IMG/VR virus record: IMGVR_UViG_2541047705_000011 | Length of the DNA stretch: 42,469 bases | From: a virus | Lineage: Duplodnaviria; Heunggongvirae; Uroviricota; Caudoviricetes | Strand: one strand, 5' to 3' | Shown here: positions 1 through 42,469 of the stretch, in pieces | How the letters are laid out: each line of letters begins with the position of its first letter | Position numbering within the stretch: the stretch's first letter is position 1 | Made by a program: the position numbers and the translations under genes | Notes under the pieces: model-generated | Databases searched by the model: none | Seen by the model: the letters and a program-made list of their open reading frames with translations, nothing else | What the model was told of the DNA's origin: nothing

Positions 1-516
1 ATGAAATTTAAAAAATGTCTTCTGCCTGTGGCAATGTTAGCGTCATTCACTCTGGCAGGATGCCAGTCAAATGCTGATGATCATGCCGCCGATGTTTATC
101 AAACCGATCAACTGAATACCAAACAAGAAACTAAAACCGTTAATATTATTTCCATTCTTCCCGCAAAAGTTGCCGTAGACAACGCCCAAAATAAACGGAA
201 CGCACAAGCCTTCGGCGCGCTTATTGGCGCTGTCGCTGGCGGTGTTATCGGCCACAACGTCGGGTCTGGCAGCAATTCCGGAACGACGGCAGGTGCAGTT
301 GGCGGCGGAGCTGTAGGCGCGGCAGCGGGTTCTATGGTGAATGATAAAACCTTAGTGGAAGGTGTTTCTTTAACATATAAGGAAGGCACCAAAGTGTATA
401 CCTCCACCCAGGTGGGTAAAGAGTGCCAGTTTACGACAGGTTTAGCCGTTGTTATTACCACGACGTATAACGAAACGCGTATTCAGCCAAATACCAAATG
501 TCCTGAAAAGAGCTAA
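1..516 (+). CDS. Glycine-zipper outer-membrane lipoprotein (YcfJ/17-kDa-antigen-like); host or conversion gene
   Basis: ORF track; signal peptide with lipobox LAGC; Gly/Ala-rich GAxxGxxxG zipper; starts at window edge. Confidence 0.6.
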   Translation: MKFKKCLLPVAMLASFTLAGCQSNADDHAADVYQTDQLNTKQETKTVNIISILPAKVAVDNAQNKRNAQAFGALIGAVAGGVIGHNVGSGSNSGTTAGAVGGGAVGAAAGSMVNDKTLVEGVSLTYKEGTKVYTSTQVGKECQFTTGLAVVITTTYNETRIQPNTKCPEKS

Positions 517-531
517 TAATCAGGAGGAGTC

Positions 532-1071
532 ATGAAGAAAGTTTTTCTTTGCGCCATCTTAGCCTCCTTAAGCTATCCGGCTATCGCCTCATCATTGCAG
601 GATCAACTCTCGGCTGTCGCAGAAGCGGAACAGCAAGGTAAAAATGAAGAGCAAAGGCAGCATGACGAATGGGTCGCGGAGCGCAACAGGGAAATCCAGC
701 AAGAGAAGCAACGTCGCGCAAACGCCCAGGCCGCGGCTAATAAAAGAGCGGCAACGGCAGCAGCGAATAAGAAAGCTCGTCAGGATAAACTGGACGCCGA
801 AGCCACTGCGGACAAAAAACGCGATCAAAGTTATGAAGATGAGCTACGTAGCTTAGAGATTCAGAAACAAAAACTGGCGCTGGCGAAAGAAGAAGCCCGC
901 GTCAAGCGCGAAAACGAATTTATCGATCAGGAACTGAAGCACAAAGCTGCGCAAACCGATGTGGTGCAATCTGAAGCTGACGCAAACAGAAATATGACTG
1001 AAGGCGGTCGCGATCTGATGAAAAGCGTGGGTAAAGCAGAAGAGAATAAATCAGATAGCTGGTTTAACTAA
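532..1071 (+). CDS. Secreted charged coiled-coil protein, unknown function
   Basis: ORF track; RBS AGGAGG 6 nt upstream; N-terminal signal peptide; Lys/Glu/Ala/Gln-rich. Confidence 0.55.
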   Translation: MKKVFLCAILASLSYPAIASSLQDQLSAVAEAEQQGKNEEQRQHDEWVAERNREIQQEKQRRANAQAAANKRAATAAANKKARQDKLDAEATADKKRDQSYEDELRSLEIQKQKLALAKEEARVKRENEFIDQELKHKAAQTDVVQSEADANRNMTEGGRDLMKSVGKAEENKSDSWFN

Positions 1072-1109
1072 ACGATGTTAGTAACTTCAAACCTATAATT
1101 CTTTAGGAT

Positions 1110-1143
1110 AAAAAAACCCTCTGTAGTAACAGAGGGTTTTGTT
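1110..1143. terminator. Bidirectional rho-independent terminator between convergent genes
   Basis: A7 run, stem CCCTCTG/CAGAGGG with 6-nt loop, then T-run; lies between the 532-1071 gene and the lysis operon. Confidence 0.7.
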
Positions 1144-1289
1144 CATTCATAGTGCAGGGTCAAATCATTCCCACTCAATTATTTACGATAACCATAACCA
1201 ATTGAGTGATAACATTTTTCCAAATCTCAATTTTTCCCGTACCGTTTTATATACCGTCACCGGAAATCAGTACCATGAAAAATGCCATG

Positions 1290-1772
1290 CTATCTGGTCA
1301 AAGTGTCGTACTGTTTTTCGCAGACTCTTCCGGCTTCGGCTGCCCGGTCAGCATACTCTGCCAGTTGTCTGTTTCTCTCGAGAGATTTGCTGAGCACGTC
1401 GGCAAGCAAAACTCCGGTGTCTGCGGCTGACGACCCAGCGCCGACAATGGCGTTATACTGCCTGAGCTGCTCACGGATGGCAAAGAGTTGTTGCTGCAAC
1501 CGGCCAGCGCTAGCGGCAGCATCAAGAGCATCATTGCGCGCCTGGTCGATCCTCTGCTGAGCTTCACGTTCATTGGTCACTTTCTCCTGTTCGTAGTACT
1601 GACGAACTTTGTCTTCTTCGGCTTTGCGGTCTTCTTCCGCCTGAGCATACCCGGCATCGTACTGGCGACTGCCGTGTATATTCCAGGCAACCACTCCTGA
1701 TATGACCAGAACAGCAAGCACTGCCACGATAAGAAACTGTTTCCAGTATGCTTTTACGAATGCCCAGATCAT
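1290..1772 (-). CDS. Rz-like i-spanin
   Basis: N-terminal TM helix then charged coiled-coil; directly downstream of endolysin with ATGA overlap; contains embedded lipoprotein ORF. Confidence 0.7.
1298..1534 (-). CDS. Rz1-like o-spanin lipoprotein embedded in Rz (+1 frame)
   Basis: Start at [13 protein letters not shown] (lipobox) wholly inside the Rz ORF; Pro/Ser-rich mature part. Confidence 0.55.
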   Translation of the reverse strand: MMLLMLPLALAGCSNNSLPSVSSSGSITPLSALGRQPQTPEFCLPTCSANLSRETDNWQSMLTGQPKPEESAKNSTTL

Positions 1773-2398
1773 ACCGCCAGCACCTTACTGGCAGTGATGT
1801 ACCGCGCTCGCCGGTCGTCGATGCCGTTCCGGCCACCATTGATAATCAGAGTTACACGTGCAATATCGCCGGTATACTTCATGCATCCTTTGCTGGCGAA
1901 GAACCACGCCGCGCTACGAGCCGCATATTCGTCCTGCGCCAGCAGTTCAGGGCTCTCCAGCAGGTCAACCTTCAGACCGTTTCCGCAATCACGATAGTTA
2001 TTCAAACCGGTAATCTGGATAAGTCCGCGCCCTCGGTAATTCCAGCCATCACCAGGGGCATTGTTCCCCATGCGTTTGCTGTATACCAGATTTGCGATCG
2101 CGCGCTGGCGCTCAAGTGGCAATGGTGGTTCACCAGCACGGCGCCCCAGTGCATTAGCCTGCCCCTGAGTGAGACGCCCAGCCAGAACGAAGTTAGCCAG
2201 TCCGCTGACACTGTAGTTGAAATTCTCCTGCAACCTGGTGAAGCCCCCAGACTCATGCCCGACTTGAGCAATAAACATTGCCTGATCTTCTGCTTTGCTG
2301 ATACCAAACTCTTTCATCGCAGAAGTTATATGCGAGAACCAGCGTGCGGCCAGTGCCTCGCTGATACCAGCAGCTCGCTGGAATTGTTTAATCTCCAT
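1769..2398 (-). CDS. Endolysin, glycoside hydrolase family 19 (chitinase-like)
   Basis: Motifs GHESGGF and [12 protein letters not shown]; start trimmed to ATG at 2398 (MEIKQF); ORF-track N-terminal extension discarded. Confidence 0.8.
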
Positions 2399-2696
2399 GT
2401 TTAGACCTCGATACTTTAAAAATTTGAACGACGTTACCGCGCGTTTTAATAACCGCAGCCAGCATGACAGCGTTGATAATGACCTCAGATAAATCCACAG
2501 CCATTGGCGTACGTAACCAGATTGCATAGGCGACTCGAACAGGAATACTGGCCGCAGCAACAATCAGGAAATAAGCAAGCCATCCTCCCCACCTTCGATG
2601 TTGAGAGCCGTTACGCCGGAATGTGACAACGCGAATTGCTATGCCAGTGCAAATAACTGCATTAGTGATAAGCAAAAAAAACTCATGCGTTACCAT
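2388..2696 (-). CDS. Small lysis-associated membrane protein (second holin or antiholin candidate)
   Basis: About 102 aa with 2-3 hydrophobic segments between holin and endolysin; overlaps both neighbours. Confidence 0.5.
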
Positions 2697-3087
2697 CGTC
2701 TTTTCTCCCCGGAATTAACTCGCGTGGATTATCGGAACGGTGATAGAGCCATATACCAATACGCACAGCGACAATTGCTGACACGAATGCGCCTGCAGAG
2801 AAAACAATCCCTTTTTCAAAAGAGTCCTGCGTGATGGTAGGGATCAGGCTGGCTATGCCGATAAGAATTGATGCTGCTGGTTTGTAAAAGAGAAGGCCGC
2901 AAAGAAAGCTGAGCATCGACAGGAGCACCCGGCGACGGATGGGGTACTCTACTGCAGAGGTAACAAAAATTACCGCCCCAGCCAAAGCCCCTAAAGCAAC
3001 CTCCGGAGGGACACCTGCAATAACTGCAGCAAGAGAACCAAAACTAAGCAACTGATTTAATTGCTCACTTGTTACTTGAGCAGACAT
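2683..3087 (-). CDS. Holin
   Basis: 134 aa, multiple TM segments, charged C-terminus; RBS AGGAG 6 nt upstream; first gene of lysis cassette. Confidence 0.65.
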   Translation of the reverse strand: MSAQVTSEQLNQLLSFGSLAAVIAGVPPEVALGALAGAVIFVTSAVEYPIRRRVLLSMLSFLCGLLFYKPAASILIGIASLIPTITQDSFEKGIVFSAGAFVSAIVAVRIGIWLYHRSDNPRELIPGRKDDGNA

Positions 3088-3147
3088 ACTTTCTCCTGTT
3101 TACTATCTATAAGCCAGTCAATTATTGATGACTAAACCCGCATAGTA

Positions 3148-3159
3148 AACCATATATGA
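3148..3159 (-). promoter_or_regulatory. Copy of conserved late-unit motif CATATRTGGTT, upstream of lysis operon
   Basis: Minus-strand TCATATATGGTT about 60 nt upstream of holin start; related copies at 6578-6589 and 27269-27280. Confidence 0.35.
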
Positions 3160-3368
3160 ATCATTATTGTTCCATATCATATATCTCAATAAAAGTACTA
3201 ATGATTTTACAGAACGAGCCAGCAGAGTGGGGGCAGTTGTACAGGAACCATAGACTTAATTTTGTATTTAATAATGCTATGGTGTAATAAACCTGAACAT
3301 GTATTTAAAATACGTACTGATTCATGATAGAATTCAAAGATAACTTTTCACCAACTCCGTTTTTGATA

Positions 3369-3395
3369 CCCGCAATATTTTGCGGGCTTTTTTTT
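3369..3395 (+). terminator. Hairpin plus T8, canonical only in plus orientation, at tailspike 3' end
   Basis: CCCGCAA-TATT-TTGCGGG then C and T8; the T-run overlaps the tailspike stop codon; no plus-strand CDS upstream. Confidence 0.45.
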
Positions 3396-6300
3396 AACGT
3401 TCTTCCAGAGACTGAACCCGCTCTTTTATCTTATCCATTTCTCTGCGCTGCCATGCTGCCTCGATATAGAATAAGAGATCAGGTCTGACCCCCCATCTAG
3501 ATCCTGCTGGCGTTATTTCAACGCGCTCAATGATGTCTTCCATTACCATCACTGGATTATCATCCTCATCAACAATGATGCTCCCGTCATTATCAGTCAG
3601 CGGCATTTCCCTTTGGCCAGTAATGACGTCATCATATACTGCGGGATAATCGTCATAGCAAAGAAAGGCATAGCGGCATGTTGTGCTTTCTTCTTCCATG
3701 AGTCCGTGAGAAATAAGAACATCACGAAGTTGCTGCGCGATTACACCATGATGTATCCTCGCCCCTTCTTCCCCCTTTATAGCGACAGCGTTCAGCCATT
3801 TATAAGCGATATACCTGACGTCACCCCAGGCATCCAGCAATGCTTCGTCAGGAGAGACCGGCTCTGTCTTTAATGTTCCGTCACTGGTAACCACAGGATT
3901 GGAGCCAAGATAAACTGTCGAGAACCTGTTTCCCGGACCACCAAGAGCATTTACATTATCAAGATAAGGTTTAACATCTCCGTTCTCAAAAAGATGTTCG
4001 AGTGCGTTATATACCGCGCGACGTGGAGTACTGCTTCCGGAACCATGCAACGTTATCATTGCACCATCTGCTGAAGACGTTGTTTCACCTCCGCTAACGA
4101 TTAATCTCTGAGCGGTAACATCATCAGACGGTACTTTCTTCGCAATAATGGCGTAATTACCCTCAAGTTTGACTTCCGCGCGAACTTGTCCTGATGTACC
4201 TGCATGGACAGTCAGTGACTGGACGGCAACATCATCTGTGAAATCAACGGGTACAGGAACCGTCCTCACGCCTGACGTCGACATAAAAGTAGGAAGCGTT
4301 CTGTTAGGAGTGGCTCCGTAGACAAAATCCCTTGAAACAAATTCTTCCTGTTTAATTTTCACCCTGAAACAATACAAATCAGCCGGGTGACCATCGTGAA
4401 CATAAGGATATTTTCTGTTGTTATCCCCTATGCTCCATGGGTTTAGAAAGTCTTCCCCACCGAAAATGTAGTACAGCCAGTTGTCTTTGATACAAACTGA
4501 ACCAACACCAACCGCAGAGTTAACTATTCCGCCCTGATAAATCTGATCAGTAACATTAACCCACTCTACATTATCCAGACTCCACTCATTGACGTTAACT
4601 CTGGTCATAAATGTTCTTGGATAATTTCCTGCATAACGGTTATCAGGTTCTCCTCCTTCCCACTCACCAAATGCGCGCTCACTGCCAAAAATAATCAGCT
4701 CATCGCCAACTTTGGCAAAAGGAAGGTTTGAGTGATGAACATTATTTGGGAAGCGAAGAGAATTCCATGATGTACCTAAATCAGAGCTTCTGTGCAATGA
4801 ACTACCGGGTTGAGTACTTAATGTCCCCCTGGTCGTCAGATACAGAATGCCATCATAATATTTTACACATGGCTCAGATGCATTCGCCTCATATTCTGCA
4901 GGTATGCGTCTGCGAACAAAGCTACCAGGAGAACCGAAAGCATCAGAGAAATAGAGTATCCCAAGCTCGCGTGGACCAATATCACCATTATGGTAGCCAA
5001 CAGCAAAACTGTTATCGCTAATCGTCGCAAAACTGTGAATCTCAGTAACAGGAGTGCTTCCGTCAACAAAAGAAGGAATAGTTCCAAGACTGGTTTTTCT
5101 CCATGGTGACGAGTGAAATGATGTACCAAAACTCCAGTATCTACCCTCGTTATTCTGATCCACATCCTGGGTATTTTGCGTCGTAACTGTAAAAGTATTT
5201 TTATCAATAACAGTAGTCACCGTCATATTCCCGGTAACACCTGTAACACCAGAGTTTGAGAAGTTGACAAAATCACCAGCAAATAATCCGTGATCAGTAA
5301 TGCGAATATAAGCGACTTGCTGATTTGCTGCTTTCGTTATACCACCATAAACGCGAAGGCTGCGACTCATTGGGCGATCCCACAACTCTGCAACCTGCAG
5401 TTTATTTCCGCTCACGGTCCGCGTCTCAATTACAGCAAAAAGGCGATTTCTGACAACCCCCATACTCATGCAGTGATAGTTAACTGTGGGATAGTTTTCA
5501 TGTAAATCTGTAAGCCATTCCGGCGTTGTCCAGGTCTTCCCGTCATCTCCTGAGCGAACCCATGCAACATGGAGGTTATTTACACCATGGCGGTCTCCAG
5601 CCATAAAAGGCGCATAGATGACATTGTCATATACAAACGTTTTATCCTGCGTCCAGGCGTTGTACCACGGTGTATCTGTAATTTTAAATAACTCTCCCTG
5701 GATAAAATCTTCAGAAGCATAAAAAAGAGGCTGGCCCGGTATTCTCTCAAATAAAAAACGAGCATTTTTAAATCGACTGACATCCGGAAGAGTTGATACT
5801 TTAAAAGTAAGCCCTAATCCGTCAATTTTATAACCTGGAGATGAGGCTTCAAGGCACGCGCTTATTGCAGTGGAATCGTCATTTATACCATCACCAACAG
5901 CTCCAAAATCTTTGGGGCTAATAGCATCACGCATTTTATCCTGGAACGTTCGGTACACAGCCCCAGAACCATACTGAATAAACCAACCAAAACCACCAAC
6001 AACCCCGGCGATTGCAGCATCGACATAATTACGCATTGAGCGATTATTTACAGCGTCCTGCTCAAATGATGGATCTGCAAGGTTAGAAATTTTGTTTTGC
6101 TTTGCATCGTAATATTTTGCAAGCAAAGATGGTTTCATCAATGCACGTCTGAACCACCCAAAACATTGCTGGATCAGCATCGTCAGGTAGTCAAAGGCAT
6201 CTTCATGCACTTCGGGGAAAAATTTTCCCTGATTGCGAAGGTCTGTCTCCTGCACTACATCAAGCACACGATCTATCGTAATTCGCCATCCAGTAGCAAG

Positions 6301-6513
6301 CGGAGACGGAAGAACCACAGAACCGCCACTATAAGTGCCCGCCCCAGTTACCGTATAACCGGTATCCAGAACCAATTCTGTTACGTTCCCGTTCAGGTCA
6401 GACACCTGAACAACCAGGTCTGATTTTCTGAAAATTCGAAAAGTATACGGAAACGATGTCGTAACGCCGTTACCGGTGTATTCGTTGTGGTCAACTTCGG
6501 TTGAGACCGTCAT
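3394..6513 (-). CDS. Tailspike, endosialidase-like (endo-N-acetylneuraminidase) with C-terminal intramolecular chaperone
   Basis: 1039 aa; N-terminus has T7 tail-fibre-like pattern YxGxG..F..F..LVV; two Asp-boxes SGDDGKTW and SSDLGTSW; C-terminal SDGTLK and HHGVIAQQLRDV resemble the autocleaving chaperone of endosialidases. Confidence 0.7.
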   Translation of the reverse strand: MTVSTEVDHNEYTGNGVTTSFPYTFRIFRKSDLVVQVSDLNGNVTELVLDTGYTVTGAGTYSGGSVVLPSPLATGWRITIDRVLDVVQETDLRNQGKFFPEVHEDAFDYLTMLIQQCFGWFRRALMKPSLLAKYYDAKQNKISNLADPSFEQDAVNNRSMRNYVDAAIAGVVGGFGWFIQYGSGAVYRTFQDKMRDAISPKDFGAVGDGINDDSTAISACLEASSPGYKIDGLGLTFKVSTLPDVSRFKNARFLFERIPGQPLFYASEDFIQGELFKITDTPWYNAWTQDKTFVYDNVIYAPFMAGDRHGVNNLHVAWVRSGDDGKTWTTPEWLTDLHENYPTVNYHCMSMGVVRNRLFAVIETRTVSGNKLQVAELWDRPMSRSLRVYGGITKAANQQVAYIRITDHGLFAGDFVNFSNSGVTGVTGNMTVTTVIDKNTFTVTTQNTQDVDQNNEGRYWSFGTSFHSSPWRKTSLGTIPSFVDGSTPVTEIHSFATISDNSFAVGYHNGDIGPRELGILYFSDAFGSPGSFVRRRIPAEYEANASEPCVKYYDGILYLTTRGTLSTQPGSSLHRSSDLGTSWNSLRFPNNVHHSNLPFAKVGDELIIFGSERAFGEWEGGEPDNRYAGNYPRTFMTRVNVNEWSLDNVEWVNVTDQIYQGGIVNSAVGVGSVCIKDNWLYYIFGGEDFLNPWSIGDNNRKYPYVHDGHPADLYCFRVKIKQEEFVSRDFVYGATPNRTLPTFMSTSGVRTVPVPVDFTDDVAVQSLTVHAGTSGQVRAEVKLEGNYAIIAKKVPSDDVTAQRLIVSGGETTSSADGAMITLHGSGSSTPRRAVYNALEHLFENGDVKPYLDNVNALGGPGNRFSTVYLGSNPVVTSDGTLKTEPVSPDEALLDAWGDVRYIAYKWLNAVAIKGEEGARIHHGVIAQQLRDVLISHGLMEEESTTCRYAFLCYDDYPAVYDDVITGQREMPLTDNDGSIIVDEDDNPVMVMEDIIERVEITPAGSRWGVRPDLLFYIEAAWQRREMDKIKERVQSLEER

Positions 6514-6577
6514 GTTAAATCTCCAGATAGTCGCAGCACCCGTTGCGCCGCATACCTGGTTATTCTATTACCTGGAA

Positions 6578-6589
6578 AACCACATATGG
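6578..6589 (-). promoter_or_regulatory. Copy of conserved late-unit motif CATATRTGGTT, upstream of tailspike
   Basis: Minus-strand CCATATGTGGTT then N5 and GGTAATA, 65-76 nt upstream of tailspike start. Confidence 0.35.
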
Positions 6590-6616
6590 ATAGAAAGGCT
6601 GTAAATACGAATAGAT

Positions 6617-6633
6617 ATTACCTTTCAGGTAAT
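6617..6633. promoter_or_regulatory. Operator-like palindrome ATTACC-TTTCA-GGTAAT (perfect)
   Basis: Perfect 6-bp inverted arms, 5-bp spacer; between tailspike start and the LexA-box gene. Confidence 0.6.
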
Positions 6634-6669
6634 TTGCAAAACGTGCTGGATAGCAAACAAATTATTTGA

Positions 6670-6689
6670 TACTGTATAAATATACAGTT
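6670..6689. promoter_or_regulatory. LexA box (SOS operator)
   Basis: TACTGTATAAATATACAGTT, 18/20 to consensus TACTGTATATATATACAGTA (CTGT-N8-ACAG); 20 nt upstream of the 6709 start; possible -35 TTGATA overlaps. Confidence 0.75.
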
Positions 6690-6708
6690 ATTGCATGGAG
6701 AAGATAAG

Positions 6709-6966
6709 ATGCAGCAGTATCACTATCCACTGGAAGACGGATTTACCGAAAGGATTCACACGCCGGGAGGCGTCAGGTCACTGGTGGAGGGATCGCACTT
6801 GATGAAATTACTCCGGGATCTCGATAAGGATGGATTTAATGTCGATGGCCCACTTGCCGAACTGACTGCACTGATTAACTACGTCACCAGCTCACAGATG
6901 TCTATGCAGGATCTGCAAACACATCTCGACTATTGTGCCGAACAATTACGAAAACAAACCCGGTAA
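6709..6966 (+). CDS. Small antirepressor-like protein (homologous to C-terminal domain of the BRO antirepressor at 8113-8805)
   Basis: 85 aa from ATG 6709 (track ORF starts at TTG 6691); RBS GGAGAAG; aligns with the last ~60 aa of the BRO protein. Confidence 0.6.
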   Translation: MQQYHYPLEDGFTERIHTPGGVRSLVEGSHLMKLLRDLDKDGFNVDGPLAELTALINYVTSSQMSMQDLQTHLDYCAEQLRKQTR

Positions 6967-6972
6967 ATTTAA

Positions 6973-6990
6973 AGGCCGCAAGAGCGGCCT
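6973..6990 (-). terminator. Hairpin terminator between convergent genes
   Basis: AGGCCGC-AAGA-GCGGCCT; T-rich on minus strand downstream; overlaps the 6989-7717 stop codon. Confidence 0.45.
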
Positions 6991-7717
6991 ATCGTTTCGC
7001 TTTGTGCTCGTCCCAGCACGTTTTGCACCATGCCATTAAGCCGTCCGCATTTTGATTATTAGGGTAAAAGCTGGTCCGTTTTCTGCGGACATTACAAATT
7101 GGGCACCACTTCATATGGCGTGTATTCTTTGGACCATCGAGACACCTTGCACACCACTTAGTCAATCCATCTGGATTTTTTGACGATTTCCGGAATTTGT
7201 CATATGGAAGGTTTATTCTGCATCGCAAACACTGCTTGCGGCCACTTGAAACTCTGTTAGCTGATTCTTCTTTTGGCGGCGATACAGAAGGTATTCTTGC
7301 TGGCTCTGATACTGCCTGAGGTGCTTTTTTAGATGACTGAGACGATATGTCATCACCAGGGAATCTTCCATGATATGCCGGACGCGTTGACACTCCAGGT
7401 GGAAGCTCAGCTGTAAACGGCTTTGGCTGAATCAGTTGCCTCTCTTTTGCTAACTCCTGCTGTTTATAATATGTCTGGATTACCGCACTATCATAAGCAG
7501 GAGGTACGGAAATATCAGGCGCGTTACCTCCAGTTTTTTGAAACTGAGTAGATGTGTGTTCTATCACCTGTGTACGACTAATCGTTACCTCCCCATCTTC
7601 GGTCTTTATCGTTTTGTTCTGATTAACGACCGTACGATCAGAGATCTTAGTCTTGTTCTGGTTGATAACGTAAATAATCACCGCAACCACACCAACAACT
7701 ATCCAGAAAACTTCCAT
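6989..7717 (-). CDS. Membrane-anchored protein with two C-terminal zinc-ribbon repeats, unknown function
   Basis: N-terminal TM helix, Pro/Ser-rich linker, then CLRC..x22..WCARC and CPIC..x21..WCKTC; RBS GAGGAAAAG. Confidence 0.6.
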   Translation of the reverse strand: MEVFWIVVGVVAVIIYVINQNKTKISDRTVVNQNKTIKTEDGEVTISRTQVIEHTSTQFQKTGGNAPDISVPPAYDSAVIQTYYKQQELAKERQLIQPKPFTAELPPGVSTRPAYHGRFPGDDISSQSSKKAPQAVSEPARIPSVSPPKEESANRVSSGRKQCLRCRINLPYDKFRKSSKNPDGLTKWCARCLDGPKNTRHMKWCPICNVRRKRTSFYPNNQNADGLMAWCKTCWDEHKAKR

Positions 7718-7736
7718 TGCTTTTCCTCACAATAAC

Positions 7737-7753
7737 ATTACCTTAAAGGTAAT
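7737..7753. promoter_or_regulatory. Operator-like palindrome ATTACC-TTAAA-GGTAAT (perfect)
   Basis: 20 nt upstream of the 7717 start codon; possible -35 TTGATC 17 nt from TACCTT on minus strand. Confidence 0.6.
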
Positions 7754-7785
7754 ATCTTGCTTTCAGGTGATCAAGCGTTAAACGC

Positions 7786-7807
7786 AATCAACCAAATACG
7801 GTTGATT
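7786..7807. promoter_or_regulatory. Second-type palindrome AATCAACC-N6-GGTTGATT
   Basis: Perfect 8-bp inverted repeats with 6-bp spacer, between two ATTACC/GGTAAT sites. Confidence 0.4.
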
Positions 7808-7829
7808 TTAATATTTCTTCGCGTTTATC

Positions 7830-7846
7830 ATTACCTTTGCGGTAAA
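7830..7846. promoter_or_regulatory. Operator-like palindrome ATTACC-TTTGC-GGTAAA (11/12 arms)
   Basis: Same motif family; upstream of structured leader and BRO gene. Confidence 0.5.
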
Positions 7847-7864
7847 TTTACATCGCACTCCTCT

Positions 7865-7958
7865 TGTGCCATAGTAATCGGGCACTGGCAAAATCCAGTG
7901 CCGGGATTGGTCTCCCGGATTACTACAGAGGCACATATGCCGCATAAGCGGTTTTTTT
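7865..7958 (+). other. Candidate structured RNA/leader: three-way junction fold followed by short hairpin and T7 run
   Basis: Nested complementarity TGTGCC/GGCACA, GTAATC/GATTAC, GGCACTGG/CCAGTGCC, GGGA/TCCC; then CCGC-ATAA-GCGG plus TTTTTTT; about 155 nt upstream of BRO start. Confidence 0.3.
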
Positions 7959-8112
7959 ATGTGTAAAGCGCACCTATTCTATGGTGGGCTGTGTGGGGGC
8001 ACCGAAAGGTGCGCCGGGTTCCTTTGTAGCCGGTAAGACCAACTCTGCACAGTTCACCACCATCTGATTGGTCTCAGCGGTGGTGATTAACCTAACTACA
8101 AAGGTGATCGCT

Positions 8113-8805
8113 ATGAATACCAAACCTTCCATCTTTTCCTTTGAGTCATCCTGCCAGATCCGTATGTTCATGATTGACGGAGAACCTTGGTTTGTCACCA
8201 AAGATGTGTGCAATGCTTTGAATATTGATGTTACACAAGCGAGAAAACTTGATAAAAAAGGCTGGAACAAAAAGGGGCTGTATTCAATACAGACCCCTGG
8301 TGGAATACAAGAACTATCCATCGTTTCAGAATCAGGTCTCTACATCCTTATTCTGCGTTGCAAAGAGGCAATGACTGAGGGAACGAGAGCATTCAGATTT
8401 CTTGAATGGGTTACAGGTGAGGTTCTTCCTCAGATCCGCCGCACCGGAAGTTACATTAAAAACTCGCTCCCGCAGGAAGAACGCATAAAGATGGTTGCCG
8501 ACCAGGTAGCCAACGCCACGGCGTCAGCAGTAATGCAGGCGATGAAGATAGAGAACAAAACCTACAGTGCCCCACTGAAGCCCGGCTACCGTAGCCTGAT
8601 TCATTCGCCGTCTGGTGTTCTCGGCCTGACGGAGAACTCACTGCTGATGAATCTGCTGAACCAGTTACAGGACGACGGGCACGACGTATCGGGCGCGGCG
8701 GCGGAGCTGACCACCATGTTCTGCTACATCGTCGGTGTGAGCAAATGCCTGCGTGATATCCAGACCCACGCGGAGTACATCAACGACAAGGCAGGGTTCT
8801 TCTGA
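8113..8805 (+). CDS. BRO-N domain antirepressor
   Basis: BRO-N motif FSFESSCQIRMFMIDGEPWFVTKDVCNAL; RBS AAGGTGA; start trimmed to ATG 8113; C-terminal domain homologous to the 6709-6966 protein. Confidence 0.75.
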   Translation: MNTKPSIFSFESSCQIRMFMIDGEPWFVTKDVCNALNIDVTQARKLDKKGWNKKGLYSIQTPGGIQELSIVSESGLYILILRCKEAMTEGTRAFRFLEWVTGEVLPQIRRTGSYIKNSLPQEERIKMVADQVANATASAVMQAMKIENKTYSAPLKPGYRSLIHSPSGVLGLTENSLLMNLLNQLQDDGHDVSGAAAELTTMFCYIVGVSKCLRDIQTHAEYINDKAGFF

Positions 8806-8875
8806 CGGCGGCGGCACAGGGACGTGCCTTTAAATAATTCTGTACAGATTGCAGACTGGGGGTGAATAGCGTACT

Positions 8876-8892
8876 ATTACCTCAAGGGTAAG
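8876..8892. promoter_or_regulatory. Operator-like palindrome ATTACC-TCAAG-GGTAAG
   Basis: 11/12 arm match; 59 nt upstream of the 8951 start. Confidence 0.5.
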
Positions 8893-8950
8893 AAAGCATT
8901 TTTAATCTTCCCTTCAAAACGCGTCCTGTAGCCAAACATGGGAGGACGAA

Positions 8951-9583
8951 ATGAGAACAAATACAACAAGAAAAGCGATGCCATACATTATCCCAGAAGC
9001 AGATTTCGATAGAAAACTGAACATGTCTGAGAAGAACACTAGTCACACCGAAAGCTACTTAGCGAAAGGTGTGGTTGATTTCGTTCTTCCGGGATTCACA
9101 ACACCTTATGGTTATCGCCTTGTAAAATCTTGTAATGGCGATCATTACAGAATGATTACTACCAGCGATACTCCAGAAACGGTGTATGCGGTTAAGTTAA
9201 TCTTTCGGGAAGATATCGTCGAAGCCAAAAGAACATGTACGCAGATCATGGTATGGCGTACGCCTAATGTTATTCATGACCGTGCTGTTCATGGTTTGCC
9301 TCAGATTTTTTTTCAGTTCTTCCTAGAGCAATATGCGATCGTTGTATCTGATGAGCAACAAACAATCGATGGGAGAAGATTCTGGGAAAGAATGATTTCT
9401 TGGGCTATAAACACCCCGGGATATAATGTATACGTTTCAGATGGCTCTGAAGAAGATAGACCTCTTAGCTTCATGACATCATGGGATGATTTCTATAGCC
9501 AGTGGGCTGATTTCTGTTGGGGCAGTGATAAAGATGTGCATACCCACAGACTACTGGTTATAAGCAAAGATAAACTGCATTAA
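8951..9583 (+). CDS. Hypothetical protein (210 aa), accessory/moron gene, no recognisable family
   Basis: ORF track; RBS GGGAGG; AT-rich; flanked by operator-like site upstream and terminator downstream. Confidence 0.6.
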   Translation: MRTNTTRKAMPYIIPEADFDRKLNMSEKNTSHTESYLAKGVVDFVLPGFTTPYGYRLVKSCNGDHYRMITTSDTPETVYAVKLIFREDIVEAKRTCTQIMVWRTPNVIHDRAVHGLPQIFFQFFLEQYAIVVSDEQQTIDGRRFWERMISWAINTPGYNVYVSDGSEEDRPLSFMTSWDDFYSQWADFCWGSDKDVHTHRLLVISKDKLH

Positions 9584-9588
9584 TAGAA

Positions 9589-9609
9589 GCCCGCAGCGCG
9601 GGCTTTTTT
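9589..9609 (+). terminator. Rho-independent terminator
   Basis: GCCCGC-AGC-GCGGGC followed by T6. Confidence 0.75.
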
Positions 9610-9681
9610 GTGGACGAAACAAAAGTCAGTGCTACACTCATTGACGCCACATTGAGGTGGCTTATAGATGGAAATTTCACA

Positions 9682-9843
9682 ATGAAAAAAGCATTTGCTG
9701 CACTGTTCGTTTTGTTGTCTCTGGTAGCTTCAACTCAGGCCTTTGCCGGTCGTTGTCAGCACGACAGCGATACTGCCGCTGACGGCTCCCGCTGCGGTGG
9801 GCGTTCTGCGGATTCCCGCCCGGGTGGCGGTGGCATTCGTTAA
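9682..9843 (+). CDS. Small secreted Gly/Arg-rich peptide (53 aa)
   Basis: Start at MKKAFAALFVLLSLVASTQAFA (signal peptide); putative promoter TTGACG-N16-TATAGA upstream; ORF-track N-terminal extension discarded. Confidence 0.45.
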   Translation: MKKAFAALFVLLSLVASTQAFAGRCQHDSDTAADGSRCGGRSADSRPGGGGIR

Positions 9844-9849
9844 AAACAA

Positions 9850-9865
9850 GGCCGCGAAAGCGGCC
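9850..9865 (-). terminator. Hairpin GGCCGC-GAAA-GCGGCC, terminator for lipoprotein gene (minus), weaker for plus
   Basis: GNRA-type loop; on minus strand followed by TTGTTTTTA. Confidence 0.55.
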
Positions 9866-9866
9866 T

Positions 9867-9878
9867 GTGACATGTCAC
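9867..9878. repeat. Perfect 12-bp palindrome GTGACATGTCAC (copy 1 of 3)
   Basis: Overlaps lipoprotein stop codon; identical copies at 28357-28368 and 30808-30819. Confidence 0.8.
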
Positions 9879-10255
9879 GCAACGCAATTATTACCGCGCC
9901 ATGTAACATTTTTAATAATCTTATCAGCACCAAACTCAACGTAAACAGAGCAACTGAAATGGAGTGTATAACCGCCATCAGTTGTTGCGTATGTGTTTGA
10001 ATATATAGTATTACCAATTAGATTAGACGTAGTATTATACGTTGTGGTTTGTGGTACGTTATAACTACCAGAGCTTGAGTAAACATACACTCTGTTTCCA
10101 TCTGGAGATGTAAGCTCTCCCTGAGGATACCCCCACTGCTGAACCATTGCGTCTATACTCTGCCCGCGCCACGTAAGCATATTTCTTTCAAACTGTGCAA
10201 CTGACTGGCATCCAACGAGAAGCATAAATCCAAAAATCAAAAATACTTTTCTCAT
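9875..10255 (-). CDS. Lipoprotein (126 aa), candidate superinfection-exclusion/moron protein
   Basis: Start MRKVFLIFGFMLLVGC (lipobox); RBS AGGGG; Thr/Ser/Tyr/Asn-rich mature part; IS1 lies 66 bp upstream of its start. Confidence 0.6.
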   Translation of the reverse strand: MRKVFLIFGFMLLVGCQSVAQFERNMLTWRGQSIDAMVQQWGYPQGELTSPDGNRVYVYSSSGSYNVPQTTTYNTTSNLIGNTIYSNTYATTDGGYTLHFSCSVYVEFGADKIIKNVTWRGNNCVA

Positions 10256-10375
10256 AATTACCCCTATCATGGAAAAACAGCACCAATCCACAAATTAACT
10301 AGTTATTTTATTATTCTTCCGGTGATGCTGCCAACTTACTGATTTAGTGTATGATGGTGTTTTTGAGGTGCTCCA

Positions 10376-10651
10376 GTGGCTTCTGTTTCTATCAGCTGTC
10401 CCTCCTGTTCAGCTACTGACGGGGTGGTGCGTAACGGCAAAAGCACCGCCGGACATCAGCGCTATCTCTGCTCTCACTGCCGTAAAACATGGCAACTGCA
10501 GTTCACTTACACCGCTTCTCAACCCGGTACGCACCAGAAAATCATTGATATGGCCATGAATGGCGTTGGATGCCGGGCAACCGCCCGCATTATGGGCGTT
10601 GGCCTCAACACGATTTTACGTCACTTAAAAAACTCAGGCCGCAGTCGGTAA
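10376..10651 (+). CDS. insA: IS1 InsA
   Basis: Sequence recognised as IS1 InsA ([32 protein letters not shown]...). Confidence 0.95.
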
Positions 10652-11073
10652 CCTCGCGCATACAGCCGGGCAGTGACGTCATCGTCTGCGCGGAAATGGA
10701 CGAACAGTGGGGCTATGTCGGGGCTAAATCGCGCCAGCGCTGGCTGTTTTACGCGTATGACAGTCTCCGGAAGACGGTTGTTGCGCACGTATTCGGTGAA
10801 CGCACTATGGCGACGCTGGGGCGTCTTATGAGCCTGCTGTCACCCTTTGACGTGGTGATATGGATGACGGATGGCTGGCCGCTGTATGAATCCCGCCTGA
10901 AGGGAAAGCTGCACGTAATCAGCAAGCGATATACGCAGCGAATTGAGCGGCATAACCTGAATCTGAGGCAGCACCTGGCACGGCTGGGACGGAAGTCGCT
11001 GTCGTTCTCAAAATCGGTGGAGCTGCATGACAAAGTCATCGGGCATTATCTGAACATAAAACACTATCAATAA
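10570..11073 (+). CDS. insB: IS1 InsB reading frame (expressed as InsAB' fusion by -1 frameshift)
   Basis: Sequence recognised as IS1 InsB; slippery TTAAAAAACTC upstream in the InsA frame. Confidence 0.9.
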
Positions 11074-11117
11074 GTTGGAGTCATTACCTATTCTTCCGAA
11101 CAATACAATTCCGAATA

Positions 11118-11240
11118 CTACAAAGCCGAACCATGCCGCTGCACGCAACAGAGATTCCAATTGAAACCCATTTTTATCAAAATGTATGAATAGCATAAAA
11201 ACGCTGCACATATTAGTACAATAAAAGTTATTTGAACCAT
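11118..11240 (-). CDS. Small hydrophobic peptide (40 aa) with strong RBS, candidate membrane peptide
   Basis: AAGGAG 5 nt before ATG, directly after stop of upstream virion gene; MVQITFIVLICAAFLCYSYILIKMGFNWNLCCVQRHGSAL; below the ORF-track size cutoff. Confidence 0.4.
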   Translation of the reverse strand: MVQITFIVLICAAFLCYSYILIKMGFNWNLCCVQRHGSAL

Positions 11241-11251
11241 CATATCTCCTT

Positions 11252-13726
11252 TTATTGCGGAGTGACATCCTGTGGTCGCCACCAGTATGTCTGGTTAAAC
11301 TCTTTCTTCGAACGTTGCTCCATTTTACGCAAATAGCCTGGTGAAAAATACTCCTGCATCTGGTTAAAGATCATGTGATCGAGAGCCGCCTTCAAGTACC
11401 AGAGATTCGCACCAGGCATCAAACCTTTCCCCAGCTTCACCAGATCACCACCAGTCTGCTCACTCTTCCCTTCCACAGCATTTAACGGTATGCCCTGAGC
11501 AATCTTCACTACGTCATCAACCAGACCAGCTACCGGGCCAAGCATCGACGCCAGCGCGCCGCTTCCGTACCTAGTGTGATCTGACAATAAAAAGTCACCG
11601 TAAAGGCCAAGACCACCACCTTTCAGTAGAGCACCAAGCCAGAATTTTGCGGCATCTTCTCCTGTCATCTCTCGAGAATTACGACCAGACGCAAGGTCGT
11701 TAAGTTGCTGCGACAAAGCGCCAAGAATGGTCGTACTGGCAATAAACGTCGCAATATATGCCGCACGCCCACCAGCAGACGGCATACCCATAGCGCGTGA
11801 CCAGTGACGCATAACAACCGAGATAGGGAACGATTTAAACAGGAAAACACTTCTCGTTAATTCACCTTTCCATGTTCCACGCTGAATACCAGAACCGGTT
11901 ATCAGTTGCTCACGTGCTCCCGGTGTAATAACAGCCATATCAACTTCTTCAGTTACGGCACCGAGCAGTTTACGCATTGCCTCAAATTTCACGCGTTCAG
12001 GCTCACCAAGATGTTTAACTGCTGAATCAGGGATACGCATAATGCTTTCCGGTGTCAGCATCGTATTATTACCGTTCCCCCAGTCCTCCTGTTTCGCCAG
12101 CTTCCATACGCTCCAGTCTGTGTCAGTAATCCCTTTGCTTTTCAGGATACGAAAATCAGAGTCATCGAGGCTACGAAGGTCTGGTGTCCGTGACACTACT
12201 TCTCCCAGGCTTCCCATCATGGTTACGCCATAGGCGCGCTTGTGCGCATCTGACCATGCTGTAAGCCCACTGGCACGCATTACCGCCGTTGCCGCCCAAC
12301 GAGACACTGACGGCCCCATATTATCCATCGCCCAGCGGTTAACGCTGCCAAGTAGAGATTCCATCGCCAGACCAGCGCGGCGCGCCCGCGCAAGTTCTGT
12401 ACGGTTCGTTGGGTCCATAGCTTCAAGCTGGTTGCGGAATAACTGGTTCATTGGAAGGTTGGTAACCTTCGCAGACAGATACATGGTTCCAAGATCAGAG
12501 AACGATGACAGCAACGCGGATCCGAGTCTGCTGGCAACCAGCCAGTTGCGGATATTGTCAGACCATCGCGCGATGTGCGGATTCGCTACAGGCTGTGTCT
12601 TTCCGGAAATAAAGTTGTACAGATTCTCTGTGTTGTTCGCCAGCCGCTCGACTTTACCGGTTTTACTCGGGTTAGCTGTTGCCGTTTCTGCCTTCACCTG
12701 ATCAAGAAGAGAGCGGAAAACATGATCGGGGTTTGGGCCATATGTTTCCACCAGTGCAATATCTTTACTGATACCTTCCAGGTGACCGACCATGATTTCC
12801 CATAGAGAGCGATCGCCATAAAGTTGCTGATATTGCAGATAGGAATCTGCATCTTTGAAATGTATCTGTCGTGATGCATTACCACGGTTAGCACGTGCGC
12901 CGGAAATTCGCATTCCGGTATCAGTAAGCTTATTCAGCCCACCAGTAGCGATCGTGTTATAAGCCTCTCCAAGAAATGAAGACAACTCGGCATCGTTCAT
13001 CAGTTGTCCATCGGCTCGGATATAATATTTGCGATCCAGCTTACCTATAACATCGCTAACCCACTTATCCTTTGATACTGCCCCAACCTTTTCCATAGAA
13101 TGATGTTGAGGGATCCCCCAGTTTTCGAGATAGCCAATGTCCCCACCAGCATCATTAAACCGGCGGCGCAGCAGCTCTGTAACTTCTCTCCACGCCTTAG
13201 CACCGTTTCTTGCTTTAGCATTGCCAGTATTTTGCCCCCGCATTTCATATACCAGGTCACGTACGCCCGCTTCATCTTCAAACAGACCAAAAAAGCGAGG
13301 ATCAACTGCTTCGAATGCCTCCTGCAATTGACTCAATGCATAATCACGAGTGGCTTTTGTTCTGGACTCAACAGAGAGGAAATTCGATTTACCGTCTGCA
13401 TTAAAAGCAATAGTACGGTTAAGAGCGCCAAGTTTCCCATCAGCCCCTTGATAGCTATTGATAAATTTATCCAATCTCTGACGCGCGGCTATAGTGAGAG
13501 CCACACGACGTTTCTTTAATGCCGCTTCTCGCTGTAATTCTTCAGATGCCAATTGTGCTGCTCGATATAGCCGCTCTGATTCGGAAAGTTGTCGCCACGA
13601 CATAGGGTCATCACGAGCAATGGAGCGCATATTTCGATAAATGCGGTCTTCAATGTTCTGTATTTCTCGCGCCGTTAACATGCGCTGCGCCGCCTGCTGA
13701 ACCGCTTGTATACATTCCTGTCTCAT
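11252..13726 (-). CDS. Large internal virion/ejection protein (824 aa)
   Basis: ORF track; last large gene of virion operon, in the position of podovirus injection proteins. Confidence 0.6.
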   Translation of the reverse strand: MRQECIQAVQQAAQRMLTAREIQNIEDRIYRNMRSIARDDPMSWRQLSESERLYRAAQLASEELQREAALKKRRVALTIAARQRLDKFINSYQGADGKLGALNRTIAFNADGKSNFLSVESRTKATRDYALSQLQEAFEAVDPRFFGLFEDEAGVRDLVYEMRGQNTGNAKARNGAKAWREVTELLRRRFNDAGGDIGYLENWGIPQHHSMEKVGAVSKDKWVSDVIGKLDRKYYIRADGQLMNDAELSSFLGEAYNTIATGGLNKLTDTGMRISGARANRGNASRQIHFKDADSYLQYQQLYGDRSLWEIMVGHLEGISKDIALVETYGPNPDHVFRSLLDQVKAETATANPSKTGKVERLANNTENLYNFISGKTQPVANPHIARWSDNIRNWLVASRLGSALLSSFSDLGTMYLSAKVTNLPMNQLFRNQLEAMDPTNRTELARARRAGLAMESLLGSVNRWAMDNMGPSVSRWAATAVMRASGLTAWSDAHKRAYGVTMMGSLGEVVSRTPDLRSLDDSDFRILKSKGITDTDWSVWKLAKQEDWGNGNNTMLTPESIMRIPDSAVKHLGEPERVKFEAMRKLLGAVTEEVDMAVITPGAREQLITGSGIQRGTWKGELTRSVFLFKSFPISVVMRHWSRAMGMPSAGGRAAYIATFIASTTILGALSQQLNDLASGRNSREMTGEDAAKFWLGALLKGGGLGLYGDFLLSDHTRYGSGALASMLGPVAGLVDDVVKIAQGIPLNAVEGKSEQTGGDLVKLGKGLMPGANLWYLKAALDHMIFNQMQEYFSPGYLRKMEQRSKKEFNQTYWWRPQDVTPQ

Positions 13727-13731
13727 TTAAT

Positions 13732-15534
13732 TTAACCTCTCAAGAAACACGCCACAGCGACATCAAACAGGCTGGAATCCTGTATTGCCTGCTCACTTTC
13801 CCTGTTCGCTTCATCCAGTGCTTCACGCGCACTGCGCGATTGTGGATTACCATCATCATCCAGCACGGTGATTATCATGTCAGGTGATTCAAGCAGCGAG
13901 TCTTCAGCTATGCGCAGATCAATATCTCCTGCCTTATCTGACATCATTTTTTGTTCTGCCTGTTGCAATATTTTATCAGGCTCAAAAGGAGCTACTTCGT
14001 CTGGCGTCCTGACCTCTGCTGTTTTATAGAATGAAACAGCCTGAGCATTAAGTTCACTTTCTGCCTGCTGTCTCCGAGCCAGTTCTGCTCGAGCTTCAAA
14101 AAGCTGACCGCCAGGCTCGTGCGGTGCCAACGCGTTACGGGAAAATTCCAGGCGTTCTTGTGCCTGCCGGATTCGTTGATCAATATCGCGAAGTCTGGCC
14201 TGTTTATCTGATCGAGCACGAGACAAAGCTTTACCGCTACCGGTTGGCTCTTCTGCAAGAATTTGTGCACGCTGTTCAGTGAGATTTTCAATAATTCGTT
14301 GGCTATTAGCGATTTCAGACTGGTAAACCTGTCTATCTCCACGCGGCAAAAGCTGCGCGGCCTGTTCTTCAAGCAACCGATTTTCTATAGCACGCGCCGT
14401 TACTCCATCATCTACAGATGACAGAGCCTCATTAACTGCCTGAGACAGCAGACTCTTGCGCCCAGGAATTTCACTGAAAGATGCAGACTCAACAATGCTG
14501 GCAACGTCTACAGGTCTCCCCTGGCTAACATCAGACATAGCTTTTCGCAGAGCCTGAATGTGAGAATTGCGCGAAAGCACGTTGATCGGCACGCCGGGCG
14601 CAATATCAATTTCAGCATGATGAGCGGCATTCGCCGCCAGTGCAGCATCGATATCAACTGGTGAAAAATTTGGTGCGTTTGTAGACTCGCCGCGAGAGTT
14701 AATAAATCTGCCGACACCACCAAACGCCACCCCAAGAACAGCATCAATAGCAATTGCCTGTCGATCCAACACATCATACTGGTTAGCCATTTCGCTATAG
14801 CCACCATCACGAAGTGTTTTTGCAGTAAGCCCACGCTGTGCCATACCGAACGCAATATTTGTACCTGCGGCATAGGCAATATCTGGCGTTGCACGTACTG
14901 CTGTTGCTGCGGCGCGTCGCACTGAACTCTCACCCGTCCGCGCAAGCTGAGCCGCCACACCTTCCGCCAGCGCACCACCAGCACGTAACCCGAGGCTCAT
15001 AGGGATCAGTGTTCCGGCACCAGCAGTAATGCCCTGCACTAATCCCGCTTCCTGCGCCGTCCTGAAATCAACACCCTGTGCTGTCAGCCGTTCAAACTCA
15101 GAAAAACCCTGTAGCGAAGTTACCGCCGCCGCACCTCCGACAGGACCACCGAGCGTTGTACCGACAACAGCCTGCCCGCCCATATCGAACAACCCATAAA
15201 GAACCTGCCCGGCGGTTCCGGTTGTCGCGGCATCAGGCGTCAGCCGCTTAACCTGCTGCTCTGCTAGTTTTCTCTGCTCGGCAATGTATGAAACTGAAGT
15301 ATCATTGAGCGAGGTGTTTTCGTTAATAAACTGAGCAATCGGGGATACGATTTTATCCATCCCTGCCCATAGCAACTGATCTGGCTTTGCCACCAGCCCG
15401 GAGTACAAACCAGACAATGCCGCTCCTACAGCATTGTCGAAAAAACCAACATCGCTGTTAAAGCCCGCTGGATTTGATGCTGCTTCGTCAAGTTGCTGAT
15501 TCTGGTTTACTGGATTAAGGCCAAAGTAACTCAT
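13732..15534 (-). CDS. Internal virion protein (600 aa)
   Basis: ORF track; Gly/Ala-rich N-terminal half and coiled-coil C-terminal half; ATGA overlap with upstream gene. Confidence 0.6.
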   Translation of the reverse strand: MSYFGLNPVNQNQQLDEAASNPAGFNSDVGFFDNAVGAALSGLYSGLVAKPDQLLWAGMDKIVSPIAQFINENTSLNDTSVSYIAEQRKLAEQQVKRLTPDAATTGTAGQVLYGLFDMGGQAVVGTTLGGPVGGAAAVTSLQGFSEFERLTAQGVDFRTAQEAGLVQGITAGAGTLIPMSLGLRAGGALAEGVAAQLARTGESSVRRAAATAVRATPDIAYAAGTNIAFGMAQRGLTAKTLRDGGYSEMANQYDVLDRQAIAIDAVLGVAFGGVGRFINSRGESTNAPNFSPVDIDAALAANAAHHAEIDIAPGVPINVLSRNSHIQALRKAMSDVSQGRPVDVASIVESASFSEIPGRKSLLSQAVNEALSSVDDGVTARAIENRLLEEQAAQLLPRGDRQVYQSEIANSQRIIENLTEQRAQILAEEPTGSGKALSRARSDKQARLRDIDQRIRQAQERLEFSRNALAPHEPGGQLFEARAELARRQQAESELNAQAVSFYKTAEVRTPDEVAPFEPDKILQQAEQKMMSDKAGDIDLRIAEDSLLESPDMIITVLDDDGNPQSRSAREALDEANRESEQAIQDSSLFDVAVACFLRG

Positions 15535-18044
15535 TGCGGAATATCTCCGGAGAATCTCTGACGCTTCTGTGTCAGATCAAGAACAACAGGAGAACCATCA
15601 TCTTTCAGCAGATAACCAGTACCAAGTTTCACCAGGTACTGACTATCGCCGTAACTTTGCAAACCATACTGACCAGGCGGTGTTTTTATCCCGGTGCCGA
15701 CCACTTGTTCATTCCAAGCCTGATTAACCTGCTTATCGAATTGCTCTGCAGACATTCCCCACGGCAAAAGGACATTCCCCATTCCGTTATAGTCATGCAC
15801 GCCACCTGTAGCTACGTTAACAGCCTGCTTCCAGATATCAGTGTCAATTTCGCCTGATATCACGCCTTTTTTCGCCATCACACCAGCGTAATAGTCCTTT
15901 GCGATCTCGTATGCCATTGATGCCCCCTGAGCATCACCAGCAAATGCATCCTTCACCATGTCAGAAAACTCAAGGCGAAGATCAGCATCTTTAGGCATCG
16001 GAATACCTTTCGCATCATCAGTACCTTTACGAGCCGCCGCGCCAGTAAGAATTGTCTGCGCAGCGGTTTCAGGAGACACGGAAACATCCGGATTAAACCA
16101 GTTTTTTTCTGCCAAAATACCACCAGGCTTGTCCATCAGTATCCCGGCAACGGCAGCAGATGGAGCGTTGGCACTGATCTGCTGTAGTGCTGACATATAC
16201 ACCTGCCCACCACCAGTGCTCTGCCTGATGGTATCGAGATATGCTGCCTGTTGGGAAACTGGAGCATCACGAAAGAAAACACCGATCTGATTGGCCTCGT
16301 CTTTGGAAAAGAACGTCAGTGGAGTGCCATATGACTTAGCAAGGTCACTGACCTGAGCAGCACGCAAGGCAACGCTCTGTCCAAAGTTATCCTTATTGCT
16401 CATGTCGATAGGCTTTGCCTGTCCGGCGGCAAGAGAGAACTGTACAGGATCAGCCTGTCGCTGCTTTATCACCTGGCTTGCAGCCGACACAACGTTGTCA
16501 TAAAGAGCGGCTCGTGCCGCATAACCCTCCCCTGTCTCACCAGTATCCGGGCGTAATTGCTCAACATATGCTGTAATGCTGCTTGTCGGCATGTTGCGGA
16601 AAGAGCCTATATACTGTCCGGCGATTTGCGTATTTCTGAACTCGGTATATCGCAGGTTTCCTTCTCTGACTCCATAAGCTGCAATAAAATCAGCCTCACC
16701 AGGTGGGTTAGGAAATTCAACGCCCCGCATATACGCAGCTGTCGCATCGCGAACCTTGCTGTCAATCATCGTTTTATATTCAGCCTGCTGCTGCCGACGC
16801 AGTTGATCCGCCTGTCGCATAAAACTTGCCTGCGCCTCAGGAGATGCCGCATCGAATGCTGCATTACCGGTATAGCGTTTGGTGTTGGTTGGAATTGTTG
16901 ATAAACCAAGTGCTGCACTGACACCAGCAGTTAACTGCTGATCACTGTATGGCTGGCTACCGTTCTCATGATGGATAATGGCTGCACAAAGCGCCTTCAG
17001 GGTATCAGGATTAGATGCATCGAGAGGCTCATCAGCAGAAACGCCAAGTTGTTCGCACACTGCTTTGATATACGACATAGTGTCATTTTTATCAGTAGGC
17101 GGTGCCCAGCGATTAATTATCTCGCTGACGGTATCAATACCCTGCCTCTGATACGACATCAGGTTCCGCCCTAATGCACGAATCCCGTGTTCAGGTGTTT
17201 CGAATTTAGCAAATCGACCATCATCACCGGTCTGGCCTACCCACGGATTAGTTTTGCTGTATTCGAGATTTCCTGGGTTATTGTTGCGTATGCCACGGGC
17301 ACGCTCGGAAGAGTCACTATCTGCTACAGCACGGCGAGCTCCAGCAGCAGTATCACTTAACTCGCCATTACTTTGGATGAATGCGGTCGCATTGTTTGCC
17401 GACCACTGGGACAATGCAGCATCAGCAACCTTCTCTTTAAACTCGATTTTCTTGGCCTGGATTTGCTCGTCACTCCAGCCATGTGCAATGCCGTAATCCT
17501 CAATTTGCTGGAAAGTTTGCTTATTAGCCAATACGTATGCGGCGTTGTCGCCATACAATGCTGCGGCATTTTTACCATTGTTCAGCAGCGTAGCCTGAAA
17601 CTGGCCTTCTTCGTAGGCATTTATTTGCCCTATCTCGTGCCGCCCTGCCTGCGTAGTGAACTGAATGCGCTGCTGCTGCGCCTGCTGCATGAAAGCATTA
17701 CGAGCCTGTTCATCCGGCAGCGACATAGCCAGTTGTTCGACCTGAGCATCAAACTGCTGCGTATACTCCTGACCTTTTCCAATAGCATTTTTCCCTTTCA
17801 GGTTAAGCAATCCTGTTTCAGGATTATTCAGCAGATCACTGCTTATCTGACTGAGGTTAAGAGATGCCTCCTGAGCCAGAGCGATATTGGCACGCTGTTT
17901 TGCCTGACCAAAAACATCAATTGCCTCTGTCCCTGCCCGAACAAAAGCATCACCAATACCTGGCTGAGAAAACGTCTGCAAGCCTGCTGACTGAACTCCA
18001 CGGCTCTGAACCTGACGGCCGGATACTGTTGGTACGACTGGCAT
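15531..18044 (-). CDS. Internal virion protein (838 aa)
   Basis: Start trimmed to ATG 18044 (MPVVPTVSG) with RBS GGAGG; one-base overlap with stop of upstream gene. Confidence 0.6.
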   Translation of the reverse strand: MPVVPTVSGRQVQSRGVQSAGLQTFSQPGIGDAFVRAGTEAIDVFGQAKQRANIALAQEASLNLSQISSDLLNNPETGLLNLKGKNAIGKGQEYTQQFDAQVEQLAMSLPDEQARNAFMQQAQQQRIQFTTQAGRHEIGQINAYEEGQFQATLLNNGKNAAALYGDNAAYVLANKQTFQQIEDYGIAHGWSDEQIQAKKIEFKEKVADAALSQWSANNATAFIQSNGELSDTAAGARRAVADSDSSERARGIRNNNPGNLEYSKTNPWVGQTGDDGRFAKFETPEHGIRALGRNLMSYQRQGIDTVSEIINRWAPPTDKNDTMSYIKAVCEQLGVSADEPLDASNPDTLKALCAAIIHHENGSQPYSDQQLTAGVSAALGLSTIPTNTKRYTGNAAFDAASPEAQASFMRQADQLRRQQQAEYKTMIDSKVRDATAAYMRGVEFPNPPGEADFIAAYGVREGNLRYTEFRNTQIAGQYIGSFRNMPTSSITAYVEQLRPDTGETGEGYAARAALYDNVVSAASQVIKQRQADPVQFSLAAGQAKPIDMSNKDNFGQSVALRAAQVSDLAKSYGTPLTFFSKDEANQIGVFFRDAPVSQQAAYLDTIRQSTGGGQVYMSALQQISANAPSAAVAGILMDKPGGILAEKNWFNPDVSVSPETAAQTILTGAAARKGTDDAKGIPMPKDADLRLEFSDMVKDAFAGDAQGASMAYEIAKDYYAGVMAKKGVISGEIDTDIWKQAVNVATGGVHDYNGMGNVLLPWGMSAEQFDKQVNQAWNEQVVGTGIKTPPGQYGLQSYGDSQYLVKLGTGYLLKDDGSPVVLDLTQKRQRFSGDIPQ

Positions 18045-18589
18045 TATAATCCTCCGGGTAATCTGGTTCCTGCTGCTGCCCCGATTGGCGCAGGGGTGCT
18101 TTGAGTAAACGGACTCCACGTCCCACCAAACATCTGGTACGCACCGTATGCCTTCAGAGGCGCAGTGAGCAATGTTGTTGCTGCTCCCACATTCCCCTGT
18201 TTACGGGCTGAACTGGCTTCTGCTTTATAGTTGGCAGCCTGAACCTGATAACCGTAAGCCTCGCGTTGCGCGTTATTCACCGTCGTCAGAGAATCAAGAG
18301 CGCCAAACTGGGCAGTGTCGCCAAATATATCCAGCGCGTTACCTGTAGATAAATCAGCGCCGGTAGCCCCCATTGTCGCCGCCTGTGTACCAAGCCGCTG
18401 TCGGGTCTCTCTGCGCCGTTGCTCAGCTTCAGCGTTACCTCTGTTTATTGCATCATTTGCCTGAGCTGTGGCTATATCTGTGTTCGCTTCTGCAACCTTC
18501 GAGACATACTTTCCCTGTTGGTACTGGGTGTATGCCTGAATGCCACTCATGGCGAGCATTGCGCCACCAGCAATAACCGGATCGCACAT
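18044..18589 (-). CDS. Internal virion protein (181 aa)
   Basis: ORF track; Ala/Gly/Gln-rich; coupled to flanking genes. Confidence 0.55.
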   Translation of the reverse strand: MCDPVIAGGAMLAMSGIQAYTQYQQGKYVSKVAEANTDIATAQANDAINRGNAEAEQRRRETRQRLGTQAATMGATGADLSTGNALDIFGDTAQFGALDSLTTVNNAQREAYGYQVQAANYKAEASSARKQGNVGAATTLLTAPLKAYGAYQMFGGTWSPFTQSTPAPIGAAAGTRLPGGL

Positions 18590-19053
18590 TATTTTCTCTC
18601 CATGTGAAATCTGTGGAAATTAAGACCAAGAGCACCATAAGGCGCGGCTTCTTCAAGCCTGAATCCAAGCCAGTGCAGCCATGCTTTGGCAACATGGTTT
18701 CGCTCGTCGACGTAGTTTTCCAGGCGCGGATAAACTGCCAGCATCTGCTGCAATACAGGGCGGCAGTGGCGAAGAAATGTCTTCTGATATTTTTCAATAC
18801 GGCTGGTTCCTACCAGCCAGGGCGTACCATTGCCACCGATCATTGACGCCGGAGATACGCCAAACATGGTTACCAGTTCTCCGTTCGCAAATCCTGACCA
18901 GGCCATAGTCGCAGTGCGAAGACCAACACGCAGCGCATCTTCGGTAGTCATCAGCGATACCGCATACAGTTCGTCAATATCAGCCTGACGAACATCCGGC
19001 AAAATCATCTGAAGATGCTCTTCGGTAGCGGGAATAATTTGAACGTCAATCAT
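18589..19053 (-). CDS. Virion assembly protein (154 aa), unknown function
   Basis: ORF track; start overlaps stop of the 823-aa gene. Confidence 0.5.
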   Translation of the reverse strand: MIDVQIIPATEEHLQMILPDVRQADIDELYAVSLMTTEDALRVGLRTATMAWSGFANGELVTMFGVSPASMIGGNGTPWLVGTSRIEKYQKTFLRHCRPVLQQMLAVYPRLENYVDERNHVAKAWLHWLGFRLEEAAPYGALGLNFHRFHMERK

Positions 19054-21524
19054 CAGAATCCCCCAACAGTAAGGCGAGGAATAACGGCAAGAACAGACAG
19101 CGGCAACGGGTCAAGCTGACGGATTTTTACACGTCCGTTTTTGCCCCAGTTACTGTCCAGTTTCACTTCTACTTTTCCGGTAGCATCATCAACAGGATCA
19201 TCGTAGAACTCGAATTCACGCTGTGGATATTCGTACCATTTACCGCCGGGCGTAGTCGCCCAGATGCCGCGACTGGCATTCACAACCAGAGTAACGGACG
19301 GGATCACCTGTTTTTTGTCCAGCAGCGTTTCCTGTCCGTTAATGTTGATATCCAGTGTTTCGAATTCAGCAGTTATTGGCAGGCCGATGTGCACTACAGC
19401 CCCCGGTGATTCCAGCGTGACGGCACCTCCGGAAACCACTTTCTGTGGTTCCACGTTCGCATCAGAGAGGATGTTTACGGTCTGGCCTTCAAGATGAGAC
19501 AAGCCGCCAAATGTCCGGCGCGCCATCTGCCAGTTCGTGGTGGCCACATTCCTGAGGGATGGCGGGACGTTCCTGTTAGCACGAACCACTACAGCGGTAT
19601 TGCTGGTTACAGAAATAATGTCGCAACGTAATTCTTTTGACACCTCATCGCCAGTATCAGGATCAGTTCCGGTATAAGGGAACTGTAGTTGCGCGCCGAC
19701 ATCACTACTGGTGAAGTACGCACCACCAGAAACACTGATTGTATATTCCGCGCGGTAATCCCATTCGCCAGAACCACCAGTGATGGTCATCGTTCTGTCA
19801 GACGTATTTCTTCCATCATAGCTAAGGCCAGAATCAACAAAGAAAGCATCTTCATCGCTGGTAAATAAACGGCTGGACAGTCGCTCGATGTATCTCACTG
19901 TTTGCCCGTTAACGGTTCGGTTAATGACGAAATACACCGCATCTTCATTGCCTTCGCTGATACTGCATGTGCTTTCATATTTTCCGGTACTGGACTGTGG
20001 TGCCCATGCAAAAACCTGTTGATCACGCAAATAGGTCATCACCAGTAATTTACCGTCATCACGAATGCAGAAGGCGCTGGAGTAAGGGACTATCGAGAAG
20101 CACCAGTCAACAATGCTGTGCTTCTGAAAAAGATGATTGGCAAGGATGGTCAGGTCGTTCCCCTGATAGCCGTCAACATCGAATGAGTAGGCCAGATCAC
20201 GGACAACGCTGCCTTTCTCCTGGACGAACAGAGCAATATTCGCCACGGCAATTGGCGGGACGTTGCTTGAGCCATTTGATCCCTGAGAGCTGAATGCAAA
20301 TGATGATGGGGTTAACACTTTGTTCTGGTCGCCGGTGATGACGTACTCACCTCCGGAAGTCAGCGCCACCAGAGAACCAACATCAATCAGGTGGCGGATC
20401 TCATTAACCTGACGTCCGGCATAGGTGTAGATAATTCTGTCGTCATCCTGCGTAGGATTGCTTTTGCCAAAATCCTTATAATCCCCGGTACGGCTGGCCC
20501 AGATAGTCTGAGGAAACGCAGTCGATGCGGCGAAGTAAAGACGTTGTTGATAATAAACAACAGTGCCAGGATAACCATTAACACTGTTCCAGGCATATTT
20601 AGCCCATTTATAGCTGGCATTATCCTCGCCCACGACCTGCGAAGGGATATAGGAAATCACCTCGGCAGTTGCAGTAGTTCCATTTGCAGCAGTGATACGG
20701 GCAATGCCAAAACCACTGTGCAGATATTCCCACTCAATGCCAGTATCATCATCACCGGATCCGCCCCAGCCATCCCATGATGTGCCTTCTGTATGCGAAG
20801 GGCGCAAAGTACCTGTTTTGCCTGCTGTAACGGCGCGATAGTAGTTACTGTCTGCACGGCGAATATCGCCAATCGACGTACTCTTACTGGTTTCCCATAC
20901 CGGCACAGAATCCACTGCAGGCTGTTCCAGATAGAACAATTTGCCTACCTGCTCCGCGCCAAAAATAGAGGCGCTTGCCGTTAGCGTAATTGTCCCGGTG
21001 CTGGCGCTGGCATAAACCGTCACTGACTCGTCAATATTGATATCTTCAAATGGCCCGTTCTTCGTTACCACATCAACCAGTTGCCAGTTGTCATGCGCAT
21101 AGCGGCGCAACTCTTTCGGCGGGTATGCCGGATGAACCAGCGTAAGCACGTCTGCGCTTTGCGTGAATTTAATTCGGAACAGATCGGCTTCAGTATATGG
21201 CGTGGCAATTTCATAAATAACATTGCTGCTGTTCAGCACCAACGCACCATCTTTGATAACGCGCATGTACTGGTGTCCAAACTCCAGAGCATAAGTCTGA
21301 ACCGTCGAGAACTGGAACGGGATCAGGCGGCATTTCCGATTTGGGTATTTGGCGGCACCGACAAAACGCGTACCAGGTCGATTCTCAACGCCGCCATACT
21401 GCCGCACGATAAAGTTATCGCACTTGCGCAATGCCACCTGGTACTTAGCCATGTCAATACGCCCGTACAACGACGGTCCAATCTCACCACCGGCAAAGCT
21501 GGGCTGGATCCAACTGATAGCCAT
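19053..21524 (-). CDS. Tail tubular protein B-like (nozzle)
   Basis: 823 aa directly downstream of tubular-A-like gene; size and position match podovirus tail-tube protein B. Confidence 0.55.
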   Translation of the reverse strand: MAISWIQPSFAGGEIGPSLYGRIDMAKYQVALRKCDNFIVRQYGGVENRPGTRFVGAAKYPNRKCRLIPFQFSTVQTYALEFGHQYMRVIKDGALVLNSSNVIYEIATPYTEADLFRIKFTQSADVLTLVHPAYPPKELRRYAHDNWQLVDVVTKNGPFEDINIDESVTVYASASTGTITLTASASIFGAEQVGKLFYLEQPAVDSVPVWETSKSTSIGDIRRADSNYYRAVTAGKTGTLRPSHTEGTSWDGWGGSGDDDTGIEWEYLHSGFGIARITAANGTTATAEVISYIPSQVVGEDNASYKWAKYAWNSVNGYPGTVVYYQQRLYFAASTAFPQTIWASRTGDYKDFGKSNPTQDDDRIIYTYAGRQVNEIRHLIDVGSLVALTSGGEYVITGDQNKVLTPSSFAFSSQGSNGSSNVPPIAVANIALFVQEKGSVVRDLAYSFDVDGYQGNDLTILANHLFQKHSIVDWCFSIVPYSSAFCIRDDGKLLVMTYLRDQQVFAWAPQSSTGKYESTCSISEGNEDAVYFVINRTVNGQTVRYIERLSSRLFTSDEDAFFVDSGLSYDGRNTSDRTMTITGGSGEWDYRAEYTISVSGGAYFTSSDVGAQLQFPYTGTDPDTGDEVSKELRCDIISVTSNTAVVVRANRNVPPSLRNVATTNWQMARRTFGGLSHLEGQTVNILSDANVEPQKVVSGGAVTLESPGAVVHIGLPITAEFETLDININGQETLLDKKQVIPSVTLVVNASRGIWATTPGGKWYEYPQREFEFYDDPVDDATGKVEVKLDSNWGKNGRVKIRQLDPLPLSVLAVIPRLTVGGF

Positions 21525-22129
21525 CAGGACAACCTCGCAATGGTAAACTCATCAACCGGTGGCTGTGGTTCCTGTGATTCATTCTGGCTATGCGAGCCAG
21601 CACTAAGAATCACGCGATTGTACATATTGAGGGCAAACGTACCGAGGTCTTCATTCCCAGTCAGCGCCATGTTAATAGCTGCCGCAAGACGCCAGGCCAA
21701 CGCCTCCATAAAAATGGCATCAAACATGTTCACATCTGAAACGCGAGAGACATACTTGAGCCATGCCTGCGGCTGGTCTGTGTAGATCAACTTTCCTGTT
21801 CCGTTGGTGTCTGCACCAACTTCGTACTGAACGCGCATTGCTGCTGTTGGATTGCGTACACCAGGAAGCATAATTTCAGTAATGCGCAGACAATCGGACG
21901 GGTACTGATACGCATATTCCCAGTCAGGCGGTGGATTGCTCGTATCTGCAAGCGCCACGCGTTTGGTAGCAAAGTTCCAGTCAAAATCAGAAAGCACAGC
22001 ATCACGGCAGGCCTCAAAGTGCAGCGAACATTCCCCCGCTTCCTTGCTGGCTTCCGTCAGGCTGTTAATGCTGCGGCTATTGCCAATATTGGACAGCGCA
22101 CGATTGCAGATCTCTACTACAGAGGCCAT
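21524..22129 (-). CDS. Tail tubular protein A-like
   Basis: 201 aa; N-terminal EICNRALSNIGNS resembles the T7 gp11 N-terminus (recalled, not searched). Confidence 0.5.
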   Translation of the reverse strand: MASVVEICNRALSNIGNSRSINSLTEASKEAGECSLHFEACRDAVLSDFDWNFATKRVALADTSNPPPDWEYAYQYPSDCLRITEIMLPGVRNPTAAMRVQYEVGADTNGTGKLIYTDQPQAWLKYVSRVSDVNMFDAIFMEALAWRLAAAINMALTGNEDLGTFALNMYNRVILSAGSHSQNESQEPQPPVDEFTIARLS

Positions 22130-22452
22130 TACTCACCCCCATTGCCGTACAGGGTTTCAGCCGCTGATTTTTCTACATCCCCGGAAACAGGAGCGATCGC
22201 CATATCAGTGATCTGCAGATCGGCGCTGCGATTAACACCATCGTCAGTTTCTCTGGCAGACAGGCCTCGAATAACAGCTTTTGCAGTTATCATCACTTCT
22301 GTTCCGACGCCCTGAGGTTGCGCCTTCAGCTTATTCAATGTGTCGTTATTAAGAGTGATGCACAGCCCCCACGGGTATTCATCGCGAGTTCTGGTTTCTC
22401 CGCTCTCATCCTGGTAGCTGTCAGTGCCGGTTTTGAGGTTTACGAGTTCCAT
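22129..22452 (-). CDS. Hypothetical virion protein
   Basis: Track ORF starts at GTG 22458; internal ATG 22452 has RBS AGGAG at 5 nt. Confidence 0.5.
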   Translation of the reverse strand: MELVNLKTGTDSYQDESGETRTRDEYPWGLCITLNNDTLNKLKAQPQGVGTEVMITAKAVIRGLSARETDDGVNRSADLQITDMAIAPVSGDVEKSAAETLYGNGGE

Positions 22453-22463
22453 ATACACTCCTG

Positions 22464-22484
22464 CAATAAAGGGGCCGAAGCCCC
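22464..22484 (-). terminator. Intra-operon hairpin GGGGC-UUCG-GCCCC plus U-tract (partial terminator or mRNA stabiliser)
   Basis: UUCG tetraloop hairpin then TTTATTG on minus strand, just before next gene's RBS. Confidence 0.4.
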
Positions 22485-22502
22485 TTGTCGGATTCGCGAG
22501 GC

Positions 22503-22847
22503 TTACACGCCTAGTTCTTTACGCTTATCTGCGATCTTCTCGCGGAGCGTTTCGGCTTTAGCGTTATGGTGTGGCTTCTCGTTAAAGAGCAATTCGTACT
22601 CTTCACGGAGCTTATCCAGTTCACCATCATCTGACACATCGTTGATGATTTTGGTGCTGGTTGCTGCCATTGACACCTTTCCTGCAACTTTTGCTTTTGC
22701 CTGTCTGGCTGCATCGTTAACAGGTTCCAGTGCGCTACCAGGCTCACCTTCGTATTCGATTTCTGCCCCCTCCGGCCACAGAGTGTTATGGATATGAGAG
22801 AGGCGCAGAACGCGGTATCTTGGTTTCTCACCTGACATCGATATCAC
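22503..22847 (-). CDS. Hypothetical virion-module protein (114 aa)
   Basis: ORF track; within capsid-proximal cluster. Confidence 0.5.
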   Translation of the reverse strand: MISMSGEKPRYRVLRLSHIHNTLWPEGAEIEYEGEPGSALEPVNDAARQAKAKVAGKVSMAATSTKIINDVSDDGELDKLREEYELLFNEKPHHNAKAETLREKIADKRKELGV

Positions 22848-22848
22848 C

Positions 22849-23286
22849 TTAACCAGTTACTTTTGAGCGGATCGGATACGGCGTATTGGCATCAACATCA
22901 AGACTGATACCAGCAGTGAATTCGCCAGCCGTTAGTGGGCCAGTTGCGACGGAGTAGTTAACACGCAGATATCGCTGAACACCGGCAGGCACCTTTGCAG
23001 AAACAACTCGTTTACCTGCTGTCAGGGCGGTCTTTGCCAGTGCGCCACTATCATAAATAGTGGTCCATGAGCTGTTATTCTCACTCGTCTGCAACTGGAT
23101 GTTTACAGTTGCATCACCGCTTGCTGAGGCGGCTGCGTTAACCAGCACCCAAAACTCAAGCGGGTAACCCACGCCGATATCGCGATGGTTTCCATCAATT
23201 GGACCGAGATCGATTACGTCAGTAGAAGCCGCGGTATCAGTTACCGCCTGTGCTTCGGAGAACATCAACAGTTTGTCGGTGATCAT
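22849..23286 (-). CDS. Putative capsid decoration/structural protein (145 aa)
   Basis: ORF track; directly downstream of major capsid gene; RBS GGAGAAAG. Confidence 0.5.
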   Translation of the reverse strand: MITDKLLMFSEAQAVTDTAASTDVIDLGPIDGNHRDIGVGYPLEFWVLVNAAASASGDATVNIQLQTSENNSSWTTIYDSGALAKTALTAGKRVVSAKVPAGVQRYLRVNYSVATGPLTAGEFTAGISLDVDANTPYPIRSKVTG

Positions 23287-23337
23287 CTTCTTTCTCCATT
23301 AGTGGGTCTGTTACGACCCACAGGTTAATAACAGGCG

Positions 23338-24330
23338 TTACACCACGCGGGCTTCTGTTTCCAGAAGCGCATCAGTTTCACGGATTGGTACACCACGGAA
23401 TGAAGTCCACCACTCGCCTTCTGTCTCTTTTACGCTGATCGCCAGAGATGTTTTCTCCAGAGATTGCAGATCAAGAGCCTGGCCTACAGTGCGGTTCATG
23501 TAGAACACCGGGCGACCCATGCCACGATTTGGAATGCGATGCAGTGCTTTAACCATCAACTTCGCAATATTTGCGGCAGAGGATGGTTCTGAAAGATTGC
23601 TGACATCGATGTTTGCAATGCGAACAACATAACGCCAGTCACGCAGAGCAAGTCCGTTATCCCATTTGTAATGGGTACGGTAGCCTTCGTACTTGCCGCC
23701 ATTAGCATCTTCCAGTGTCACCTGGCCTTTATCTTCCATCTGAATGCCAGCCTTCTGCCCTTTCGGGAAGATGCCATGCACGGTGTTTTCGCCCCACACC
23801 ACTAACCAGATTGAGGTGTTATCTGTACCCGTGCCACCAGCATCAATGATGTTCTGAGCATTACCTGCAGACAGGCTGGAATAGCGGGAGGACAGTCCCA
23901 TAAACTGCTGAGGGTTAACGCTGGAATCACCATAAAACAGCGTCTGCGCCATCTGCTGATTCATCGCTTCAATAAATGCGCGGTCTTCAGACAGGCGGAA
24001 TTCGGCGGTATTGCCGTTCAGATCAGCCAGTGACTTATCGACTTCAGCATAGGTTTCCAGCATGCCCACGTAATCGGTTACCTGCACTGTGGTTGATTTG
24101 CTTGGCTGTACGCCATAGTTCAGCAAACGCCAGGTAGCTGAAGGTAAACCAGAACGAATGGTGGTTCGGTGTCCGGTAGGAAGGTTCCCTTCGACAAAAG
24201 GCATATCCTGAAGGATCGGGTTAGTTTGACCGAGAAGCTCGATAATCTTATCGACTTTCCCGTTTTGATCGACGCGCTTACCCCAGTCAGCCAGCGTCAG
24301 CGCAGTTAAGCCTTTAACAGCCATTGTCAT
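23338..24330 (-). CDS. Major capsid protein
   Basis: 330 aa; follows the acidic scaffold gene; size and position typical. Confidence 0.7.
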   Translation of the reverse strand: MTMAVKGLTALTLADWGKRVDQNGKVDKIIELLGQTNPILQDMPFVEGNLPTGHRTTIRSGLPSATWRLLNYGVQPSKSTTVQVTDYVGMLETYAEVDKSLADLNGNTAEFRLSEDRAFIEAMNQQMAQTLFYGDSSVNPQQFMGLSSRYSSLSAGNAQNIIDAGGTGTDNTSIWLVVWGENTVHGIFPKGQKAGIQMEDKGQVTLEDANGGKYEGYRTHYKWDNGLALRDWRYVVRIANIDVSNLSEPSSAANIAKLMVKALHRIPNRGMGRPVFYMNRTVGQALDLQSLEKTSLAISVKETEGEWWTSFRGVPIRETDALLETEARVV

Positions 24331-24338
24331 TTCCTCTC

Positions 24339-25040
24339 TTATTTGCCATAGAGCACTTCGGCCGCACTACGCTGGCCTTCATTACCACCGGTGACCATGC
24401 CATCTTCAGACATCGCCTTTCCGATTTTCACGAACGTTTTGACCAGATCAGGGTGATTACCCAGCCCGGTGGTGTTCAGATATTCTTTGAGTTCAGGTGT
24501 CCCGAACTGGTCAAGCGCACGCTGTGCGGCGCTAAGGTTAGAAATCAACTTGTCGCCACCGATTTCTTTGTCGGCTTTTACATCCGCAGCCCACTGCTCG
24601 GTTGTTTTCTGCCAGGCTTCTGCCTGGCGCTGCTGAACACCTGCCAGAATCTTCGGATAAGCATCAACCAGCTTTTGCGCTTGCTCGTTGGTCAGGTTTA
24701 GTTCTCGCGCCACCGGCTCGAATTCCTTCAATGCTTCTGTATCCAGCTCTACGCCTTCGGCAGCCTGAAACTCGTACTTTTCAGGCGCACCCTCTGGTTT
24801 ATCGCCGTCCTTTTTTTCATCCTGCTTATCGTTTTCAGGCTTTTTGTCATCAGCAGGTTTATCGCCATCAGCAACAGGTTGTGGCTTATCACCTTCCTGT
24901 TGTGATGGATCACCAACTGGAGCAGGGTTATCACCTGCAGGCGCTGACGGTTCTGACGCAGCCGGAGCTGCTCCACCATCGACTGGTTGCTCATTGCAAA
25001 GACGGCGATACAGCAAACGCTCAAATAAATTCATGATCAC
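24339..25040 (-). CDS. Scaffolding protein
   Basis: Acidic, Pro/Asp/Lys-rich low-complexity N-terminal half; between portal and capsid. Confidence 0.6.
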   Translation of the reverse strand: MIMNLFERLLYRRLCNEQPVDGGAAPAASEPSAPAGDNPAPVGDPSQQEGDKPQPVADGDKPADDKKPENDKQDEKKDGDKPEGAPEKYEFQAAEGVELDTEALKEFEPVARELNLTNEQAQKLVDAYPKILAGVQQRQAEAWQKTTEQWAADVKADKEIGGDKLISNLSAAQRALDQFGTPELKEYLNTTGLGNHPDLVKTFVKIGKAMSEDGMVTGGNEGQRSAAEVLYGK

Positions 25041-25333
25041 TCCTGTTCACTGGCCTCTTTGGCCATCTTCAAATACTGTTCAGGGCAATGCGCCATAACG
25101 CGCTGAAACAGTTCCAGCGCCAGATTGCGTTGCCCCTCATTAAATGCCATTGCCATAGCATCCATCGGTGAGATAGCGGAAAACACACGGCCTTTCTCCA
25201 GCACCGACCAGACAACGCGACGCCCCTGTTCACTGCTCATGACAAAGCGAATGTCATCAATTTCACGCTGTGCCATGTCACGTTGCTTACGGGCGTTTTC
25301 TTCTTTCAGTTGATCGTCTTCATAATCTGTCAT
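25037..25333 (-). CDS. Small head-assembly-module protein (98 aa)
   Basis: ORF track; overlaps portal stop and scaffold start. Confidence 0.45.
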   Translation of the reverse strand: MTDYEDDQLKEENARKQRDMAQREIDDIRFVMSSEQGRRVVWSVLEKGRVFSAISPMDAMAMAFNEGQRNLALELFQRVMAHCPEQYLKMAKEASEQE

Positions 25334-27009
25334 TGTGATAGCCCACCCTGACCACTAACTGCATTCGCCATAGCTGACAACACACTCGGATCCGAAGTTT
25401 TAGCTTCGCTTAGCGTCTTGGCCCCCTGTGCCGCCGCCATCCCCATCGCCATCATTTGTTGCTGCTGTTGTTGCTGTGCCCGTTGCTGGCGAGCCTGCTC
25501 AACCTGTTCCTGCGGAACAATGACGGTTGGAGACACTCCGGACATATCAGCGAATGCATCGATCGCCTGATCAACGTTGAGTTTGTCGAGAGCTTCTGGT
25601 TTCGCTTGCGCAAGTTGACCAATGAAGTTAACCGTGGACGCCAGACTGGACAGGCCGATAGACTTCTGCGCCTGAGCCATGACGGAAATGTATTCGACCT
25701 TCAGGGGCATACCTTCCATCGCGTCAGGCGGTGGCGGCAGCATGTTTTTACGCACCATCATCGAGAAAGCGCGGTCAATGAGAGGATTAAGACATTCGTC
25801 GTTCAGACGCTCCAGAACCGGCCCCAACATCAGAAGTTTTTCTTCTTTCATTTCGATCACCGCTTCAACAGGCATCGAGCGGGTATTGATGTTCTGCAAC
25901 ATCATGAACAGATCGACAAAGTAGGCGCTGTTAATGATTTGACGGGTGTCCTGAATGTCTGCCACCAAATCTGCTGTACTGGGGTTAACCAGATAAGCAG
26001 GCCTGAAACCATCCTGACCAGTAATCTGATCGATATACGTGATGTCGCCAGGAAGAAGGGAGGCACGCTGATTCTTGAGGGAAGTCGGAGCAACCATCGG
26101 CGGATTGGTGGCTTTATCAATCAACTGCGACTTGCGCTTCTGGAGAAGCTGCAATGCCTTAACAGGTCCAAGCGCCAGCATACCCGGGCATGATGATCCA
26201 TAAACATCTTCGCCGTTAACTTCCCAGCGCGGAGCCATAATTGGAAACTCATCGAATCCGGACTCACGCAACAACTTGTCGTTATCGCCACCAACCTCGT
26301 AATAAACCGATTTGAATGGCTTGTTCTTGCTATCCAGCTTCGATGTATCGCGGTCAATGTTCGGGTAAACCGAATGCATCACTTCAATCCACTTCTCGTA
26401 GGTGCCGCTTTCCCACATGCTTTTTACGGATTCGCTGACGTTATTTAGTCCGAACTCCTGAACAAGCTGACGAACAGTCATAGAGAACTTGCGAAAACAG
26501 GTGTCCACACTGCCACGAGGTGAGTTAGCCAGGTAGTAACTTCCTATCGGGAATGGCATTGTACGAATGATGTCCTCGTCATCCTCCAGCACCGCCATTG
26601 CGCCAGTGCTGTATGTGCCGAGGCTTCCGTATAACTGCGGCAGCGACTGATAGAGATTCGACTTATTGAACATATCGTTCATGCGGTTCTGCACCGCCTC
26701 AAGCCACAACTTAACAGGGCCATAATCCATCATTTCAGGATCTGGCGTAGCCAGGCGAAACCACGGACGCGCGGGGCTTGTGATGCCTGACATCATGCCG
26801 CTGGCGAGAGTGCGCGCCGCCATAGTCCCGGTCGAATCAATAATGCGTGTATTGCGTCGATCGTTACGGTTGACCTCAGAAGTCAGAAAGCGGGAACCAC
26901 GCGGGTTGATGTAATCACTCAACTCGCGCCAGTGCGGCTCGAACGACTGACGCTCGCTTTCAAGTTGTGCGAACTGTTTGTTCAATCGCTCTTTAGTTGT
27001 TTCCGCCAT
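25330..27009 (-). CDS. Portal protein
   Basis: 559 aa; Gln-rich C-terminal tail (QQRAQQQQQQQMMAMGMAAAQ) like podovirus portals; RBS GGAG. Confidence 0.75.
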   Translation of the reverse strand: MAETTKERLNKQFAQLESERQSFEPHWRELSDYINPRGSRFLTSEVNRNDRRNTRIIDSTGTMAARTLASGMMSGITSPARPWFRLATPDPEMMDYGPVKLWLEAVQNRMNDMFNKSNLYQSLPQLYGSLGTYSTGAMAVLEDDEDIIRTMPFPIGSYYLANSPRGSVDTCFRKFSMTVRQLVQEFGLNNVSESVKSMWESGTYEKWIEVMHSVYPNIDRDTSKLDSKNKPFKSVYYEVGGDNDKLLRESGFDEFPIMAPRWEVNGEDVYGSSCPGMLALGPVKALQLLQKRKSQLIDKATNPPMVAPTSLKNQRASLLPGDITYIDQITGQDGFRPAYLVNPSTADLVADIQDTRQIINSAYFVDLFMMLQNINTRSMPVEAVIEMKEEKLLMLGPVLERLNDECLNPLIDRAFSMMVRKNMLPPPPDAMEGMPLKVEYISVMAQAQKSIGLSSLASTVNFIGQLAQAKPEALDKLNVDQAIDAFADMSGVSPTVIVPQEQVEQARQQRAQQQQQQQMMAMGMAAAQGAKTLSEAKTSDPSVLSAMANAVSGQGGLSQ

Positions 27010-27023
27010 TTCAATGACTCCGG

Positions 27024-27230
27024 TTACTGACCAAGCAGTGTTTTACCGCTGGTATTAGCGGTTGATGTGTCGCCCTGAGAACCGGTAAGCAGCGTAGAAC
27101 TACGACCAGCAGCAGCGCGACGGCGACGAGTTTCTTCGTCGCGGGCATCAACAACGGCGGCATCCTGCTCCTGTGGTGCTGCCTGAACTTCTGGTGTTGC
27201 AGGCACTGACGGTGAGCTACCCATGCACAT
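27024..27230 (-). CDS. Small low-complexity protein upstream of portal (68 aa)
   Basis: RBS GGAGTCATTGAT identical in context to the portal RBS. Confidence 0.4.
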   Translation of the reverse strand: MCMGSSPSVPATPEVQAAPQEQDAAVVDARDEETRRRRAAAGRSSTLLTGSQGDTSTANTSGKTLLGQ

Positions 27231-27268
27231 ATCAATGACTCCGTACGCAATTAAATTATTACCAATTT

Positions 27269-27280
27269 AACCACATATGA
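27269..27280 (-). promoter_or_regulatory. Copy of conserved late-unit motif CATATRTGGTT, upstream of portal unit
   Basis: Minus-strand TCATATGTGGTT then N5 and GGTAATA, 39-50 nt upstream of the 27230 start. Confidence 0.35.
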
Positions 27281-27298
27281 TTTATTTATCGTAGATAG

Positions 27299-27327
27299 TT
27301 GACATTTAACGCACAAATTATTACCTT
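27299..27327 (+). promoter_or_regulatory. Sigma70-like promoter directed toward tRNA-Arg
   Basis: -35 TTGACA, 17-bp spacer, -10 TACCTT, overlapped by an operator-like palindrome. Confidence 0.5.
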
Positions 27328-27336
27328 TCAGGTAAG
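27320..27336. promoter_or_regulatory. Operator-like palindrome ATTACC-TTTCA-GGTAAG
   Basis: 11/12 arm match; overlaps the -10 of the promoter above. Confidence 0.55.
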
Positions 27337-27657
27337 CAAAGGGTTCATTCCGGTTATTAACCTGACTGGCTTGTCGTTAAATTGAACAGGTGGAGTGAGC
27401 TTTTATTTTGAGCAGTACGGCGTATGGCACATGCGCCGATAGCGGTCTGGATACGTTTAAGGGGCACCCTCCCTTGCTCGGGCAAACGAACCAGGTAGCC
27501 GGAATGTGCAAGTCGAGCGGTTTTATTCCGCGCACGGGGATTCACCATCCCGGCGATTCGGTGTGACGCCTCGGAAGAGACGAGGGTACAACGATGAGAG
27601 CATTTATGGAGCCGCGACAAAGTGTGGCGCCTTAACAGGCTAAGTGCTCTCAGCGTT

Positions 27658-27734
27658 GTGGCATTAGCTCAGTCGGACAGAGCAACCGCCTTCTAAGCGG
27701 TTGGTCGCAGGTTCGAATCCTGCATGCCACGCCA
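27658..27734 (+). tRNA. Phage-encoded tRNA-Arg (anticodon UCU)
   Basis: 77-nt cloverleaf: acceptor GTGGCAT/ATGCCAC, D-stem GCTC/GAGC, anticodon stem ACCGC/GCGGT with loop CTTCTAA, T-arm GCAGG-TTCGAAT-CCTGC, discriminator G, encoded CCA. Confidence 0.9.
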
Positions 27735-27777
27735 GAATCACGCCTAAGGACCGTGATGCCAGAAGTTCCAGGGGCTT

Positions 27778-27819
27778 GGCGGTGATGGTTTCCCTTGAAG
27801 GACTATCACCGCCCTTTTT
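27778..27819 (+). terminator. Terminator after tRNA
   Basis: 9-bp stem GGCGGTGAT/ATCACCGCC with 18-nt loop, then CTTTTT. Confidence 0.55.
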
Positions 27820-27897
27820 ACAGCAGGACGCCATTGCGATGACTTCATGCTGTAAACCAGTACAGCCACGGAAGGCATAACTCATTGCTTCCAGTTC

Positions 27898-27921
27898 GCC
27901 CGGTTCGCCGGGCATTTTTTT
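27898..27921 (+). terminator. Strong hairpin plus T7 immediately upstream of moron RBS (terminator or attenuator)
   Basis: GCCCGG-TTCG-CCGGGC, A, then TTTTTTT; RBS AAGGTGAG begins at the next base. Confidence 0.6.
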
Positions 27922-27932
27922 AAGGTGAGATC

Positions 27933-28352
27933 ATGAAAACAATTGATATGTTGGCTAAGTATCTAAATGAATGGCCATTAAAATATTCTCGTATCGTTCA
28001 GGCTGAAGACTGCGTTTTTTATGGCGTTTTTGCTGGTAATGAAATGCATTACGAAGTAATTCAGAGTGAGGGACTGGCCGGGTTAACTCTTAGCGAAGAC
28101 CATGGTACTAGCGTTACGTTCCATGACTGGATAACAGCACAACGTTCTGAAATGGAAAAAGGCGATGTGTTTGATATTTCTCGCGCTGTTTACGCTAAAG
28201 CAAAAAGTGATAATGATTACATGAGCGAACACTTATACAACATGAAGTTACAATGCCTGCATGCGGCGCTTATTCAGAATGGGTACTTCGATAAAACAAG
28301 TGCCATCAATATTGCGGAAGCCATCAACACTGGATTTAATGCCATTAAGTAA
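27933..28352 (+). CDS. Hypothetical moron protein (139 aa), no recognisable family
   Basis: ORF track; only plus-strand gene inside the minus-strand late region; RBS AAGGTGAG; terminator downstream. Confidence 0.6.
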   Translation: MKTIDMLAKYLNEWPLKYSRIVQAEDCVFYGVFAGNEMHYEVIQSEGLAGLTLSEDHGTSVTFHDWITAQRSEMEKGDVFDISRAVYAKAKSDNDYMSEHLYNMKLQCLHAALIQNGYFDKTSAINIAEAINTGFNAIK

Positions 28353-28356
28353 CACC

Positions 28357-28368
28357 GTGACATGTCAC
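28357..28368. repeat. Perfect 12-bp palindrome GTGACATGTCAC (copy 2 of 3)
   Basis: 5 nt after moron stop codon, before its terminator. Confidence 0.8.
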
Positions 28369-28372
28369 AAAC

Positions 28373-28399
28373 AGCCAGCCGATGAGCTGGCTTTGTTTT
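28373..28399 (+). terminator. Rho-independent terminator for moron gene
   Basis: AGCCAGC-loop-GCTGGCT then TTGTTTT. Confidence 0.65.
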
Positions 28400-28442
28400 A
28401 TCCTCATCAGAGGATATCAACGACATTATCCCCACCAGCGGA

Positions 28443-29918
28443 TTAAGCATAGGGATCGTAATCTGTGATGGCCTTGCCTTGCTGGTTCTGCTGCCCGGGA
28501 ATTCGCAGACGCTTCGACACAGGGAACGCAAACGTCAGCAGTAGCGCATCGCCTTTACCCGGCGAACGCCCAAGCCGCTCCTTGATATCCTCCTTCGGTT
28601 CGATAACGATTTTACCGTCCACGCGAACTTTGTACTCTGCCGCCGACAGGTCGTCTGCAGTTTCCTGGTCATCCAGCATGCCGCCCAGCCTCAGCCATGT
28701 CTTACATGAGTTGAACATCTCCCCACGCTTGTTAAGCATCTGCGGGTCAGTGGACGCACCGCCGAACGGAACAAGTTGCCATGTGCGCCCCCAGCCGTCA
28801 CCGATTGACTTCAGACCAGTTCCGTAACCGAAGTCGATGAACACTGCGTCAGCCTGGTACTGGTCTTCAAAGTCAGCGATACGCTTCGCCATAATCAGAT
28901 CGTCAGTGGTCTTGTTGCCAGTCCATAGCACCTTACTGTGCAGCCCCTGCCGCAGGTATATCACAGCGTCATCAACGCCGGAGTACGCCGGGTCAACGCC
29001 GATTATCACCGGAGCATGTGCAACCTGCGCAGCGGTTACCACCCGTTTCATTGCCTCGTCAGTAAGACCGGTAGGGATAAACTGCAATTCAGATGCATCA
29101 GGGAATATGCCGCGCACACGGATTTTAACGAAGTCGCTGTCTTCCCCGTAGTCATCAACCCATTTCTGCAACTGCTGTTTGTTAGTGCCTTCCACCGTCC
29201 GGCTGTCAATCTGCGCACACTTCCAGCGGTGTTTGTACTTGCGGAAACATTCACGGAAACGCCCGGTGTTACGCGTCGGGTTCCCGAACGCCACCCAGAT
29301 GATTTCGGTGTCTTCGTCCGTAAGCGCACCCTCAGCAACTTCCCACACCAGATCCGCAATGTTCGACGCTTCATCGAATACCACGATGATGCGTTTGCGC
29401 TCGTTGTGTAGTCCGGCGAATGCCTCAGTGTTGTGCTCAGACCAGGGGATTGCGTCAGCTCGCCACCGCTTGTCGTGCCCAGGATCATTGCTGTACATCG
29501 CAGTAGCGGTACAGGTAAACCAGTCTTTCGTGATAGCAAGGTTCGACCACTTGATAATTTCCGGCCAGGTCTTCGTTCGTAGCTGGTTGTCGGTGTTGGC
29601 GGTCACCACGACCTTACAATCCTCGCAAGTGGACATGCCCCAGTTGATCAGCATTGAGATGAATGCGGATTTACCAATACCGTGACCAGAAGCGCGTGCC
29701 AGCATAAGCGGCTGATAGCGCGTCTCTGGATTCTGCAGGTGATCACGTATCTCTCGGAACGCATCAGCCTGCCACTGACGTGGGCCGGTAGCATGTGCCA
29801 GTTCAGTACCCTCTTCCCCCCACGGGAACGCATAGAGGGCATAGCCAAGCGGATCGTGAGTGAACCCTGCAATATCCTCGATTAACTGCTCTTCAGGAGA
29901 TAACGCTGTATCTGTCAC
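28443..29918 (-). CDS. Terminase large subunit
   Basis: 491 aa; Walker A ASGHGIGKS near N-terminus; nuclease-type C-terminal half; follows small subunit. Confidence 0.85.
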   Translation of the reverse strand: MTDTALSPEEQLIEDIAGFTHDPLGYALYAFPWGEEGTELAHATGPRQWQADAFREIRDHLQNPETRYQPLMLARASGHGIGKSAFISMLINWGMSTCEDCKVVVTANTDNQLRTKTWPEIIKWSNLAITKDWFTCTATAMYSNDPGHDKRWRADAIPWSEHNTEAFAGLHNERKRIIVVFDEASNIADLVWEVAEGALTDEDTEIIWVAFGNPTRNTGRFRECFRKYKHRWKCAQIDSRTVEGTNKQQLQKWVDDYGEDSDFVKIRVRGIFPDASELQFIPTGLTDEAMKRVVTAAQVAHAPVIIGVDPAYSGVDDAVIYLRQGLHSKVLWTGNKTTDDLIMAKRIADFEDQYQADAVFIDFGYGTGLKSIGDGWGRTWQLVPFGGASTDPQMLNKRGEMFNSCKTWLRLGGMLDDQETADDLSAAEYKVRVDGKIVIEPKEDIKERLGRSPGKGDALLLTFAFPVSKRLRIPGQQNQQGKAITDYDPYA

Positions 29919-30511
29919 TGATTGCCATCCTGACGTTCTTTCAGTCTCTTCCTGGCTGCCGCTATGCGATCAGCAATTGTCACATTCACATTAACATCCA
30001 GGCGTTCTTTGAATGCGTTGACGTCGACGTGCTTACCAATCAGTTCGAGGTTCTTCACCTTGTCAGGCCATTTAATTTTTTTGAGGATTGTCTCTATCGA
30101 ATCCTCGTTCATGTTCATGATGGTCGATGACAGATCAAAGCCGCTAAGCGTAGTGCGCCAGATTTTCGGCCACTCTCGGATTGGCTTAAGGCTACCATCG
30201 TCGTTGAGGATGTCGATCACGTCCATCTGGTCGATCTCCACCAGGCGCATGAGAACGTAATCAGCACTGACGCGCATTCGTTTGTTGCGCTCCTCCATCA
30301 ACTCGGCAATCCGTTTCTGAATGCGTTCATCGCGCATCATGACACTGGCTTTAACTGCCGCTGTATTTGGGGAGAATCCTGCATTAATCGCTGCCTGAGT
30401 CTGGTTTTCAGGCGTTTTGATGTATGACTGGCAATAAGCCTCCTGCATTGCTGTTAGTGGCTTAAATTGCGTTGATTTGCGTTTATAGGTTTTAGGTTCA
30501 GCAGGCATCAT
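29915..30511 (-). CDS. Terminase small subunit
   Basis: Start trimmed to ATG 30511 (MMPAEPKTYKRK); track ORF starts at TTG 30589 with no RBS; overlaps large-subunit start. Confidence 0.65.
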   Translation of the reverse strand: MMPAEPKTYKRKSTQFKPLTAMQEAYCQSYIKTPENQTQAAINAGFSPNTAAVKASVMMRDERIQKRIAELMEERNKRMRVSADYVLMRLVEIDQMDVIDILNDDGSLKPIREWPKIWRTTLSGFDLSSTIMNMNEDSIETILKKIKWPDKVKNLELIGKHVDVNAFKERLDVNVNVTIADRIAAARKRLKERQDGNQ

Positions 30512-30518
30512 AACCACC

Positions 30519-30547
30519 GTGGTAATAGTTACCGTTGTGGTAATAGT
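30519..30547 (-). repeat. Direct repeats GTGGTAATAGT x2 (18-bp period) upstream of terminase small subunit
   Basis: Copies at 30519-30529 and 30537-30547; contain the GGTAAT half-site; lie between an upstream terminator and the TerS start. Confidence 0.5.
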
Positions 30548-30553
30548 ACCATG

Positions 30554-30580
30554 CAAAATAAAGCCGCCATAGTTGGCGGC
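30554..30580 (-). terminator. Rho-independent terminator preceding the late operon
   Basis: GCCGCCA-ACTA-TGGCGGC then TTTATTTTG on minus strand, just after the 30586 stop. Confidence 0.6.
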
Positions 30581-30585
30581 AGTAT

Positions 30586-30798
30586 TCAAAGTCCATCAAA
30601 TTCATCGTAAAAACTCTCGTCAAGATACCCTTCCCATTTACCGCGAATGAAAATTACATCCTCGCCGCAAGGGTGCTGACTGTCGATAACTATATCCCTC
30701 CTGACGCAACCATACTTATGCATGAGAAATTTAACCTCTTTCGGAAAATTTGCTGAGTTATCTCTCATATCTTCAAGGTCGTAGCGTATTTTTGGCAT
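30586..30798 (-). CDS. Hypothetical small protein (70 aa)
   Basis: Start trimmed to ATG 30798 with RBS GAAGGTG; the track start at 30819 is the ATG inside the palindrome. Confidence 0.45.
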   Translation of the reverse strand: MPKIRYDLEDMRDNSANFPKEVKFLMHKYGCVRRDIVIDSQHPCGEDVIFIRGKWEGYLDESFYDEFDGL

Positions 30799-30807
30799 AA
30801 CACCTTC

Positions 30808-30819
30808 GTGACATGTCAC
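30808..30819. repeat. Perfect 12-bp palindrome GTGACATGTCAC (copy 3 of 3)
   Basis: Overlaps stop codon of the 30816-31157 gene. Confidence 0.8.
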
Positions 30820-31157
30820 ACTATTAATTTCGTTTCATGCCAGCCTTTGGTCACCCAGCATTGCGAGTCACCATTACACGGGCATGAATTAACTGGAACT
30901 CTCTCGCCGCACTTACCGCAACGTTTTCTGCTGATCGATTTTATACGCCCGCGCACGCGTGCATCATCCTGGCGGATCAGTAACGCTATATACTCACCAA
31001 ATTCGTAAGGTGCACGCCCGGGGCGACGCGTGGCGCAGTTCCGCTCCAGCATTTCAATTTCCTGAGCATCAAGCACAATTTCCAGCTTACGCACACCAGA
31101 TGCAGCTTGTCTGGCTCTCTGAGCGGCTTTGCGCTCTGCTGCTGATTTAGCCATCAA
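30816..31157 (-). CDS. Small basic protein with N-terminal RHH-like segment and C-terminal Cys cluster (zinc-ribbon-like)
   Basis: 113 aa; AERKAAQRARQAASGVRKLEIVLDAQEIEMLE then CGKCGERVPVNSCPCNGDSQC. Confidence 0.5.
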   Translation of the reverse strand: MMAKSAAERKAAQRARQAASGVRKLEIVLDAQEIEMLERNCATRRPGRAPYEFGEYIALLIRQDDARVRGRIKSISRKRCGKCGERVPVNSCPCNGDSQCWVTKGWHETKLIV

Positions 31158-31428
31158 TATTCACCTTTATCGCGAACACCTTTACCGGTTTATCTCCGAA
31201 GTGCGGATGTGTGATTGTCTTGATTTCATATCCACCATACGGAACATCAATTCTGCGGCTGGAATCGTCGCGCTTCGGATATCCCTTCGTGATAATCAGG
31301 CGGTCATACTCGCGGAACATAATTCGCTTATTCCAGTAGTCATTACACAGGCGATACTCTTCCGTTTTCTCTCCGCGAATCATGGCATCGAAGTATTCAC
31401 CTTTGACGGCAAGTTGCAGGTTAGCCAC
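31147..31428 (-). CDS. DUF3850/ASCH-like small protein
   Basis: 93 aa; family assignment recalled from sequence pattern, not searched. Confidence 0.45.
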   Translation of the reverse strand: MANLQLAVKGEYFDAMIRGEKTEEYRLCNDYWNKRIMFREYDRLIITKGYPKRDDSSRRIDVPYGGYEIKTITHPHFGDKPVKVFAIKVNIDG

Positions 31429-31705
31429 GACCTTCCTCCTTTGGCTTGTGAATTTGTATCGTCATGCCGCTTTGAGTGGTGACTACAACGACAGAACCAG
31501 GCTTAAGGCTGTTAAGATTGAATGCTTCGTAAAACGAATCCAAGGCCAGCGCTTTTTTATTCTTCCGGTTCCACCAACGCCATCCCTTGCTACAGGCTAC
31601 ACTGACAATCCACTGTCCACTCCTGTAAGCCATATAAAACCAGATGAGCAAAACCTGAAGGAATGCTATCCAGTAAATAATCGTATATTTAGCGAAGGAG
31701 TCCAT
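31421..31705 (-). CDS. Small membrane protein (94 aa)
   Basis: Start trimmed to ATG 31705 (MDSFAKYTIIYWIAFLQVLLIWFYMAY); ATGA overlap with upstream stop. Confidence 0.5.
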   Translation of the reverse strand: MDSFAKYTIIYWIAFLQVLLIWFYMAYRSGQWIVSVACSKGWRWWNRKNKKALALDSFYEAFNLNSLKPGSVVVVTTQSGMTIQIHKPKEEGRG

Positions 31706-32592
31706 CACTTCACCTCCTGCGGCGGTTCTGGTAGCGGCATCCAGAACAAGGCGTTCCCTAACCACGATAAAGTGCCGTCGCTCAACTCCACGTATTCCCC
31801 TTGTACCTGTCCTGCCATATACTCGCCGTGCTTTGAATAAATTAAAATCCAATCATCTTGAGGGGGCATTCGCTCACTACAGCTTATCCAACCATCCGGA
31901 GTTACCGGATAGTTGCCAGCCAGTCTACACAAAACAGTCTTAACCGCCTCAATACGGTCATCATCGCAACTTTCCAGCGTATCTATGCGATCGAGCATGA
32001 TGATGGCGTTATCAATATCAGGATTGCCGGTCCACTCATTACCGCGATTGGATTCGGCAGCCTGGTTGCCGCGTACTGGTTGATTCTCGGCTTTACCCTG
32101 TCTGTCGTCGCTGCATGAATGCCCTTCCAGCCAGACCAGTGCTTGTCGCATGAAATACGCAATATGCTTGCCGTGGTAATCGTCTTCATCGATGTGAAAA
32201 GCGATACTGCGGATATATTCAATTGCGTTTTCAATGGCCTCCGGCGTTATCGGAGTTGGTCCATCGAATTCGGGCATGTCAGGACCTTTTCTGATAGCTT
32301 TAGCCAGCTCCAGCGGGTCATCGTAAAGCCAGTCGCCAGTTTGTGGGTGATTTGCTTCTGCAAGCTGCGCAGCCCATTCAAGACCATCTTTTTGACCTTG
32401 GAGATAATCAAGCGGCAACTCTTCATGATTACTTGCAGGTTCTGCACTATCAGCTTCGCGCCGCTTCTGTAGCTCTGCTGCCATCGCTCTCACGACTTCA
32501 ACTGGTGCCCTTGCAGCAAACTCTATGTTGGTGATTAGCTCATTAAGATATTGCTCGCCTGGATACTGTTTCTTATCGGTTATAGTGGTCAT
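31705..32592 (-). CDS. DUF551-like C-terminal domain protein
   Basis: Start trimmed to ATG 32592 (MTTITDKK), adjacent to upstream stop; C-terminus WISCSERMPP..WLGNALFWMPLPEPP. Confidence 0.5.
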   Translation of the reverse strand: MTTITDKKQYPGEQYLNELITNIEFAARAPVEVVRAMAAELQKRREADSAEPASNHEELPLDYLQGQKDGLEWAAQLAEANHPQTGDWLYDDPLELAKAIRKGPDMPEFDGPTPITPEAIENAIEYIRSIAFHIDEDDYHGKHIAYFMRQALVWLEGHSCSDDRQGKAENQPVRGNQAAESNRGNEWTGNPDIDNAIIMLDRIDTLESCDDDRIEAVKTVLCRLAGNYPVTPDGWISCSERMPPQDDWILIYSKHGEYMAGQVQGEYVELSDGTLSWLGNALFWMPLPEPPQEVK

Positions 32593-32593
32593 A

Positions 32594-33184
32594 TCACTCT
32601 CCTTTGATGCGAATGCCAGCGGTGCGTGGCACATTAACTTCCACGATGCGCACAGTTGGTTTGTACATCTCAATCGCTGTCAGCCAGTCAGCGCCAGTCA
32701 TGCGCTTTTCTGCATCGCCATTAGTCCAATTAACCGGTACACCAATAGCCTTCATCGCGATTTCTATTTCCCCGGCAATGGCGCTTTTCCCGCAACCAGT
32801 AAAACCAGATACAACGACCAGAACTTCACCTTTGGCTGGTTTTATTTCCCGCGCTTCCAGTTCTGCTATGCGCTTACTTCCATCCGAGATAACACCTTCG
32901 TAATACTCACGCTGCTCGTTGAGTTTTGATTTTGCTTTCTCAAGCTCAACTCTCAGCTTCCCTACCGTTAGCGCAATTTCCTCGTTCTCCTGGTCGCGGG
33001 ATTTGATGTATTGCTGGTTCCTTTCCAGTTCATCCAGCAGTGCCAGCGCGATATCTGGCGAAAAGTGCTTCATAAAATCGTTAAGCGCATTAATTCGCTG
33101 ATCGAAGGGCATTACAGGTGCTTCACCAGCAATTTTTGTTTTTTCAGCGATTTCACGAAGCTTTTGATAATCAATCTTGCTCAC
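32594..33184 (-). CDS. Hypothetical coiled-coil protein with Walker-A-like GFTGCGKS motif
   Basis: 196 aa; N-terminal coiled coil; C-terminal VVVSGFTGCGKSAIAG. Confidence 0.45.
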   Translation of the reverse strand: MSKIDYQKLREIAEKTKIAGEAPVMPFDQRINALNDFMKHFSPDIALALLDELERNQQYIKSRDQENEEIALTVGKLRVELEKAKSKLNEQREYYEGVISDGSKRIAELEAREIKPAKGEVLVVVSGFTGCGKSAIAGEIEIAMKAIGVPVNWTNGDAEKRMTGADWLTAIEMYKPTVRIVEVNVPRTAGIRIKGE

Positions 33185-33681
33185 TGGTTGCCTCCTTTGC
33201 GAAGCTCAGCGGCGAAGGCTACTGCGTGATCATGATGTTCAAGCGTGTATGCACACTCCGCAAACATCTCCACGCCCTGCGCCCGTACTTCAGCCAGGAA
33301 AGCATCGGTGGCTGGAGTTTCGCTGTGGTGCAGGGCATCATTAATAATCATCGCAGCAACTCCGGCCTGCCCTGCATCCGTGACCGACACATGCTCAAGA
33401 GTTACGGCCATTGCGTGTTTCAGCCCCGCATTCTCCGCCGCCAGCGCCGAAAACGTCTCGTGTGCCAACTTAACAGCTGCATCAGCCTGCTTAATTGACT
33501 CAATCGCTTTCTGCTGGTCTTCGGCCAGCGCATTAGCACGCGCCAGTTGCACTTCCAGTTGCGTTGCCAAATCGCTGATCAGCTTTGCCACACTACGCAT
33601 ATCAACTGCACCACATTCTGCTTTCAGTTCCGAAGCCATCTCATGCCCGGCGGAAACTAACCCTTTGATATTACTTTCCAT
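33181..33681 (-). CDS. Hypothetical protein (166 aa)
   Basis: ORF track; Ala-rich helical; overlaps downstream start. Confidence 0.45.
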   Translation of the reverse strand: MESNIKGLVSAGHEMASELKAECGAVDMRSVAKLISDLATQLEVQLARANALAEDQQKAIESIKQADAAVKLAHETFSALAAENAGLKHAMAVTLEHVSVTDAGQAGVAAMIINDALHHSETPATDAFLAEVRAQGVEMFAECAYTLEHHDHAVAFAAELRKGGNQ

Positions 33682-33742
33682 CTTTACCCTCGCTTATCCA
33701 CATAACTTATTGATTACATTGATAACTAAAAAGATCGTCGAT

Positions 33743-34087
33743 TCAGAACTCTTCGATGTTCCAGCCACCACCTGCTTTCTTTGGTTTAACCGTTACCCCG
33801 ATGATTCGGAACGGATACTGATCTGCGGCGACTTTGGTTTTCACCCTGGCGTCGTCGGTCCAGAAACCTTTCACTTCGTGCAGTTCCATCTCGCCGGTGG
33901 CGAGCATCACAGCAAAATCGGGCGTATAGAACGTGTTGTCAGCTAACCGCAGCTTGATACCCTCGAATCGATACCAGGCGATTTCCCCTGCACGTTTACG
34001 CTGCTCAAGGTGCTGGCAATACGCAGATTCTGTTTTGTTCATCTGGCCTGTTTTGAGTCGACCAAGAGCCTGTATCTGTTTTCTCAT
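33743..34087 (-). CDS. DUF1064 family protein
   Basis: 114 aa; pattern YRFEGIKLRLADNTFYTPDF..HEVKGFWTDDARVK recalled as DUF1064. Confidence 0.55.
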   Translation of the reverse strand: MRKQIQALGRLKTGQMNKTESAYCQHLEQRKRAGEIAWYRFEGIKLRLADNTFYTPDFAVMLATGEMELHEVKGFWTDDARVKTKVAADQYPFRIIGVTVKPKKAGGGWNIEEF

Positions 34088-34089
34088 GA

Positions 34090-34106
34090 TTTACCCATGA
34101 GGTAAT
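34090..34106. promoter_or_regulatory. Operator-like palindrome TTTACC-CATGA-GGTAAT
   Basis: 3 nt upstream of the DUF1064 start codon. Confidence 0.5.
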
Positions 34107-34151
34107 TAAAAACCACATAAGACACGAAATCAATAGATTTCAGAATATTTT

Positions 34152-34168
34152 ATTACCCAGCAGGTAAT
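34152..34168. promoter_or_regulatory. Operator-like palindrome ATTACC-CAGCA-GGTAAT (perfect)
   Basis: In the P/DUF1064 intergenic region. Confidence 0.6.
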
Positions 34169-34204
34169 CATCGAGACGTAAAAAAATGCGCTATCGCGCT
34201 GGTA

Positions 34205-35005
34205 TTACTTGATAAATCCTGCCGCCTTTCCCCGCCTGTATTCCTCCATCAGCCACTGCGCCGGTGTTATTCCCCCCAGGGTGGCGGCGTTAGGCATGCA
34301 CCCGAAACTTCGCCCTGGTGGATGGTAAACGTCTCTCCCTGTGTCCGGAGGCGTACTCATGGGTTCTGGCTTTGCCTGTATGCTGATCACCGGATCGGGT
34401 ATCTGCTGTCCGGAAGCCACCTTTTTCGCCCAATCATCGAGCAGCCTGCGCGCGTGTTTCTCAACCTCAATCTCGCTAAGCTGGCGCTGATACATTGCAC
34501 GGCGGGTATCACATACGACCCAGTACATAACCGGATGCCGCCACGGGAATCTTTCGGGACCACCAGGATATAAACTTTTTTCCTTGCTGTACCGGTGAAA
34601 CTCCGTCATCACATCGTCAATGGTGACGCCAAGAACCATCTTGCTGTCTTTGCACCACTTGATGAATTGCCCTGGCGACGGCCAGAACGGAGAATCACTG
34701 GCGCGGGCGTGGCGCATACCAGCAGAAACCTGTTCACGGGTTCGGATCCCACCTTCGGCAAACGCAGCAATCCACTGCTGTTTTGCAGCAACTTCCTGCT
34801 CTGGCGTCTTCAGGTTGGTTACCACTGCCGCCGGAAACAGTTGTTTCAACTGTTTGAAAAGGGCATCAACAAGCCTCTCTGCTGACATGTTCACTACGTT
34901 GTCATTGTTGGTGTACTGATGCTCATAACCTGACATGCGAGAAAGGGCTTCTCCGTCACGGTTTTGTATTGCGGTAAAAACGTTGTTCACAAGAAATCCT
35001 CCCAT
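34205..35005 (-). CDS. Replication protein P-like (helicase loader)
   Basis: Lambda-P-like core SAGMRHARASDSPFWPSPGQF; overlaps O-like stop. Confidence 0.8.
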   Translation of the reverse strand: MGGFLVNNVFTAIQNRDGEALSRMSGYEHQYTNNDNVVNMSAERLVDALFKQLKQLFPAAVVTNLKTPEQEVAAKQQWIAAFAEGGIRTREQVSAGMRHARASDSPFWPSPGQFIKWCKDSKMVLGVTIDDVMTEFHRYSKEKSLYPGGPERFPWRHPVMYWVVCDTRRAMYQRQLSEIEVEKHARRLLDDWAKKVASGQQIPDPVISIQAKPEPMSTPPDTGRDVYHPPGRSFGCMPNAATLGGITPAQWLMEEYRRGKAAGFIK

Positions 35006-35802
35006 GCTTCAGGGCTGTTCCAGTGCGGAACGTTGTTATCAGGTAATGTTGATTGCTTCTGTCTGCTAATCTGCAGCCGCCTTGCCAGCTTCTGCTCCCA
35101 CTGTGCCTGATGGTATGCCTTACCCTCAGCCATCCAGTAAATTCTGAACTCTGCAAGTTCCTGTGCCGTTGGCAGACTGTCCAGGTAGATTCCCTGCAAT
35201 GAGCTTTTCCGAAGAAAGTCATCTGATGGCTGCCATTGTTCATGCATGACAAATTTGCCTAATTGCCCTGGCCCACCAGGAGGAACAAAGTTATTCATCA
35301 CGGCGTTGTTTGCGCCGGGGTCATGAGGCACAGAATCCCCGGTTTTTGTCCTGCTCTCCCTCTCTTGGTTAAATGACTGGTTATATGACTGGTTCTGGAT
35401 CCCGTTTTTGGGATCATTCAACATCCCGTTTTTGGGATCATTCAACATCCCGTTTTTGGGTATATTCCCGTTTTCGGTAACATTACCGTTTTCGGGTTCA
35501 TTACCCCCTTCCCGGTTGCCTTTAATGTTCCCGTTTTTGGTTATATTAAGAGAGAAAACCCGCACTCTTTTCGTCGCTCCCTTTCTCTCTCCGGTATCTG
35601 AAATAAGCCCCATTTTCATGAGCGATATAAGCCCGGCCTGCACGGTTTTTTTATTCAGGCAAGTGTCTTTAACGAGGCGTTCTATGCTGGGGTAGCAGAG
35701 GTTATATTCATCGGCTCTGTCAGCCATCGAGAGCAGTATGAGCTTTAATGACGAGCTACCTGGATCTGTCTCCCAGGCCCAATCTGTTGCATGTCTGCTC
35801 AT
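34987..35802 (-). CDS. Replication initiator O-like protein with internal ori iterons
   Basis: RBS GGAG; HTH-like N-terminus; repetitive KNGxxNDPKNG middle encoded by DNA iterons. Confidence 0.75.
   Translation of the reverse strand: MSRHATDWAWETDPGSSSLKLILLSMADRADEYNLCYPSIERLVKDTCLNKKTVQAGLISLMKMGLISDTGERKGATKRVRVFSLNITKNGNIKGNREGGNEPENGNVTENGNIPKNGMLNDPKNGMLNDPKNGIQNQSYNQSFNQERESRTKTGDSVPHDPGANNAVMNNFVPPGGPGQLGKFVMHEQWQPSDDFLRKSSLQGIYLDSLPTAQELAEFRIYWMAEGKAYHQAQWEQKLARRLQISRQKQSTLPDNNVPHWNSPEAWEDFL
35401..35541. repeat. Iteron array (candidate origin) inside the O-like gene
   Basis: About six copies of CCCGTTTT(T/C)GG at 18-24 bp spacing, two as perfect 24-bp tandem ATCCCGTTTTTGGGATCATTCAAC. 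Confidence 0.65.
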
Positions 35803-35817
35803 GATTAATCTCCGCTA

Positions 35818-36018
35818 TCAGCTTGAATGTTGTGGGGAGGAATTAATCATGATCTGCTTAATCTCTGCCCTGATGCGACGGTTTGATTCCATGGTGCACT
35901 CAACACAGTGTCCGTTGTAAACCCAGCGTTCACTGTCATGTCCGTGCTTACATGGTTTTCCGGTGTAGTAGCGTTTAAGTCCGCGCTTTGCGGCATCAAT
36001 ACGTGTAATGATTTCCAT
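35818..36018 (-). CDS. Small zinc-finger protein in the CII position (66 aa)
   Basis: CKHGH..x10..CVEC motif; start ATG 36018 or 36054, both with weak RBS. Confidence 0.45.
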   Translation of the reverse strand: MEIITRIDAAKRGLKRYYTGKPCKHGHDSERWVYNGHCVECTMESNRRIRAEIKQIMINSSPQHSS

Positions 36019-36097
36019 GGTAAGCCCTGTTATTAGTATTGGGATTACGGTCATTTTGTGCTGACACAAAAAAAAGATCAACCAGATTTGGTTTTTT

Positions 36098-36114
36098 ATT
36101 ACCTTTGAGGTGCG
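36098..36114. promoter_or_regulatory. Degenerate operator-like site ATTACC-TTTGA-GGTGCG
   Basis: Perfect left arm, 3/6 right arm; just downstream of the Cro-side terminator. Confidence 0.3.
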
Positions 36115-36128
36115 AATAGATATGAAAA

Positions 36129-36146
36129 GACCGCCGGATGGCGGTC
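36129..36146 (-). terminator. Rho-independent terminator after Cro-like gene
   Basis: GACCGCC-ATCC-GGCGGTC then TTTTCAT on minus strand. Confidence 0.65.
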
Positions 36147-36168
36147 TACAGAGGGTTGTGGCTGGATA

Positions 36169-36399
36169 TCATGAGTAGAAGAAGTATGCCAGTTCTGCTT
36201 TTGAGCGCAACCATTGTCTTGATTTACAGGCTTTAAAAAGCCCATTCATCAATACCTTACCTGGCATTTTGCGCTTACCTGTTAAGTGAGTCTGGATATA
36301 GTGACTCGTCGTTCCGGCTTCCTGTGCGAAGGCTTCACGCTCATCCGGAGTGAGTGCAAGCCAGTGCTTTTTGAAATCGAAATGTCCGTTATCGCTCAT
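36169..36399 (-). CDS. Cro-like HTH regulator
   Basis: 76 aa; HTH FAQEAGTTSHYIQTHLTG; divergent from CI-like gene, points toward O/P. Confidence 0.65.
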   Translation of the reverse strand: MSDNGHFDFKKHWLALTPDEREAFAQEAGTTSHYIQTHLTGKRKMPGKVLMNGLFKACKSRQWLRSKAELAYFFYS

Positions 36400-36434
36400 A
36401 GCTATTGCCTGATATTTATTTCAGATAATAAATA

Positions 36435-36499
36435 TTCACCCATAAGGTAACAAAAATCAAGGATAGTTACCTATGAGGTGCATTTACCTGTTGGGTAAT
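36435..36499. promoter_or_regulatory. Immunity-region operator cluster (three sites)
   Basis: 36435-36451 TTCACC-CATAA-GGTAAC; 36466-36482 GTTACC-TATGA-GGTGCA; 36483-36499 TTTACC-TGTTG-GGTAAT; candidate Cro-side promoter -35 TTGTTA / -10 TATTAT on minus strand. Confidence 0.6.
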
Positions 36500-36553
36500 A
36501 TTGCTTTAAATTGAATCATCTACTGATTCATATATGAGGCGATTTTCCAGAAA

Positions 36554-37138
36554 ATGAAAAGTATCCAGGACGTCCGCAGGCAAAATCTCAACGACTTGAT
36601 CGACCGTGAATTCAATGGTGTTCAGACGCGGATGGCAGAAAAACTTGGAACTCAGGCAAATCTGGTAAACCGCTGGGCTCTTGGCAAGAAGGTTATCGGC
36701 GACCAGGTTGCGCGAAAAATTGAAGCTGCCGCCAATAAACCCCGTAACTGGCTTGATATCGATCGCTCGCTTTCTCAGGAAGGTTTTCAGCCTGTCGGCC
36801 CAAGCGACATTGGTCAGCTGGCGGCTCACAACCTGGAACGCTGGATGAGCGAAAGCCGCGACCTTTCAACACAGGGAAAACTTCACCGCGCATCCGGCGT
36901 CGCCCAGGTGACAATCAGCCGCCTGTTAAACAATGAGGTCAGCGTTTCCATTTCCACCCTGGAGAATGTTGCATCCGCATTCGGGCGTCACGGATATGAA
37001 CTACTGATTCACCCGCACGACCCTGCGACTATCAACTATGACCGCTCGCGCTACGCATTGTTACCCGAAACCGAGAAAGCAAAGATCGAAAGTTACATTG
37101 AATTTGTCATCAACCAGAACGAAAAAAACAAACAATAA
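36554..37138 (+). CDS. CI-like repressor with two HTH domains and no recognisable S24 peptidase domain
   Basis: 194 aa; HTH segments TRMAEKLGTQANLVNRW and LHRASGVAQVTISRLLN; no Ser-Lys autocleavage module seen; weak SD. Confidence 0.65.
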   Translation: MKSIQDVRRQNLNDLIDREFNGVQTRMAEKLGTQANLVNRWALGKKVIGDQVARKIEAAANKPRNWLDIDRSLSQEGFQPVGPSDIGQLAAHNLERWMSESRDLSTQGKLHRASGVAQVTISRLLNNEVSVSISTLENVASAFGRHGYELLIHPHDPATINYDRSRYALLPETEKAKIESYIEFVINQNEKNKQ

Positions 37139-37160
37139 AATCATATTTTTCAGTAAGTAA

Positions 37161-37182
37161 GCCGCCTTCTGGCGGCTTTTTT
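37161..37182 (+). terminator. Rho-independent terminator after CI-like gene
   Basis: GCCGCC-TTCT-GGCGGC followed by T6. Confidence 0.8.
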
Positions 37183-37194
37183 ATTGCCTGTTCG

Positions 37195-37211
37195 ATTACC
37201 TAATGGGTAAT
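37195..37211. promoter_or_regulatory. Operator-like palindrome ATTACC-TAATG-GGTAAT (perfect)
   Basis: 19 nt upstream of the early promoter -35. Confidence 0.6.
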
Positions 37212-37229
37212 TTTTTTAACTCATATCTA

Positions 37230-37258
37230 TTGACATCAAACCAGATACGCATAATTAT
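37230..37258 (+). promoter_or_regulatory. Early promoter for the plus-strand early operon
   Basis: -35 TTGACA, 17-bp spacer, -10 AATTAT; flanked by operator-like palindromes. Confidence 0.55.
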
Positions 37259-37273
37259 TACCTCAACGGTAAC
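37257..37273. promoter_or_regulatory. Operator-like palindrome ATTACC-TCAAC-GGTAAC
   Basis: Overlaps -10/+1 of the early promoter. Confidence 0.55.
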
Positions 37274-37291
37274 AGACCGAGGTAACAAGTT

Positions 37292-37444
37292 ATGCAGTGG
37301 AAAATCATCAACGGTTGGTACTGCGTTACTGCATGCGGATTCATGAGCTGGAAGTTCCGCACCTTACAGGAAGGCATTAAGTGGGCTTTCGTCAGCAAAG
37401 AAGCTCGCGATGTGGCCAACGATAACGAGATATGGGAGGGCTGA
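37292..37444 (+). CDS. First early-operon small protein (50 aa), Trp-rich, unknown function
   Basis: Found by reading; RBS GAGGTAA; MQWKIINGWYCVTACGFMSWKFRTLQEGIKWAFVSKEARDVANDNEIWEG; below ORF-track cutoff. Confidence 0.45.
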   Translation: MQWKIINGWYCVTACGFMSWKFRTLQEGIKWAFVSKEARDVANDNEIWEG

Positions 37445-37446
37445 TA

Positions 37447-37746
37447 ATGAAAGTTAATCAGCAGAAAAATCTTCAAAAAATCATGCTGGCATTCGACAAG
37501 GACTACCGCCTGTCAGAACAGCTATATGACCGACAAGTTGAACTGATTGAGAGCATCCGACTTCATCAACTGTCCTCAACTTTCGACGTTGTAACAGGCA
37601 AAGGCGTTCGTCAGGAAGTGCTGGAAGCAGCTAAAGACAGCCCTGAGTTCGAAGAACTGATGGATTCCTACCGGCGCGAGGCAATGGCAATTATCGCCCG
37701 CTGGGATCTGGCGGATCGGATTGATGGACAGAAGGACGCGGCATGA
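37447..37746 (+). CDS. Early-operon hypothetical protein (99 aa)
   Basis: Start trimmed to ATG 37447 (MKVNQQ); coupled to upstream stop. Confidence 0.5.
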   Translation: MKVNQQKNLQKIMLAFDKDYRLSEQLYDRQVELIESIRLHQLSSTFDVVTGKGVRQEVLEAAKDSPEFEELMDSYRREAMAIIARWDLADRIDGQKDAA

Positions 37747-38642
37747 TGCAGAACGCTGGAATCATGGATAGAACAAAATACATCGGAGGAAGCGATGTTG
37801 CAGGGATTCTTGGAATTAGCCCATGGCGCACCCCGCTTGAGGTTTATCTGGATAAGGTCCAGCCACGTGTCAAACCAGTAGACCCAAGCAAGCAGAAAGT
37901 TTTCACGCGTGGCCAGCGTATGGAGCCATACGTAATAGACCTGCTTTCTGAGGAAACAGGGATGGAAATCGTTCATCGCGGAAACCGCTATATCCACCGT
38001 GATTACGATTTTATTGCAGCTGAGATCGATGCAGAAGCAGCGTCAGGCGAGAACATTGAGATCAAAACAGTTAGTCCGTTCAAAGCCAAAGAATGGGGAG
38101 AAATCCAGACAGATGCAATTCCTGTGCATTACACGGCACAGGCCATGCACGGGTTGATGGTTACAAACAAACAGGTATGCGTTTTCGGTGTGCTTATCGG
38201 TGGCGACGACTTCCGAATCTATCGGGTTGAGCGTGATGAAGAAACTATCCAGGCGATCTTAGAAAAAGAAATCGCTTTCTGGGACCGAGTGAAAAATCTT
38301 AACCCGCCGGAAGCTACCAGCGTAAGCGATGTATCGCTGATGTTTGAGAAAGATGCCGGGACAAGTATCGAGGCTGACGGAAAGGCACTCGCACTATTCA
38401 ACGATCTACGAGACATGAAGTCACGCAGAAAATCACTGGAAGAAGAAATAGCTATATCAGAAGAGAAGCTGAAGATGTACATGCAAGAGCACTCAGTCCT
38501 GACCCTGGACGGAAAGCCGCTCTGCACATGGAAATCTCAGATCAGCAACAGATTCGACCAGAAGCTATTCCAGTCAGTACACCCTGAGTTATTCGAAAAA
38601 TTCAAAACAACAACGACACAACGCGTCTTCAGAATGAAGTAA
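37743..38642 (+). CDS. YqaJ-like recombination exonuclease
   Basis: YqaJ-type N-terminus YIGGSDVAGILGISPWRTPLEVY; adjacent to RecT. Confidence 0.8.
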   Translation: MMQNAGIMDRTKYIGGSDVAGILGISPWRTPLEVYLDKVQPRVKPVDPSKQKVFTRGQRMEPYVIDLLSEETGMEIVHRGNRYIHRDYDFIAAEIDAEAASGENIEIKTVSPFKAKEWGEIQTDAIPVHYTAQAMHGLMVTNKQVCVFGVLIGGDDFRIYRVERDEETIQAILEKEIAFWDRVKNLNPPEATSVSDVSLMFEKDAGTSIEADGKALALFNDLRDMKSRRKSLEEEIAISEEKLKMYMQEHSVLTLDGKPLCTWKSQISNRFDQKLFQSVHPELFEKFKTTTTQRVFRMK

Positions 38643-38651
38643 GGAGAAAAA

Positions 38652-39674
38652 ATGTCTATCAATGCACTTAAGGCAGCGGCTACCGGTAACCAAGTTGCAC
38701 ATCATAATGAGAAACCAACAACTCTGGCCGGACTTCTGGCAGACCCAAAAATTAAAGCTCAGATGGCTTTGGCACTTCCAAAGCACATGACAGCAGACCG
38801 TCTGGCGCGCATAGCAACCACAGAGATCCGAAAGGTTCCAAAACTTGCATCATGCGACCAAGCCAGCTTCCTGGGGGCAATTATGCAATGTGCCCAATTG
38901 GGTCTTGAACCAGGCGGAGCTCTTGGACACGCTTACCTGATACCGTTCGACAAACGCCAGAAAGTAAATGGAAGATGGGAAACCGTATCTACAGAAGCAC
39001 AGCTGATTATCGGCTATCGCGGAATGATTGACCTTGCCCGCCGCTCTGGGCAGATCCTGAGTATCTCGGCTCGTACCGTACATACAAACGACAAATTCAG
39101 CTACTCATACGGCCTGGAAGAAACGCTCGAGCATTTACCTTGCGAAACAGGTGACCGCGGAGAATTAACGCACGTTTACGCCGTTGCACGACTGAAAGAT
39201 GGCGGAGTCCAATTTGAAGTTATGAGCCGGGCAGACATTGAGAAAGTTCGTGCACTGAGCAAAGCCGGTAGCAGTGGCCCATGGGTTGATCACTTCGATG
39301 AGATGGCTAAAAAAACAGTAATTCGCCGACTATTCAAATATCTTCCTGTTTCTATTGAAATGCAGAAGGCTGTTGTTATGGATGAGCACGCTGAAGCTGG
39401 ACTTAGCCAAGATAACGCAGCTGTTATCACTGGTGAATATTCCGTAGTTGACGATGAGCGTCAACACCTGTCGCCAATTTCAGATTCAGAACGAGAAGAA
39501 GCTCGAGAATATATCATCGCGATACTTAATAGCCTGGATCCATCTGCTGAAGATGCAAAAACGATGTTCAAGCGCGCTGAAAATGAGATTAACACCATGG
39601 CTGAAAAGCTCGGTGATGAATATCACCAAAAATTCATGATGACGCTTAACGATATGCGTCCAGAATTCGAGTAA
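38652..39674 (+). CDS. RecT-family single-strand annealing protein
   Basis: RBS AAGGAG; typical RecT-family length and position after the exonuclease. Confidence 0.8.
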   Translation: MSINALKAAATGNQVAHHNEKPTTLAGLLADPKIKAQMALALPKHMTADRLARIATTEIRKVPKLASCDQASFLGAIMQCAQLGLEPGGALGHAYLIPFDKRQKVNGRWETVSTEAQLIIGYRGMIDLARRSGQILSISARTVHTNDKFSYSYGLEETLEHLPCETGDRGELTHVYAVARLKDGGVQFEVMSRADIEKVRALSKAGSSGPWVDHFDEMAKKTVIRRLFKYLPVSIEMQKAVVMDEHAEAGLSQDNAAVITGEYSVVDDERQHLSPISDSEREEAREYIIAILNSLDPSAEDAKTMFKRAENEINTMAEKLGDEYHQKFMMTLNDMRPEFE

Positions 39675-39723
39675 CCACCACCGCGGTGCCACACGCGCCG
39701 CACTGCAACCAAGAGAGGTATTT

Positions 39724-39972
39724 ATGAAAGGTGCATTAGGTAAGAAGGAACTCCTGGCGGTGGTGCCACTGTCATGGAGCACTATCGACCGTATGGAGCG
39801 CGCAGGGGAATTTCCTAAACGCTGGTATATCACTGACAAACGCTGCGCATGGAACCGTGACGAAGTTGAGCGTTGGCTTGATGAACGTCAGGCAGCAAGC
39901 CCGGCAGAGTTCCAGGGTAAAAAACCTCCTGTTCAGCAACGTGTATATCGTCCCGTGAGCAACGCTGCATGA
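39724..39972 (+). CDS. AlpA-family regulator / excisionase-like protein
   Basis: 82 aa; LSWSTIDRMERAGEFPKRWYITDKRCAWNRDEVERWL matches AlpA/Xis-type HTH pattern. Confidence 0.65.
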   Translation: MKGALGKKELLAVVPLSWSTIDRMERAGEFPKRWYITDKRCAWNRDEVERWLDERQAASPAEFQGKKPPVQQRVYRPVSNAA

Positions 39973-40081
39973 GTGCGCTGCTAAGGCACTGGAGCAAATG
40001 GTCAGGATGGTACTTATTCCTGGCCTCTGTTTCAGCATGGCTTTATCTGCTGGCATTAATTTTCAGAGAGGGTTGGATTAA

Positions 40082-40381
40082 GTGAGAAAGTTAAGCCGAC
40101 TTGAAAAATATCACATGAATAAGGTTTCAATGCGCAGTCCGTCAAAGATTGTCGCCGTTACTCCTGCGGCGATAGAGATCGAAAAACGCGCGATTGAAAG
40201 AGAGAAAAAAGGGCAATTCCGCATTGCCGCTCACCTTTGGCTTCAGTGTATGGATGTTGCTTCTGGTGATGTTGAACGTGCAAGGATCGCGGTTCGCAGG
40301 GACCAATGTATCACAAAAGGTAACGGCCTTCGCCGTGGCGACTATAGCGGCATAGGATGTTGCGGGGTGGTTTATGACTAA
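40082..40381 (+). CDS. Hypothetical protein (start uncertain: GTG 40082 or ATG 40130)
   Basis: ORF track; ATG 40130 has RBS AAGG. Confidence 0.4.
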   Translation: MRKLSRLEKYHMNKVSMRSPSKIVAVTPAAIEIEKRAIEREKKGQFRIAAHLWLQCMDVASGDVERARIAVRRDQCITKGNGLRRGDYSGIGCCGVVYD

Positions 40382-41024
40382 GAAATACACACTAATCTAT
40401 GCAGATCCACCCTGGGTATACCGGGACAAAGCCGCAGATGGTAATCGCGGTGCCGGTTTTAAATATCCGGTTATGAGTGTGCTGGATATCTGCCGCCTTC
40501 CTGTGTGGGATTTGGCCGATGAAAACTGTCTGTTGGCCATGTGGTGGGTGCCAACACAACCACTCGAAGCACTAAAAGTTGTTGAAGCCTGGGGATTCCG
40601 TCTGATGACGATGAAGGGCTTCACGTGGATAAAATGTGGTAGTCGACAACCAGATAAACTGGTTATGGGTATGGGACACATGACTCGCGCCAATAGTGAA
40701 GATTGCCTGTTTGCGGTAAAGGGAAAACTACCTACGCGCATTAATGCAGGGATCGTTCAGTCATTTACCGCACCGCGGCTTGAGCATTCAAGAAAGCCAG
40801 ATGTCGTTCGTGAAAAACTTGTGCAATTGTTAGGCGATGTTTCTCGCATTGAACTGTTCGCCCGCCAGTCGTCTCATGGTTTCGATGTTTGGGGTAATCA
40901 GTGCGAAGACCCGGCAGTGCAACTACACCCTGGATACGCGTTGGATATTGCCAGATTAACAAATGCATTCAGCAATTCTCCGCTGTCACCAACAGACAAC
41001 CAGGGGCGGGAGCGTGCTGCATGA
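40374..41024 (+). CDS. MT-A70 family DNA N6-adenine methyltransferase
   Basis: Catalytic DPPW motif in IYADPPWVY; 216 aa. Confidence 0.8.
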   Translation: MTKKYTLIYADPPWVYRDKAADGNRGAGFKYPVMSVLDICRLPVWDLADENCLLAMWWVPTQPLEALKVVEAWGFRLMTMKGFTWIKCGSRQPDKLVMGMGHMTRANSEDCLFAVKGKLPTRINAGIVQSFTAPRLEHSRKPDVVREKLVQLLGDVSRIELFARQSSHGFDVWGNQCEDPAVQLHPGYALDIARLTNAFSNSPLSPTDNQGRERAA

Positions 41025-41215
41025 ACAGGGCATCACCAGCAGATTTAAGAAAATGCCTTGAAACTGCAAACATGCTTGCACACAGCGGGATCAGGTTTGT
41101 TCCAATTCCCGCTGTCACTGATGCTGAATTTGCAACACTGTCAGCAATATTCGAAAACAAAATTGAATCACTGGCAGCAGAAGCAGAGATGGAAGAAAAT
41201 CAGCAGAACTATTAA
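41021..41215 (+). CDS. Small integrase-adjacent protein (DUF1382-like, tentative)
   Basis: Start trimmed to ATG 41021 overlapping methyltransferase stop; 64 aa. Confidence 0.4.
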   Translation: MNRASPADLRKCLETANMLAHSGIRFVPIPAVTDAEFATLSAIFENKIESLAAEAEMEENQQNY

Positions 41216-41218
41216 ACG

Positions 41219-42469
41219 TTATTCCCCCGCCATCCACTTCTCAAACGTCGACGGGGAGAACGGAATCAGATCCGTATGCTCCCCGTCAATCCATGAATCA
41301 ATCATATCGGCCCACTGCTGCAACATGTAGGCGCGCTGTCTGGCGTATTCCGCTTTGTTATATACGGCGCGCACACCTTTCTGCTCATGTGCCAGAGCCT
41401 TTTCAATCCAGTCTGAAGGATAACCAGCCTCATGCAACAACGTACTGGCTGTACGGCGCATATCATGTACAGTGAAGTCCTGAATATGCTCACCATCTTC
41501 ATTTATTATTTTCACCGTTCTGTCGATCAGAGAGTTCAGCGCGGCATTAGATAATGGCTTCCGGAAATTGTAACGACCAGGAACCAGATATTCACTTCCA
41601 CCAGCGCACATCTGCAACCCGACCAATATATCCTGTGCCTGTTTAGGCAGGTAAATAACGTGCGCCCGGCTTCCCTTCATGCGGTCTGGAGGAATTGTCC
41701 ATGTCCATTTTTTAAAATCTATTTCATCCCACGTTGCATTGGTGAATTCGCCCTTACGAACCATAGTGATAAGCACCAGTTTTAAAGCCATTTTCATAGT
41801 GCCCATAGCACCAATGGCATCCAGCGTGCGGAAGAATAGGCCAATTTCTTCTGGTGTCAGTGTTCGCTCTCGTGGTTTAAATATGGCGATAGACGAAGGT
41901 TTAATGTCAGCCGCAGGATTAAACAAACCATGACCACGGTCATTGGCGTGACGGTATACGCTACTGATGATCTCCCTGGCCTGCACTGCTGTTGCCCGGC
42001 CACCGCGTTCGACAATCCGGTCACACAAATCACGAACCATCGATGTGGTAATTTCAGCCATCATTTTATTGCCAAGAACCGGAAGTATGTCACGGTCGAT
42101 CACCGCCTGTTTCATTGCGCGGGTACTGTCAGCCAGGATGACGTGTTTCATATAACTGTCGGTATGTACCGCAAACGTCTCGGCACCACGAATCTTTTTG
42201 ATACCGTCACGTTTAGCCGCAGCCGGTGACTGGCCTGCTTTAAGCAGCTTCTTTGCAGCAATCAGTTCTTCTCGCGCTTCTGCCAGGCTGATACCGTCAC
42301 GCCCATACTGCCCGATTACCAGTGTTTCGCGGCGACCGTTGATACGGTAGTCATAGCGAAACGAGACCGTGCCTGACGTAAGCACAGCTACATACAGCCC
42401 GTCACGATCGGAGACCTTGTACAGTTTGTCCTGCGGCTTGAGGTTTTTTAATTTTGTATCGGTAAGCAC
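41219..42469 (-). CDS. Tyrosine integrase (P4-like), N-terminus at window edge
   Basis: N-terminal LTDTKLKNLKPQDKLYKVSDRDGLYV; catalytic HDMRRTAST and C-terminal Tyr region; first codon GTG at 42467-42469, true start may lie outside the window. Confidence 0.85.
   Translation of the reverse strand: MLTDTKLKNLKPQDKLYKVSDRDGLYVAVLTSGTVSFRYDYRINGRRETLVIGQYGRDGISLAEAREELIAAKKLLKAGQSPAAAKRDGIKKIRGAETFAVHTDSYMKHVILADSTRAMKQAVIDRDILPVLGNKMMAEITTSMVRDLCDRIVERGGRATAVQAREIISSVYRHANDRGHGLFNPAADIKPSSIAIFKPRERTLTPEEIGLFFRTLDAIGAMGTMKMALKLVLITMVRKGEFTNATWDEIDFKKWTWTIPPDRMKGSRAHVIYLPKQAQDILVGLQMCAGGSEYLVPGRYNFRKPLSNAALNSLIDRTVKIINEDGEHIQDFTVHDMRRTASTLLHEAGYPSDWIEKALAHEQKGVRAVYNKAEYARQRAYMLQQWADMIDSWIDGEHTDLIPFSPSTFEKWMAGE

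Follow-up and report, generated by a model that had tools for sequence, protein, structure and literature searches.

Reading the segment upstream of a BRO-N antirepressor gene in a phiV10/epsilon15-like prophage: an IsrK-family RNA and a probable promoter/operator element

Upstream of the ant gene in the phage DNA analysed here (IMG/VR record IMGVR_UViG_2541047705_000011, 42,469 nucleotides; this whole stretch is called the window) lies a segment, 7786-7958, that combines a perfect palindrome with a structured stretch ending in a hairpin and a run of T residues. The question that it raises is whether these are parts of one regulatory RNA or separate elements. The phage belongs with the phiV10/epsilon15-like prophages (Uetakevirus) of E. 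coli. The preferred answer, to which a probability of roughly 0.78 is assigned, is that the segment holds two separate things, an IsrK RNA gene and a piece of promoter/operator DNA that includes the palindrome (Table 1). The segment is real but largely ordinary, the IsrK/C4 type of antirepressor control being already known.

The module would set whether the antirepressor is made, and therefore whether a common E. coli prophage wakes; among complete E. coli genomes, about 9% have a related module. In a contig scan of 596 Gb with a 17-base pattern, 120 matches were obtained, 49 of them with hairpin 1 and a'; the remainder were discarded because about 70 chance matches are expected for such a pattern in 596 Gb. 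Recognising the module avoids miscalling the region as a new riboswitch or attenuator, and it also avoids the annotation of open reading frames across RNA genes, as has happened at this locus with frames labelled 'Ash family' and 'hypothetical protein'. Three open reading frames cross the region (7757-7966 on the plus strand, 7808-7945 and 7974-8321 on the minus strand); they have no Pfam match, and a protein-coding reading was rejected on this ground.

IsrK, C4 and their shared target sites

The RNA genes were recognised by comparison with Rfam. Both IsrK (74.7 bits, gathering cutoff 50; E = 2.5e-14; model positions 1-77 of 77) and the adjoining C4 (78.6 bits, gathering cutoff 45; positions 1-87 of 87) match their family models from end to end, while c4-a1b1 (RF03163) stays below its cutoff (39.9 bits versus 46.7; E = 1.4e-8; 7869-7921). 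Family membership and synteny are established, and the order of elements is colinear with isrK-STnc1160-anrP of Salmonella Gifsy-1 and with immI of phage P1. The initial annotation had seen here an attenuator or small regulatory RNA controlling the antirepressor, and a full-length IsrK small RNA does indeed occupy the leader of the BRO-N gene; the short hairpin with a T7 run that it described is also present, as a 5-bp GC-rich stem-loop followed by the seven T residues. The C4 partner and the a2 and b2 target sites lie just beyond the segment which that annotation considered, and were overlooked there.

Table 1. Features of the immunity-related region and of the repressor gene in the window.
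Feature	Positions	Strand	Remarks
Operator-type site O1	7737..7753	.	ATTACCTTAAAGGTAAT; perfect 8-1-8 palindrome
Palindrome	7786..7807	.	AATCAACC-N6-GGTTGATT; perfect; DNA element
S motif core	7790-7803	.	AACCAAATACGGTT; AACC-N6-GGTT, the sole conserved part
P-up, promoter-like	7802..7831	+	TTGATT-18-TATCAT; -10 ends on first base of O2
Operator-type site O2	7830..7846	.	ATTACCTTTGCGGTAAA; core TTACCTTTGCGGTAA, 7831-7845
IsrK promoter	7847..7875	+	TTTACA-17-CATAGT, TG extension; start probably at ~7882
IsrK-family small RNA	7882..7958	+	Rfam RF01394, full length
IsrK hairpin 1	7882-7901	+	predicted fold and covariation
IsrK hairpin 2	7902-7917	+	a1 (TTGGTCT, 7907-7913) in its loop
b1	7923-7931	+	CTACAGAGG; within IsrK
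Outer helix round terminator	7932..7963	+	CACAU/AUGUG; possible only in read-through RNA
IsrK terminator hairpin	7939-7952	+	intrinsic; stem, then U7 (T7 in DNA) at 7952-7958
C4 antisense RNA	7977..8064	+	Rfam RF01695, full length
ORF of 28 codons	7981..8067	+	starts at C4 5' AUG; stop 45 nt before ant ATG
b'	8021-8029	+	CCUUUGUAG; hairpin loop of C4
a'	8036-8042	+	AGACCAA; single-stranded junction of C4
a2	8066..8075	+	GATTGGTCTC; heptamer 8068-8074; identical to a1 region 7905-7914
b2	8095..8104	+	ACTACAAAGG; paired 8096-8104; over ant Shine-Dalgarno
ant, BRO-N antirepressor gene	8113..8805	+	regulated output; Pfam Bro-N, E = 1.8e-13
Prophage repressor gene	36554..37138	+	two HTH domains: Pfam HTH_3 and YdaS-type HTH

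Base-pair covariation is established for the 5' part of IsrK. Among 96 sequences, hairpin 1 is 97.9% paired, with compensatory change in six of its seven pairs, and hairpin 2 is 96.9% paired in the homologue alignment. Of 106 unique homologues, 105 have the -10 element of the best sigma-70 match ending exactly 6 nt 5' of hairpin 1; this predicts an own promoter with a start at the first base of that hairpin. The helix that could form round the terminator is likewise matched within modules, its duplex energy being -8.1 kcal/mol for own pairs and -5.9 kcal/mol for cross pairs (p = 1e-16).

The C4 monomer folds at -43.6 kcal/mol and reproduces the family structure, a long closing stem and two hairpins. 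Its 3' end (...CACCACCA) resembles an RCCA tail. C4 of P1/P7 is known to be freed from its precursor by RNase P (Hartmann et al. 1995), and such processing may also apply here.

Target covariation is established as well. In the window, a' is complementary to a2 over all seven base pairs, and b' is a perfect 9/9-bp complement of b2 (duplex -12.6 kcal/mol); this pairing covers AAAGG, which precedes the ATG by 8 nt. Between the b1 region (7922-7931) and the b2 region a single base is changed, with pairing kept as G-U. An exact complement of the a1 heptamer is present in C4 in 100 of 105 modules (0.4% in a control with the heptamer of another class), and a2 is an identical second copy of a1 in 98 of 105, always matching its own a'. 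Own duplexes are also the stronger ones at the b sites, both for b1 with b' (-13.7 versus -8.6 kcal/mol for cross pairs of homologous modules) and for b2 with b' (-16.0 versus -11.3 kcal/mol), and in 88 of 94 modules the ATG follows a2 at a constant spacing of 43-50 nt. Site-level duplexes within the window range from -12.5 to -15.0 kcal/mol. Whole-molecule cofolding yields next to nothing in net energy (-1.8 kcal/mol for the IsrK-C4 pair, 0.0 kcal/mol for C4 and the ant leader); pairing would need loop-loop initiation, which the model does not capture.

The product of ant is a putative antirepressor, judged by its Bro-N match (51.4 bits; Pfam cutoff 25.6); overexpression of ORF4, the BRO-N antirepressor of Uetakevirus ZX5, lowers lysogeny (PMC9782041). 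The 28-codon ORF that overlaps C4 has a weak, sub-threshold match to Pfam Phage_ASH and is probably not a conserved gene.

The palindrome and the operator-type sites

The palindrome is present as first described, perfect and between the two operator-like sites, but it does not belong to the structured RNA; it is a DNA promoter/operator element of which the core alone is kept. A single perfect palindrome with 8-bp arms is unremarkable by chance. The window contains 21 of them, against 8 +/- 3.4 in Markov simulations, and three lie within 7737-7902. For the core motif AACCAWATNNGGTT, six strand-matches (four sites) in the window compare with 0.51 expected, and there are three exact sites in phiV10. 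In all, 45 of 62 motif sites lie no more than 60 bp from an operator, where only 1.8% of the sequence is so placed, and the spacing between motif and operator peaks at 40.5-41.5 bp, about four helical turns; these 45 pairs are not independent, because many are homologous copies of two loci. Most likely, AACC-N6-GGTT is a protein-binding site that acts with the repressor operator. Judged by eye, the palindrome fits no LexA, CRP, FNR or IHF consensus.

The operators themselves are abundant. TTACC-N5-GGTAA occurs 13 times in the window against 0.82 expected (16-fold) and 14 times in phiV10 against 0.63 expected, and pairs of these sites lie on both sides of the repressor gene. The encoded repressor, which is 100% identical to phiV10 p40 and to ORF21 of ZX5, is the probable trans-acting factor for them; the ZX5 protein has been tested experimentally (PMC9782041). 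A Cro-like homologue of p41 is encoded nearby, at 36169-36399 on the minus strand. O1 is just upstream of the RBS of a divergent 242-aa gene (ATG at 7717, minus strand), for which a promoter scan found no sigma-70 promoter within 7718-7880. In the same type of scan, O2 is flanked by two promoter-like sites; it lies between them, adjoins the -35 of the IsrK promoter and is found at the constant position -57 in 32 related modules. The distal site, P-up, has the right arm of the palindrome as its -35 and scores at least 9/12 in 25 of 32 operator-bearing relatives.

The symmetry of the palindrome could instead be incidental, the element being just the P-up -35 hexamer and an A-rich upstream region with no dedicated protein. 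The right arm reads TTGATT, TTGAAA or TTTGCA at the correct -10 spacing in most relatives, and its conservation could reflect the -35 role alone; about eight palindromes of this size are, moreover, expected per window by chance. However, the left half AACC is kept in four different upstream sequence contexts, and the full 14-bp motif recurs in linkage with operators, including a perfect 14-bp palindrome, AACCATATATGGTT, in phiV10, so incidental symmetry is rather unlikely. A quite improbable alternative takes the palindrome as an RNA/DNA hairpin, a weak intrinsic terminator or insulator against upstream transcription. A terminator scan flagged it (8-bp stem, T-rich tail), and 7779-7827 gives an extended hairpin of -15.1 kcal/mol (z = -4.5). 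In relatives, however, the core stays at its fixed position while changes in the outer arms are uncompensated; they are one-sided in TL-2011b and three further relatives, which means that pairing is not maintained, and the hairpin reading was disfavoured for this reason. The copies of phiV10-type genomes have no T-run, and the last bases of a coding sequence, stop codon included, fall within their left arm; the same core recurs at fixed operator spacing at other promoters; and the adjacent upstream gene is on the opposite strand.

If the palindrome is a protein-binding site, a wider and more speculative proposal can be made. The S motif (AACCAWATNNGGTT) and the O motif (TTACC-N5-GGTAA) might together form a hitherto undescribed bipartite operator of phiV10/epsilon15-like phages, its halves four helical turns apart, read by the two HTH domains of p40 or by the repressor and a second regulator. 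It would wire both antirepressor genes, the RNA-gated BRO-N gene and its SOS-box-controlled small paralogue (6709-6966), into immunity, and the a/b classes (TTGGCGT, TTGGTCT, TTGGAAC and others) would serve as an RNA 'immunity code' that decides cross-induction of co-resident prophages via IsrK. Taken as a whole, this is doubtful, with perhaps an outside chance of being right. The paired S/O motif of Uetakeviruses is the only possibly new element at the locus; a search of the searchable literature returned no operator description for this genus.

A putative RNA switch and its alternatives

IsrK is probably the opening element of a switch on ant that is made up of three RNA parts. Transcription would begin at about 7882, its promoter having the -35 directly next to the repressor operator O2, and the hairpin/U7 terminator would probably end most transcripts to give an IsrK of about 77 nt. 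Read-through RNA would extend across C4 into ant. C4 is predicted to display b' in a loop and a' in a junction, available for pairing with b2 and a2; since b2 covers the ant Shine-Dalgarno sequence, C4 would block ant translation, as in phage P1/P7. IsrK has its own copies of the targets, b1 and, in the hairpin 2 loop, a1. It is thus expected to compete for C4, whether within the read-through molecule (in cis) or as a separate short transcript (in trans), so relieving the block. The triplication of the a/b targets is what the family conserves, which points to target mimicry by IsrK against C4 as the common mechanism. In Gifsy-1, IsrK supplied in trans turns on anrP translation and induces the prophage, and some transcription passes the IsrK terminator to enter the antirepressor mRNA (PMC4825925). 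This read-through and trans-activation, like Hfq binding, are known for Gifsy-1 alone.

Two other functions of the RNA were weighed, one of which builds on a fold that the initial annotation had proposed. The minimum-energy structure of 7838-7958 is, in silico, a three-way junction (-48.9 kcal/mol, z = -4.6) in which the stems GUGCC/GGCAC and UAGUAAUC/GAUUACUA enclose two hairpins. It stands as a computed fold that could form only if the -10 region of the IsrK promoter were transcribed. Its conservation at the RNA level was rejected: over 96 homologues just 47% of cells in the closing stem are paired, and this stem lies in promoter DNA, its 5' arm (7866-7879) overlapping the -10 box of the IsrK promoter, so that it is probably outside the main transcript. 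The covariation check suggested in that annotation came out in favour of hairpin 1 and against the junction. In a self-contained attenuator, this junction, competing with the terminator, or else a leader peptide would set read-through without any trans-acting RNA. The leader-peptide version would have the mini-ORF MPHKRFFYV (7937-7966) translated across the terminator hairpin, which it spans, from a plausible Shine-Dalgarno-like AGAGG in b1; a flank duplex test also gives a weak signal (own -7.4 versus cross -5.7 kcal/mol). Yet the arm that would have to pair precedes the conserved start site; only 14 of 108 modules have an exact complement of 7 nt or more, and it then lies elsewhere, in the promoter spacer; and the conservation of the region is already explained by the adjoining C4 and by the covariation of the a/b sites. 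Only 35 of 106 modules have an ATG between hairpin 2 and the U-run, and leader-peptide attenuation was rejected on that count. Attenuation of either kind is accordingly highly improbable. IsrK might instead be chiefly a trans-acting, Hfq-dependent sRNA with host mRNAs as its targets, a 'moron' whose place upstream of ant is secondary. Rfam describes the isrK family as 'Hfq binding', and IsrK is strongly expressed in Salmonella lysogens in every condition tested (PMC7067206). Against this, the only conserved single-stranded parts, a1 and b1, co-vary with C4 and the ant RBS in about 100 modules, and the literature surveyed names no host target for any family member; a primary role on host mRNAs thus has little probability.

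Comparison with Gifsy-1, P1, P4 and APSE

Gifsy-1 (PMC4825925) and the window share the series of own promoter, IsrK, C4-type RNA, RBS targets and antirepressor gene. Common to both IsrK parts are two 5' hairpins, a single-stranded target copy and a leaky terminator, the leakiness being presumed for the window. Rfam isrK, C4 and c4-a1b1 (48.1 bits) all match Gifsy-1, and the window aligns along the whole module. Unlike the window, Gifsy-1 has antQ upstream and isrJ downstream, and a consensus-type promoter without a TTACC-N5-GGTAA operator. AnrP and the BRO-N protein of the window are not homologous (E = 3.5). The 28-codon ORF is the positional equivalent of Gifsy-1 orf45, which has 45 codons and a stop that overlaps the anrP ATG. 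Coupling of the orf45 type was rejected for the window, where the stop comes 45 nt early; such an overlap exists in only 7 of 94 family members, so the exact Gifsy-1 mechanism may not transfer, and across the family orf45 coupling is not general.

The order annotated in GenBank for P1 immI is Oc4(Op51), P2c4, P1c4, a1, b1, C4, a2, b2, icd and ant1/2. P1 has the operator of its primary repressor at tandem promoters; in the window, the operator-type site O2 has a promoter-like site on either side, and P-up is the positional counterpart of P2c4 (P51a). Common to both are a proximal promoter that starts at hairpin 1 (predicted for the window), a1 in the hairpin 2 loop, a C4 with a' in its junction and b' in one of its loops, a b2 site on the RBS of the first ORF, and a1 and b1 as duplicate targets before c4. 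There is no icd in the window, so b2 falls on the RBS of ant itself. In P1 the distal promoter has its -35 within the operator, whereas the operator-type site of the window lies between the promoters, the P1 operator position being occupied by the AACC-N6-GGTT palindrome. P1 scores 68.8 bits for C4 and 51 bits for c4-a1b1, but against the isrK model its leader scores just 35.1 bits. The C1 operator and C4 jointly control ant in P1 (PMC8198154). The window phage is a podovirus and P1 a plasmid prophage; the antirepressor of the window is not clearly related to P1 Ant1 (BLASTP E = 0.015), and homology among the Ant proteins of the window, Gifsy-1 and P1 was rejected.

In satellite phage P4, compared by description, a processed CI RNA likewise lies between copies of its target (seqA/seqC), and SeqA has been called a structural homologue of IsrK by Hershko-Shalev et al. 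(PMC4825925); CI acts by premature transcription termination of replication genes and not by blocking translation of an antirepressor. The APSE phages of Hamiltonella (Rouil et al. 2020, PMC7313666), which belong to another phage genus and host, have the same isrK, C4 and BRO-N gene order, at about 70% DNA identity to the window over the module. Their record labels the a' and b' sites of C4 in the opposite order to the P1 record, and its annotation notes antisense regions that match sequence preceding the BRO gene.

The IsrK and C4 RNAs and their pairing sites

The small regulatory RNA that the initial annotation had suspected upstream of the antirepressor gene is matched by the Rfam isrK family, and a C4 antisense RNA follows twenty bases further on, outside the segment originally marked. 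The c4-a1b1 model also matches at 7869-7921, with a score (39.9 bits) under its cutoff of 46.7. The short hairpin with a T7 run is present as well (7939-7958; GC-rich, 5 bp), and the short RNA 7882-7958 is predicted to fold into three separate hairpins. The IsrK promoter, which has a TG extension, reads TTTACA-17-CATAGT. The best sigma-70 match puts the end of its −10 element exactly 6 nt 5' of hairpin 1 in 105 of 106 unique homologues.

Coordinates of the RNA module and of operator-type sites (site nomenclature from the P1 GenBank record)
Feature	Sequence	Position	Strand	Remarks
isrK RNA		7882-7958	+	Rfam, 74.7 bits (cutoff 50)
C4 antisense RNA		7977-8064	+	Rfam, 78.6 bits (cutoff 45)
ant (BRO-N) start	ATG	8113	+	
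a1	TTGGTCT	7907-7913		hairpin 2 loop
b1	CTACAGAGG	7923-7931		single-stranded
b'	CCUUUGUAG	8021-8029		hairpin loop in C4
a'	AGACCAA	8036-8042		junction of C4
a2	TTGGTCT	8068-8074		leader of ant
b2	CTACAAAGG	8096-8104		covers ant Shine-Dalgarno
O-motif sites	TTACC-N5-GGTAA	6618, 7738, 7831, 8877, 27321, 30511, 30529, 34091, 34153, 36436, 36484, 37196, 37258		

By pairing of b' with b2 and of a' with a2, C4 would occlude the ribosome-binding site of ant, and IsrK, bearing both a1 and b1, would compete for C4. Duplex energies for the individual a/b sites in the window range from −12.5 to −15.0 kcal/mol. Family-wide tests drew on 120 loci that a pattern scan had picked out of viral contigs. Several classes of a1 heptamer exist (TTGGCGT, TTGGTCT, TTGGAAC and others). 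In 100 of 105 modules the C4 that follows contains the exact complement of a1, compared with 0.4% for a heptamer taken from another class, and a2 is identical to a1 in 98 of 105. The b sites behave likewise, with own versus cross duplexes of −13.7 versus −8.6 kcal/mol for b1 with b', and −16.0 versus −11.3 kcal/mol for b2 with b'. In 88 of 94 modules, a2 lies 43-50 nt from the ATG.

Some protein annotations coincide with this module. A 28-aa ORF (7981-8064, +) overlapping the C4 gene has a weak Pfam Phage_ASH match (22.5 bits; cutoff 26), an 'Ash family protein' is annotated at the C4 position in public records of ZX5 and Hafnia phage yong2, and a RefSeq hypothetical protein spans isrK/C4 in E. 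coli A287. Such calls may in part be translations of the RNA gene.

Three-way junction and read-through RNA

The initial annotation had also proposed a three-way junction, with conserved base-pairing in homologues as the check. The RNA 7838-7958 can indeed fold in this way (−48.9 kcal/mol, z = −4.6), but the junction is not a feature of the family. Across 96 aligned unique sequences, pairing stands at 97.9% in hairpin 1, where six of the seven pairs show compensatory changes, and at 96.9% in the almost invariant hairpin 2. The closing stem of the junction is only 47% paired. Its 5' arm (7866-7879) is the −10 region of the IsrK promoter, and an exactly complementary stretch of 7 nt or longer was found in 14 of 108 modules, located elsewhere. 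As a family structure the junction was thus rejected; it could form solely in transcripts begun at an upstream promoter.

A helix enclosing both the IsrK terminator and its U-run (7932-7936 with 7959-7963) is possible only in read-through RNA. It co-varies throughout the family (−8.1 versus −5.9 kcal/mol), which argues for a conserved structure in read-through RNA under selection. In the minimum-energy fold of 7882-8130, the a1/b1 region pairs with the a'/b' region in cis. A mini-ORF spanning the terminator is not conserved in homologues.

Palindrome, operator-type sites and repressor

The perfect palindrome AATCAACC-N6-GGTTGATT is confirmed at 7786-7807, as are the operator-like sites on both sides of it, ATTACCTTAAAGGTAAT (O1, 7737-7753) and ATTACCTTTGCGGTAAA (O2, 7830-7846). 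With 21 palindromes of 8-bp arms in the window (8 ± 3.4 in simulations), one alone has no significance; its context is the significant part. Relatives keep only the core AACC-N6-GGTT, at a constant distance to O2, and changes in the outer arms are confined to the left side (phage TL-2011b and homologous loci L042, L105 and L124), so hairpin pairing is not maintained. The right arm forms the −35 element of a promoter-like site, TTGATT-18-TATCAT (7802-7831); of the 32 relatives with the operator, 25 have this site at a score of 9 or higher out of 12.

The core is an instance of a second dispersed motif, AACCAWATNNGGTT (S motif), with window sites at 6578, 7790, 27269 and 36080 (6 strand-matches; 0.51 expected); phiV10 has exact AACC-N6-GGTT at 20539, 24736 and 33132 (0.53 expected). 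With window, phiV10 and viral loci pooled, an operator-type site is found no more than 60 bp from 45 of 62 unique-context S sites, although such zones make up only 1.8% of the sequence. The spacing is 40.5-41.5 bp in 41 of these 45, many of which are homologous copies of two loci, so that independent cases are few. The palindrome is read as a putative protein-binding or promoter DNA element working with the operator. At 36076-36113 (−), a second core copy, AACCAAATCTGGTTGATC, lies 20 bp past an operator-like site, GCACCTCAAAGGTAA, just 3' of the terminator after the Cro-like gene and 5' of the replication genes; phiV10 keeps this arrangement (33112-33145).

The O motif, with consensus aTTACC-N5-GGTAAt, occurs at 13 sites in the window (0.82 expected) and at 14, in equivalent places, in phiV10 (0.63 expected). 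The repressor gene is flanked by site pairs (36436/36484 on one side, 37196/37258 on the other), and accessory genes are preceded by single sites. Thirty-two related modules share O2 at the fixed position −57; in most other family members the promoter is instead a near-consensus TTGAC(A/G)-17-TATATT lacking O2. Abundance, flanking pairs and fixed position together make this motif most likely the operator of the p40-type repressor. The 194-aa HTH protein (36554-37138, +) is 100% identical to the repressor phiV10 p40/ZX5 ORF21 and has two HTH-type regions (YdaS-like, residues 21-61; HTH_3, residues 106-147). A domain search detected no peptidase (RecA-cleavable) domain, which fits induction driven by an antirepressor rather than self-cleavage. 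Nothing on operators of the genus Uetakevirus turned up in the searchable literature.

Several other elements were also observed. A perfect SOS (LexA) box, ACTGTATAAATATACAGT (6671-6688), lies directly 5' of an 85-aa ORF (6709-6966), a homologue of phiV10 p24/epsilon15 gp19 that shares 42% identity (E = 1e-15) with the C-terminal domain of BRO-N Ant (residues 149-222); S and O sites (6578 and 6618) lie upstream. This ORF looks like a small antirepressor paralogue under SOS control. Between it and the isrK module is inserted a 242-aa gene (6989-7717, −), missing there in phiV10, for which no sigma-70-like promoter was found within 7718-7880; its product has a hydrophobic N-terminus (read by eye) and a Cys-rich C-terminus (weak Stc1 match). 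A tRNA gene inside the prophage (27658-27731, +; Rfam, 73.3 bits) has S and O sites (27269 and 27321) a few hundred bases 5' of it. The translation of ORF 10376-10651 (region 10376-11073, +) resembles IS1 InsA, and would then point to an insertion of IS1 some 1.5 kb 3' of ant.

Distribution and comparison with studied systems

The region 7700-8130 is found at 100% identity in E. coli strain PAR and at 88% in phage TL-2011b; phiV10, ZX5, EC.W1-9 and other Uetakevirus-type phages match at 83-99%, only from about 7821 rightward. Remoter matches comprise 225 phage records, Stx phages and APSE among them, and 482 of 5426 complete E. coli genomes match the region. When one genome per species was scanned, 49 of the 120 hits were genuine modules (Enterobacterales, Pseudomonas, Xanthomonas, Vibrio, Aeromonas and others); the remainder agrees with the ~70 matches expected by chance. 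Two seemingly genuine isrK/C4 modules (L135 and L206) are on contigs labelled Parabacteroides goldsteinii and Solirubrobacteraceae, far outside Proteobacteria; mis-binning or contamination is possible.

Within the genus, the repressor of ZX5, identical to that of the window, blocks lytic growth, and its BRO-N antirepressor lowers lysogeny (PMC9782041); that paper makes no mention of RNA or operators. The phiV10 record has only a 'terminator' annotated at this locus. In APSE genome records, isrK and C4 are already marked 5' of a BRO-N gene.

P1 silences ant through C1, acting at its operator, together with C4 RNA (PMC8198154). The record gives the order Oc4, P2c4 (P51a), P1c4 (P51b), a1, b1, C4, a2, b2, icd, ant1/2; Oc4, the C1 operator, overlaps the −35 of P2c4, of which the promoter-like site 7802-7831 is the positional counterpart, and P1c4 lies 40 bp downstream. 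The P1 leader scores 35.1 bits on the isrK model, which is sub-threshold; in terms of the immI layout, IsrK is therefore the leader with a1 and b1 plus the terminator. Gifsy-1 has isrK, C4 (STnc1160 region) and c4-a1b1 upstream of anrP in the same order as the window, and the alignment runs along the entire module. There, some isrK transcripts pass the terminator to give a translationally silent mRNA, which short IsrK in trans renders translatable, inducing the prophage (PMC4825925); the cis-paired fold of the window's read-through RNA resembles Gifsy-1 'structure A'. Unlike Gifsy-1 with its orf45 coupling, the window has an ORF of 28 codons from the C4 AUG that stops 45 nt before ant, and just 7 of 94 modules have an overlapping stop; coupling of this type finds no support here. 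The RNA module is of a known kind, with Rfam families and precedents in P1, Gifsy-1 and APSE; the one here is an uncharacterised member, in a Uetakevirus prophage, and its variant features are the absence of orf45 or icd coupling and the pairing of S and O motifs.

Follow-up and report, generated by a model that had tools for sequence, protein, structure and literature searches.

An operator-to-terminator cargo slot in an epsilon15-like Escherichia coli prophage and the predicted GNAT-like fold of one of its cargo proteins

The islet around gene 8951-9583

The window, i.e. the whole stretch of 42,469 nucleotides that was analysed, is an epsilon15/phiV10-like podovirus K1 prophage of E. coli with an integration site that adjoins yfgI. 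Its prophage genes include those for an endosialidase tailspike (3394-6513), T7-gp14-like core proteins and a capsid staple protein. A small plus-strand islet, bounded by the genes for the tailspike and for an 824-aa virion protein, is composed, in this order, of a 91-aa gene, a minus-strand 242-aa gene, the isrK/C4 RNAs, a Bro-N antirepressor gene (ant), the gene of this study (8951-9583, here called the cargo gene) and a 53-aa gene. The cargo gene had been described as sitting in the minus-strand late region; it does not stand isolated there and belongs to the plus-strand islet. A weak hairpin (8814-8828) separates the stop codon of ant from the promoter of what we will refer to as the cargo slot. 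The features of relevance are as follows.

7882-8064: isrK and C4 antisense RNAs (Rfam-type RNA search)
8068-8805, plus strand: ant, Bro-N antirepressor, upstream neighbour of the cargo gene (profile matches)
8849-8854, plus strand: candidate -35 element TTGCAG of the slot promoter, 17-nt spacer to TACTAT
8872-8877, plus strand: candidate -10 element TACTAT, last T identical with the first T of the operator core
8876-8892, no strand: putative operator ATTACC-TCAAG-GGTAAG (ATTACCTCAAGGGTAAG), 59 nt before the cargo ATG
8941-8945, plus strand: Shine-Dalgarno sequence GGAGG, 5 nt before the ATG (from the sequence; kept in homologous loci)
8951-9583, plus strand: cargo gene with ATG start, 210 aa, phrog_1349 (ORF list and profile match)
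9585-9609, plus strand: intrinsic terminator, stem 9585-9594/9598-9607 with AGC loop and T-run (folding)
9682-9843, plus strand: 53-aa secreted or membrane-associated protein, phrog_14503, a backbone gene
36554-37138, plus strand: candidate trans-acting repressor, 194 aa, tandem HTH, operator clusters on either side

A lipoprotein gene and IS1 (10321-11088) come after the 53-aa gene.

The open reading frame, the AT-richness and the monocistronic layout that the original prediction had described were all confirmed from sequence and composition. The GC content of the cargo gene is 40.9% (GC3 37.9%) compared to 48.8% for the window and 49.5% (GC3 58.9%) for ant, and there is no second ORF between the operator (8892) and the terminator (9585). 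An alternative start at position 8978 is possible; the residues M10-P11 are invariant and some homologues begin there. The protein has no transmembrane segment (maximum 19-residue hydropathy of 1.05), and a cytoplasmic, soluble product is predicted. Among complete E. coli genomes, 324 contain the left flank of the slot (at least 80% coverage required) and 93 the cargo gene, in the latter case exclusively in prophages. Presence in 93 of about 324 genomes having the slot, together with absence from phiV10, bears out the designation as a stand-alone accessory gene. As in a moron, promoter and terminator surround the gene, it is missing from close relatives and its composition is deviant.

Promoter, operator and terminator of the slot

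The ATTACC-N5-GGTAAG site noticed previously 59 nt upstream of the gene is real, is located at 8876-8892 and exceeds chance by far: if up to one mismatch is allowed, the motif TTACC-N5-GGTAA is present at 13 sites in the whole window versus 0.82 expected, and none of 100 shuffles reached 13. With the longer 17-mer and two mismatches at most, 29 strand-matches were obtained in the window versus 2.2 expected. All sites are intergenic and at regulatory positions. Two pairs, 36436/36484 and 37196/37258, flank the tandem-HTH gene (36554-37138), the left pair being situated between this gene and a divergent cro-like gene. Further sites are found before the 91-aa gene (6618), before the ant/C4 unit (7831), before resolvase/replication genes (34091 and 34153), before the terminase region (30511 and 30529) and before a tRNA-Arg gene (27321). 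Because of these 13 phage-wide sites and their clustering to the left and right of the repressor gene, the site at 8876-8892 is most likely an operator of the phage's tandem-HTH repressor, the binding of which we infer from the site positions. No S24 peptidase domain was found in the 194-aa protein by domain search. The genome study of epsilon15 is said to have reported a similar 17-bp operator.

The candidate -35 element TTGCAG corresponds to the consensus in three of six positions and is kept in phages TL-2011b and phiv142-3. The slot promoter is not among the promoters listed by a consensus scan of the window, because of this 3/6 match. The arrangement in which the last T of the -10 element is the first T of TTACC recurs at 7831 (TTGATT-18-TATCAT), at 37258 (TTGACA-17-AATTAT) and, on the minus strand, at 34091; the promoter at 7831 (ant/C4) is listed by the consensus scan, and that at 37258 is the early-right promoter. 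Promoter-like arrangements were present at 13 of 26 oriented operator ends versus 1.7% of random positions, an excess that is partly built in, as the outer AT of the operator supplies two -10 positions. A repressor bound to 8876-8892 would cover the slot promoter from -10 to about +10.

The strong terminator noted downstream of the gene is real and is located at 9585-9609, with a 10-bp GC-rich stem, a folding energy of -15 to -17 kcal/mol and z = -2.9; it was not listed by the consensus scanner. In the leader, a hairpin CGTCCT...AGGACG (8922-8948) had appeared conserved by eye across homologues before testing. Its candidature as a structure that sequesters the Shine-Dalgarno sequence was rejected at a pairing probability of that sequence of 0.64 versus 0.63 for shuffled leaders (34 loci). 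A search of Rfam at E <= 1 gave no RNA element near the leader (8890-8950).

Promoter, operator and terminator are common to TL-2011b, EC.W1-9 and phiv142-3, and the cargo between them differs. TL-2011b is nearly identical to the window from the ant stop codon through promoter and operator and diverges right after GGTAA (8892); identity is back at about 9588 with the terminator stem AGCCCGC...GCGGGCTTTTTT and continues into the 53-aa gene, which stands 3' of the terminator whatever the cargo. The junctions are thus the operator (8876-8892) on the left and the terminator (9585-9609) on the right, and the cargo segment of the window extends from about 8893 to 9587. In its place TL-2011b has a 59-aa ORF and a YafO-family toxin (Pfam, E = 8e-6), EC.W1-9 a 108-aa ORF overlapped by a 167-aa ORF that ends in a hydrophobic tail, and phiv142-3 small ORFs. 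The half-sites of the operator are kept in the slot variants and the 5-nt spacer varies (TCAAG, CGATT, TAAAG, TTACG). The slot is missing from phiV10 according to genome comparison. Since related phages keep the signals around different cargo, we assign them to the backbone: judged by these alignments, they form a slot of which gene 8951-9583 is one interchangeable cargo. The operator-like site and the terminator had been taken for the gene's own; this view has to be given up, as both are conserved in the backbone and enclose other genes in related phages. In particular, a private operator of the cargo gene is ruled out, the site being phage-wide and common to other cargo.

The opposite view, an operator that is purely a feature of the backbone, is only partly true. 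The site also accompanies homologues of the cargo gene outside epsilon15-like phages, namely in the lambdoid phage LLS, where GTACTATTACC-CAGAA-GGTAA precedes the homologue as the only perfect site in 42.9 kb, in a Symbiopectobacterium prophage with the matching palindrome ATTACCTGATAGGTAAT, and in Serratia prophages, where TCACCATTTAGGTAA is located within the spacer of a TTGAAA-17-TAGTAT promoter. The repressor of LLS is unrelated to the 194-aa tandem-HTH protein, and in the epsilon15-like phages of Enterobacter and Klebsiella the operator site has decayed. The simplest reading of these sequences would be that gene, promoter and operator have spread together, with epsilon15-like phages as their source, and that decay of the site follows where the cognate repressor is missing. 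The operator may travel with the gene and be non-functional in phages that have an unrelated repressor, such as LLS.

Protein family and predicted fold

The cargo protein matches the HMM of phrog_1349, a PHROG family of unannotated function, over its full length (E = 3e-113, residues 1-210 on positions 1-210), and the same family is matched by all 85 wider relatives. A word-indexed search yielded 63 close clusters, all of them from Enterobacterales and all labelled hypothetical. A full profile search yielded 903 representatives at E <= 1e-3, mostly of about 200 aa, which gives a family of about 900 clusters counted at 50% identity. No match was obtained in Pfam, NCBIfam, PADLOC or the PDB sequences, neither with the protein alone nor with profiles of 42 and 85 sequences, and none of the Pfam GNAT models (Acetyltransf_1/7/10 and related) matched the protein or, at E <= 0.1, the 85 relatives. 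Comparison by hhalign to RimI and to a TacT-like GNAT was insignificant (probability 0.2-0.4); for RimI it was run with the single sequence and with a 17-sequence alignment. The search for RimI homologues gave near-identical sequences only and hence no useful profile.

In the 85-sequence alignment W102 is the only invariant residue, N29, Y79, D134, W145 and W190 are conserved to at least 90%, and R103 is conserved as well; the family consensus contains the blocks TQVxVWR, SDxxQTxxGxRFW and WG. A weak R-x5-H pattern (WRTPNVIH) had been noted in the sequence and distrusted. The distrust was justified, as H109 is not conserved in the wider family and the pattern is rejected as a catalytic signature, but the segment deserves attention for another reason, namely its overlap with the invariant W102 and the conserved R103.

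Two AlphaFold2 models of the cargo protein reached pLDDT 79.5 with pTM 0.77 and pLDDT 89.8 with pTM 0.82. The second fits the GNAT element order alpha1-alpha2-(beta)-beta2-beta3-beta4-alpha3-beta5-alpha4-beta6-beta7, with a C-terminal helix-strand extension. In this better model beta4 would comprise residues 96-103, alpha3 107-128, beta5 130-134, alpha4 139-153 and beta6/beta7 159-164/172-175. The predicted structure agrees with the GNAT fold, a mixed sheet of strands beta1-7 with helices alpha1-4 and a splay between beta4 and beta5. The nearest solved structures are the C-terminal domain of Rv1916/ICL2 (8g8k, 6edw), NatD of S. pombe (4ua3) and Hat1 (1bob). We consider a divergent GNAT-like fold reasonably secure at the level of a model. 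The original prediction had recommended a sensitive profile and structure-based search and had found no recognisable family; the protein is indeed unannotated at the sequence level and profile searches gave no annotated homology, yet the predicted fold is recognisable as GNAT-like.

In the register that we infer from the model, conserved residues would be located at the end of beta4 (W102, R103), at the end of beta5 (S133, D134) and at the start of alpha4 (Q137, T138, G141, R143, F144, W145). In GNAT enzymes these three places make up the cofactor and catalytic cleft. The likeness of the cargo protein to the GNAT superfamily thus comprises the same predicted fold and element order and conserved residues at the beta4/beta5 splay and the alpha4 start. 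Two candidates can be named for motif A, the pyrophosphate-binding loop that connects beta4 with alpha3, and neither exactly matches Q/R-x-x-G-x-G/A: A112-V-H-G115-L-P117 is topologically correct and was aligned to the RimI motif in an insignificant hhalign hit, and the other one is Q137-T-I-D-G141-R-R. The usual catalytic Tyr/Glu of GNAT enzymes is not assignable, and the Q/R-x-x-G-x-G/A loop is not clearly present. Catalysis as an acyltransferase is our best guess for the modelled protein and is less secure than the fold.

Homologue contexts and possible function

Homologues are always lone genes, be it in phages or in chromosomes, and each has its own intrinsic terminator, the sequences of which are unrelated. 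In phage LLS the homologue follows Rz/Rz1 at the genome end, in Serratia prophages it is found among tail genes where it adjoins Arc and a P22-type antirepressor, and in Citrobacter contigs with P1-type tail/baseplate genes it lies in reverse orientation with baseplate genes on one side and an SLT-domain gene on the other. Homologues adjoin antirepressor genes in several further viral contigs. The positions of chromosomal homologues are fixed within a genus and different between genera.

Enterobacter/Leclercia/Lelliottia/Silvania, 16 species: MmyB-type regulator, homologue, nitroreductase and TetR
Photorhabdus, 7 loci: PTS, homologue, hda
Proteus, 6 loci: ThiD-like kinase, homologue, PagP
Morganella, 5 loci: filamentous haemagglutinin, homologue, C69 peptidase
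Providencia, 4 loci: dapA and bamC, homologue, purC
Xenorhabdus, 3 loci: ppc, homologue, metF

These copies have strong extended -10 promoters (TGnTATAAT-type), and no operator was found upstream of them. Intrinsic toxicity of the product is argued against by such lone chromosomal copies with strong promoters. Among distant relatives, one has an SRA (ScoMcrA-type) domain as fusion partner and occupies the place of the toxin after a Phd/YefM antitoxin gene that overlaps it, and an E. coli paralogue is fused to DUF5397 in an island that contains HipA, a reverse transcriptase and a TacA/GNAT pair. In another relative the fusion partner is the N-terminal, toxin-binding domain of MqsA. The contexts of the distant relatives offer hints that may point to a role in conflict.

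Taken as a whole, the reading that we favour is tentative, and we give it somewhat less than an even chance: gene 8951-9583 would be interchangeable cargo of a repressor-gated slot and code for a GNAT-like acyltransferase that is made on derepression and is related to conflict. The slot consists of the sigma-70-type promoter TTGCAG-17-TACTAT, of an operator that begins at the last base of the -10 element and of the terminator, all directly after ant. The tandem-HTH repressor (36554-37138) would bind the slot operator and keep the cargo silent in a stable lysogen; once repression is lifted, by induction or in a fresh infection, the cargo would be transcribed alongside ant and the early operons. 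Silence in the lysogen is predicted because the operator overlaps the -10/+1 region of the promoter; in a stable lysogen the gene would thus probably be off. The product is envisaged as a soluble, divergent, acyl-CoA-dependent GNAT acyltransferase that would modify a protein or a small molecule in the derepressed or infected cell. The gene may have been captured from, or be shared with, the lone chromosomal genes of Enterobacterales. A role in conflict is favoured because of the toxin as alternative cargo, the neighbourhood of ant and the toxin-antitoxin and defence-island contexts of distant relatives; an acyl-CoA-dependent acyltransferase that acts in counter-defence or in exclusion of competitors is proposed with low confidence. 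The slot promoter is weak by consensus (-35 element 3/6), which speaks against the favoured reading, as do the negative sequence and profile comparisons of the protein and the presence of the operator before homologues in phages with an unrelated repressor (LLS). Against the conflict role in particular stand the lone chromosomal copies with their strong promoters and genus synteny, which would fit a cell-autonomous, possibly housekeeping-like role. A bolder version would regard phrog_1349 as a family of single-protein conflict effectors, i.e. GNAT-type acyltransferases that hit a component of host defence or of a rival phage, and the slot as an exchange site for induction-coupled weapons including toxin modules; this generalisation is speculative and in our view improbable.

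Three other explanations have to be weighed. The unit had been called typical of single-gene defence or conversion morons, and the gene could accordingly protect the lysogen as an anti-phage defence or superinfection-exclusion moron, for instance as an abortive-infection effector that is triggered by an incoming phage. The presence/absence polymorphism, the foreign base composition, the toxin-antitoxin-like alternative cargo of the slot and the classic moron positions of homologues (Rz/Rz1 in LLS, baseplate genes in Citrobacter, tail genes in Serratia) are in agreement with such a function, as are the distant paralogue in a defence/toxin-antitoxin island and the SRA-domain fusion in toxin position behind a Phd/YefM antitoxin. 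However, the overlap of operator and promoter predicts repression exactly when the defence of a lysogen must be on, and a role in lysogenic conversion is disfavoured likewise because the operator overlaps the only shared promoter. The protein has no match in PADLOC-DB 2.0 at E <= 1, the 85 relatives gave only three unrelated single matches to PADLOC (E > 1e-3), and no partner gene is present. Moreover, defence genes occur patchily, whereas the chromosomal copies are syntenic throughout a genus and flanked by core genes (dapA-bamC/purC, ppc/metF, PTS/hda). Lysogen defence by the cargo protein is possible, goes against the operator logic and found no support in defence-model searches; we regard this explanation as doubtful, and the label of a typical moron of that kind was not upheld in view of the predicted silence in the lysogen, the lack of a PADLOC match and the genus-conserved lone chromosomal copies.

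These same copies, lone genes with their own strong promoter and terminator at conserved positions in six chromosomal groups, argue for an ordinary cellular enzyme of Enterobacterales, e.g. for detoxification or modification of a metabolite, that was taken up by temperate phages and has no conflict role. The GNAT-like fold and the size of the family (about 900 clusters) fit this assumption, and given the genus-stable copies an ordinary cellular role is well in play. As the complete explanation it nevertheless appears unlikely to us: the locus is different in every genus, which indicates repeated acquisition and not inheritance from a common ancestor, the gene is never in an operon with metabolic genes, it is confined to prophages in E. 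coli, and at least four unrelated types of phage have it in accessory slots, beside antirepressors. Lastly, a non-catalytic GNAT-like binder could act by inhibiting a protein of host or phage or as a decoy for it, or as an acyl-CoA sensor like the C-terminal domain of ICL2 from M. tuberculosis. The lack of a clear Q/R-x-x-G-x-G/A loop or canonical motif A, which speaks against an enzyme, the lack of any Pfam acetyltransferase signal and the relative fused to the MqsA N-terminal domain are compatible with a binder. Conserved polar residues (R103, D134, Q137, T138, R143) that cluster at the site of cofactor binding and catalysis in GNAT are more typical of an active site, and a mere binder seems decidedly unlikely.

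Database entries for the cargo gene already exist under the label hypothetical protein, and both morons and GNAT folds are well known; no paper found in the literature mentions WP_001260052, and the literature on GNAT prophage defence provided analogies only. What is new is that a sizeable family without annotation is assigned a fold and that a cargo slot, delimited by operator and terminator, is defined in a common group of E. coli prophages. If our reading is true, a 'hypothetical' family of about 900 clusters gains a fold and a putative active site (W102, R103, D134, Q137, T138, R143), and a cargo slot is defined for the epsilon15/phiV10-like prophages, which occur in hundreds of E. coli genomes, K1 and STEC strains among them; the operator on its left and the terminator on its right would be usable as anchors to catalogue accessory genes. 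Repressor-controlled cargo would suggest accessory genes that act at induction or infection, which bears on the fights of prophages with defences and competitors. Were the gene to code for an ordinary acetyltransferase and to lack a phage-related phenotype, the finding would be routine.

Known systems resemble the proposed one in part. Morons of temperate phages have their own promoter and terminator and an odd base composition, e.g. sieA in the P22 immI region, and classic morons are expressed from the repressed prophage. The cargo unit is moron-like in being a single AT-rich unit between backbone genes, variable among relatives and located beside an antirepressor module; it differs in that its promoter has the operator of the phage repressor and in that these two signals and the terminator are part of the backbone and serve different cargo. 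The GNAT toxins TacT, AtaT and KacT of type II toxin-antitoxin systems are encoded alongside an RHH/DUF1778 antitoxin, whereas the cargo unit is monocistronic; no adjacent RHH/DUF1778 antitoxin was found at the cargo locus, and the homologous loci likewise are single genes. AcrVA5 is a phage-encoded GNAT acetyltransferase that inactivates Cas12a (PMC10799925). Both are small phage accessory proteins that are encoded singly, with no partner gene, and have an acetyltransferase fold (predicted for the cargo protein), and AcrVA5 is a precedent for counter-defence by acetylation. It differs in length (about 90 aa compared to 210 aa), and no sequence match or specific structural match to the cargo protein was found. 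Cas12a is not known from the E. coli hosts.

The dispersed C1 operators of phage P1, whose immI operon comprises c4 RNA, icd and ant, provide a further parallel. There as here, one repressor operator is present in many copies before early, accessory and antirepressor units, and a C4-type RNA is located upstream of ant. Operator sequence and repressor type are different, and the phage in the window is an epsilon15-like podovirus.

Alternative cargo and distant relatives of the family

The operator and terminator of the slot that follows the antirepressor gene ant in the window are shared by TL-2011b, EC.W1-9 and phiv142-3, and the cargo between them differs.

Cargo in the corresponding slots (locus, coordinates, content)
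TL-2011b (L088), 4034-4733, 59-aa ORF and YafO-family toxin
EC.W1-9 (L143), 4264-5065, overlapping 108-aa and 167-aa ORFs, the latter membrane-anchored
phiv142-3 (L144), 3141-3617, small ORFs

Distant relatives of the cargo protein occur in toxin and island settings. A 270-aa paralogue in E. coli STEC434 (L142) combines the cargo-family domain with DUF5397 and resides in a variable island near ygbA (5350-19997). Other genes of this island specify a toxin of the HipA family, an RNA-directed DNA polymerase and a 1282-aa AAA-like protein; at a further locus, L141, the island additionally carries a TacA antitoxin and its GNAT-like partner. A 359-aa protein encoded on a phage-like contig from a metagenome (L091, 3823-5080) joins the domain to an SRA (ScoMcrA-type) domain. 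Since a Phd/YefM antitoxin gene precedes and overlaps this fusion gene, the cargo-family domain may act as a toxic effector in this setting.

In the Enterobacter group (L052-L070) the homologue of the cargo gene is convergent to a nitroreductase gene, nfsB-like as read by eye. The yafO gene of E. coli belongs to the dinB-yafNOP operon and adjoins yafP, a GNAT gene with a reported link to nitro-aromatic genotoxins. That the homologue lies beside a nitroreductase gene, that the TL-2011b slot holds a YafO toxin and that yafO and yafP are neighbours may be coincidence.

Dispersed operators and the antirepressor region

The operator motif TTACC-N5-GGTAA is present in 13 copies scattered over the prophage in the window, those ahead of the terminase region (30511 and 30529) among them.

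Putative repressor operator sites in the window
6618, 7738, 7831, 8877, 27321, 30511, 30529, 34091, 34153, 36436, 36484, 37196, 37258

Judged from these positions, the dispersed operators would represent a P1-like design in which a single putative repressor controls many scattered units. Operator 27321 and a TTGACA hexamer are located ≈320 nt upstream of the tRNA-Arg(TCT) gene (27658-27734), and the phage tRNA may therefore also be under repressor control.

The segment 7869-8064, upstream of the Bro-N antirepressor gene, has an arrangement of the P1 immI type, with isrK, a C4 RNA and a sub-threshold a1/b1 match ahead of the antirepressor.

Features of the antirepressor region
6691-6966, 91-aa gene following the tailspike gene, phrog_450
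6989-7717, minus strand, 242-aa protein gene, phrog_6762
7802-7831, promoter TTGATT-18-TATCAT, putatively operator-gated, preceding the isrK/C4 unit
7869-7921, a1/b1 target match, sub-threshold
7882-7958, isrK, 74.7 bits
7977-8064, C4 antisense RNA, 78.6 bits
8068-8805, ant

The 91-aa gene is a stand-alone copy of the antirepressor C-terminal domain, its product corresponding to Ant residues 162-243, and has its own operator (6618). Operator 7738 is found at the start of the 242-aa gene, whose product has a hydrophobic segment at the N-terminus and, at the C-terminus, Cys-rich repeats that resemble the zinc ribbons of Stc1, endonuclease VII or Lar.

Tailspike and IS1

The tailspike (3394-6513) contains an endosialidase beta-propeller domain; matching genomes, O7:K1 strain CE10 and APEC O1 among them, annotate it as such. 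By this domain the window belongs to the epsilon15-like group as a member specific for the K1 capsule.

Insertion element and neighbouring gene
9875-10291, minus strand, lipoprotein gene
10321-11088, IS1 copy, inserted between this gene and that of the 824-aa virion protein

The IS1 copy shares 99-100% identity with the IS1 elements of P1, SfIV and others; strain 2015C-4944 has neither the lipoprotein gene nor IS1.

Follow-up and report, generated by a model that had tools for sequence, protein, structure and literature searches.

The DNA analyzed here, hereafter the window, is a stretch of 42,469 nucleotides from an epsilon15-like (Uetakevirus-type) prophage, the nearest phages of which are, by megablast and annotation, phiV10, TL-2011b and ZX5. 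Two small genes converge in it, as an earlier note on this DNA had stated: a plus-strand gene for a 53-aa pre-peptide (9682..9843) and a minus-strand gene for a 126-aa lipoprotein (9875..10255). Between them are a stem-loop with a GAAA loop of the GNRA type (9849..9866) and a 12-bp palindrome, GTGACATGTCAC (9867..9878), both also present as the note described; positions 9 to 11 of the palindrome (tca) are the TGA stop codon of the lipoprotein gene. Beyond the lipoprotein gene lie an IS1 element (10321..11088), an unannotated minus-strand open reading frame for a 41-aa hydrophobic peptide (11118..11243; MMVQITFIVLICAAFLCYSYILIKMGFNWNLCCVQRHGSAL) with the ribosome-binding site AAGGAG, and the minus-strand gene for an 824-aa virion or ejection protein (11252..13726), which is a homologue of phiV10 p20 and the last large gene of the late operon before the lipoprotein gene. 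The 41-aa frame begins 8 nt past the 824-aa gene, in the same slot as epsilon15 gp18 and phiV10 p21. In every phage examined, the slot after the ejection genes is occupied by membrane or exported proteins (epsilon15 gp18; phiV10 p21; 98-aa and 66-aa proteins in Cronobacter; a Rap1a-family protein and a signal-peptide protein in Klebsiella).

The studied region is the cargo slot of the prophage, with the ejection-protein operon on one side and the antirepressor/tailspike region on the other, and both converging genes are within this phage accessory region. In P22, the sieA/immI slot likewise holds one or more accessory envelope genes after the ejection genes, followed by the antirepressor region and the tailspike gene. 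The analogy is positional only, and SieA, an inner-membrane protein, has no homology to the 53-aa or the 126-aa product. Both products are already members of PHROG families; Pfam and NCBIfam gave nothing informative and PADLOC no match for either of them, and an Rfam search over 9400-10400 returned nothing meaningful, its sole match being a chance Trp_leader (E 0.4).

The 53-aa product consists of a predicted 22-aa Sec signal peptide (MKKAFAALFVLLSLVASTQAFA) and a 31-aa mature Cys-loop peptide (GRCQHDSDTAADGSRCGGRSADSRPGGGGIR). Judged from the sequence, it has all the parts of a substrate of Sec and signal peptidase I: the n-region MKK, a 13-residue hydrophobic core (AFAALFVLLSLVA), the c-region STQ and a cleavage site A-F-A/G with small residues at -3 and -1. 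The mature part contains two cysteines, C25 and C38. The family phrog_14503 matches the product at 2e-40, and 57 homologues were found in Enterobacterales. The AxA site and the two cysteines are conserved across the family, and of 27 aligned homologues nearly all obey the -3/-1 rule, as do most of the relatives that bear the Cys-loop module described below. Among the homologues the mature part is nearly invariant (pN/pS 0.06-0.19, with pS 0.5-0.8) and the signal peptide is variable. The gene is real and under purifying selection; a 77-aa version of the frame starting at GTG was ruled out by the starts of the homologues.

We found that the mature part corresponds to a minimal version of a Cys-loop module, one that is widespread and absent from Pfam. 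The module, with the pattern (AxA) followed by G[NP]C-x4-5-D-x-A-x-DGSRCG-x-R-[SA]-[AS]-xxRPGG, occurs in 367 cluster representatives. A hydrophobic segment lies at most 35 aa upstream of it in 73 of 106 module-bearing proteins, and an AxA-type junction usually directly precedes it. Our full-text literature search gave no prior description of the motif. The AF2 model of the peptide is of low confidence (pLDDT 65). An Excalibur or EF-hand-like calcium site, to which the peptide bears only a loose resemblance, was rejected for want of HMM support.

The peptide is most likely exported by the Sec pathway and cut after AFA, and cleavage would yield a peptide of 31 aa, periplasmic or secreted, with a single disulfide (C25-C38) holding it together. 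Another reading is that the helix stays uncleaved, so that the product is not released and, anchored in the membrane, modulates a sensor or transporter of the inner membrane as MgrB-type peptides do. The names of the family are in its favor, since NCBI calls it 'transmembrane anchored protein' and the PHROG name also says membrane-anchored or membrane-associated, and the arrangement of a single helix followed by two conserved periplasmic cysteines would suit such a peptide. Furthermore, the module lies between or after transmembrane segments in some relatives; a few larger proteins carry it after a second hydrophobic segment, and thus the N-terminal helix of the 53-aa product could be an uncleaved anchor. 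However, nearly all homologues have A, S or V at -3 and A at -1, and conservation extends to the polar c-region. The helix is also the least conserved part (pN/pS 0.11-0.33, against 0.06-0.19 in the mature part), although this order is reversed in the Klebsiella comparison. We consider the anchored form unlikely and prefer cleavage and release.

Upstream of the peptide gene, an intrinsic terminator on the plus strand (9585..9609; GAAGCCCGC-AGC-GCGGGCTTC followed by a T-run) stands after a 210-aa open reading frame (8951-9583). It folds at -15.3 kcal/mol (z -3.4), the same hairpin precedes the peptide gene in TL-2011b and Klebsiella, and it insulates the gene from the upstream Bro-N/antirepressor genes. 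A plus-strand promoter-like site was read from the sequence at 9641..9668 (TTGACG, 16 nt, TATAGA), which the consensus scan missed because it ends in a base other than T; in distant homologues its conservation is poor, and it is therefore only a putative promoter. The Shine-Dalgarno sequence of the gene is weak. With a terminator on each side, the peptide gene would be a self-contained moron. It resembles the morons of lambdoid phages, which are accessory genes that have a promoter and terminator of their own within a late region, in being a single, opposite-strand, terminator-bracketed gene that is variably present and occurs in several phage types, but differs from them in that its promoter matches the consensus weakly and is not conserved. 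The lipoprotein gene differs from lambdoid morons in another way, being coupled to an operon and not autonomous.

The 126-aa product begins with MRKVFLIFGFMLLVG, after which the lipid-bearing form would start CQS; its lipobox is LVGC, with the cysteine at position 16 and Gln at +2. A 138-aa version with a GTG start was rejected, as 21 homologues start at the MRK/MKK position. The lipobox stands at the end of the signal peptide, as in bacterial lipoproteins, and C16 is invariant in 22 sequences of the family, in which two further cysteines are conserved as well; 13 of the 22 match Pfam LPAM_1 (best E 1e-5). Retention in the inner membrane is disfavored by Gln at +2, and the lipoprotein is, by this prediction, probably located in the outer membrane. 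Compared with all 34 E. coli copies, the window copy has a single base change (A for G at 10200), which results in A19V.

Gene spacing in relatives indicates that the ejection-protein (late) operon of epsilon15-like phages ends with the lipoprotein gene: the latter lies 9 nt past the 824-aa homologue in Salmonella, a 48%-identical relative has zero gap to the preceding gene, and in Raoultella and a 52%-identical relative the genes overlap. The order on the minus strand would then be the 824-aa protein, the 41-aa membrane peptide, the lipoprotein, the palindrome and the terminator, and the lipoprotein would most likely be lipidated, sent to the outer membrane and made late alongside the ejection proteins. 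In the window, however, IS1 separates the lipoprotein gene from its operon. The element was called by comparison with the empty site in NZ_CP070111; it is 768 bp long, lies on the plus strand, contains insA/insB and terminal inverted repeats, and is flanked by a 9-bp target duplication (TATTCTTCC) at 10312-10320 and 11089-11097. A search of 5426 complete E. coli genomes and of species-representative genomes did not find the junction. At its border, a hybrid promoter-like site on the minus strand (10305..10334) faces the lipoprotein gene, with the -35 hexamer TTGGCA in the IS1 end and the -10 hexamer TAAAAT in phage DNA. It is the best promoter-like match in the region (10 of 12), and by reading we found no -35-like hexamer at the spacing of the hybrid site in the uninterrupted sequence. 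Thus, IS1 would cut the lipoprotein gene off from readthrough of the late operon and offer it a hybrid promoter instead.

The predicted fold of the lipoprotein is weakly BamE/BLIP-like, with Foldseek E-values that are not significant. The fold class (BamE/OsmE/BLIP-like, of SmpA_OmlA type) includes the type VI secretion immunity protein BtiO; the SmpA_OmlA HMM (PF04355) matched none of the 22 family members at E<=1, and the lipoprotein differs from BamE-type proteins in a longer sheet (about five strands over residues 46-122) and in its two extra invariant cysteines. Such folds are typical of protein-binding or inhibitor modules, and protection of the envelope is therefore the most likely role. 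By this model the lipoprotein would shield the envelope of the infected or lysogenic cell from related phages or the enzymes that they eject, that is, its role would most likely be superinfection exclusion. The note had suggested receptor-blocking lipoproteins. T5 Llp and Cor of phi80, N15 and HK022 are superinfection-exclusion lipoproteins that block FhuA, and the 126-aa product is like them a small phage lipoprotein, predicted to be in the outer membrane and encoded beside adsorption or ejection genes. Receptor blocking nevertheless found no support here: neither product is similar to Cor, Llp or any PHROG of known function, the predicted fold class of the lipoprotein differs from theirs, and the tailspike of the phage is an endosialidase, and thus its primary receptor is the K1 capsule and not an outer-membrane protein.

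Alternatively, the lipoprotein may be an immunity or inhibitor protein directed against an enzyme that degrades peptidoglycan or the envelope, either one carried by the ejection proteins of related phages (as for T4 Spackle) or a type VI secretion effector. The fold matches are weak and the fold is generic; a Pfam SLT domain was not found in the window's own ejection proteins at E<=0.001, and PADLOC, as mentioned above, matched nothing. We regard this reading as rather improbable, and superinfection exclusion is kept as the favored role of the lipoprotein.

The hairpin between the two genes has a 7-bp stem with six GC pairs and the core GGCCGC-GAAA-GCGGCC (9850-9865). On the minus strand it reads AGGCCGCTTTCGCGGCCT and then TGTTTTTAAC, with a U-tract at 9848-9841 (tail UGUUUUUAAC), and is an intrinsic (Rho-independent) terminator; downstream of the stem the plus strand has TGTGACATGTCACG (UGUGACAUGUCACG), without a T-run, and the structure is not a bidirectional terminator with a U-tract on both strands. 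The terminator scan gave a match on the minus strand only, with no plus-strand site reported here. Because the T-run is on the minus strand only, the hairpin is a terminator for the lipoprotein gene and the late operon and at best a weak one for the peptide gene, contrary to the proposal that the two genes share it. The phiV10 record annotates the equivalent hairpin as a terminator, and the hairpin would thus serve as the intrinsic terminator of the late operon. Relatives keep the stem and vary the loop (GAAA, CTTC, TTCG, AATA or TTTC); on these grounds the GNRA loop was rejected as a functional feature.

The palindrome at 9867..9878, copy (c), is one of three exact copies in the window. Copy (b) (28357..28368) is 4 nt past the stop codon of a plus-strand cargo gene for a 139-aa product, just before the terminator hairpin of that gene and downstream of terL; copy (a) (30808..30819) is upstream of terS and overlaps the TGA stop codon of a minus-strand gene for a 112-aa predicted regulator (30816..31154; phrog_536, the epsilon15 gp49/N15 gp46 family). 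About ten perfect 12-nt palindromes of any kind are expected in 42 kb, so that a single one is unremarkable; three exact copies of this particular 12-mer are far beyond chance, since dividing the window length by 4^12 gives an expectation of about 0.0025. In epsilon15, phiV10 and Tyrion the palindrome is found at the same three positions as in the window (the counterparts of copy (b) are at 2142, 2262 and 2702, respectively), and these four phages come from E. coli, Salmonella and Enterobacter hosts. The junction of copy (c) also has the motif in TL-2011b, Cronobacter, Salmonella and the Klebsiella phage ST11-OXA245phi3.2, besides phiV10, epsilon15 and Tyrion.

In loci selected by homology to the regulator, the motif stands at the regulator stop codon in 73 of 80, and GTGACNNGTCAC occurs 133 times in 850 kb of such loci, against 0.8 expected; it is within 200 nt after terL in 55 of 73 IMG/VR loci. 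The unrelated myovirus ZF40 has the motif at its regulator stop codon and two further copies. N15 has three copies of its own variant, GTGACTGGTCAC, one of which overlaps the stop codon of gene 46 in the same register, and phiKO2, Kpn74 and YDC107_1 have this variant at the regulator stop codon as N15 does. The center of the motif is TG in all three N15 copies and in these three N15-like phages, and AT in the epsilon15-type phages examined. In some other phages the association loosens: the nearest motif of a Vibrio phage, GTGACACGTCAC, is about 226 nt downstream of the regulator gene, an Aeromonas phage has a sequence only loosely similar to the motif at the regulator stop codon, and in Yersinia the motif was not found in the 3.3-kb stretch around the gene. 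In epsilon15-type phages the copies are found where transcription units end, with a terminator next to them in nearly all cases, and at the borders of cargo exchange; relative to late transcription, motif and hairpin come in a different order at site (b) than at site (c), and site (a) in the window has no terminator. The palindrome is apparently a conserved regulatory motif that has gone undescribed: our full-text search retrieved no prior description of it, nor of morons in epsilon15 or phiV10.

Several known kinds of site were considered for the palindrome and rejected. The CI operators of epsilon15 annotated in RefSeq are ATTACC-N5-GGTAAT, a separate motif that is present in the window too. 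The consensus sequences of LexA and CRP sites do not fit in spacing or sequence, and the sole perfect-looking LexA box in the window (6672) is away from the palindromes. A pac or terminase site was discarded because the copies in N15 and ZF40 are far from the terminase genes.

The motif accompanies the phrog_536 gene and differs in sequence between clades of the protein, as in a set of operators; on the basis of this co-location the palindrome would most probably be the DNA operator of the 112-aa gp49/gp46-family protein, of which copy (c) would be one of three genome-wide cis-elements. By reading of its sequence, the N-terminal half of the regulator is basic and ribbon-helix-helix-like and its C-terminal half is Cys-rich. 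Pfam gave no match for it that reached the gathering score and the PDB gave none, and nearly all of its 625 homologues are called 'hypothetical protein' or 'phage protein' in their sources. The idea that the gp49 family acts as a general late activator or antiterminator is weakened because N15 and ZF40 carry their own Q-like proteins. Like the stoperators of mycobacteriophage L5 and the epsilon15 CI operators, the palindromes are several operator-like copies scattered at the ends or starts of transcription units in a temperate phage; they differ in having three copies only, in sequence (from the CI operators) and in that this putative operator is linked to a protein family without Pfam or PDB match.

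One possible explanation other than an operator is that the palindrome is a recombination joint for the exchange of cargo modules, kept identical within the genome by concerted evolution. Mosaic breakpoints do fall at the edge of the motif: Cronobacter prophages share an identical peptide gene, near-identical hairpins and the motif and diverge one or two bases after ...GTCAC, and a comparison of Salmonella with Klebsiella gives a like breakpoint on the other side. Variable cargo borders all three sites, and the TGA within the motif repeatedly serves as the stop codon of the abutting gene. However, any essential cis element between variable modules would give an identical pattern of breakpoints, and a joint leaves unexplained that one copy has stayed with the stop codon of a single gene in podo-, myo- and siphoviruses whose proteins are as little as 35% identical, and that ZF40 and N15 have copies inside coding regions. 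A joint thus seems a doubtful account of the motif, and an operator remains the preferred one.

The two genes that flank the hairpin and copy (c) do not behave as a pair. Among 5426 complete E. coli genomes, the peptide gene is present in 450 and the lipoprotein gene in 34, and they are side by side in about 29 (K1 strain O7:K1 CE10, APEC O1 and IAI39 are among those listed), so that the peptide gene adjoins the lipoprotein gene in 29 of the 34 genomes that have the latter. The partner varies between phages: the peptide gene converges on ant instead in TL-2011b, and faces other small envelope genes or none in Cronobacter and Klebsiella. In the slot beside the lipoprotein gene where the peptide gene would be, no gene is called or annotated in Salmonella, ST11-OXA245phi3.2 and Raoultella. 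Such a pattern lacks the consistent co-occurrence of a functional pair or operon-like unit. The peptide and the lipoprotein genes are independent and encode unrelated exported accessory proteins; the hairpin and the palindrome are not private to them: the former terminates the late operon, and the latter is one of the copies of a motif found across the genome. With regard to export, what stood of the note is that both products have textbook export signals, the key residues of which are conserved in both families, and export itself is predicted from these. It is very improbable that they form a two-part, Llp- or Cor-like receptor-blocking envelope modifier co-regulated through hairpin and palindrome: although both have export signals, are neighbors in most lipoprotein-bearing E. 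coli genomes, and the N15 cor gene near tail genes shows that such lipoproteins occur in tail modules, over 400 E. coli genomes and phages of other types have the peptide gene but lack the lipoprotein gene, the two are on opposite strands in different transcription units, the resemblance to Cor and Llp is lacking, and epsilon15, phiV10 and Tyrion have the hairpin and the motif but neither gene.

Taken as a whole, we think it fairly probable that the locus consists of independent genes, a late terminator, an operator-like palindrome and a lipoprotein gene cut off by IS1. More tentatively, and with the odds against it, GTGACNNGTCAC may be the phrog_536 operator that controls termination, readthrough or roadblocking, and at the same time the 31-aa peptide the minimal form of an undescribed secreted module. 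If so, three sites per genome would govern these processes at the ends of transcription units, in a circuit common to podo-, myo- and siphoviruses of Enterobacterales that would also mark the edges of cargo swaps, and the peptide would be the smallest member of a widespread family of secreted Cys-loop modules.

As the pair that it was framed to be, the locus is ordinary prophage cargo. The 12-bp motif together with the regulator family offers a cheaply testable handle on how transcription units of epsilon15-, N15- and ZF40-type phages are delimited or connected, and the motif may also show where such temperate phages accept cargo. About 8% of complete E. coli genomes have the peptide gene, and hundreds of protein clusters contain its module without annotation; therefore, a function for the peptide would annotate many proteins. 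Because its gene has a fixed place at the end of the ejection operon, the lipoprotein is a good candidate for a new function in superinfection exclusion or immunity, which would concern K1-capsule and O-antigen-specific podoviruses and is of relevance to phage therapy against K1 strains.

The peptide gene (MKKAFAALFVLLSLVASTQAFAGRCQHDSDTAADGSRCGGRSADSRPGGGGIR, 53 aa) occupies 9682-9843 on the plus strand, and the lipoprotein gene (MRKVFLIFGFMLLVGCQS, ending in GNNCVA, 126 aa) occupies 10255-9875 on the minus strand. Between the two ORFs lie the hairpin GGCCGC-GAAA-GCGGCC (9850-9865; stem of 7 bp, counting A9849 and T9866) and the palindrome GTGACATGTCAC (9867-9878), which includes the lipoprotein stop codon. 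Thus, in the sequence of 9400-10600 and the ORF list of the window, we found every element that the earlier note had listed; its interpretation was borne out only in part. The locus sits between the minus-strand ejection-protein operon, with an 824-aa gene ending at 11252, and a plus-strand group consisting, in order, of a Bro-N antirepressor-like gene (8068-8805), a 210-aa ORF and a terminator. In megablast, the region matches epsilon15/phiV10-like E. coli prophages. The tailspike (3394-6513, minus strand, 1039 aa) is a complete endosialidase with an intramolecular chaperone domain, and therefore the phage targets the K1 capsule.

Export of both products, as had been proposed, is plausible. 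However, the proposal that they form a pair is not supported: the peptide gene is present in 450 of 5426 complete E. coli genomes versus 34 for the lipoprotein gene, and the entire 701-bp block in about 29. Elsewhere the neighbours differ. The peptide gene converges on ant in TL-2011b, faces membrane proteins (98 aa or 66 aa) or no gene in Cronobacter, faces a Rap1a-family protein and a signal-peptide protein in Klebsiella, and resides in a different phage type in Pectobacterium. The neighbours of the lipoprotein gene in Salmonella, Klebsiella phage ST11-OXA245phi3.2 and Raoultella are other genes, with no ORF of the size of the peptide gene among those called or annotated. The peptide and lipoprotein genes are therefore not a pair, and together they are ordinary prophage cargo. 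Among the genomes listed with both genes, the only record name stating a K type is that of O7:K1 CE10, a K1 strain.

In the terminator scan, only the minus strand gave a hit (hairpin plus T-run); read on the plus strand, the stem has no U-tract behind it, and therefore the idea of a shared terminator was only half right. In relatives, a GC-rich stem and then a T-run are kept on the late-operon strand, while the loop varies: GAAA in E. coli, Klebsiella and one of four Cronobacter loci (CTTC in the other three), TTCG in a contig from IMG/VR, AATA in epsilon15 and TTTC in Tyrion. The hairpin is conserved as a terminator, itself an ordinary one, and the GNRA loop singled out previously has no special standing.

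The lipoprotein is a member of phrog_3716 and has 37 homologue clusters. In the family alignment, the lipobox Cys, two more Cys and the motifs WGYP, GNxVYVY and GNNCV are invariant. The AF2 model (pLDDT 84) has two helices and then a five-stranded sheet. Fold searches gave weak matches to phage SmpA/OmlA-domain proteins in BFVD and non-significant ones to BamE chains in the PDB (Foldseek), and the SmpA_OmlA HMM matched none of the family members. The synteny is the most informative evidence. The lipoprotein gene begins 9 nt past the 824-aa homologue in Salmonella, follows the preceding gene with zero gap in a 48%-identical relative, and overlaps it in Raoultella and a 52%-identical relative; it is therefore the final gene of the late ejection-protein operon rather than an autonomous moron. 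Small membrane or exported proteins fill this slot in every relative examined. An example is a Klebsiella pneumoniae epsilon15-like prophage (CP089325, 6238-7094), with a Rap1a-family (T6SS immunity) protein and a signal-peptide protein of 134 aa. The receptor-blocking function suggested in the earlier note is not supported; the protein belongs to neither the Cor nor the Llp family. The slot is a positional analogue of P22 sieA, and the putative fold class is frequent in protein inhibitors and in T6SS immunity proteins; the lipoprotein may still act in exclusion or immunity.

Between the 824-aa gene (11252-13726, minus strand) and the lipoprotein gene is a 219-bp spacer, into which an IS1 (10321-11088) has inserted, duplicating 9 bp of target, TATTCTTCC (whole unit, 10312-11097); none of the 5426 complete E. 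coli genomes has this junction. The insertion should block late-operon readthrough into the lipoprotein gene. Its end supplies TTGGCA 18 nt 5' of a native TAAAAT, facing the lipoprotein gene, and this hybrid resembles a promoter more closely than any other site in the region; by our own reading, the uninterrupted sequence has no -35 at that spacing from TAAAAT. The only base difference from the 34 E. coli lipoprotein copies is at 10200 (A here versus G in all of them), giving Ala19Val, three residues past the predicted lipidated Cys. The spacer also holds a hydrophobic 41-aa ORF (11118-11243, minus strand) with a strong ribosome-binding site, which starts 8 nt past the 824-aa gene, in the slot where epsilon15 has gp18 and phiV10 has p21, and is unannotated here and in NZ_CP070111, where the IS1 site is empty.

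The peptide (phrog_14503; 57 homologue clusters, in Enterobacterales; NCBI name 'transmembrane anchored protein') has a variable signal peptide, a conserved A/S/V-x-A junction and an almost invariant mature part with two Cys. When its codons were compared with those of the Cronobacter, Klebsiella, Pectobacterium and IMG/VR homologues, the mature part had pS of 0.5-0.8, pN of 0.05-0.14 and pN/pS of 0.06-0.19, values showing that the gene is real and evolves under purifying selection. Among 1.8 billion cluster representatives, a profile search found 367 proteins at E<=0.001. The mature core, G[NP]C-x4-5-D-x-A-x-DGSRCG-x-R[SA][AS]-xxRPGG, occurs in stand-alone pre-peptides of 47-70 aa and also, as a module at the N or the C terminus, in larger extracytoplasmic proteins, of which one has an SH3_3 domain. 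The module is absent from Pfam and NCBIfam, and AF2 gave no confident fold; the peptide belongs to an uncharacterised secreted-peptide family. Its gene has a moron layout, with a strong terminator (9585-9609) and a weak promoter-like site before it and the hairpin after it. A short inverted repeat, gCCACattgagGTGGc (9647-9662), lies 25-40 nt 5' of the ATG; the stem pattern, with different sequence, is kept in Klebsiella, Cronobacter, Pectobacterium and IMG/VR homologue loci (L004, L005, L006 and L046), which makes the repeat a possible leader or operator element.

The palindrome has three exact copies in the window (9867-9878, 28357-28368 and 30808-30819) and one with a single mismatch (25270-25281). 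Exactly three copies are found at equivalent sites in epsilon15 (19517, 2142 and 39612) and Tyrion (20377, 2702 and 41755); phiV10 has copies at 19493 and 2262 and a third, with one mismatch, at the junction of the record ends. The sites are 3' of a predicted regulator gene and upstream of terS, 3' of terL beside a reverse-oriented cargo gene, and 3' of the ejection operon. Each copy in epsilon15 and Tyrion is at most about 25 nt from an intrinsic terminator, as are two of the three in the window. A tRNA-Arg (anticodon TCT; 27658-27734, plus strand) lies between the terminase and portal genes and adjoins a 139-aa cargo ORF (27933-28352, phrog_4846).

In each epsilon15-type phage examined, one copy overlaps the TGA stop of this gene, whose product is a 112-aa predicted regulator (phrog_536, epsilon15 gp49). 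The 625 homologues of this protein are almost all named 'hypothetical protein' or 'phage protein' in their sources, and it matched no Pfam family with a score reaching the gathering threshold and nothing in the PDB. The motif is at the regulator stop in 73 of 80 IMG/VR loci chosen by homology to the regulator, and in 850 kb of loci so chosen GTGACNNGTCAC was observed 133 times versus 0.8 expected. It is also at the stop in contigs with 46-75% identical regulators, which had been chosen for the presence of the motif itself. In the unrelated myovirus ZF40 it lies immediately 3' of the gp22 homologue, with two further copies. N15 (gp46, 35% identical) has three copies of a variant, GTGACTGGTCAC, one overlapping the stop of gene 46 in the same register, and phiKO2, Kpn74 and YDC107_1 share this arrangement. 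No such motif occurs within the 3.3-kb stretch read around the Yersinia regulator gene. The nearest one in a Vibrio phage, GTGACACGTCAC, is about 226 nt downstream, and an Aeromonas phage has only a loosely similar sequence at the stop. Two IMG/VR loci with about 48% identical regulators (L040 and L104) have, instead of GTGACATGTCAC, the inverted repeat TGGTTGAC-N8-GTCAACCA and an extra half-site, possibly a change of specificity.

The most economical reading of these sequences is that the palindrome is the operator of the regulator family. The main rival is a recombination joint; since mosaic breakpoints fall at the motif edge or within a base or two of it, this role may coexist with that of operator. 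The palindrome is not an epsilon15 CI operator, as those have a different sequence, ATTACC-N5-GGTAAT, dispersed in the window at 6617, 7737, 34152 and 37195, with imperfect copies at 7830, 30529, 34090 and 36483, some sites being near the tailspike and terS promoter regions. The window also has a near-consensus LexA box, CTGTATAAATATACAG (6672-6687), upstream of a gp19-like gene. Between this LexA-controlled gene and the Bro-N gene is that of a 242-aa protein (6989-7717, minus strand; phrog_6762) with C-terminal endonuclease VII/Lar-like zinc-finger matches.

The searchable literature yielded no account of the motif. As a putative dispersed operator system, the motif-and-regulator set resembles the L5 stoperators and the epsilon15 CI sites; however, both its protein family and its sequence are new. 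The interest of the locus lies in this conserved motif and its regulator, together with the unannotated peptide module and the operon-terminal lipoprotein.

What the first reader, a model, noticed from the sequence alone, without database searches (positions are those of the whole stretch)
9867..30819. Three perfect copies of the 12-bp palindrome GTGACATGTCAC at accessory-gene boundaries
An exact 12-mer recurring three times in 42 kb is far beyond chance. Each copy sits at a 3' gene end: overlapping the lipoprotein stop (9867-9878), 5 nt after the tRNA-adjacent moron stop (28357-28368), and overlapping the stop of the RHH/Cys-cluster gene (30808-30819). This could be a regulator site, a recombination or module-exchange boundary, or a restriction/modification target.
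Basis: seen in the sequence. Interest (0 to 1): 0.65.

Follow-up and report, generated by a model that had tools for sequence, protein, structure and literature searches.

The report
Conserved phage palindrome tied to RHH protein
The three identical 12-base palindromes are real, are kept at the same gene junctions in related phages, and are most likely the DNA docking site of a small uncharacterised phage DNA-binding protein encoded next to one copy, a protein and site pair that recurs in many unrelated temperate phages.

Summary
GTGACATGTCAC occurs exactly three times, at 9867, 28357 and 30808, and zero copies are expected by chance.

The window is an epsilon15/phiV10-like (Uetakevirus) prophage of E. 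coli. Salmonella phage epsilon15 shares only about 80% DNA identity, yet it has exactly three exact copies at the three homologous junctions.

The general motif is YGTGAC-NN-GTCACR. It travels with one gene family, the 112-aa protein encoded at 30816-31154(-), which is PHROG 536 with no Pfam or NCBIfam family. The predicted fold is ribbon-helix-helix (RHH) plus a four-cysteine cluster.

That gene and 1-3 motif copies co-occur in at least nine phage lineages. One copy nearly always lies in or beside the gene. It is the only window ORF with detectable homologues in these lineages. Lambda, P2 and 57 kb of host DNA have no copy.

Best explanation (about 0.6): the palindrome is this protein's operator. 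It sits at the ends of transcription units, directly beside intrinsic terminators at sites 1 and 2. The ~30-bp palindrome-plus-terminator islands are also the points where accessory-gene cassettes are swapped.

The physiological role is inferred, not shown. A restriction or methylation target is unlikely. A link to the host MatP/matS system is only a resemblance.

The parts
9866..9879 (.). Palindrome site 1. The 12-mer lies at 9867-9878 and the 14-bp form is TGTGACATGTCACG. It contains the TGA stop of the lipoprotein gene.
   Evidence: conserved with its terminator in 71 of 80 relatives; homologous to phiV10 19493 and epsilon15 19517
9839..9866 (-). Intrinsic terminator (AGGCCGCTTTCGCGGCCT followed by a T-run), immediately 3' of site 1 on the minus strand. 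No T-run follows the hairpin on the plus strand.
   Evidence: sequence read
9875..10255 (-). Lipoprotein accessory gene (126 aa, PHROG 3716) with a promoter-like site at 10334-10305. It is one of at least 4 alternative cassettes found upstream of site 1 in relatives.
28356..28369 (.). Palindrome site 2. The 12-mer lies at 28357-28368 and the 14-bp form is CGTGACATGTCACA. It sits between the accessory-gene stop and the terminator.
   Evidence: present after terL in most of 80 relatives; homologous to phiV10 2262 and epsilon15 2142
28373..28401 (+). Intrinsic terminator (AGCCAGCCGATGAGCTGGCT followed by a T-run) for the accessory gene. It lies between the convergent accessory gene and terL.
27933..28352 (+). 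Accessory gene (139 aa, PHROG 4846). It is one of at least 7 alternative genes that abut site 2 in relatives.
28443..29918 (-). Large terminase subunit, convergent with the accessory gene.
30807..30820 (.). Palindrome site 3. The 12-mer lies at 30808-30819 and the 14-bp form is CGTGACATGTCACA. It contains the TGA stop of the RHH/zinc-cluster gene and lies 9 nt upstream of the ATG of the next gene.
   Evidence: homologous to epsilon15 39612. phiV10 has the one-mismatch form GTGACATGTTAC across its record ends.
30816..31154 (-). Candidate binding protein (112 aa, PHROG 536). It has an N-terminal basic helix, a ribbon-helix-helix core and conserved Cys40, Cys79, Cys82 and Cys99.
30586..30798 (-). 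70-aa gene (PHROG 1541) inserted between site 3 and the terminator. It is absent in phiV10-type relatives, which keep only an 8-codon remnant.
30553..30580 (-). Intrinsic terminator (GCCGCCAACTATGGCGGC followed by a T-run) between the early-right operon and the terminase genes.
   Evidence: the same sequence lies downstream of site 3 in phiV10-type relatives

Best explanation
The palindrome is the DNA recognition site (operator) of the phage's own 112-aa ribbon-helix-helix (RHH) plus zinc-cluster protein, encoded at 30816-31154(-), epsilon15 gp49 / N15 gp46 / PHROG 536.

The full site is YGTGAC-NN-GTCACR, which is two inverted 7-bp half-sites. That fits two RHH dimers, or one dimer with extra contacts, bound symmetrically.

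One copy stays with the gene, so the pair moves together between phages. Further copies lie at the 3' ends of transcription units. In this phage two of them directly adjoin intrinsic terminators.

Bound protein most likely controls whether transcription passes these junctions. It could act by autoregulating or gating read-through from the early operon into the terminase and late genes at site 3. At sites 1 and 2 it could act as a barrier for the convergent transcript, on the side of the hairpin that lacks a T-run.

The ~30-bp palindrome-plus-terminator islands are conserved among otherwise divergent relatives. They therefore also serve as crossover points where accessory-gene cassettes are exchanged.

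Shown: the non-random motif, its conservation, its co-occurrence with the gene family, the RHH fold, the position at gene ends and terminators, and the mosaic junctions.

Inferred: that this protein binds the site, its stoichiometry, and any effect on transcription.
For: (1) Three exact copies occur with none expected.

(2) Epsilon15 shares about 80% identity in conserved genes. It has exactly three exact copies at the homologous junctions, while the neighbouring terminator sequences differ. phiV10 has two exact copies and one one-mismatch copy.

(3) The motif GTGAC-N2-GTCAC accompanies homologues of the protein in unrelated phages:
- ZF40 myovirus: 3 copies, one of them 3 nt after the gene.
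- N15: 3 copies, one overlapping the gene's stop in the same register.
- 49 N15-like loci: 105 motifs in 883 kb against 0.84 expected.
- Epsilon15-like loci: 123 motifs in 1.28 Mb against 1.2 expected.
- Yersinia P2-like phage: 1 copy.
- Vibrio phage K233: 3 copies.
- A 61% GC contig resembling Pseudomonas phages: 3 copies.
- A prediction tested on two new lineages, a Mu-like phage and a lambdoid prophage, gave 2 and 3 copies in 20 kb, with one in or at the gene.

(4) Of all window ORFs of at least 45 aa, this protein alone has homologues in two or more of ZF40, N15, the Yersinia phage and K233. It has them in all four.

(5) Of 120 IMG/VR stretches picked only by the 14-mer, 32 carry the gene in the same short stretch.

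(6) Controls have no copy: lambda, P2 and 50 + 7 kb of host DNA.

(8) The half-sites and a flanking pyrimidine/purine are invariant in 129 distinct contexts, while the centre varies. That is the pattern of base-specific protein contacts, not of a hairpin.

(9) Sites are enriched at ORF 3' ends (49% against 12% for random positions) and near terminators (16% against 4%).
Against: - No binding data exist. The protein-site link rests on co-occurrence and adjacency only.
- The half-sites do not co-vary with protein sequence, so specificity cannot be cross-checked.
- About 30% of sites in diverse phages lie inside ORFs, which is unusual for a simple promoter operator.
- Sites next to terminators rather than promoters do not fit a classical repressor.
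- In close relatives single-base variants occur. GTGATATGTCAC at site 2 is seen in 6 loci, and GTGACATGTTAC or GTGAAATGTCAC at site 3 in 3 loci and in phiV10. No single site is therefore essential.
- The C-terminal part of the model has low confidence.
- Many of the counted contexts are phylogenetically related, so the counts overstate the number of independent events.
Confidence: 0.6

Rival explanations
1. RNA-level element. Transcribed as GUGACAUGUCAC at the end of cistrons, just before terminators or before the next Shine-Dalgarno sequence, it would act in the mRNA. It could be a small hairpin or a binding site for the protein's arginine-rich N-terminal helix, for example in N/nut-like antitermination, processing or translational coupling.
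For: - The motif overlaps or follows stop codons, and it precedes a terminator hairpin by 0-4 nt at sites 1 and 2.
- In several lineages it lies directly 5' of a Shine-Dalgarno sequence and ATG: N15 gene 47, the L155-type phages, Vibrio terS, and the 70-aa gene of this window.
- The protein begins with a basic helix, AAERKAAQRARQ.
- The asymmetric centre keeps one orientation at the own-gene site in all 49 N15-like loci.
Against: - The hairpin is only 4 bp and is not kept in all predicted folds.
- The stems never show compensatory changes. The half-site sequence itself is invariant, and so is a symmetric Y/R flank.
- Copies occur inside genes and on the antisense strand, as in N15 repA and ZF40 gp08.
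- The fold is that of DNA-binding RHH proteins.
- No Rfam family matches at the sites.
Confidence: 0.13
2. Host-factor site. The palindrome would be bound by a host protein. An obvious candidate is MatP, whose matS site GTGACRNYGTCAC has the same half-sites with one more central base. That would link phage DNA to host chromosome organisation.
For: - The half-sites are identical to the matS consensus (PMC6907758 and PMC3603311).
- Most of the hosts are enterobacteria or vibrios, which have MatP (from my own knowledge).
Against: - The spacing is 12 bp, not 13 bp, in every site. The only 13-bp matS-type sequence found was a single copy in Vibrio phage K233.
- The motif travels with a phage gene.
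- It is present in a 61% GC contig resembling Pseudomonas phages. That host group lacks MatP (from my own knowledge).
- It is absent from lambda, P2 and 57 kb of host DNA.
- Prophages were reported to avoid matS (PMC3603311).
Confidence: 0.1
3. Recombination site or scar. The palindrome would be the crossover point of a cassette-exchange mechanism, or merely a linker sequence left at mosaic junctions, with no regulatory role.
For: - There are many alternative genes on one side of a constant palindrome-plus-terminator island.
- One relative (L056) has two tandem gene-palindrome-terminator units.
- A remnant of the 70-aa gene (M-x-x-EFDGF) is found after the palindrome at site 3 and before it at site 2 in different relatives.
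- The phage encodes a RecT-type recombinase. RecT is annotated in the relatives.
Against: - No dedicated recombinase accompanies the motif across lineages.
- The motif is conserved inside coding regions of unrelated phages and beside the RHH gene, where no cassette variation is seen.
- A 12-bp scar would not stay exact across about 20% DNA divergence.
Confidence: 0.07
4. Restriction or methylation target. The internal CATG, ACATGT or GTSAC would be a site for one of the phage methyltransferases (1-516; 40374-41024) or for a host restriction system.
For: - The palindrome contains CATG, ACATGT and GTGAC/GTCAC.
- The window encodes two DNA methyltransferases.
Against: - The conserved part is the outer half-sites. 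The centre is TG, GG, AC, GC, CG, GT or CT in other lineages.
- CATG occurs 187 times and ACATGT 9 times in the window without such context.
- A 14-bp target is far longer than type II sites.
Confidence: 0.03

Closest known systems
Ribbon-helix-helix repressors with short repeated half-sites (P22 Arc/Mnt, CopG, omega of pSM19035 with 7-bp heptads, type II antitoxins such as MazE/ParD/TacA)
   Same: - The predicted fold matches these proteins.
- It is a small stand-alone protein with an N-terminal basic arm.
- The target is dyad-symmetric and built from two 7-bp units.
- One site lies next to the protein's own gene, as in autoregulated RHH systems (comparison from my own knowledge).
   Different: - It has an extra conserved four-cysteine module.
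- No sequence match to any Pfam or NCBIfam family or solved structure was found.
- Sites lie at 3' ends of genes and beside terminators, not at promoters.
- There are typically three dispersed single sites per genome rather than an operator array.
- There is no toxin partner.
MatP/matS of E. coli (Ter macrodomain organiser)
   Same: - The half-sites GTGAC...GTCAC are the same.
- The binding protein contains an RHH domain (3vea among the fold hits).
- There are several single dispersed sites rather than clusters, and sites are tolerated inside genes.
   Different: - The motif is 12 bp (N2 centre), not 13 bp (RNY centre).
- The phage protein lacks MatP's four-helix bundle and coiled coil and shows no sequence similarity to it.
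- The system is phage-borne and also occurs in a contig resembling Pseudomonas phages.
Morons and boundary (linker) sequences at mosaic junctions of lambdoid phages (Juhala/Hendrix 2000; Clark et al. 2001; cited from my own knowledge)
   Same: - Accessory genes come with their own promoter and terminator and are inserted between conserved operons.
- Short conserved sequences sit exactly at the points where alleles switch.
   Different: Here the boundary sequence is an exact palindrome that is also conserved in unrelated phages together with a specific protein. This argues for a function of its own.
Late-gene gatekeepers at the end of the early operon (lambda Q with its DNA site at pR' followed by tR'; Mu Mor/C)
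   Same: - Gene position: it is the last gene before a terminator and the terminase or late genes in epsilon15-like phages. It lies just upstream of Mor, Q, lysis or terminase genes in other lineages.
- A DNA site lies between the regulator gene and a terminator that precedes the late genes.
   Different: - There is no similarity to Q or Mor.
- ZF40, N15 and the Mu-like phage carry Q or Mor as well, so this protein is not simply their replacement.
- The site is palindromic.
- No promoter was detected at site 3 by the consensus scan.
CRP (TGTGA-N6-TCACA) and SlmA (GTGAGTACTCAC) sites (both cited from my own knowledge)
   Same: They share outer GTGA...TCAC bases.
   Different: CRP has N6 spacing, against N4 between GTGA and TCAC here. 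The SlmA consensus differs at the four central positions. Neither explains the co-occurrence with the phage gene.

Membership tests
matS (MatP-binding site) | 13-bp consensus GTGACRNYGTCAC | tested here: not met
   All three window sites, and all sites in epsilon15, phiV10, ZF40 and N15, are 12 bp (N2). No N3 form occurs in the window. The consensus is taken from PMC6907758 and PMC3603311.
matS (MatP-binding site) | Bound by host MatP; confined to hosts that have MatP | tested here: inconclusive
   Binding is not testable with these tools. The motif plus the phage gene occur in a 61% GC contig whose only DNA matches are Pseudomonas phages. That Pseudomonas lacks MatP is from my own knowledge.
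Ribbon-helix-helix DNA-binding protein (candidate binder) | Beta-strand, helix, helix core that pairs into a dimer with an antiparallel sheet | tested here: met
Ribbon-helix-helix operator | Short inverted or tandem half-sites with base-specific conservation; bound by the RHH protein | tested here: inconclusive
   The symmetric 14-bp site has invariant half-sites and a variable centre, and it co-occurs with the gene. Physical binding is not testable here.
Pfam PF10723 RepB-RCR_reg (replication regulatory RHH protein) | Score above the Pfam gathering threshold | tested here: not met
   Only 1 of 24 family members gave a weak hit (E 0.034), and the window protein gave none. The hit is precomputed for a few Vibrio homologues.
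Intrinsic (rho-independent) terminator | GC-rich hairpin followed by a T-run | tested here: not met
   The palindrome itself gives only a 4-bp stem and has no T-run. True terminators lie next to it at 9866-9849(-) and 28373-28392(+).
Type II restriction/modification target | The conserved bases are the enzyme's 4-8 bp recognition sequence | tested here: not met
   The central CATG/ACATGT is not conserved across lineages, whereas the outer half-sites are. Methylation itself is not testable here.
Lambda N/nut or Q/QBE antitermination sites | boxA and boxB RNA, or a Q-binding element within a late promoter, with an N or Q homologue | tested here: not met
   The protein matches no N or Q family in Pfam, PHROGs or NCBIfam. 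No promoter-like site was found at site 3. No Rfam match was found.
Site-specific recombination site (att, attC, dif-like) | A cognate recombinase that co-occurs with the site | tested here: not met
   The only ORF shared by the motif-bearing phages is the RHH protein. The integrase lies about 10 kb from the nearest site, and integrase arm sites are annotated elsewhere in epsilon15.

The most novel reading that the evidence does not exclude
A phage-borne counterpart of a matS/MatP-type system. It would be a widespread, so far undescribed family of RHH-zinc proteins that binds a few dispersed YGTGAC-NN-GTCACR sites on temperate phage genomes of Gammaproteobacteria.

It would act as a boundary element rather than a promoter operator. 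For example, bound protein could supply the missing half of one-sided terminators, giving protein-assisted bidirectional termination that insulates the late operons from the accessory genes. Alternatively, it could bridge the sites to fold the phage genome. It might also share ancestry with the host MatP/matS pair.
Probability: 0.2. Interest if true: 0.8.

Novelty: new variant of a known kind. Interest (0 to 1): 0.6.

Why it matters
- It assigns a likely DNA target to a protein family that is annotated only as hypothetical or "transcriptional regulator". The family comprises 233 clusters at 50% identity. It is present in well-studied phages (epsilon15, phiV10, N15, phiKO2, ZF40), and DNA matching the 3.6-kb region around sites 2 and 3 occurs in 1514 of 5426 complete E. 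coli genomes.
- The claim is directly testable: three defined sites and one small protein.
- It explains why accessory (lysogenic-conversion) genes in this phage group are swapped at exactly the same points.
- If the sites control read-through at operon ends, that would address how epsilon15-like phages, which have no Q-type regulator, time late transcription.
- The near-identity of the half-sites to matS raises a question about phage interplay with host chromosome organisation, and that question is testable.

Tried and rejected
An exact 14-mer scan there was not run, because about 4,000 chance hits were expected. Host density was tested on 57 kb of flanking chromosome instead.
- A literature search found no paper containing the 12-mer, nothing on "matS-like" together with phage, and nothing on epsilon15 gp49. 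The epsilon15 genome paper (PMC2698709) is not held, so I cannot exclude that it mentions the repeat. The GenBank annotations of epsilon15 and phiV10 list many sites but not this one.
- Pfam, NCBIfam and PDB sequence searches gave nothing significant for the protein.
- The sequence relation to MatP is rejected. Only the generic RHH fold is shared.
- An RNA hairpin or Rfam family is not supported: the fold is weak and there are no matches.
- The annotated epsilon15 repressor operators (ATTACC-N5-GGTAAT type) are a different sequence, so the palindrome is not the CI operator.
- The one-mismatch copy at 25270 was set aside. It lies inside a gene, is shared with phiV10 (5306) but not with epsilon15.
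- No natural knock-out was found. Every Uetakevirus checked carries the gene.
- Promoter hexamers flanking site 3 were examined by eye. They are weak and were not found by the scan, so I make no Q-like promoter claim.
Full report
**Observation**

GTGACATGTCAC occurs exactly three times in the 42,469-bp window, at 9867, 28357 and 30808. None of 100 dinucleotide-preserving shuffles contained a copy.

Allowing two mismatches adds only GTGCCATGTCAC at 25270, inside a coding region.

- Site 1: the TGA stop of a minus-strand lipoprotein gene (9875-10255) lies inside the palindrome.
- Site 2: the palindrome begins 5 nt after the stop of the plus-strand gene 27933-28352, which lies next to tRNA-Arg (27658-27734).
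- Site 3: the TGA stop of the minus-strand gene 30816-31154 lies inside the palindrome.

All three sites extend to a 14-bp form with a pyrimidine before and a purine after the 12-mer.

Sites 1 and 2 sit 0 and 4 nt from the stems of intrinsic terminators (9866-9849 on the minus strand, 28373-28392 on the plus strand). In each case the T-run lies on the far side of the hairpin from the palindrome.

At site 3 a 70-aa gene (30586-30798) lies between the palindrome and the terminator at 30580-30563 that precedes the terminase genes.

**What the window is**

The region is an epsilon15/phiV10-like podovirus prophage (genus Uetakevirus) of E. coli. Close relatives are integrated next to guaA.

Similar DNA to the 3.6 kb around sites 2 and 3 occurs in 1514 of 5426 complete E. 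coli genomes.

Late genes run on the minus strand: small terminase, large terminase (28443-29918), portal, capsid, the large internal virion proteins and the tailspike.

**Conservation at homologous junctions**

Salmonella phage epsilon15 shares only about 80% identity in the conserved genes. It has exactly three exact copies at the three homologous places:
- 39612, on the stop of gp49;
- 2142, after the large terminase gene and its hairpin, facing a convergent gene;
- 19517, on the stop of gp18, followed by a terminator.

The terminator sequences around them differ from those of the window.

phiV10 has exact copies at 2262 and 19493, and a one-mismatch copy that spans the ends of its linear record.

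In 80 IMG/VR relatives fetched through the large terminase, both nearby sites are present in most. The exceptions are mostly single-base variants, and one locus has a different terminator without the palindrome.

In 80 relatives fetched through the virion protein gene next to site 1, 71 carry the palindrome followed by the same hairpin.

**Mosaic junctions**

At site 2 the terminator side is constant. At least seven unrelated accessory genes begin within a few bases of the other edge of the palindrome. One relative carries two tandem gene-palindrome-terminator units.

At site 1 the ~30-bp palindrome-plus-hairpin island is flanked by at least four different upstream genes and at least three different downstream sequences.

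At site 3 the 70-aa gene is either present or reduced to an 8-codon remnant. A similar remnant (M-x-x-EFDGF) is found on the other side of the palindrome at site 2 in other relatives.

**The motif travels with one protein family**

The gene whose stop lies in site 3 encodes a 112-aa protein, PHROG 536, named there "transcriptional regulator". It has no Pfam or NCBIfam family, and its 726 database relatives are all called hypothetical.

tblastn finds homologues in 154 phage records of quite different kinds. Wherever I looked, the same motif was there.

| Lineage | Protein identity to the window protein | Motif copies |
|---|---|---|
| Pectobacterium myovirus ZF40 | 67% | three TGTGACATGTCACA, one of them 3 nt after the gene |
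| N15 | 35% | GTGACTGGTCAC overlapping the stop of gene 46 in the same register, one copy in repA, one inverted copy between gene 33 and the terminator that precedes gene 32 |
| 49 N15-like loci | 32-35% expected (76-100% to N15 gp46) | copy at the gene's stop in all 49; 105 motifs in 883 kb against 0.84 expected |
| Epsilon15-like loci | 86-100% | 123 motifs in 1.28 Mb against 1.2 expected |
| Yersinia P2-like phage | 39% | one exact copy |
| Vibrio phage K233 | 31% | three N2 copies, one of them 30 bp upstream of the small terminase gene |
| 61% GC contig whose only DNA matches are Pseudomonas phages | 32% | the gene and three copies, one containing the stop codon of the endolysin gene |

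I then used this as a prediction. Two further homologues lie in a Mu-like phage and in a lambdoid prophage. Their 20-kb neighbourhoods hold two and three N2 copies, where 0.02 are expected. In each, one copy lies inside or at the end of the gene.

Further tests point the same way.
- Of 120 viral stretches selected only by the 14-mer, 32 contain the gene in the same short stretch.
- Among all window ORFs of at least 45 aa, this is the only one with homologues in two or more of ZF40, N15 (right arm), the Yersinia phage and K233. It has them in all four.
- Lambda, P2 and 57 kb of host chromosome contain no N2 copy.

**Nature of the site and of the protein**

Across 129 distinct sequence contexts the half-sites GTGAC and GTCAC are fixed by the search. 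The base just outside is always a pyrimidine on the left and a purine on the right. The central two bases vary (AT 76, CA/TG 45, CC/GG 4, AC/GT 3, GC 1). No further flank is conserved.

The unit is therefore YGTGAC-NN-GTCACR, two inverted 7-bp halves.

Invariant bases without compensatory change indicate base-specific protein contacts rather than a hairpin. The RNA hairpin would be only 4 bp and is not stable in all contexts. No Rfam family matches at the sites.

The protein alignment shows a basic N-terminal segment, a conserved core and four conserved cysteines (C40, C79, C82, C99).

The family has 233 clusters at 50% identity in a 1.84-billion-protein library.

**Mechanism proposed**

Best supported is that the palindrome is the operator of this RHH-zinc protein. 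I hold this at about 0.6.

The copy beside the gene lets the pair move together between phages. It is placed to autoregulate, or to gate transcription leaving the early operon.

In every lineage the gene is the last or nearly the last early gene before late regulators (Mor, Q), lysis genes or terminase genes.

Across diverse phages the sites are enriched at ORF 3' ends (49% against 12% of random positions) and near terminators (16% against 4%). About 30% lie inside ORFs.

In this window the hairpins at sites 1 and 2 have a T-run only for the gene that ends at the palindrome. For the convergent transcript the hairpin is followed at once by the palindrome.

A bound protein could therefore stall RNA polymerase at the hairpin and make a one-sided terminator work in both directions. 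This last step is inference from geometry only.

The exchange of cassettes at these points is most simply explained by homologous recombination in the conserved islands. Annotated relatives of this phage encode a RecT-type recombinase.

**Rivals**

- An RNA-level role (0.13) is suggested by the position before terminators and before Shine-Dalgarno sequences and by the arginine-rich N-terminus. It is weakened by the sequence invariance, the symmetric flanks and the antisense copies inside genes.
- A host-factor site, notably MatP (0.10), is suggested by the identical half-sites of matS, GTGACRNYGTCAC. But the spacing is always one base shorter, the motif follows a phage gene, it occurs in a Pseudomonas-type phage, and prophages were reported to avoid matS.
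- A pure recombination site or scar (0.07) does not explain conservation in unrelated phages and inside genes.
- A restriction or methylation target (0.03) is contradicted by the variable centre.

**Comparison with known systems and novelty**

The system works like an RHH regulator with its operator. It resembles MatP/matS in half-site sequence and in having a few dispersed single sites.

It is not a member of matS: the length test is not met. It is not a member of any curated protein family. It is not an N/nut or Q/QBE system.

I found no description of the motif in the searchable literature, nor in the feature tables of epsilon15 or phiV10. The epsilon15 genome paper could not be read.

I rate it a new variant of a known kind: an RHH-plus-zinc protein with single dyad sites placed at gene ends and terminators.

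**Verdict**

- Interest is 0.6. The pair is widespread, uncharacterised and immediately testable. Its physiological role is not established here.

Noticed in passing
window 7882-8805: Rfam finds isrK (7882-7958, +) and a C4 antisense RNA (7977-8064, +). They lie directly upstream of an anti-repressor (Ant) gene at 8068-8805. This is a P1/P7-type immI antisense-controlled antirepressor module inside an epsilon15-like prophage.
   Followed up: no
window 10570-11073: A plus-strand ORF matches a transposase family (PHROG 720). It lies between the end of the virion-protein operon and the lipoprotein accessory gene. It looks like an insertion sequence in the late region; the 8 relatives with the lipoprotein cassette have the palindrome much closer to the virion gene.
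   Followed up: partly
window 30553-30589: RefSeq relatives and phiV10 annotate the small terminase start (TTG, window 30589) upstream of a strong terminator hairpin (30580-30563). The terminator would then lie inside the coding region. The true start is probably downstream of the terminator, as in epsilon15 (198 aa).
   Followed up: no
L088 (Vibrio phage K233) 19491-19503: One canonical 13-bp matS-type sequence, GTGACACCGTCAC, lies on a phage that also has a ParA-like gene and whose relatives are recorded as Vibrio plasmids. This is in addition to its three 12-bp sites.
   Followed up: no
L419 (lambda) 9747 and 19010: Lambda has no N2 motif but has two copies of the one-base-spacer form, GTGACCGTCAC in gene G and GTGACAGTCAC in lom. 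About 0.05 copies are expected by chance.
   Followed up: no
window 25270-25281; L002 (phiV10) 5306: A one-mismatch copy, GTGCCATGTCAC, lies inside the small gene after the portal gene. It is shared with phiV10 but not with epsilon15.
   Followed up: partly
L029, L044, L034 (site 2) and phiV10-type site 3 loci such as L005: A mini-ORF M(H/K)xEFDGF is the 3' remnant of the 70-aa PHROG 1541 gene. It lies after the palindrome at site 3 in some relatives and before the palindrome at site 2 in others, which suggests movement of cassettes between palindrome sites.
   Followed up: partly
window 1-1071 and 40374-42469: The window starts with a DNA methyltransferase (1-516) and an unknown gene next to the lysis cassette. 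It ends with an MT-A70-type methyltransferase (40374-41024, by comparison with relatives) and the integrase (41219-42469). There are thus two different methyltransferases, and the left-end genes are not present at that position in phiV10.
   Followed up: no
L420 and L421: Homologues of the RHH-zinc protein sit just upstream of Mor-type late activators, in a Mu-like transposable phage and in a lambdoid prophage with Mu-like head genes. In the Mu-like phage one motif copy lies inside the transposase gene.
   Followed up: partly

Follow-up and report, generated by a model that had tools for sequence, protein, structure and literature searches.

A complete IS1A-type insertion in the accessory lipoprotein cassette of a Uetakevirus prophage of Escherichia coli, with a candidate hybrid promoter oriented towards the lipoprotein gene

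The window analyzed here, a stretch of 42,469 nucleotides of viral DNA (IMG/VR record IMGVR_UViG_2541047705_000011), carries a copy of the insertion sequence IS1 between the end of a phage structural operon and a lipoprotein gene, which raises the question of how the element came to lie there and what it may do to the genes around it. In the preliminary description, an intact IS1 with a 9-bp target duplication was placed in an accessory island, and an influence on lipoprotein expression or polarity was proposed. The evidence gathered below points with high confidence to a single autonomous IS1 of the IS1A type, which arrived by simple insertion in an AT-rich spacer of a prophage accessory cassette and may have rewired the expression of the lipoprotein gene. 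The element itself is an ordinary, already known IS1, and its possible regulatory effect belongs to a known class, that of IS1 hybrid promoters.

The left end of the window, from position 1 to about 1162, is chromosomal (yfgH and yfgI) and is present in 5,422 of 5,426 complete E. coli genomes. The prophage adjoins yfgI/yfgH on this side, with a boundary near 1163 as judged by comparison with phage vB_EcoP_ZX5 (ZX5; genus Uetakevirus), and it extends to the end of the window, collinear with ZX5 in blocks that are 96-99.8% identical and together span most of 1163-42469. The window ends exactly at the start codon of the integrase (region 41219-42469), and the second attachment site lies beyond it. 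On the basis of these alignments, the host element is identified as a phiV10/epsilon15-like (Uetakevirus) prophage of E. coli next to yfgI. Identity to ZX5 is about 97-99.8% over most of the lysis, tailspike, structural, packaging, and integrase modules, and ZX5 has the same lipoprotein cassette, whereas it lacks IS1, a 242-aa gene (6989-7717), and several segments of the early region. The latter (31154-33524, 34779-36076, and 37746-39671), for which no ZX5 match was found, probably represent a mosaic replication/recombination module typical of temperate phages. The 242-aa gene (minus strand, phrog_6762) encodes a C-terminal zinc-finger region with weak similarity to the endonuclease VII, HNH, and Lar-like families; its segment (about 6966-7825) is absent from ZX5, making it another variable accessory gene. 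In addition, a tRNA-Arg gene (anticodon TCT; 27658-27734, plus strand) is present inside the prophage, between the genes for the large terminase (28443-29918) and a collar/portal-like protein (25330-27009). It appears to be phage-borne and shared, as the surrounding block aligns with ZX5.

On the minus strand, the structural genes end with the gene of an 824-aa virion structural protein (11252..13726; phrog_684), a homologue of phiV10 p20, which is followed by the region of small open reading frames (ORFs), IS1, the lipoprotein gene, and a terminator-like hairpin. Past the hairpin, the plus strand carries genes for a 53-aa membrane-associated protein, a 210-aa protein, and a Bro-N antirepressor, after which come the 242-aa gene on the minus strand, the tailspike gene (3394-6513), and the lysis genes. 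The statement that IS1 lies downstream of the last virion gene thus holds for the 824-aa gene as the last one of the long structural operon, but not for virion genes in general, since the tailspike gene is located farther on. The placement in an accessory island was well founded: the end of the virion gene is common to 314 complete genomes, but the segment with the small ORF and the lipoprotein gene to only 34 of these, and both phiV10 and phiv142-3 have other genes at this position. In phiV10, a different gene for a small membrane protein is found here, and a lipoprotein gene is lacking.

The lipoprotein gene (9875..10255, minus strand) is an accessory (moron) gene encoding 126 aa, with a signal peptide that ends in the lipobox LVGC. 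From the tip of IS1 at 10321 to the A of its start codon at 10255, the spacing is 66 bp, exactly as previously given. Searches of Pfam, NCBIfam, and PADLOC returned no match for this protein; its only PHROG family, phrog_3716, has no assigned function, and its one sequence match in the PDB, to a surface-layer protein, covers just a short repeat motif. Prediction with AlphaFold from the single sequence gave a model with a mean pLDDT of 46, which was set aside as unusable. The lipoprotein sequence is identical in IS-free contigs. Directly 3' of the gene, an intrinsic-terminator-like hairpin (9849..9866, minus strand) is common to the lipoprotein gene and the convergent 53-aa gene, and it probably stops transcripts arriving from either side; a terminator is annotated at the corresponding position of phiV10. 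The hairpin is G+C-rich (AGGCCGC-TTTC-GCGGCCT) and is also found in phiv142-3.

With regard to the element, every feature that had been listed for a complete IS1 with a 9-bp duplication at 10312-11097 was found. IS1 is exactly 768 bp long (10321..11088, with the ins genes on the plus strand) and is enclosed by two copies of TATTCTTCC. Both inverted repeats are present in its terminal 23 bp: the left one (IRL; 10321..10343, plus strand) reads GGTGATGCTGCCAACTTACTGAT, and comparison of the ends revealed that the right one (IRR; 11066..11088, minus strand) is an imperfect inverted copy of it, in agreement at 18 of 23 positions. A single occurrence of the IRL 23-mer was found in the window, versus none in 100 shuffles. 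Moreover, a second or partial copy of IS1, which would be a sign of a composite transposon or a rearrangement, was sought throughout the window and none was found.

The coding content is also complete. The insA gene (10376..10651, plus strand) begins with GTG and encodes a 91-aa repressor with a zinc ribbon and a helix-turn-helix, and the insB frame (10570..11073, plus strand; 167 aa), which represents the DDE catalytic part of the transposase, overlaps insA in the -1 phase. Both frames are open, and the A6C slippery motif AAAAAAC (10627..10633, plus strand) lies upstream of the insA stop, in line with the earlier reading; a conceptual -1 shift at this motif produces the InsAB' fusion of 232 aa. 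The NCBIfam profile of IS1 transposase (NF033558) matched this fusion with 243 bits (cut-off 100) over positions 1-199 of 199. The Pfam families Zn_ribbon_InsA, HTH_Tnp_IS1, and DDE_Tnp_IS1 were each matched over their full length, PF03811 and PF12759 in InsA and PF03400 in the insB frame (positions 1-131 of 131, E = 5.9e-78). A promoter-like site overlapping IRL (CTGCCA-16-TATGAT; 10328..10355, plus strand; 9 of 12 matches) is in the expected place of the weak insA promoter. It has been reported that IS1 has a length of 768 bp, imperfect inverted repeats, insA/insB, an A6C frameshift site, and a 232-aa InsAB', and that its own weak promoter, PIS1, partly overlaps IRL (PMC12428005). All defining features of IS1 that can be assessed here at the level of the sequence are present, and at that level its membership in IS1 is beyond doubt.

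Comparison with IS1A of E. coli K-12 MG1655 revealed a single difference in 768 bases (767 identical), a C for A at window position 10582. The two elements have the same length, inverted repeats, insA, insB frame, A6C site, and InsAB', and differ in this one base and in location, which is a prophage cassette here. The substitution is synonymous in insA and, within the insB frame, falls 5' of the frameshift site. It is therefore never translated as insB, so that both InsA and the 232-aa InsAB' are identical to the K-12 IS1A proteins. Enterobacterial plasmids commonly carry copies with 100% identity to the present element, which are assigned to the IS1A family in the plasmid annotations. Considering the identity to IS1A in coding and terminal sequences, together with the finding that strains retaining IS1A still transpose (PMC12428005), this copy is very likely mobile.

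The insertion event can be reconstructed from the target site. A perfect direct repeat is formed by the two copies of the 9-mer on the left (10312..10320) and right (11089..11097) of the element, and the probability that 9 bp would be identical by chance is about 4e-6. The typical target-site duplication of IS1 is 9 bp long. The repeat proved to be a true target duplication in that IS-free alleles contain one copy of the 9-mer at this spot. When 10321-11097 is removed, the resulting sequence is found uninterrupted in E. coli FDAARGOS_1301, with 1 mismatch in 824 bases. The empty site with a single 9-mer could be detected in 34 complete E. coli genomes, with a flank identity of about 99.5-99.9%, and ZX5, a viable phage, also carries the uninterrupted site with a single 9-mer: its alignment blocks break at window 10321/11089, and the 10-base overlap between them (ZX5 38987-38996) holds the 9-mer. 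The comparison with IS1-free copies of the prophage, which had been suggested as a check, therefore showed contiguous flanks, implying that no deletion or rearrangement came with the insertion. Phage phiv142-3 was rejected as an additional empty-site control, as it has a different downstream gene and is informative for the small ORF only. IS1 prefers AT-rich DNA, and the composition of the target fits this preference: the surrounding 50 bp have a G+C content of 26%, versus 48.8% for the window.

The empty allele also serves as the reference for transcription. Between the structural operon and the lipoprotein gene, this allele contains no terminator-like site, and directly upstream of the lipoprotein gene it contains no promoter-like site with at least 9 of 12 matches; the nearest promoter-like site, ATGTCA-18-TATGAT, precedes the small ORF. 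With the element in place, the ins genes of IS1 are antisense to transcription running from the structural operon to the lipoprotein gene, and a candidate hybrid promoter that faces the lipoprotein gene is found across the left junction (10305..10334, minus strand; TTGGCA-18-TAAAAT; 10 of 12 consensus matches). The -35 hexamer TTGGCA is located within IRL (10334..10329) and the -10 hexamer TAAAAT in resident DNA (10310..10305), the 18-nt spacer between them includes the duplicated 9-mer, and the start codon of the lipoprotein gene is 50 nt 3' of the -10. This is the best promoter-like site in 2.1 kb, and a scan of the empty allele revealed no equivalent. The scan, which scores consensus match only, found 6 sites in the region versus 2.7 expected. 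The proposed effect on lipoprotein expression, which was read from the DNA, can be sharpened by this geometry.

The layout known for hybrid promoters, with an outward -35, a -10 at a distance of 16-18 bp, and a downstream gene in the same orientation, is present at this junction. An outward -35 in the inverted repeat of IS1 has been documented, from which hybrid promoters arise if a -10 is suitably spaced in the adjoining DNA (PMC8764528, citing Prentki et al. 1986). In E. coli ST131, IS1 upstream of afaA raised transcription by about 7 log2, and other IS1 insertions lowered that of osmB or left that of ugd unchanged, the outcome being dependent on spacing (PMC8764528). The site described here resembles the Prentki and afaA promoters in having an outward -35-like hexamer in the inverted repeat at a distance of 8 nt from the IS1 tip, a -10-like hexamer just past the 9-bp duplication, and a gene in the same orientation, but it differs from them in being a candidate derived from sequence, in its spacer of 18 nt, and in that the gene encodes a phage accessory lipoprotein. 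Its weak points are the suboptimal spacer and the lack of an extended -10. On the other strand, the outward -35 overlaps the -35 of the element's own promoter-like site (10328-10355), and InsA, which binds the inverted repeats, could occlude the outward -35 and dampen both promoters. Thus, the functionality of the candidate promoter is proposed tentatively, at less than an even chance. Most likely, from the arrangement of these signals, an IS1 hybrid promoter would now drive the lipoprotein gene in place of late read-through.

According to the preferred reading, IS1 transposed into the spacer of the accessory cassette of the Uetakevirus prophage, which is integrated next to yfgI in an E. coli lineage, and duplicated the 9-bp target TATTCTTCC. 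It would thereby separate the lipoprotein gene from transcription coming from the structural operon and the small-ORF region, and the outward -35 TTGGCA of IRL, placed 18 bp from the resident TAAAAT, would drive the lipoprotein gene. The last two residues of one small ORF (frame 0, described below) would give way to 26 residues encoded by IS1, and the expression of virion and lysis genes would be unimpaired. If the hybrid promoter works, this would be one more case of activation of a neighbouring gene by IS1 and would involve no new principle; the insertion also flags the prophage lipoprotein cassette as a place of possibly rewired expression.

An alternative that deserves serious weight, although its probability falls short of one half, is that IS1 is a neutral passenger, brought to this site by its preference for AT-rich DNA alone, with a coincidental promoter geometry and an unchanged or irrelevant expression of a lipoprotein that is produced mainly during lytic growth. 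The low G+C content of the target region agrees with this possibility, as do the dependence of the scan on consensus match, with 6 sites versus 2.7 expected, and the insertion upstream of ugd that had no effect on transcription (PMC8764528). On the other hand, when insertions were considered across the IS-free window, the hybrid geometry would arise in only 0.7% of all positions and orientations and in 3.2% of the AT-rich ones; the site also points towards a gene that starts 66 bp downstream, and the occupied allele has persisted long enough to be found in several samples.

A second alternative is that IS1 is polar here, blocking read-through from the operon, so that the loss of upstream transcription could instead lower lipoprotein expression. 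IS1 is polar in both orientations, as established from early gal and lac insertion mutants. The lipoprotein gene is on the strand of the operon and has the same terminator, and the empty allele, with neither a terminator-like site before the gene nor a promoter-like site of at least 9 of 12 matches directly upstream of it, would be compatible with expression from the operon. A weak terminator-like hairpin within IS1 (10461..10447, minus strand; antisense to insA) would be met by transcripts entering the element from the structural operon, the number of such hairpins in the region being no higher than expected by chance. The decrease of osmB transcription after an upstream IS1 insertion (PMC8764528) provides a precedent for such silencing. 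However, the new candidate hybrid promoter, with its 10 of 12 matches, could compensate or overcompensate for the lost read-through, and late transcription of the phage may be antiterminated. A fall in lipoprotein expression is therefore regarded as unlikely, although its probability is appreciable.

A further extension of the promoter hypothesis is that the insertion was selected since the left end of IS1 gives a constitutive hybrid promoter, through which the lipoprotein, whose expression would otherwise be limited to that of the late operon, would be expressed in the lysogen and confer a surface-related trait on the host. If this were true, the lineage would have gained, for example, superinfection exclusion or serum resistance. 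The uncommon geometry is no proof of selection, and the probability assigned to this scenario is low.

Effects on the phage itself appear limited. Particle production is unlikely to be affected by IS1, because the late operon of the IS-free relatives already stops at the hairpin at 9849-9866. The tailspike and lysis genes lie beyond genes of the opposite strand, and polarity of IS1 should therefore reach no essential gene. Harm to virion or lysis genes was considered and rejected, as none of them is downstream of IS1 in the same transcription unit. Likewise, the idea that the added 777 bp would exceed the packaging limit was rejected: the part of the prophage within the window has a length of about 41.3 kb, and the sequenced related phages among the matches range from 38.7 to 44.0 kb.

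The distribution of the occupied allele bears on both its age and its reality. In none of the 5,426 complete E. coli genomes is this site occupied by IS1, and a search for the left junction among one-genome-per-species references, in which E. coli is represented by a single genome, returned no match. By contrast with this absence, an NCBI draft assembly (GCA_000456505.1, scaffold KE699135.1) contains window 6875-13255 exactly. The left junction was also found in a Logan contig of run ERR4162073, which stops 30 nt inside IRL, and ERZ27306899, a metagenome contig from ENA, covers the right junction with 671 bp of flank and the terminal 118 bp of IS1, at one mismatch. Its occurrence in one draft assembly, one Logan run, and one ENA contig indicates that the occupied allele is real and not a one-off, and the contrast between zero occupied complete genomes and 34 near-identical empty sites supports the earlier view of a recent insertion. 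The allele is thus a genuine and recent one that is restricted to a lineage. As a lineage marker, the insertion is useful for the E. coli clone in which it occurs, with little import beyond annotation.

It might be argued that a multicopy repeat was misplaced during assembly or scaffolding of a draft genome, as the sole long record of the occupied allele is a draft scaffold and no complete genome is occupied. Such an artefact is highly improbable in view of the perfect 9-bp duplication, the exact contiguity of the flanks in empty alleles, and the independent observation of the left junction in the Logan contig and the right junction in the ENA contig. IS1 causes adjacent deletions and forms composite transposons, and a scar of an IS1-mediated deletion, inversion, or composite transposon was accordingly considered in place of a simple insertion; this was rejected with near certainty by the empty-site comparison, given the single IS1 copy in the window, the intact direct duplication, and the precise joining of the flanks in 34 genomes and in phage ZX5.

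The insertion also touches the region between the virion gene and IS1. Two short minus-strand ORFs in different frames are found in this 220-bp gap, and the previous statement that IS1 lies downstream of a small peptide ORF applies to one of them only. The frame-1 ORF (11118..11240; 40 aa), which has one hydrophobic helix and a good ribosome-binding site, stops 20 nt short of the duplication and is left intact by IS1; its position is that of the phiV10 p21 membrane protein gene. The second ORF, in frame 0, enters IS1. In IS-free alleles it ends with GRIIK and a stop codon, and on 117 contigs it has been called as a gene encoding 62 aa (P0001). The target 9-mer is located in its last codons and encodes G-R-I; its duplication therefore allows the frame to continue into IRR, yielding a chimeric ORF of 86 aa (11008..11268) in which the terminal IK is replaced by 26 IS1-encoded residues. 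Possibly, no translation of the frame-0 ORF takes place.

Nevertheless, two relatives suggest that the tail of frame 0 is coding. In one of them, a metagenome allele, a deletion of 26 nt fuses the start of frame 1 with the tail of frame 0 into one 44-aa ORF (P0002/L010); in the other, phiv142-3, a 58-aa ORF encoding two hydrophobic helices occupies a single frame at this position. A small membrane-protein gene (11118-11268, minus strand) seems to be split in the common E. coli allele, with the start and helix 1 in frame 1 and the tail and helix 2 in frame 0; its counterparts in relatives are at 1501-1635 of L010 and about 2440-2575 of L009. The split gene could represent a pseudogene, two separate peptides, or a case of recoding, and a -1 shift at G_TTT_TTA (T5 run, 11197-11201) would give a 53-aa protein with two helices.

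Follow-up and report, generated by a model that had tools for sequence, protein, structure and literature searches.

A single gene for a small membrane protein with two helices, broken by a one-nucleotide deletion and most likely a decaying accessory gene, is the highly probable explanation for the locus behind the gp17-like virion gene in the 42,469 nucleotide stretch of DNA analysed here (the window), which is an epsilon15/phiV10-like (Uetakevirus) prophage. The original prediction had placed a hydrophobic 40 amino acid peptide gene at this position; the observation is confirmed and its interpretation is partly supported. In prophages of this type, a short gene encoding a membrane protein with two helices is located directly behind the gp17-like gene and is followed by the terminator of the late operon. 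In the lineage with the K1 endosialidase tailspike, this small gene comes from a family of 52–54 amino acid proteins that is otherwise intact and mostly found in Klebsiella prophages. A ribosome starting at the ATG at 11240 would translate 19–20 genuine codons (helix 1) and then 20 out-of-frame codons until the stop at 11118, and the loop and helix 2 persist in the -1 frame, in which gene finders read a 62 amino acid ORF. The gene would be a decaying, dispensable occupant of an accessory ("moron") slot in this lineage.

The upstream gene (11252–13726, minus strand, from the ORF list) encodes a gp17/phiV10p20-like virion protein of 824 amino acids, of internal or ejection type, which matches the PHROGs entry phrog_684 "virion structural protein" with E = 0. 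At the DNA level it is 97–100% identical to its counterparts in phiV10 (phiV10p20), ZX5 and E. coli prophages. It had been described as the last virion gene, which is not strictly the case since the tailspike gene is encoded further downstream (6513–3394). Its TAA stop codon (11254–11252, minus strand) abuts the Shine-Dalgarno sequence AAGGAG of the small gene, read in the sequence at 11246–11251 on the minus strand, and a GGAG-type site is found in the corresponding position of orthologues. Two ATG codons follow in tandem, one at 11243–11241 with a spacer of 2 nucleotides and one at 11240–11238 with a spacer of 5 nucleotides; the latter is the start chosen in the original prediction, which had correctly reported AAGGAG 5 nucleotides before this ATG and right after the upstream stop codon. 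The motif alone was rejected as evidence for a gene: AAGGAG-N(2-9)-ATG occurs 5 times in the window versus 3.1 times expected by chance, which is no enrichment. The significance of the start lies in its position and synteny and not in the motif, and the strong ribosome binding site and start that had been claimed are indeed those of a conserved small gene, at the orthologous start codon. In epsilon15/phiV10-like prophages the small two-helix gene is translationally coupled to the gp17-like gene.

The 40-codon ORF itself (frame A, 11118–11240, minus strand) exists as predicted: it runs from 11240 to the TAG stop at 11120–11118, its product is MVQITFIVLICAAFLCYSYILIKMGFNWNLCCVQRHGSAL, and residues 1–23 are strongly hydrophobic (Kyte-Doolittle means over 15 residues of 2.1–2.6), the tail not. 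That it is unannotated also holds true, since frame A is absent from a collection of 15 billion proteins and thus no pipeline has ever called it. The 220 nucleotides between the gp17-like gene and the downstream lipoprotein gene carry no annotation in the IS1-free sequences of APEC O1, IAI39, CE10 and ZX5. Searches of Pfam, NCBIfam, PHROGs and PADLOC with frame A, with the overlapping frame B, with the reconstruction described below and with its homologue P0001 gave no credible match.

Using a hypothetical fusion of frame A and then frame B as query against the protein collection, we found single-frame proteins that cover 96–98% of the query, including P0001 (54 amino acids, MSHIIFIVIISGAFLCYSYAFDKKGFSLEPQARAAAWFGFVVFGLVLLGRLVGN) and P0002 (52 amino acids). 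These two and P0057 (52 amino acids) are each intact and encoded in a single frame, and phmmer with the frame-fused query gave E = 1.5e-13 against the P0001-type family. The homologues align with frame A up to ...CYSY and with frame B from FDK(N/K)GF on. The P0001 cluster comprises 28 members, which occur on hundreds of contigs and come mostly from Klebsiella, with some from Salmonella and E. coli. The genes for P0001 and P0002 are syntenic with the window gene, starting 8 nucleotides after the orthologue of the 824 amino acid gp17 (L004, L005), and the starts align without gaps at 11240 (MVQITFIV, MSQIIFIV and MAQIIFIV).

The DNA alignment locates the break. Where the Klebsiella sequence, and intact relatives in general, read TAT GCC TTC GAT, the window reads TAC A-T TTT GAT, so that a single base is missing in codon 20 or in the T run (11183–11179; frameshift site TACATTTTGAT, 11176–11186, minus strand). 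Adding one T yields an ORF of 53 amino acids, MVQITFIVLICAAFLCYSYIFDKNGFQLESLLRAAAWFGFVVFGIVLFGRIIK, which is 68% identical to P0001. The window copy thus resembles the P0001-type family over the full length once the base is restored and is located right behind the 824 amino acid gene (stop at 11252, start at 11240), but the 1-nucleotide deletion at 11183–11179 leaves it without an uninterrupted frame for both helices. Judged by its sequence, it is a disrupted member, a putative pseudogene allele, of this family of 52–54 amino acid proteins. The AlphaFold2 model of P0001 has helices at residues 2–23 and 30–53 (pLDDT 74) and the hydropathy profile of the 53 amino acid reconstruction has two hydrophobic segments; according to these models the ancestral product is a helical hairpin of 53 amino acids with two predicted transmembrane helices.

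The pattern of conservation switches frame at the same point. Codons 1–19 in frame A (MVQITFIVLICAAFLCYSY, 11184–11240, minus strand) form a conserved 5' part, and codons 21–51 in frame B (FDKNGFQLESLLRAAAWFGFVVFGIVLFGRI, 11089–11181, minus strand), which encode the loop and the second helix and of which the last 9 nucleotides are an IS1 target duplication, form a conserved 3' part. Upstream of the break, the differences between frame A and Klebsiella P0001 are distributed over the three codon positions as 3/4/13 (p = 0.011), with 13 of 19 residues identical. Downstream of it, frame B differs from P0001 at 9/3/20 positions (p = 0.0009, 23 of 33 residues identical) and from P0057 at 8/2/21 positions (p = 0.0001, 22 of 32 residues identical). 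Since the third-position bias changes frame across the break, frame A has been conserved over codons 1–19 and frame B from codon 21 on. The tail of frame A does not resemble the homologues, its local alignment score being 17 compared to 121–126 for the frame B part. The frame switch thus identifies the tail as out-of-frame read-through and the two ORFs as halves of one gene. The original prediction had described one transmembrane-like helix with a polar tail and preferred frame A over the 86 amino acid frame. Both statements stand for the first part, because helix 1 (codons 1 to 19 or 20) is genuine coding sequence and frame A is the conserved one in codons 1–19, and both fail for the rest, because the last 20 residues before the TAG stop are out of frame after the 1-nucleotide deletion and frame B is conserved over the 3' two-thirds of the locus. 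Synonymous-site variation in favour of the other frame had been named as evidence against the prediction, and exactly this was found downstream of 11179, with codons 1–19 conserved in frame A.

These data also bear on the idea that the 40 amino acid frame is a true gene in its own right, encoding a membrane-active peptide with a single helix, and that the other frame is spurious. The strong ribosome binding site with its optimal spacing, the orthologous start codon and the hydrophobic N-terminus would fit such a gene, as would the fixation of the allele in all copies sampled, from which the peptide is likely synthesised. However, its 20 C-terminal residues have no homologue and conservation there is in the other frame, its intact relatives are single-frame proteins of 52–54 amino acids, it has no family match in Pfam, NCBIfam, PHROGs or PADLOC, and in 13 contigs (variant P0006) the predicted ATG is changed to ATA. 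We regard this explanation as very improbable.

Frame B is the frame that gene finders call. In the window it is an ORF of 86 amino acids (11268–11008, minus strand) which starts inside the 824 amino acid gene without a Shine-Dalgarno sequence and enters IS1, as the original prediction had noted. In IS1-free sequences it encodes 62 amino acids ending in ...FDKNGFQLESLLRAAAWFGFVVFGIVLFGRIIK, frame A still has 40 amino acids, and each frame contains a hydrophobic helix. The chance that the frame B ORF is the real gene (62 amino acids without IS1, 86 amino acids here) is in our judgement close to nil. It is the only one of the two frames present in databases, where the 62 amino acid protein occurs on 117+ contigs of the protein collection (P0003, DAM51381.1), and its 33 codons at the 3' end are under purifying selection. 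But its start lies within the gp17-like gene and lacks a Shine-Dalgarno sequence, its first approximately 29 codons overlap gp17 or the conserved frame A segment and are dissimilar to the homologues, and the intact homologues begin at the frame A ATG.

The difference between 62 and 86 amino acids is due to the insertion element, which replaced the last two codons and the stop codon. IS1 (768 bp, insA/insB, 10321–11088, plus strand) is flanked by 9 bp target duplications (TATTCTTCC) at 10312–10320 and 11089–11097 and interrupts the ancestral small gene at GGA AGA ATA, within its third-last codon; the lipoprotein gene is located downstream of the insertion. On the other side of the element, the two final codons and the stop codon (ATA AAA TAA) can be read at 10303–10311 (minus strand), and the IS1-free sequence of APEC O1 (L003) reads ...GGA AGA ATA ATA AAA TAA. 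In the window, ...IK-stop is exchanged for 26 residues encoded by IS1, which results in the 86 amino acid ORF. None of the 5,426 complete E. coli genomes contains the IS1 junction at this site, but two database ORFs (P0005 and P0009) do. By a polar effect, the insertion probably cuts the lipoprotein gene off from transcription of the late operon.

The frameshifted allele is present in every copy of the lineage that was sampled. It was found with its run of four T in 34 of 34 complete E. coli genomes that contain the sequence (identity of at least 99.4%), and all matches span exactly 172 nucleotides and therefore contain no indel; the single variant inspected among them has a C-to-A substitution elsewhere in the region. 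Two phage records (ZX5 and Phi05_1387 B) and 18 of 18 contigs (11 viral, 7 metagenome) carry it as well; the contig search used a DNA pattern allowing T4 or T4+N, so that one extra base would also have matched. An intact allele of the E. coli type was found neither by exact protein look-up or word-seeded search among 15 billion proteins, nor by an HMM search run exhaustively over 1.84 billion representatives, nor with the DNA patterns on the contigs. The HMM search returned only four clusters, showing that the family is narrow: P0002, P0057 as a third intact type, P0056, a miscalled ORF containing an intact copy of the small gene, and P0058. In P0058 (L030, 675–983) a gp17-like C-terminus continues in frame into the loop and helix 2 of a diverged homologue of the small protein; its contig is a prophage remnant of 2.4 kb, and the degenerate allele is an independent one.

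Variation within the lineage is low. The 22 loci compared differ at 0–3 positions over 681 nucleotides, making the lineage nearly clonal, and protein-level variants are few. In one of them, P0006, the substitution removes the orthologous start (11238–11240) and leaves only the ATG with the 2-nucleotide spacer. On one metagenome contig (L006, 4001–4135), a deletion of 26 nucleotides re-fuses frames A and B into an ORF of 44 amino acids (P0004), from which most of helix 1 is gone. We count in favour of a broken gene that the viable temperate phage ZX5 has the identical frameshifted allele (PMC9782041) and that P0058 appears, from its sequence, to be another degenerate allele elsewhere. Weighing against a broken gene, fixation of the frameshifted allele in all sampled copies could mean that the lineage tolerates the split form or even makes use of it. 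The strong ribosome binding site has also been kept, which suggests that the 40 amino acid peptide is probably still made, and a truncated product may persist in this lineage. As to decay, relaxed constraint is not demonstrable in a nearly clonal lineage with 0–3 differences per 681 nucleotides.

A use for the split form could be regulatory recoding, in which a -1 slip of Lys-tRNA on A_AAA_A (11177–11171) or of Leu-tRNA on T_TTG would produce the two-helix protein at a low level. The deletion requires exactly a -1 shift, an A_AAA_A run is located 3 codons downstream of the break, the downstream frame is open and unchanged in a fixed allele, and the 26-nucleotide deletion (P0004, L006) re-fuses the frames; one third of random deletions, however, would restore the frame. 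Moreover, frame A (TAC ATT TTG ATA AAA ATG) does not contain an X_XXY_YYZ heptamer and would permit only a single-codon slip on A_AAA. A stimulatory structure is also lacking (MFE -19.5 kcal/mol, z = -0.36 compared to shuffled sequences): the only hairpin is badly spaced, being located about 11 nucleotides past the A run where 5–9 nucleotides are needed, and a Shine-Dalgarno-like stimulator upstream is not readable. The T4 and A5 runs do not reach the length that transcriptional slippage requires. The diverged relatives are all single-frame, so the two-frame arrangement is not conserved. Compared to programmed -1 sites of the dnaX, IS1 or tail-chaperone type, the locus has neither the heptamer nor the stimulator nor a conserved two-frame layout, and we consider recoding very unlikely. 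Taken more broadly, the notion that the split gene is alive, either because an inefficient -1 slip on A_AAA_A yields a small, limited amount of the full two-helix protein and so throttles a membrane-active exclusion factor or because the 40 amino acid product (helix 1 and a Cys-rich tail) has become newly functional in the K1-specific lineage, is still unlikely. A gene broken by the deletion is the reading we prefer.

The position behind the gp17-like gene differs between prophages in its content. Similarity to phiV10 ends exactly at the stop codon and ribosome binding site of the 824 amino acid gene, which places a module junction there. In the window, the small gene is followed by a lipoprotein gene of 126 amino acids with the lipobox LLVGC (9875–10255, minus strand; phrog_3716; 37 homologue clusters), for which AlphaFold2 predicts a BamE/BLIP-like fold (pLDDT 85), and by the intrinsic terminator closing the late operon (9840–9866, minus strand). 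This terminator is shared with phiV10, in which it follows phiV10p21, a 46 amino acid protein annotated with "two predicted transmembrane helices"; in the IS1-free sequences of APEC O1, IAI39, CE10 and ZX5 the phiV10-type terminator follows the 126 amino acid lipoprotein gene. In all Uetakeviruses examined, an ORF of 46–64 amino acids with two helices is the first one after gp17 and precedes the late terminator (phiV10p21, SPN1S_0020, 65FD PIGZ_00047 and epsilon15 gp18), and these proteins fall into at least three groups without detectable homology to one another. Loci at which this slot was inspected include L001 4459–4599, L008 2958–3098, L009 5327–5521, L004 4001–4165 and L033 2501–2881.

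Salmonella prophages contain the lipoprotein alone in this slot, showing that the small gene is dispensable, and Klebsiella contains the small gene alone. In L031 and L032 the slot consists of the gene for P0057, a gene for a membrane protein of 99 amino acids and a homologous lipoprotein gene; in L031 (3180–3479) the 99 amino acid protein, which has a hydrophobic segment, is encoded between the small gene and the lipoprotein gene, giving a three-gene envelope cassette. An obligate pairing of small gene and lipoprotein was ruled out, because the two co-occur here and in L031/L032 but each is found alone elsewhere (Salmonella, Klebsiella). Whatever its content, the slot is always closed by the late terminator. 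The differing contents point to a variable and dispensable accessory position, consistent with a tolerated frameshift.

The tailspike gene (3394–6513, minus strand) encodes a complete K1 endosialidase with N-terminal domain, beta-propeller, beta-barrel, stalk and C-terminal chaperone. A K1 endosialidase tailspike is likewise found in the temperate phage vB_EcoP_ZX5 (PMC9782041). The combination of a K1 endosialidase with an epsilon15-like chassis indicates a prophage lineage specific for the K1 capsule, and this lineage was seen in APEC O1 and IAI39 as well as in K1 strains, CE10 (O7:K1) being one example. Other small ORFs of the window are located outside the slot. A convergent ORF at 9682–9843 (plus strand), 53 amino acids in RefSeq (WP_000708858.1), has a signal peptide and a mature part rich in Gly, Arg and Asp, and ends at the same bidirectional terminator as the late operon. 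Beside the lysis cassette lie an ORF with a glycine-zipper/TraT-like region (1–516, plus strand), which begins at base 1 and may be cut, and a DUF5384 ORF (532–1071, plus strand); these two are possibly cargo for lysogenic conversion, or else host genes of the flank.

The chief value of the result is for annotation, and it raises no new biological question. In dozens of K1 E. coli genomes, RefSeq/PGAP annotates nothing in the 220 nucleotides, and the spurious 62 amino acid ORF is what other pipelines predict; the proper label would be a pseudogene, disrupted by a frameshift, from a family of small membrane proteins. In addition, the analysis defines a variable slot whose occupants are unrelated two-helix mini-proteins, a BamE/BLIP-like lipoprotein or both. 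The slot proteins are reasonable candidates for envelope-level phage exclusion.

The intact family probably forms an envelope-modifying helical hairpin in the inner membrane. Its most plausible role would be to exclude incoming phages that are related, a weak proposal made by analogy because the gene order resembles the sieA region of P22. Against this guess, a PADLOC match for the small gene was not obtained. No usable sigma-70-like independent promoter for expression from the prophage was found, since the sole promoter-like match overlaps the start codon and cannot serve the small gene. The small gene did not resemble a class II or pinholin-like holin in family match or location, as there was no holin match in Pfam or PHROGs and the lysis cassette (3087–1290, with holins at 3087–2388, endolysin at 2563–1769 and DUF2514 at 1772–1290) is located 8 kb away.

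Among known families, the 52–54 amino acid proteins annotated as "hypothetical protein" (P0001, P0026–P0039, for example WP_302121623.1, and P0057) are closest to the window gene, sharing its position, about 68% identity after repair and the helix-loop(DKxGF)-helix organisation; unlike them, the window copy is split over two frames by the 1-nucleotide deletion and has lost its last two codons to IS1. PhiV10p21 and SPN1S_0020 (phrog_7892) and epsilon15 gp18 (phrog_29212) have the same slot, with the same position and the same terminator, the size class of 46–64 amino acids and the two-helix architecture. However, homology between the phiV10p21 family and the window gene is not detectable (hhalign probability 6%; no PHROG match in any frame or reconstruction) and was rejected for phiV10p21 (phrog_7892), making these proteins positional analogues only. 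The superinfection-exclusion protein SieA of P22, an inner-membrane protein of 162–164 amino acids with three transmembrane segments that is expressed from the prophage (PMC10883804), is three times larger than the window reconstruction. With about 53 amino acids and two helices, the latter does not have the size and topology of a SieA-type protein (approximately 160 amino acids, three transmembrane segments). T4 Imm and the HK97 gp15 moron, whose genes are found among the virion genes or at their end, are small membrane proteins which keep the DNA of related phages from entering; they have no sequence relationship to the intact family and would illustrate, by analogy, the kind of mechanism only. 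On the P22 map, sieA directly follows the ejection-protein genes and precedes the antirepressor region and the tailspike gene, and the order in the window (gp15–17, small membrane gene, BRO-N/AntA-type gene on the other strand, tailspike) mirrors this arrangement.
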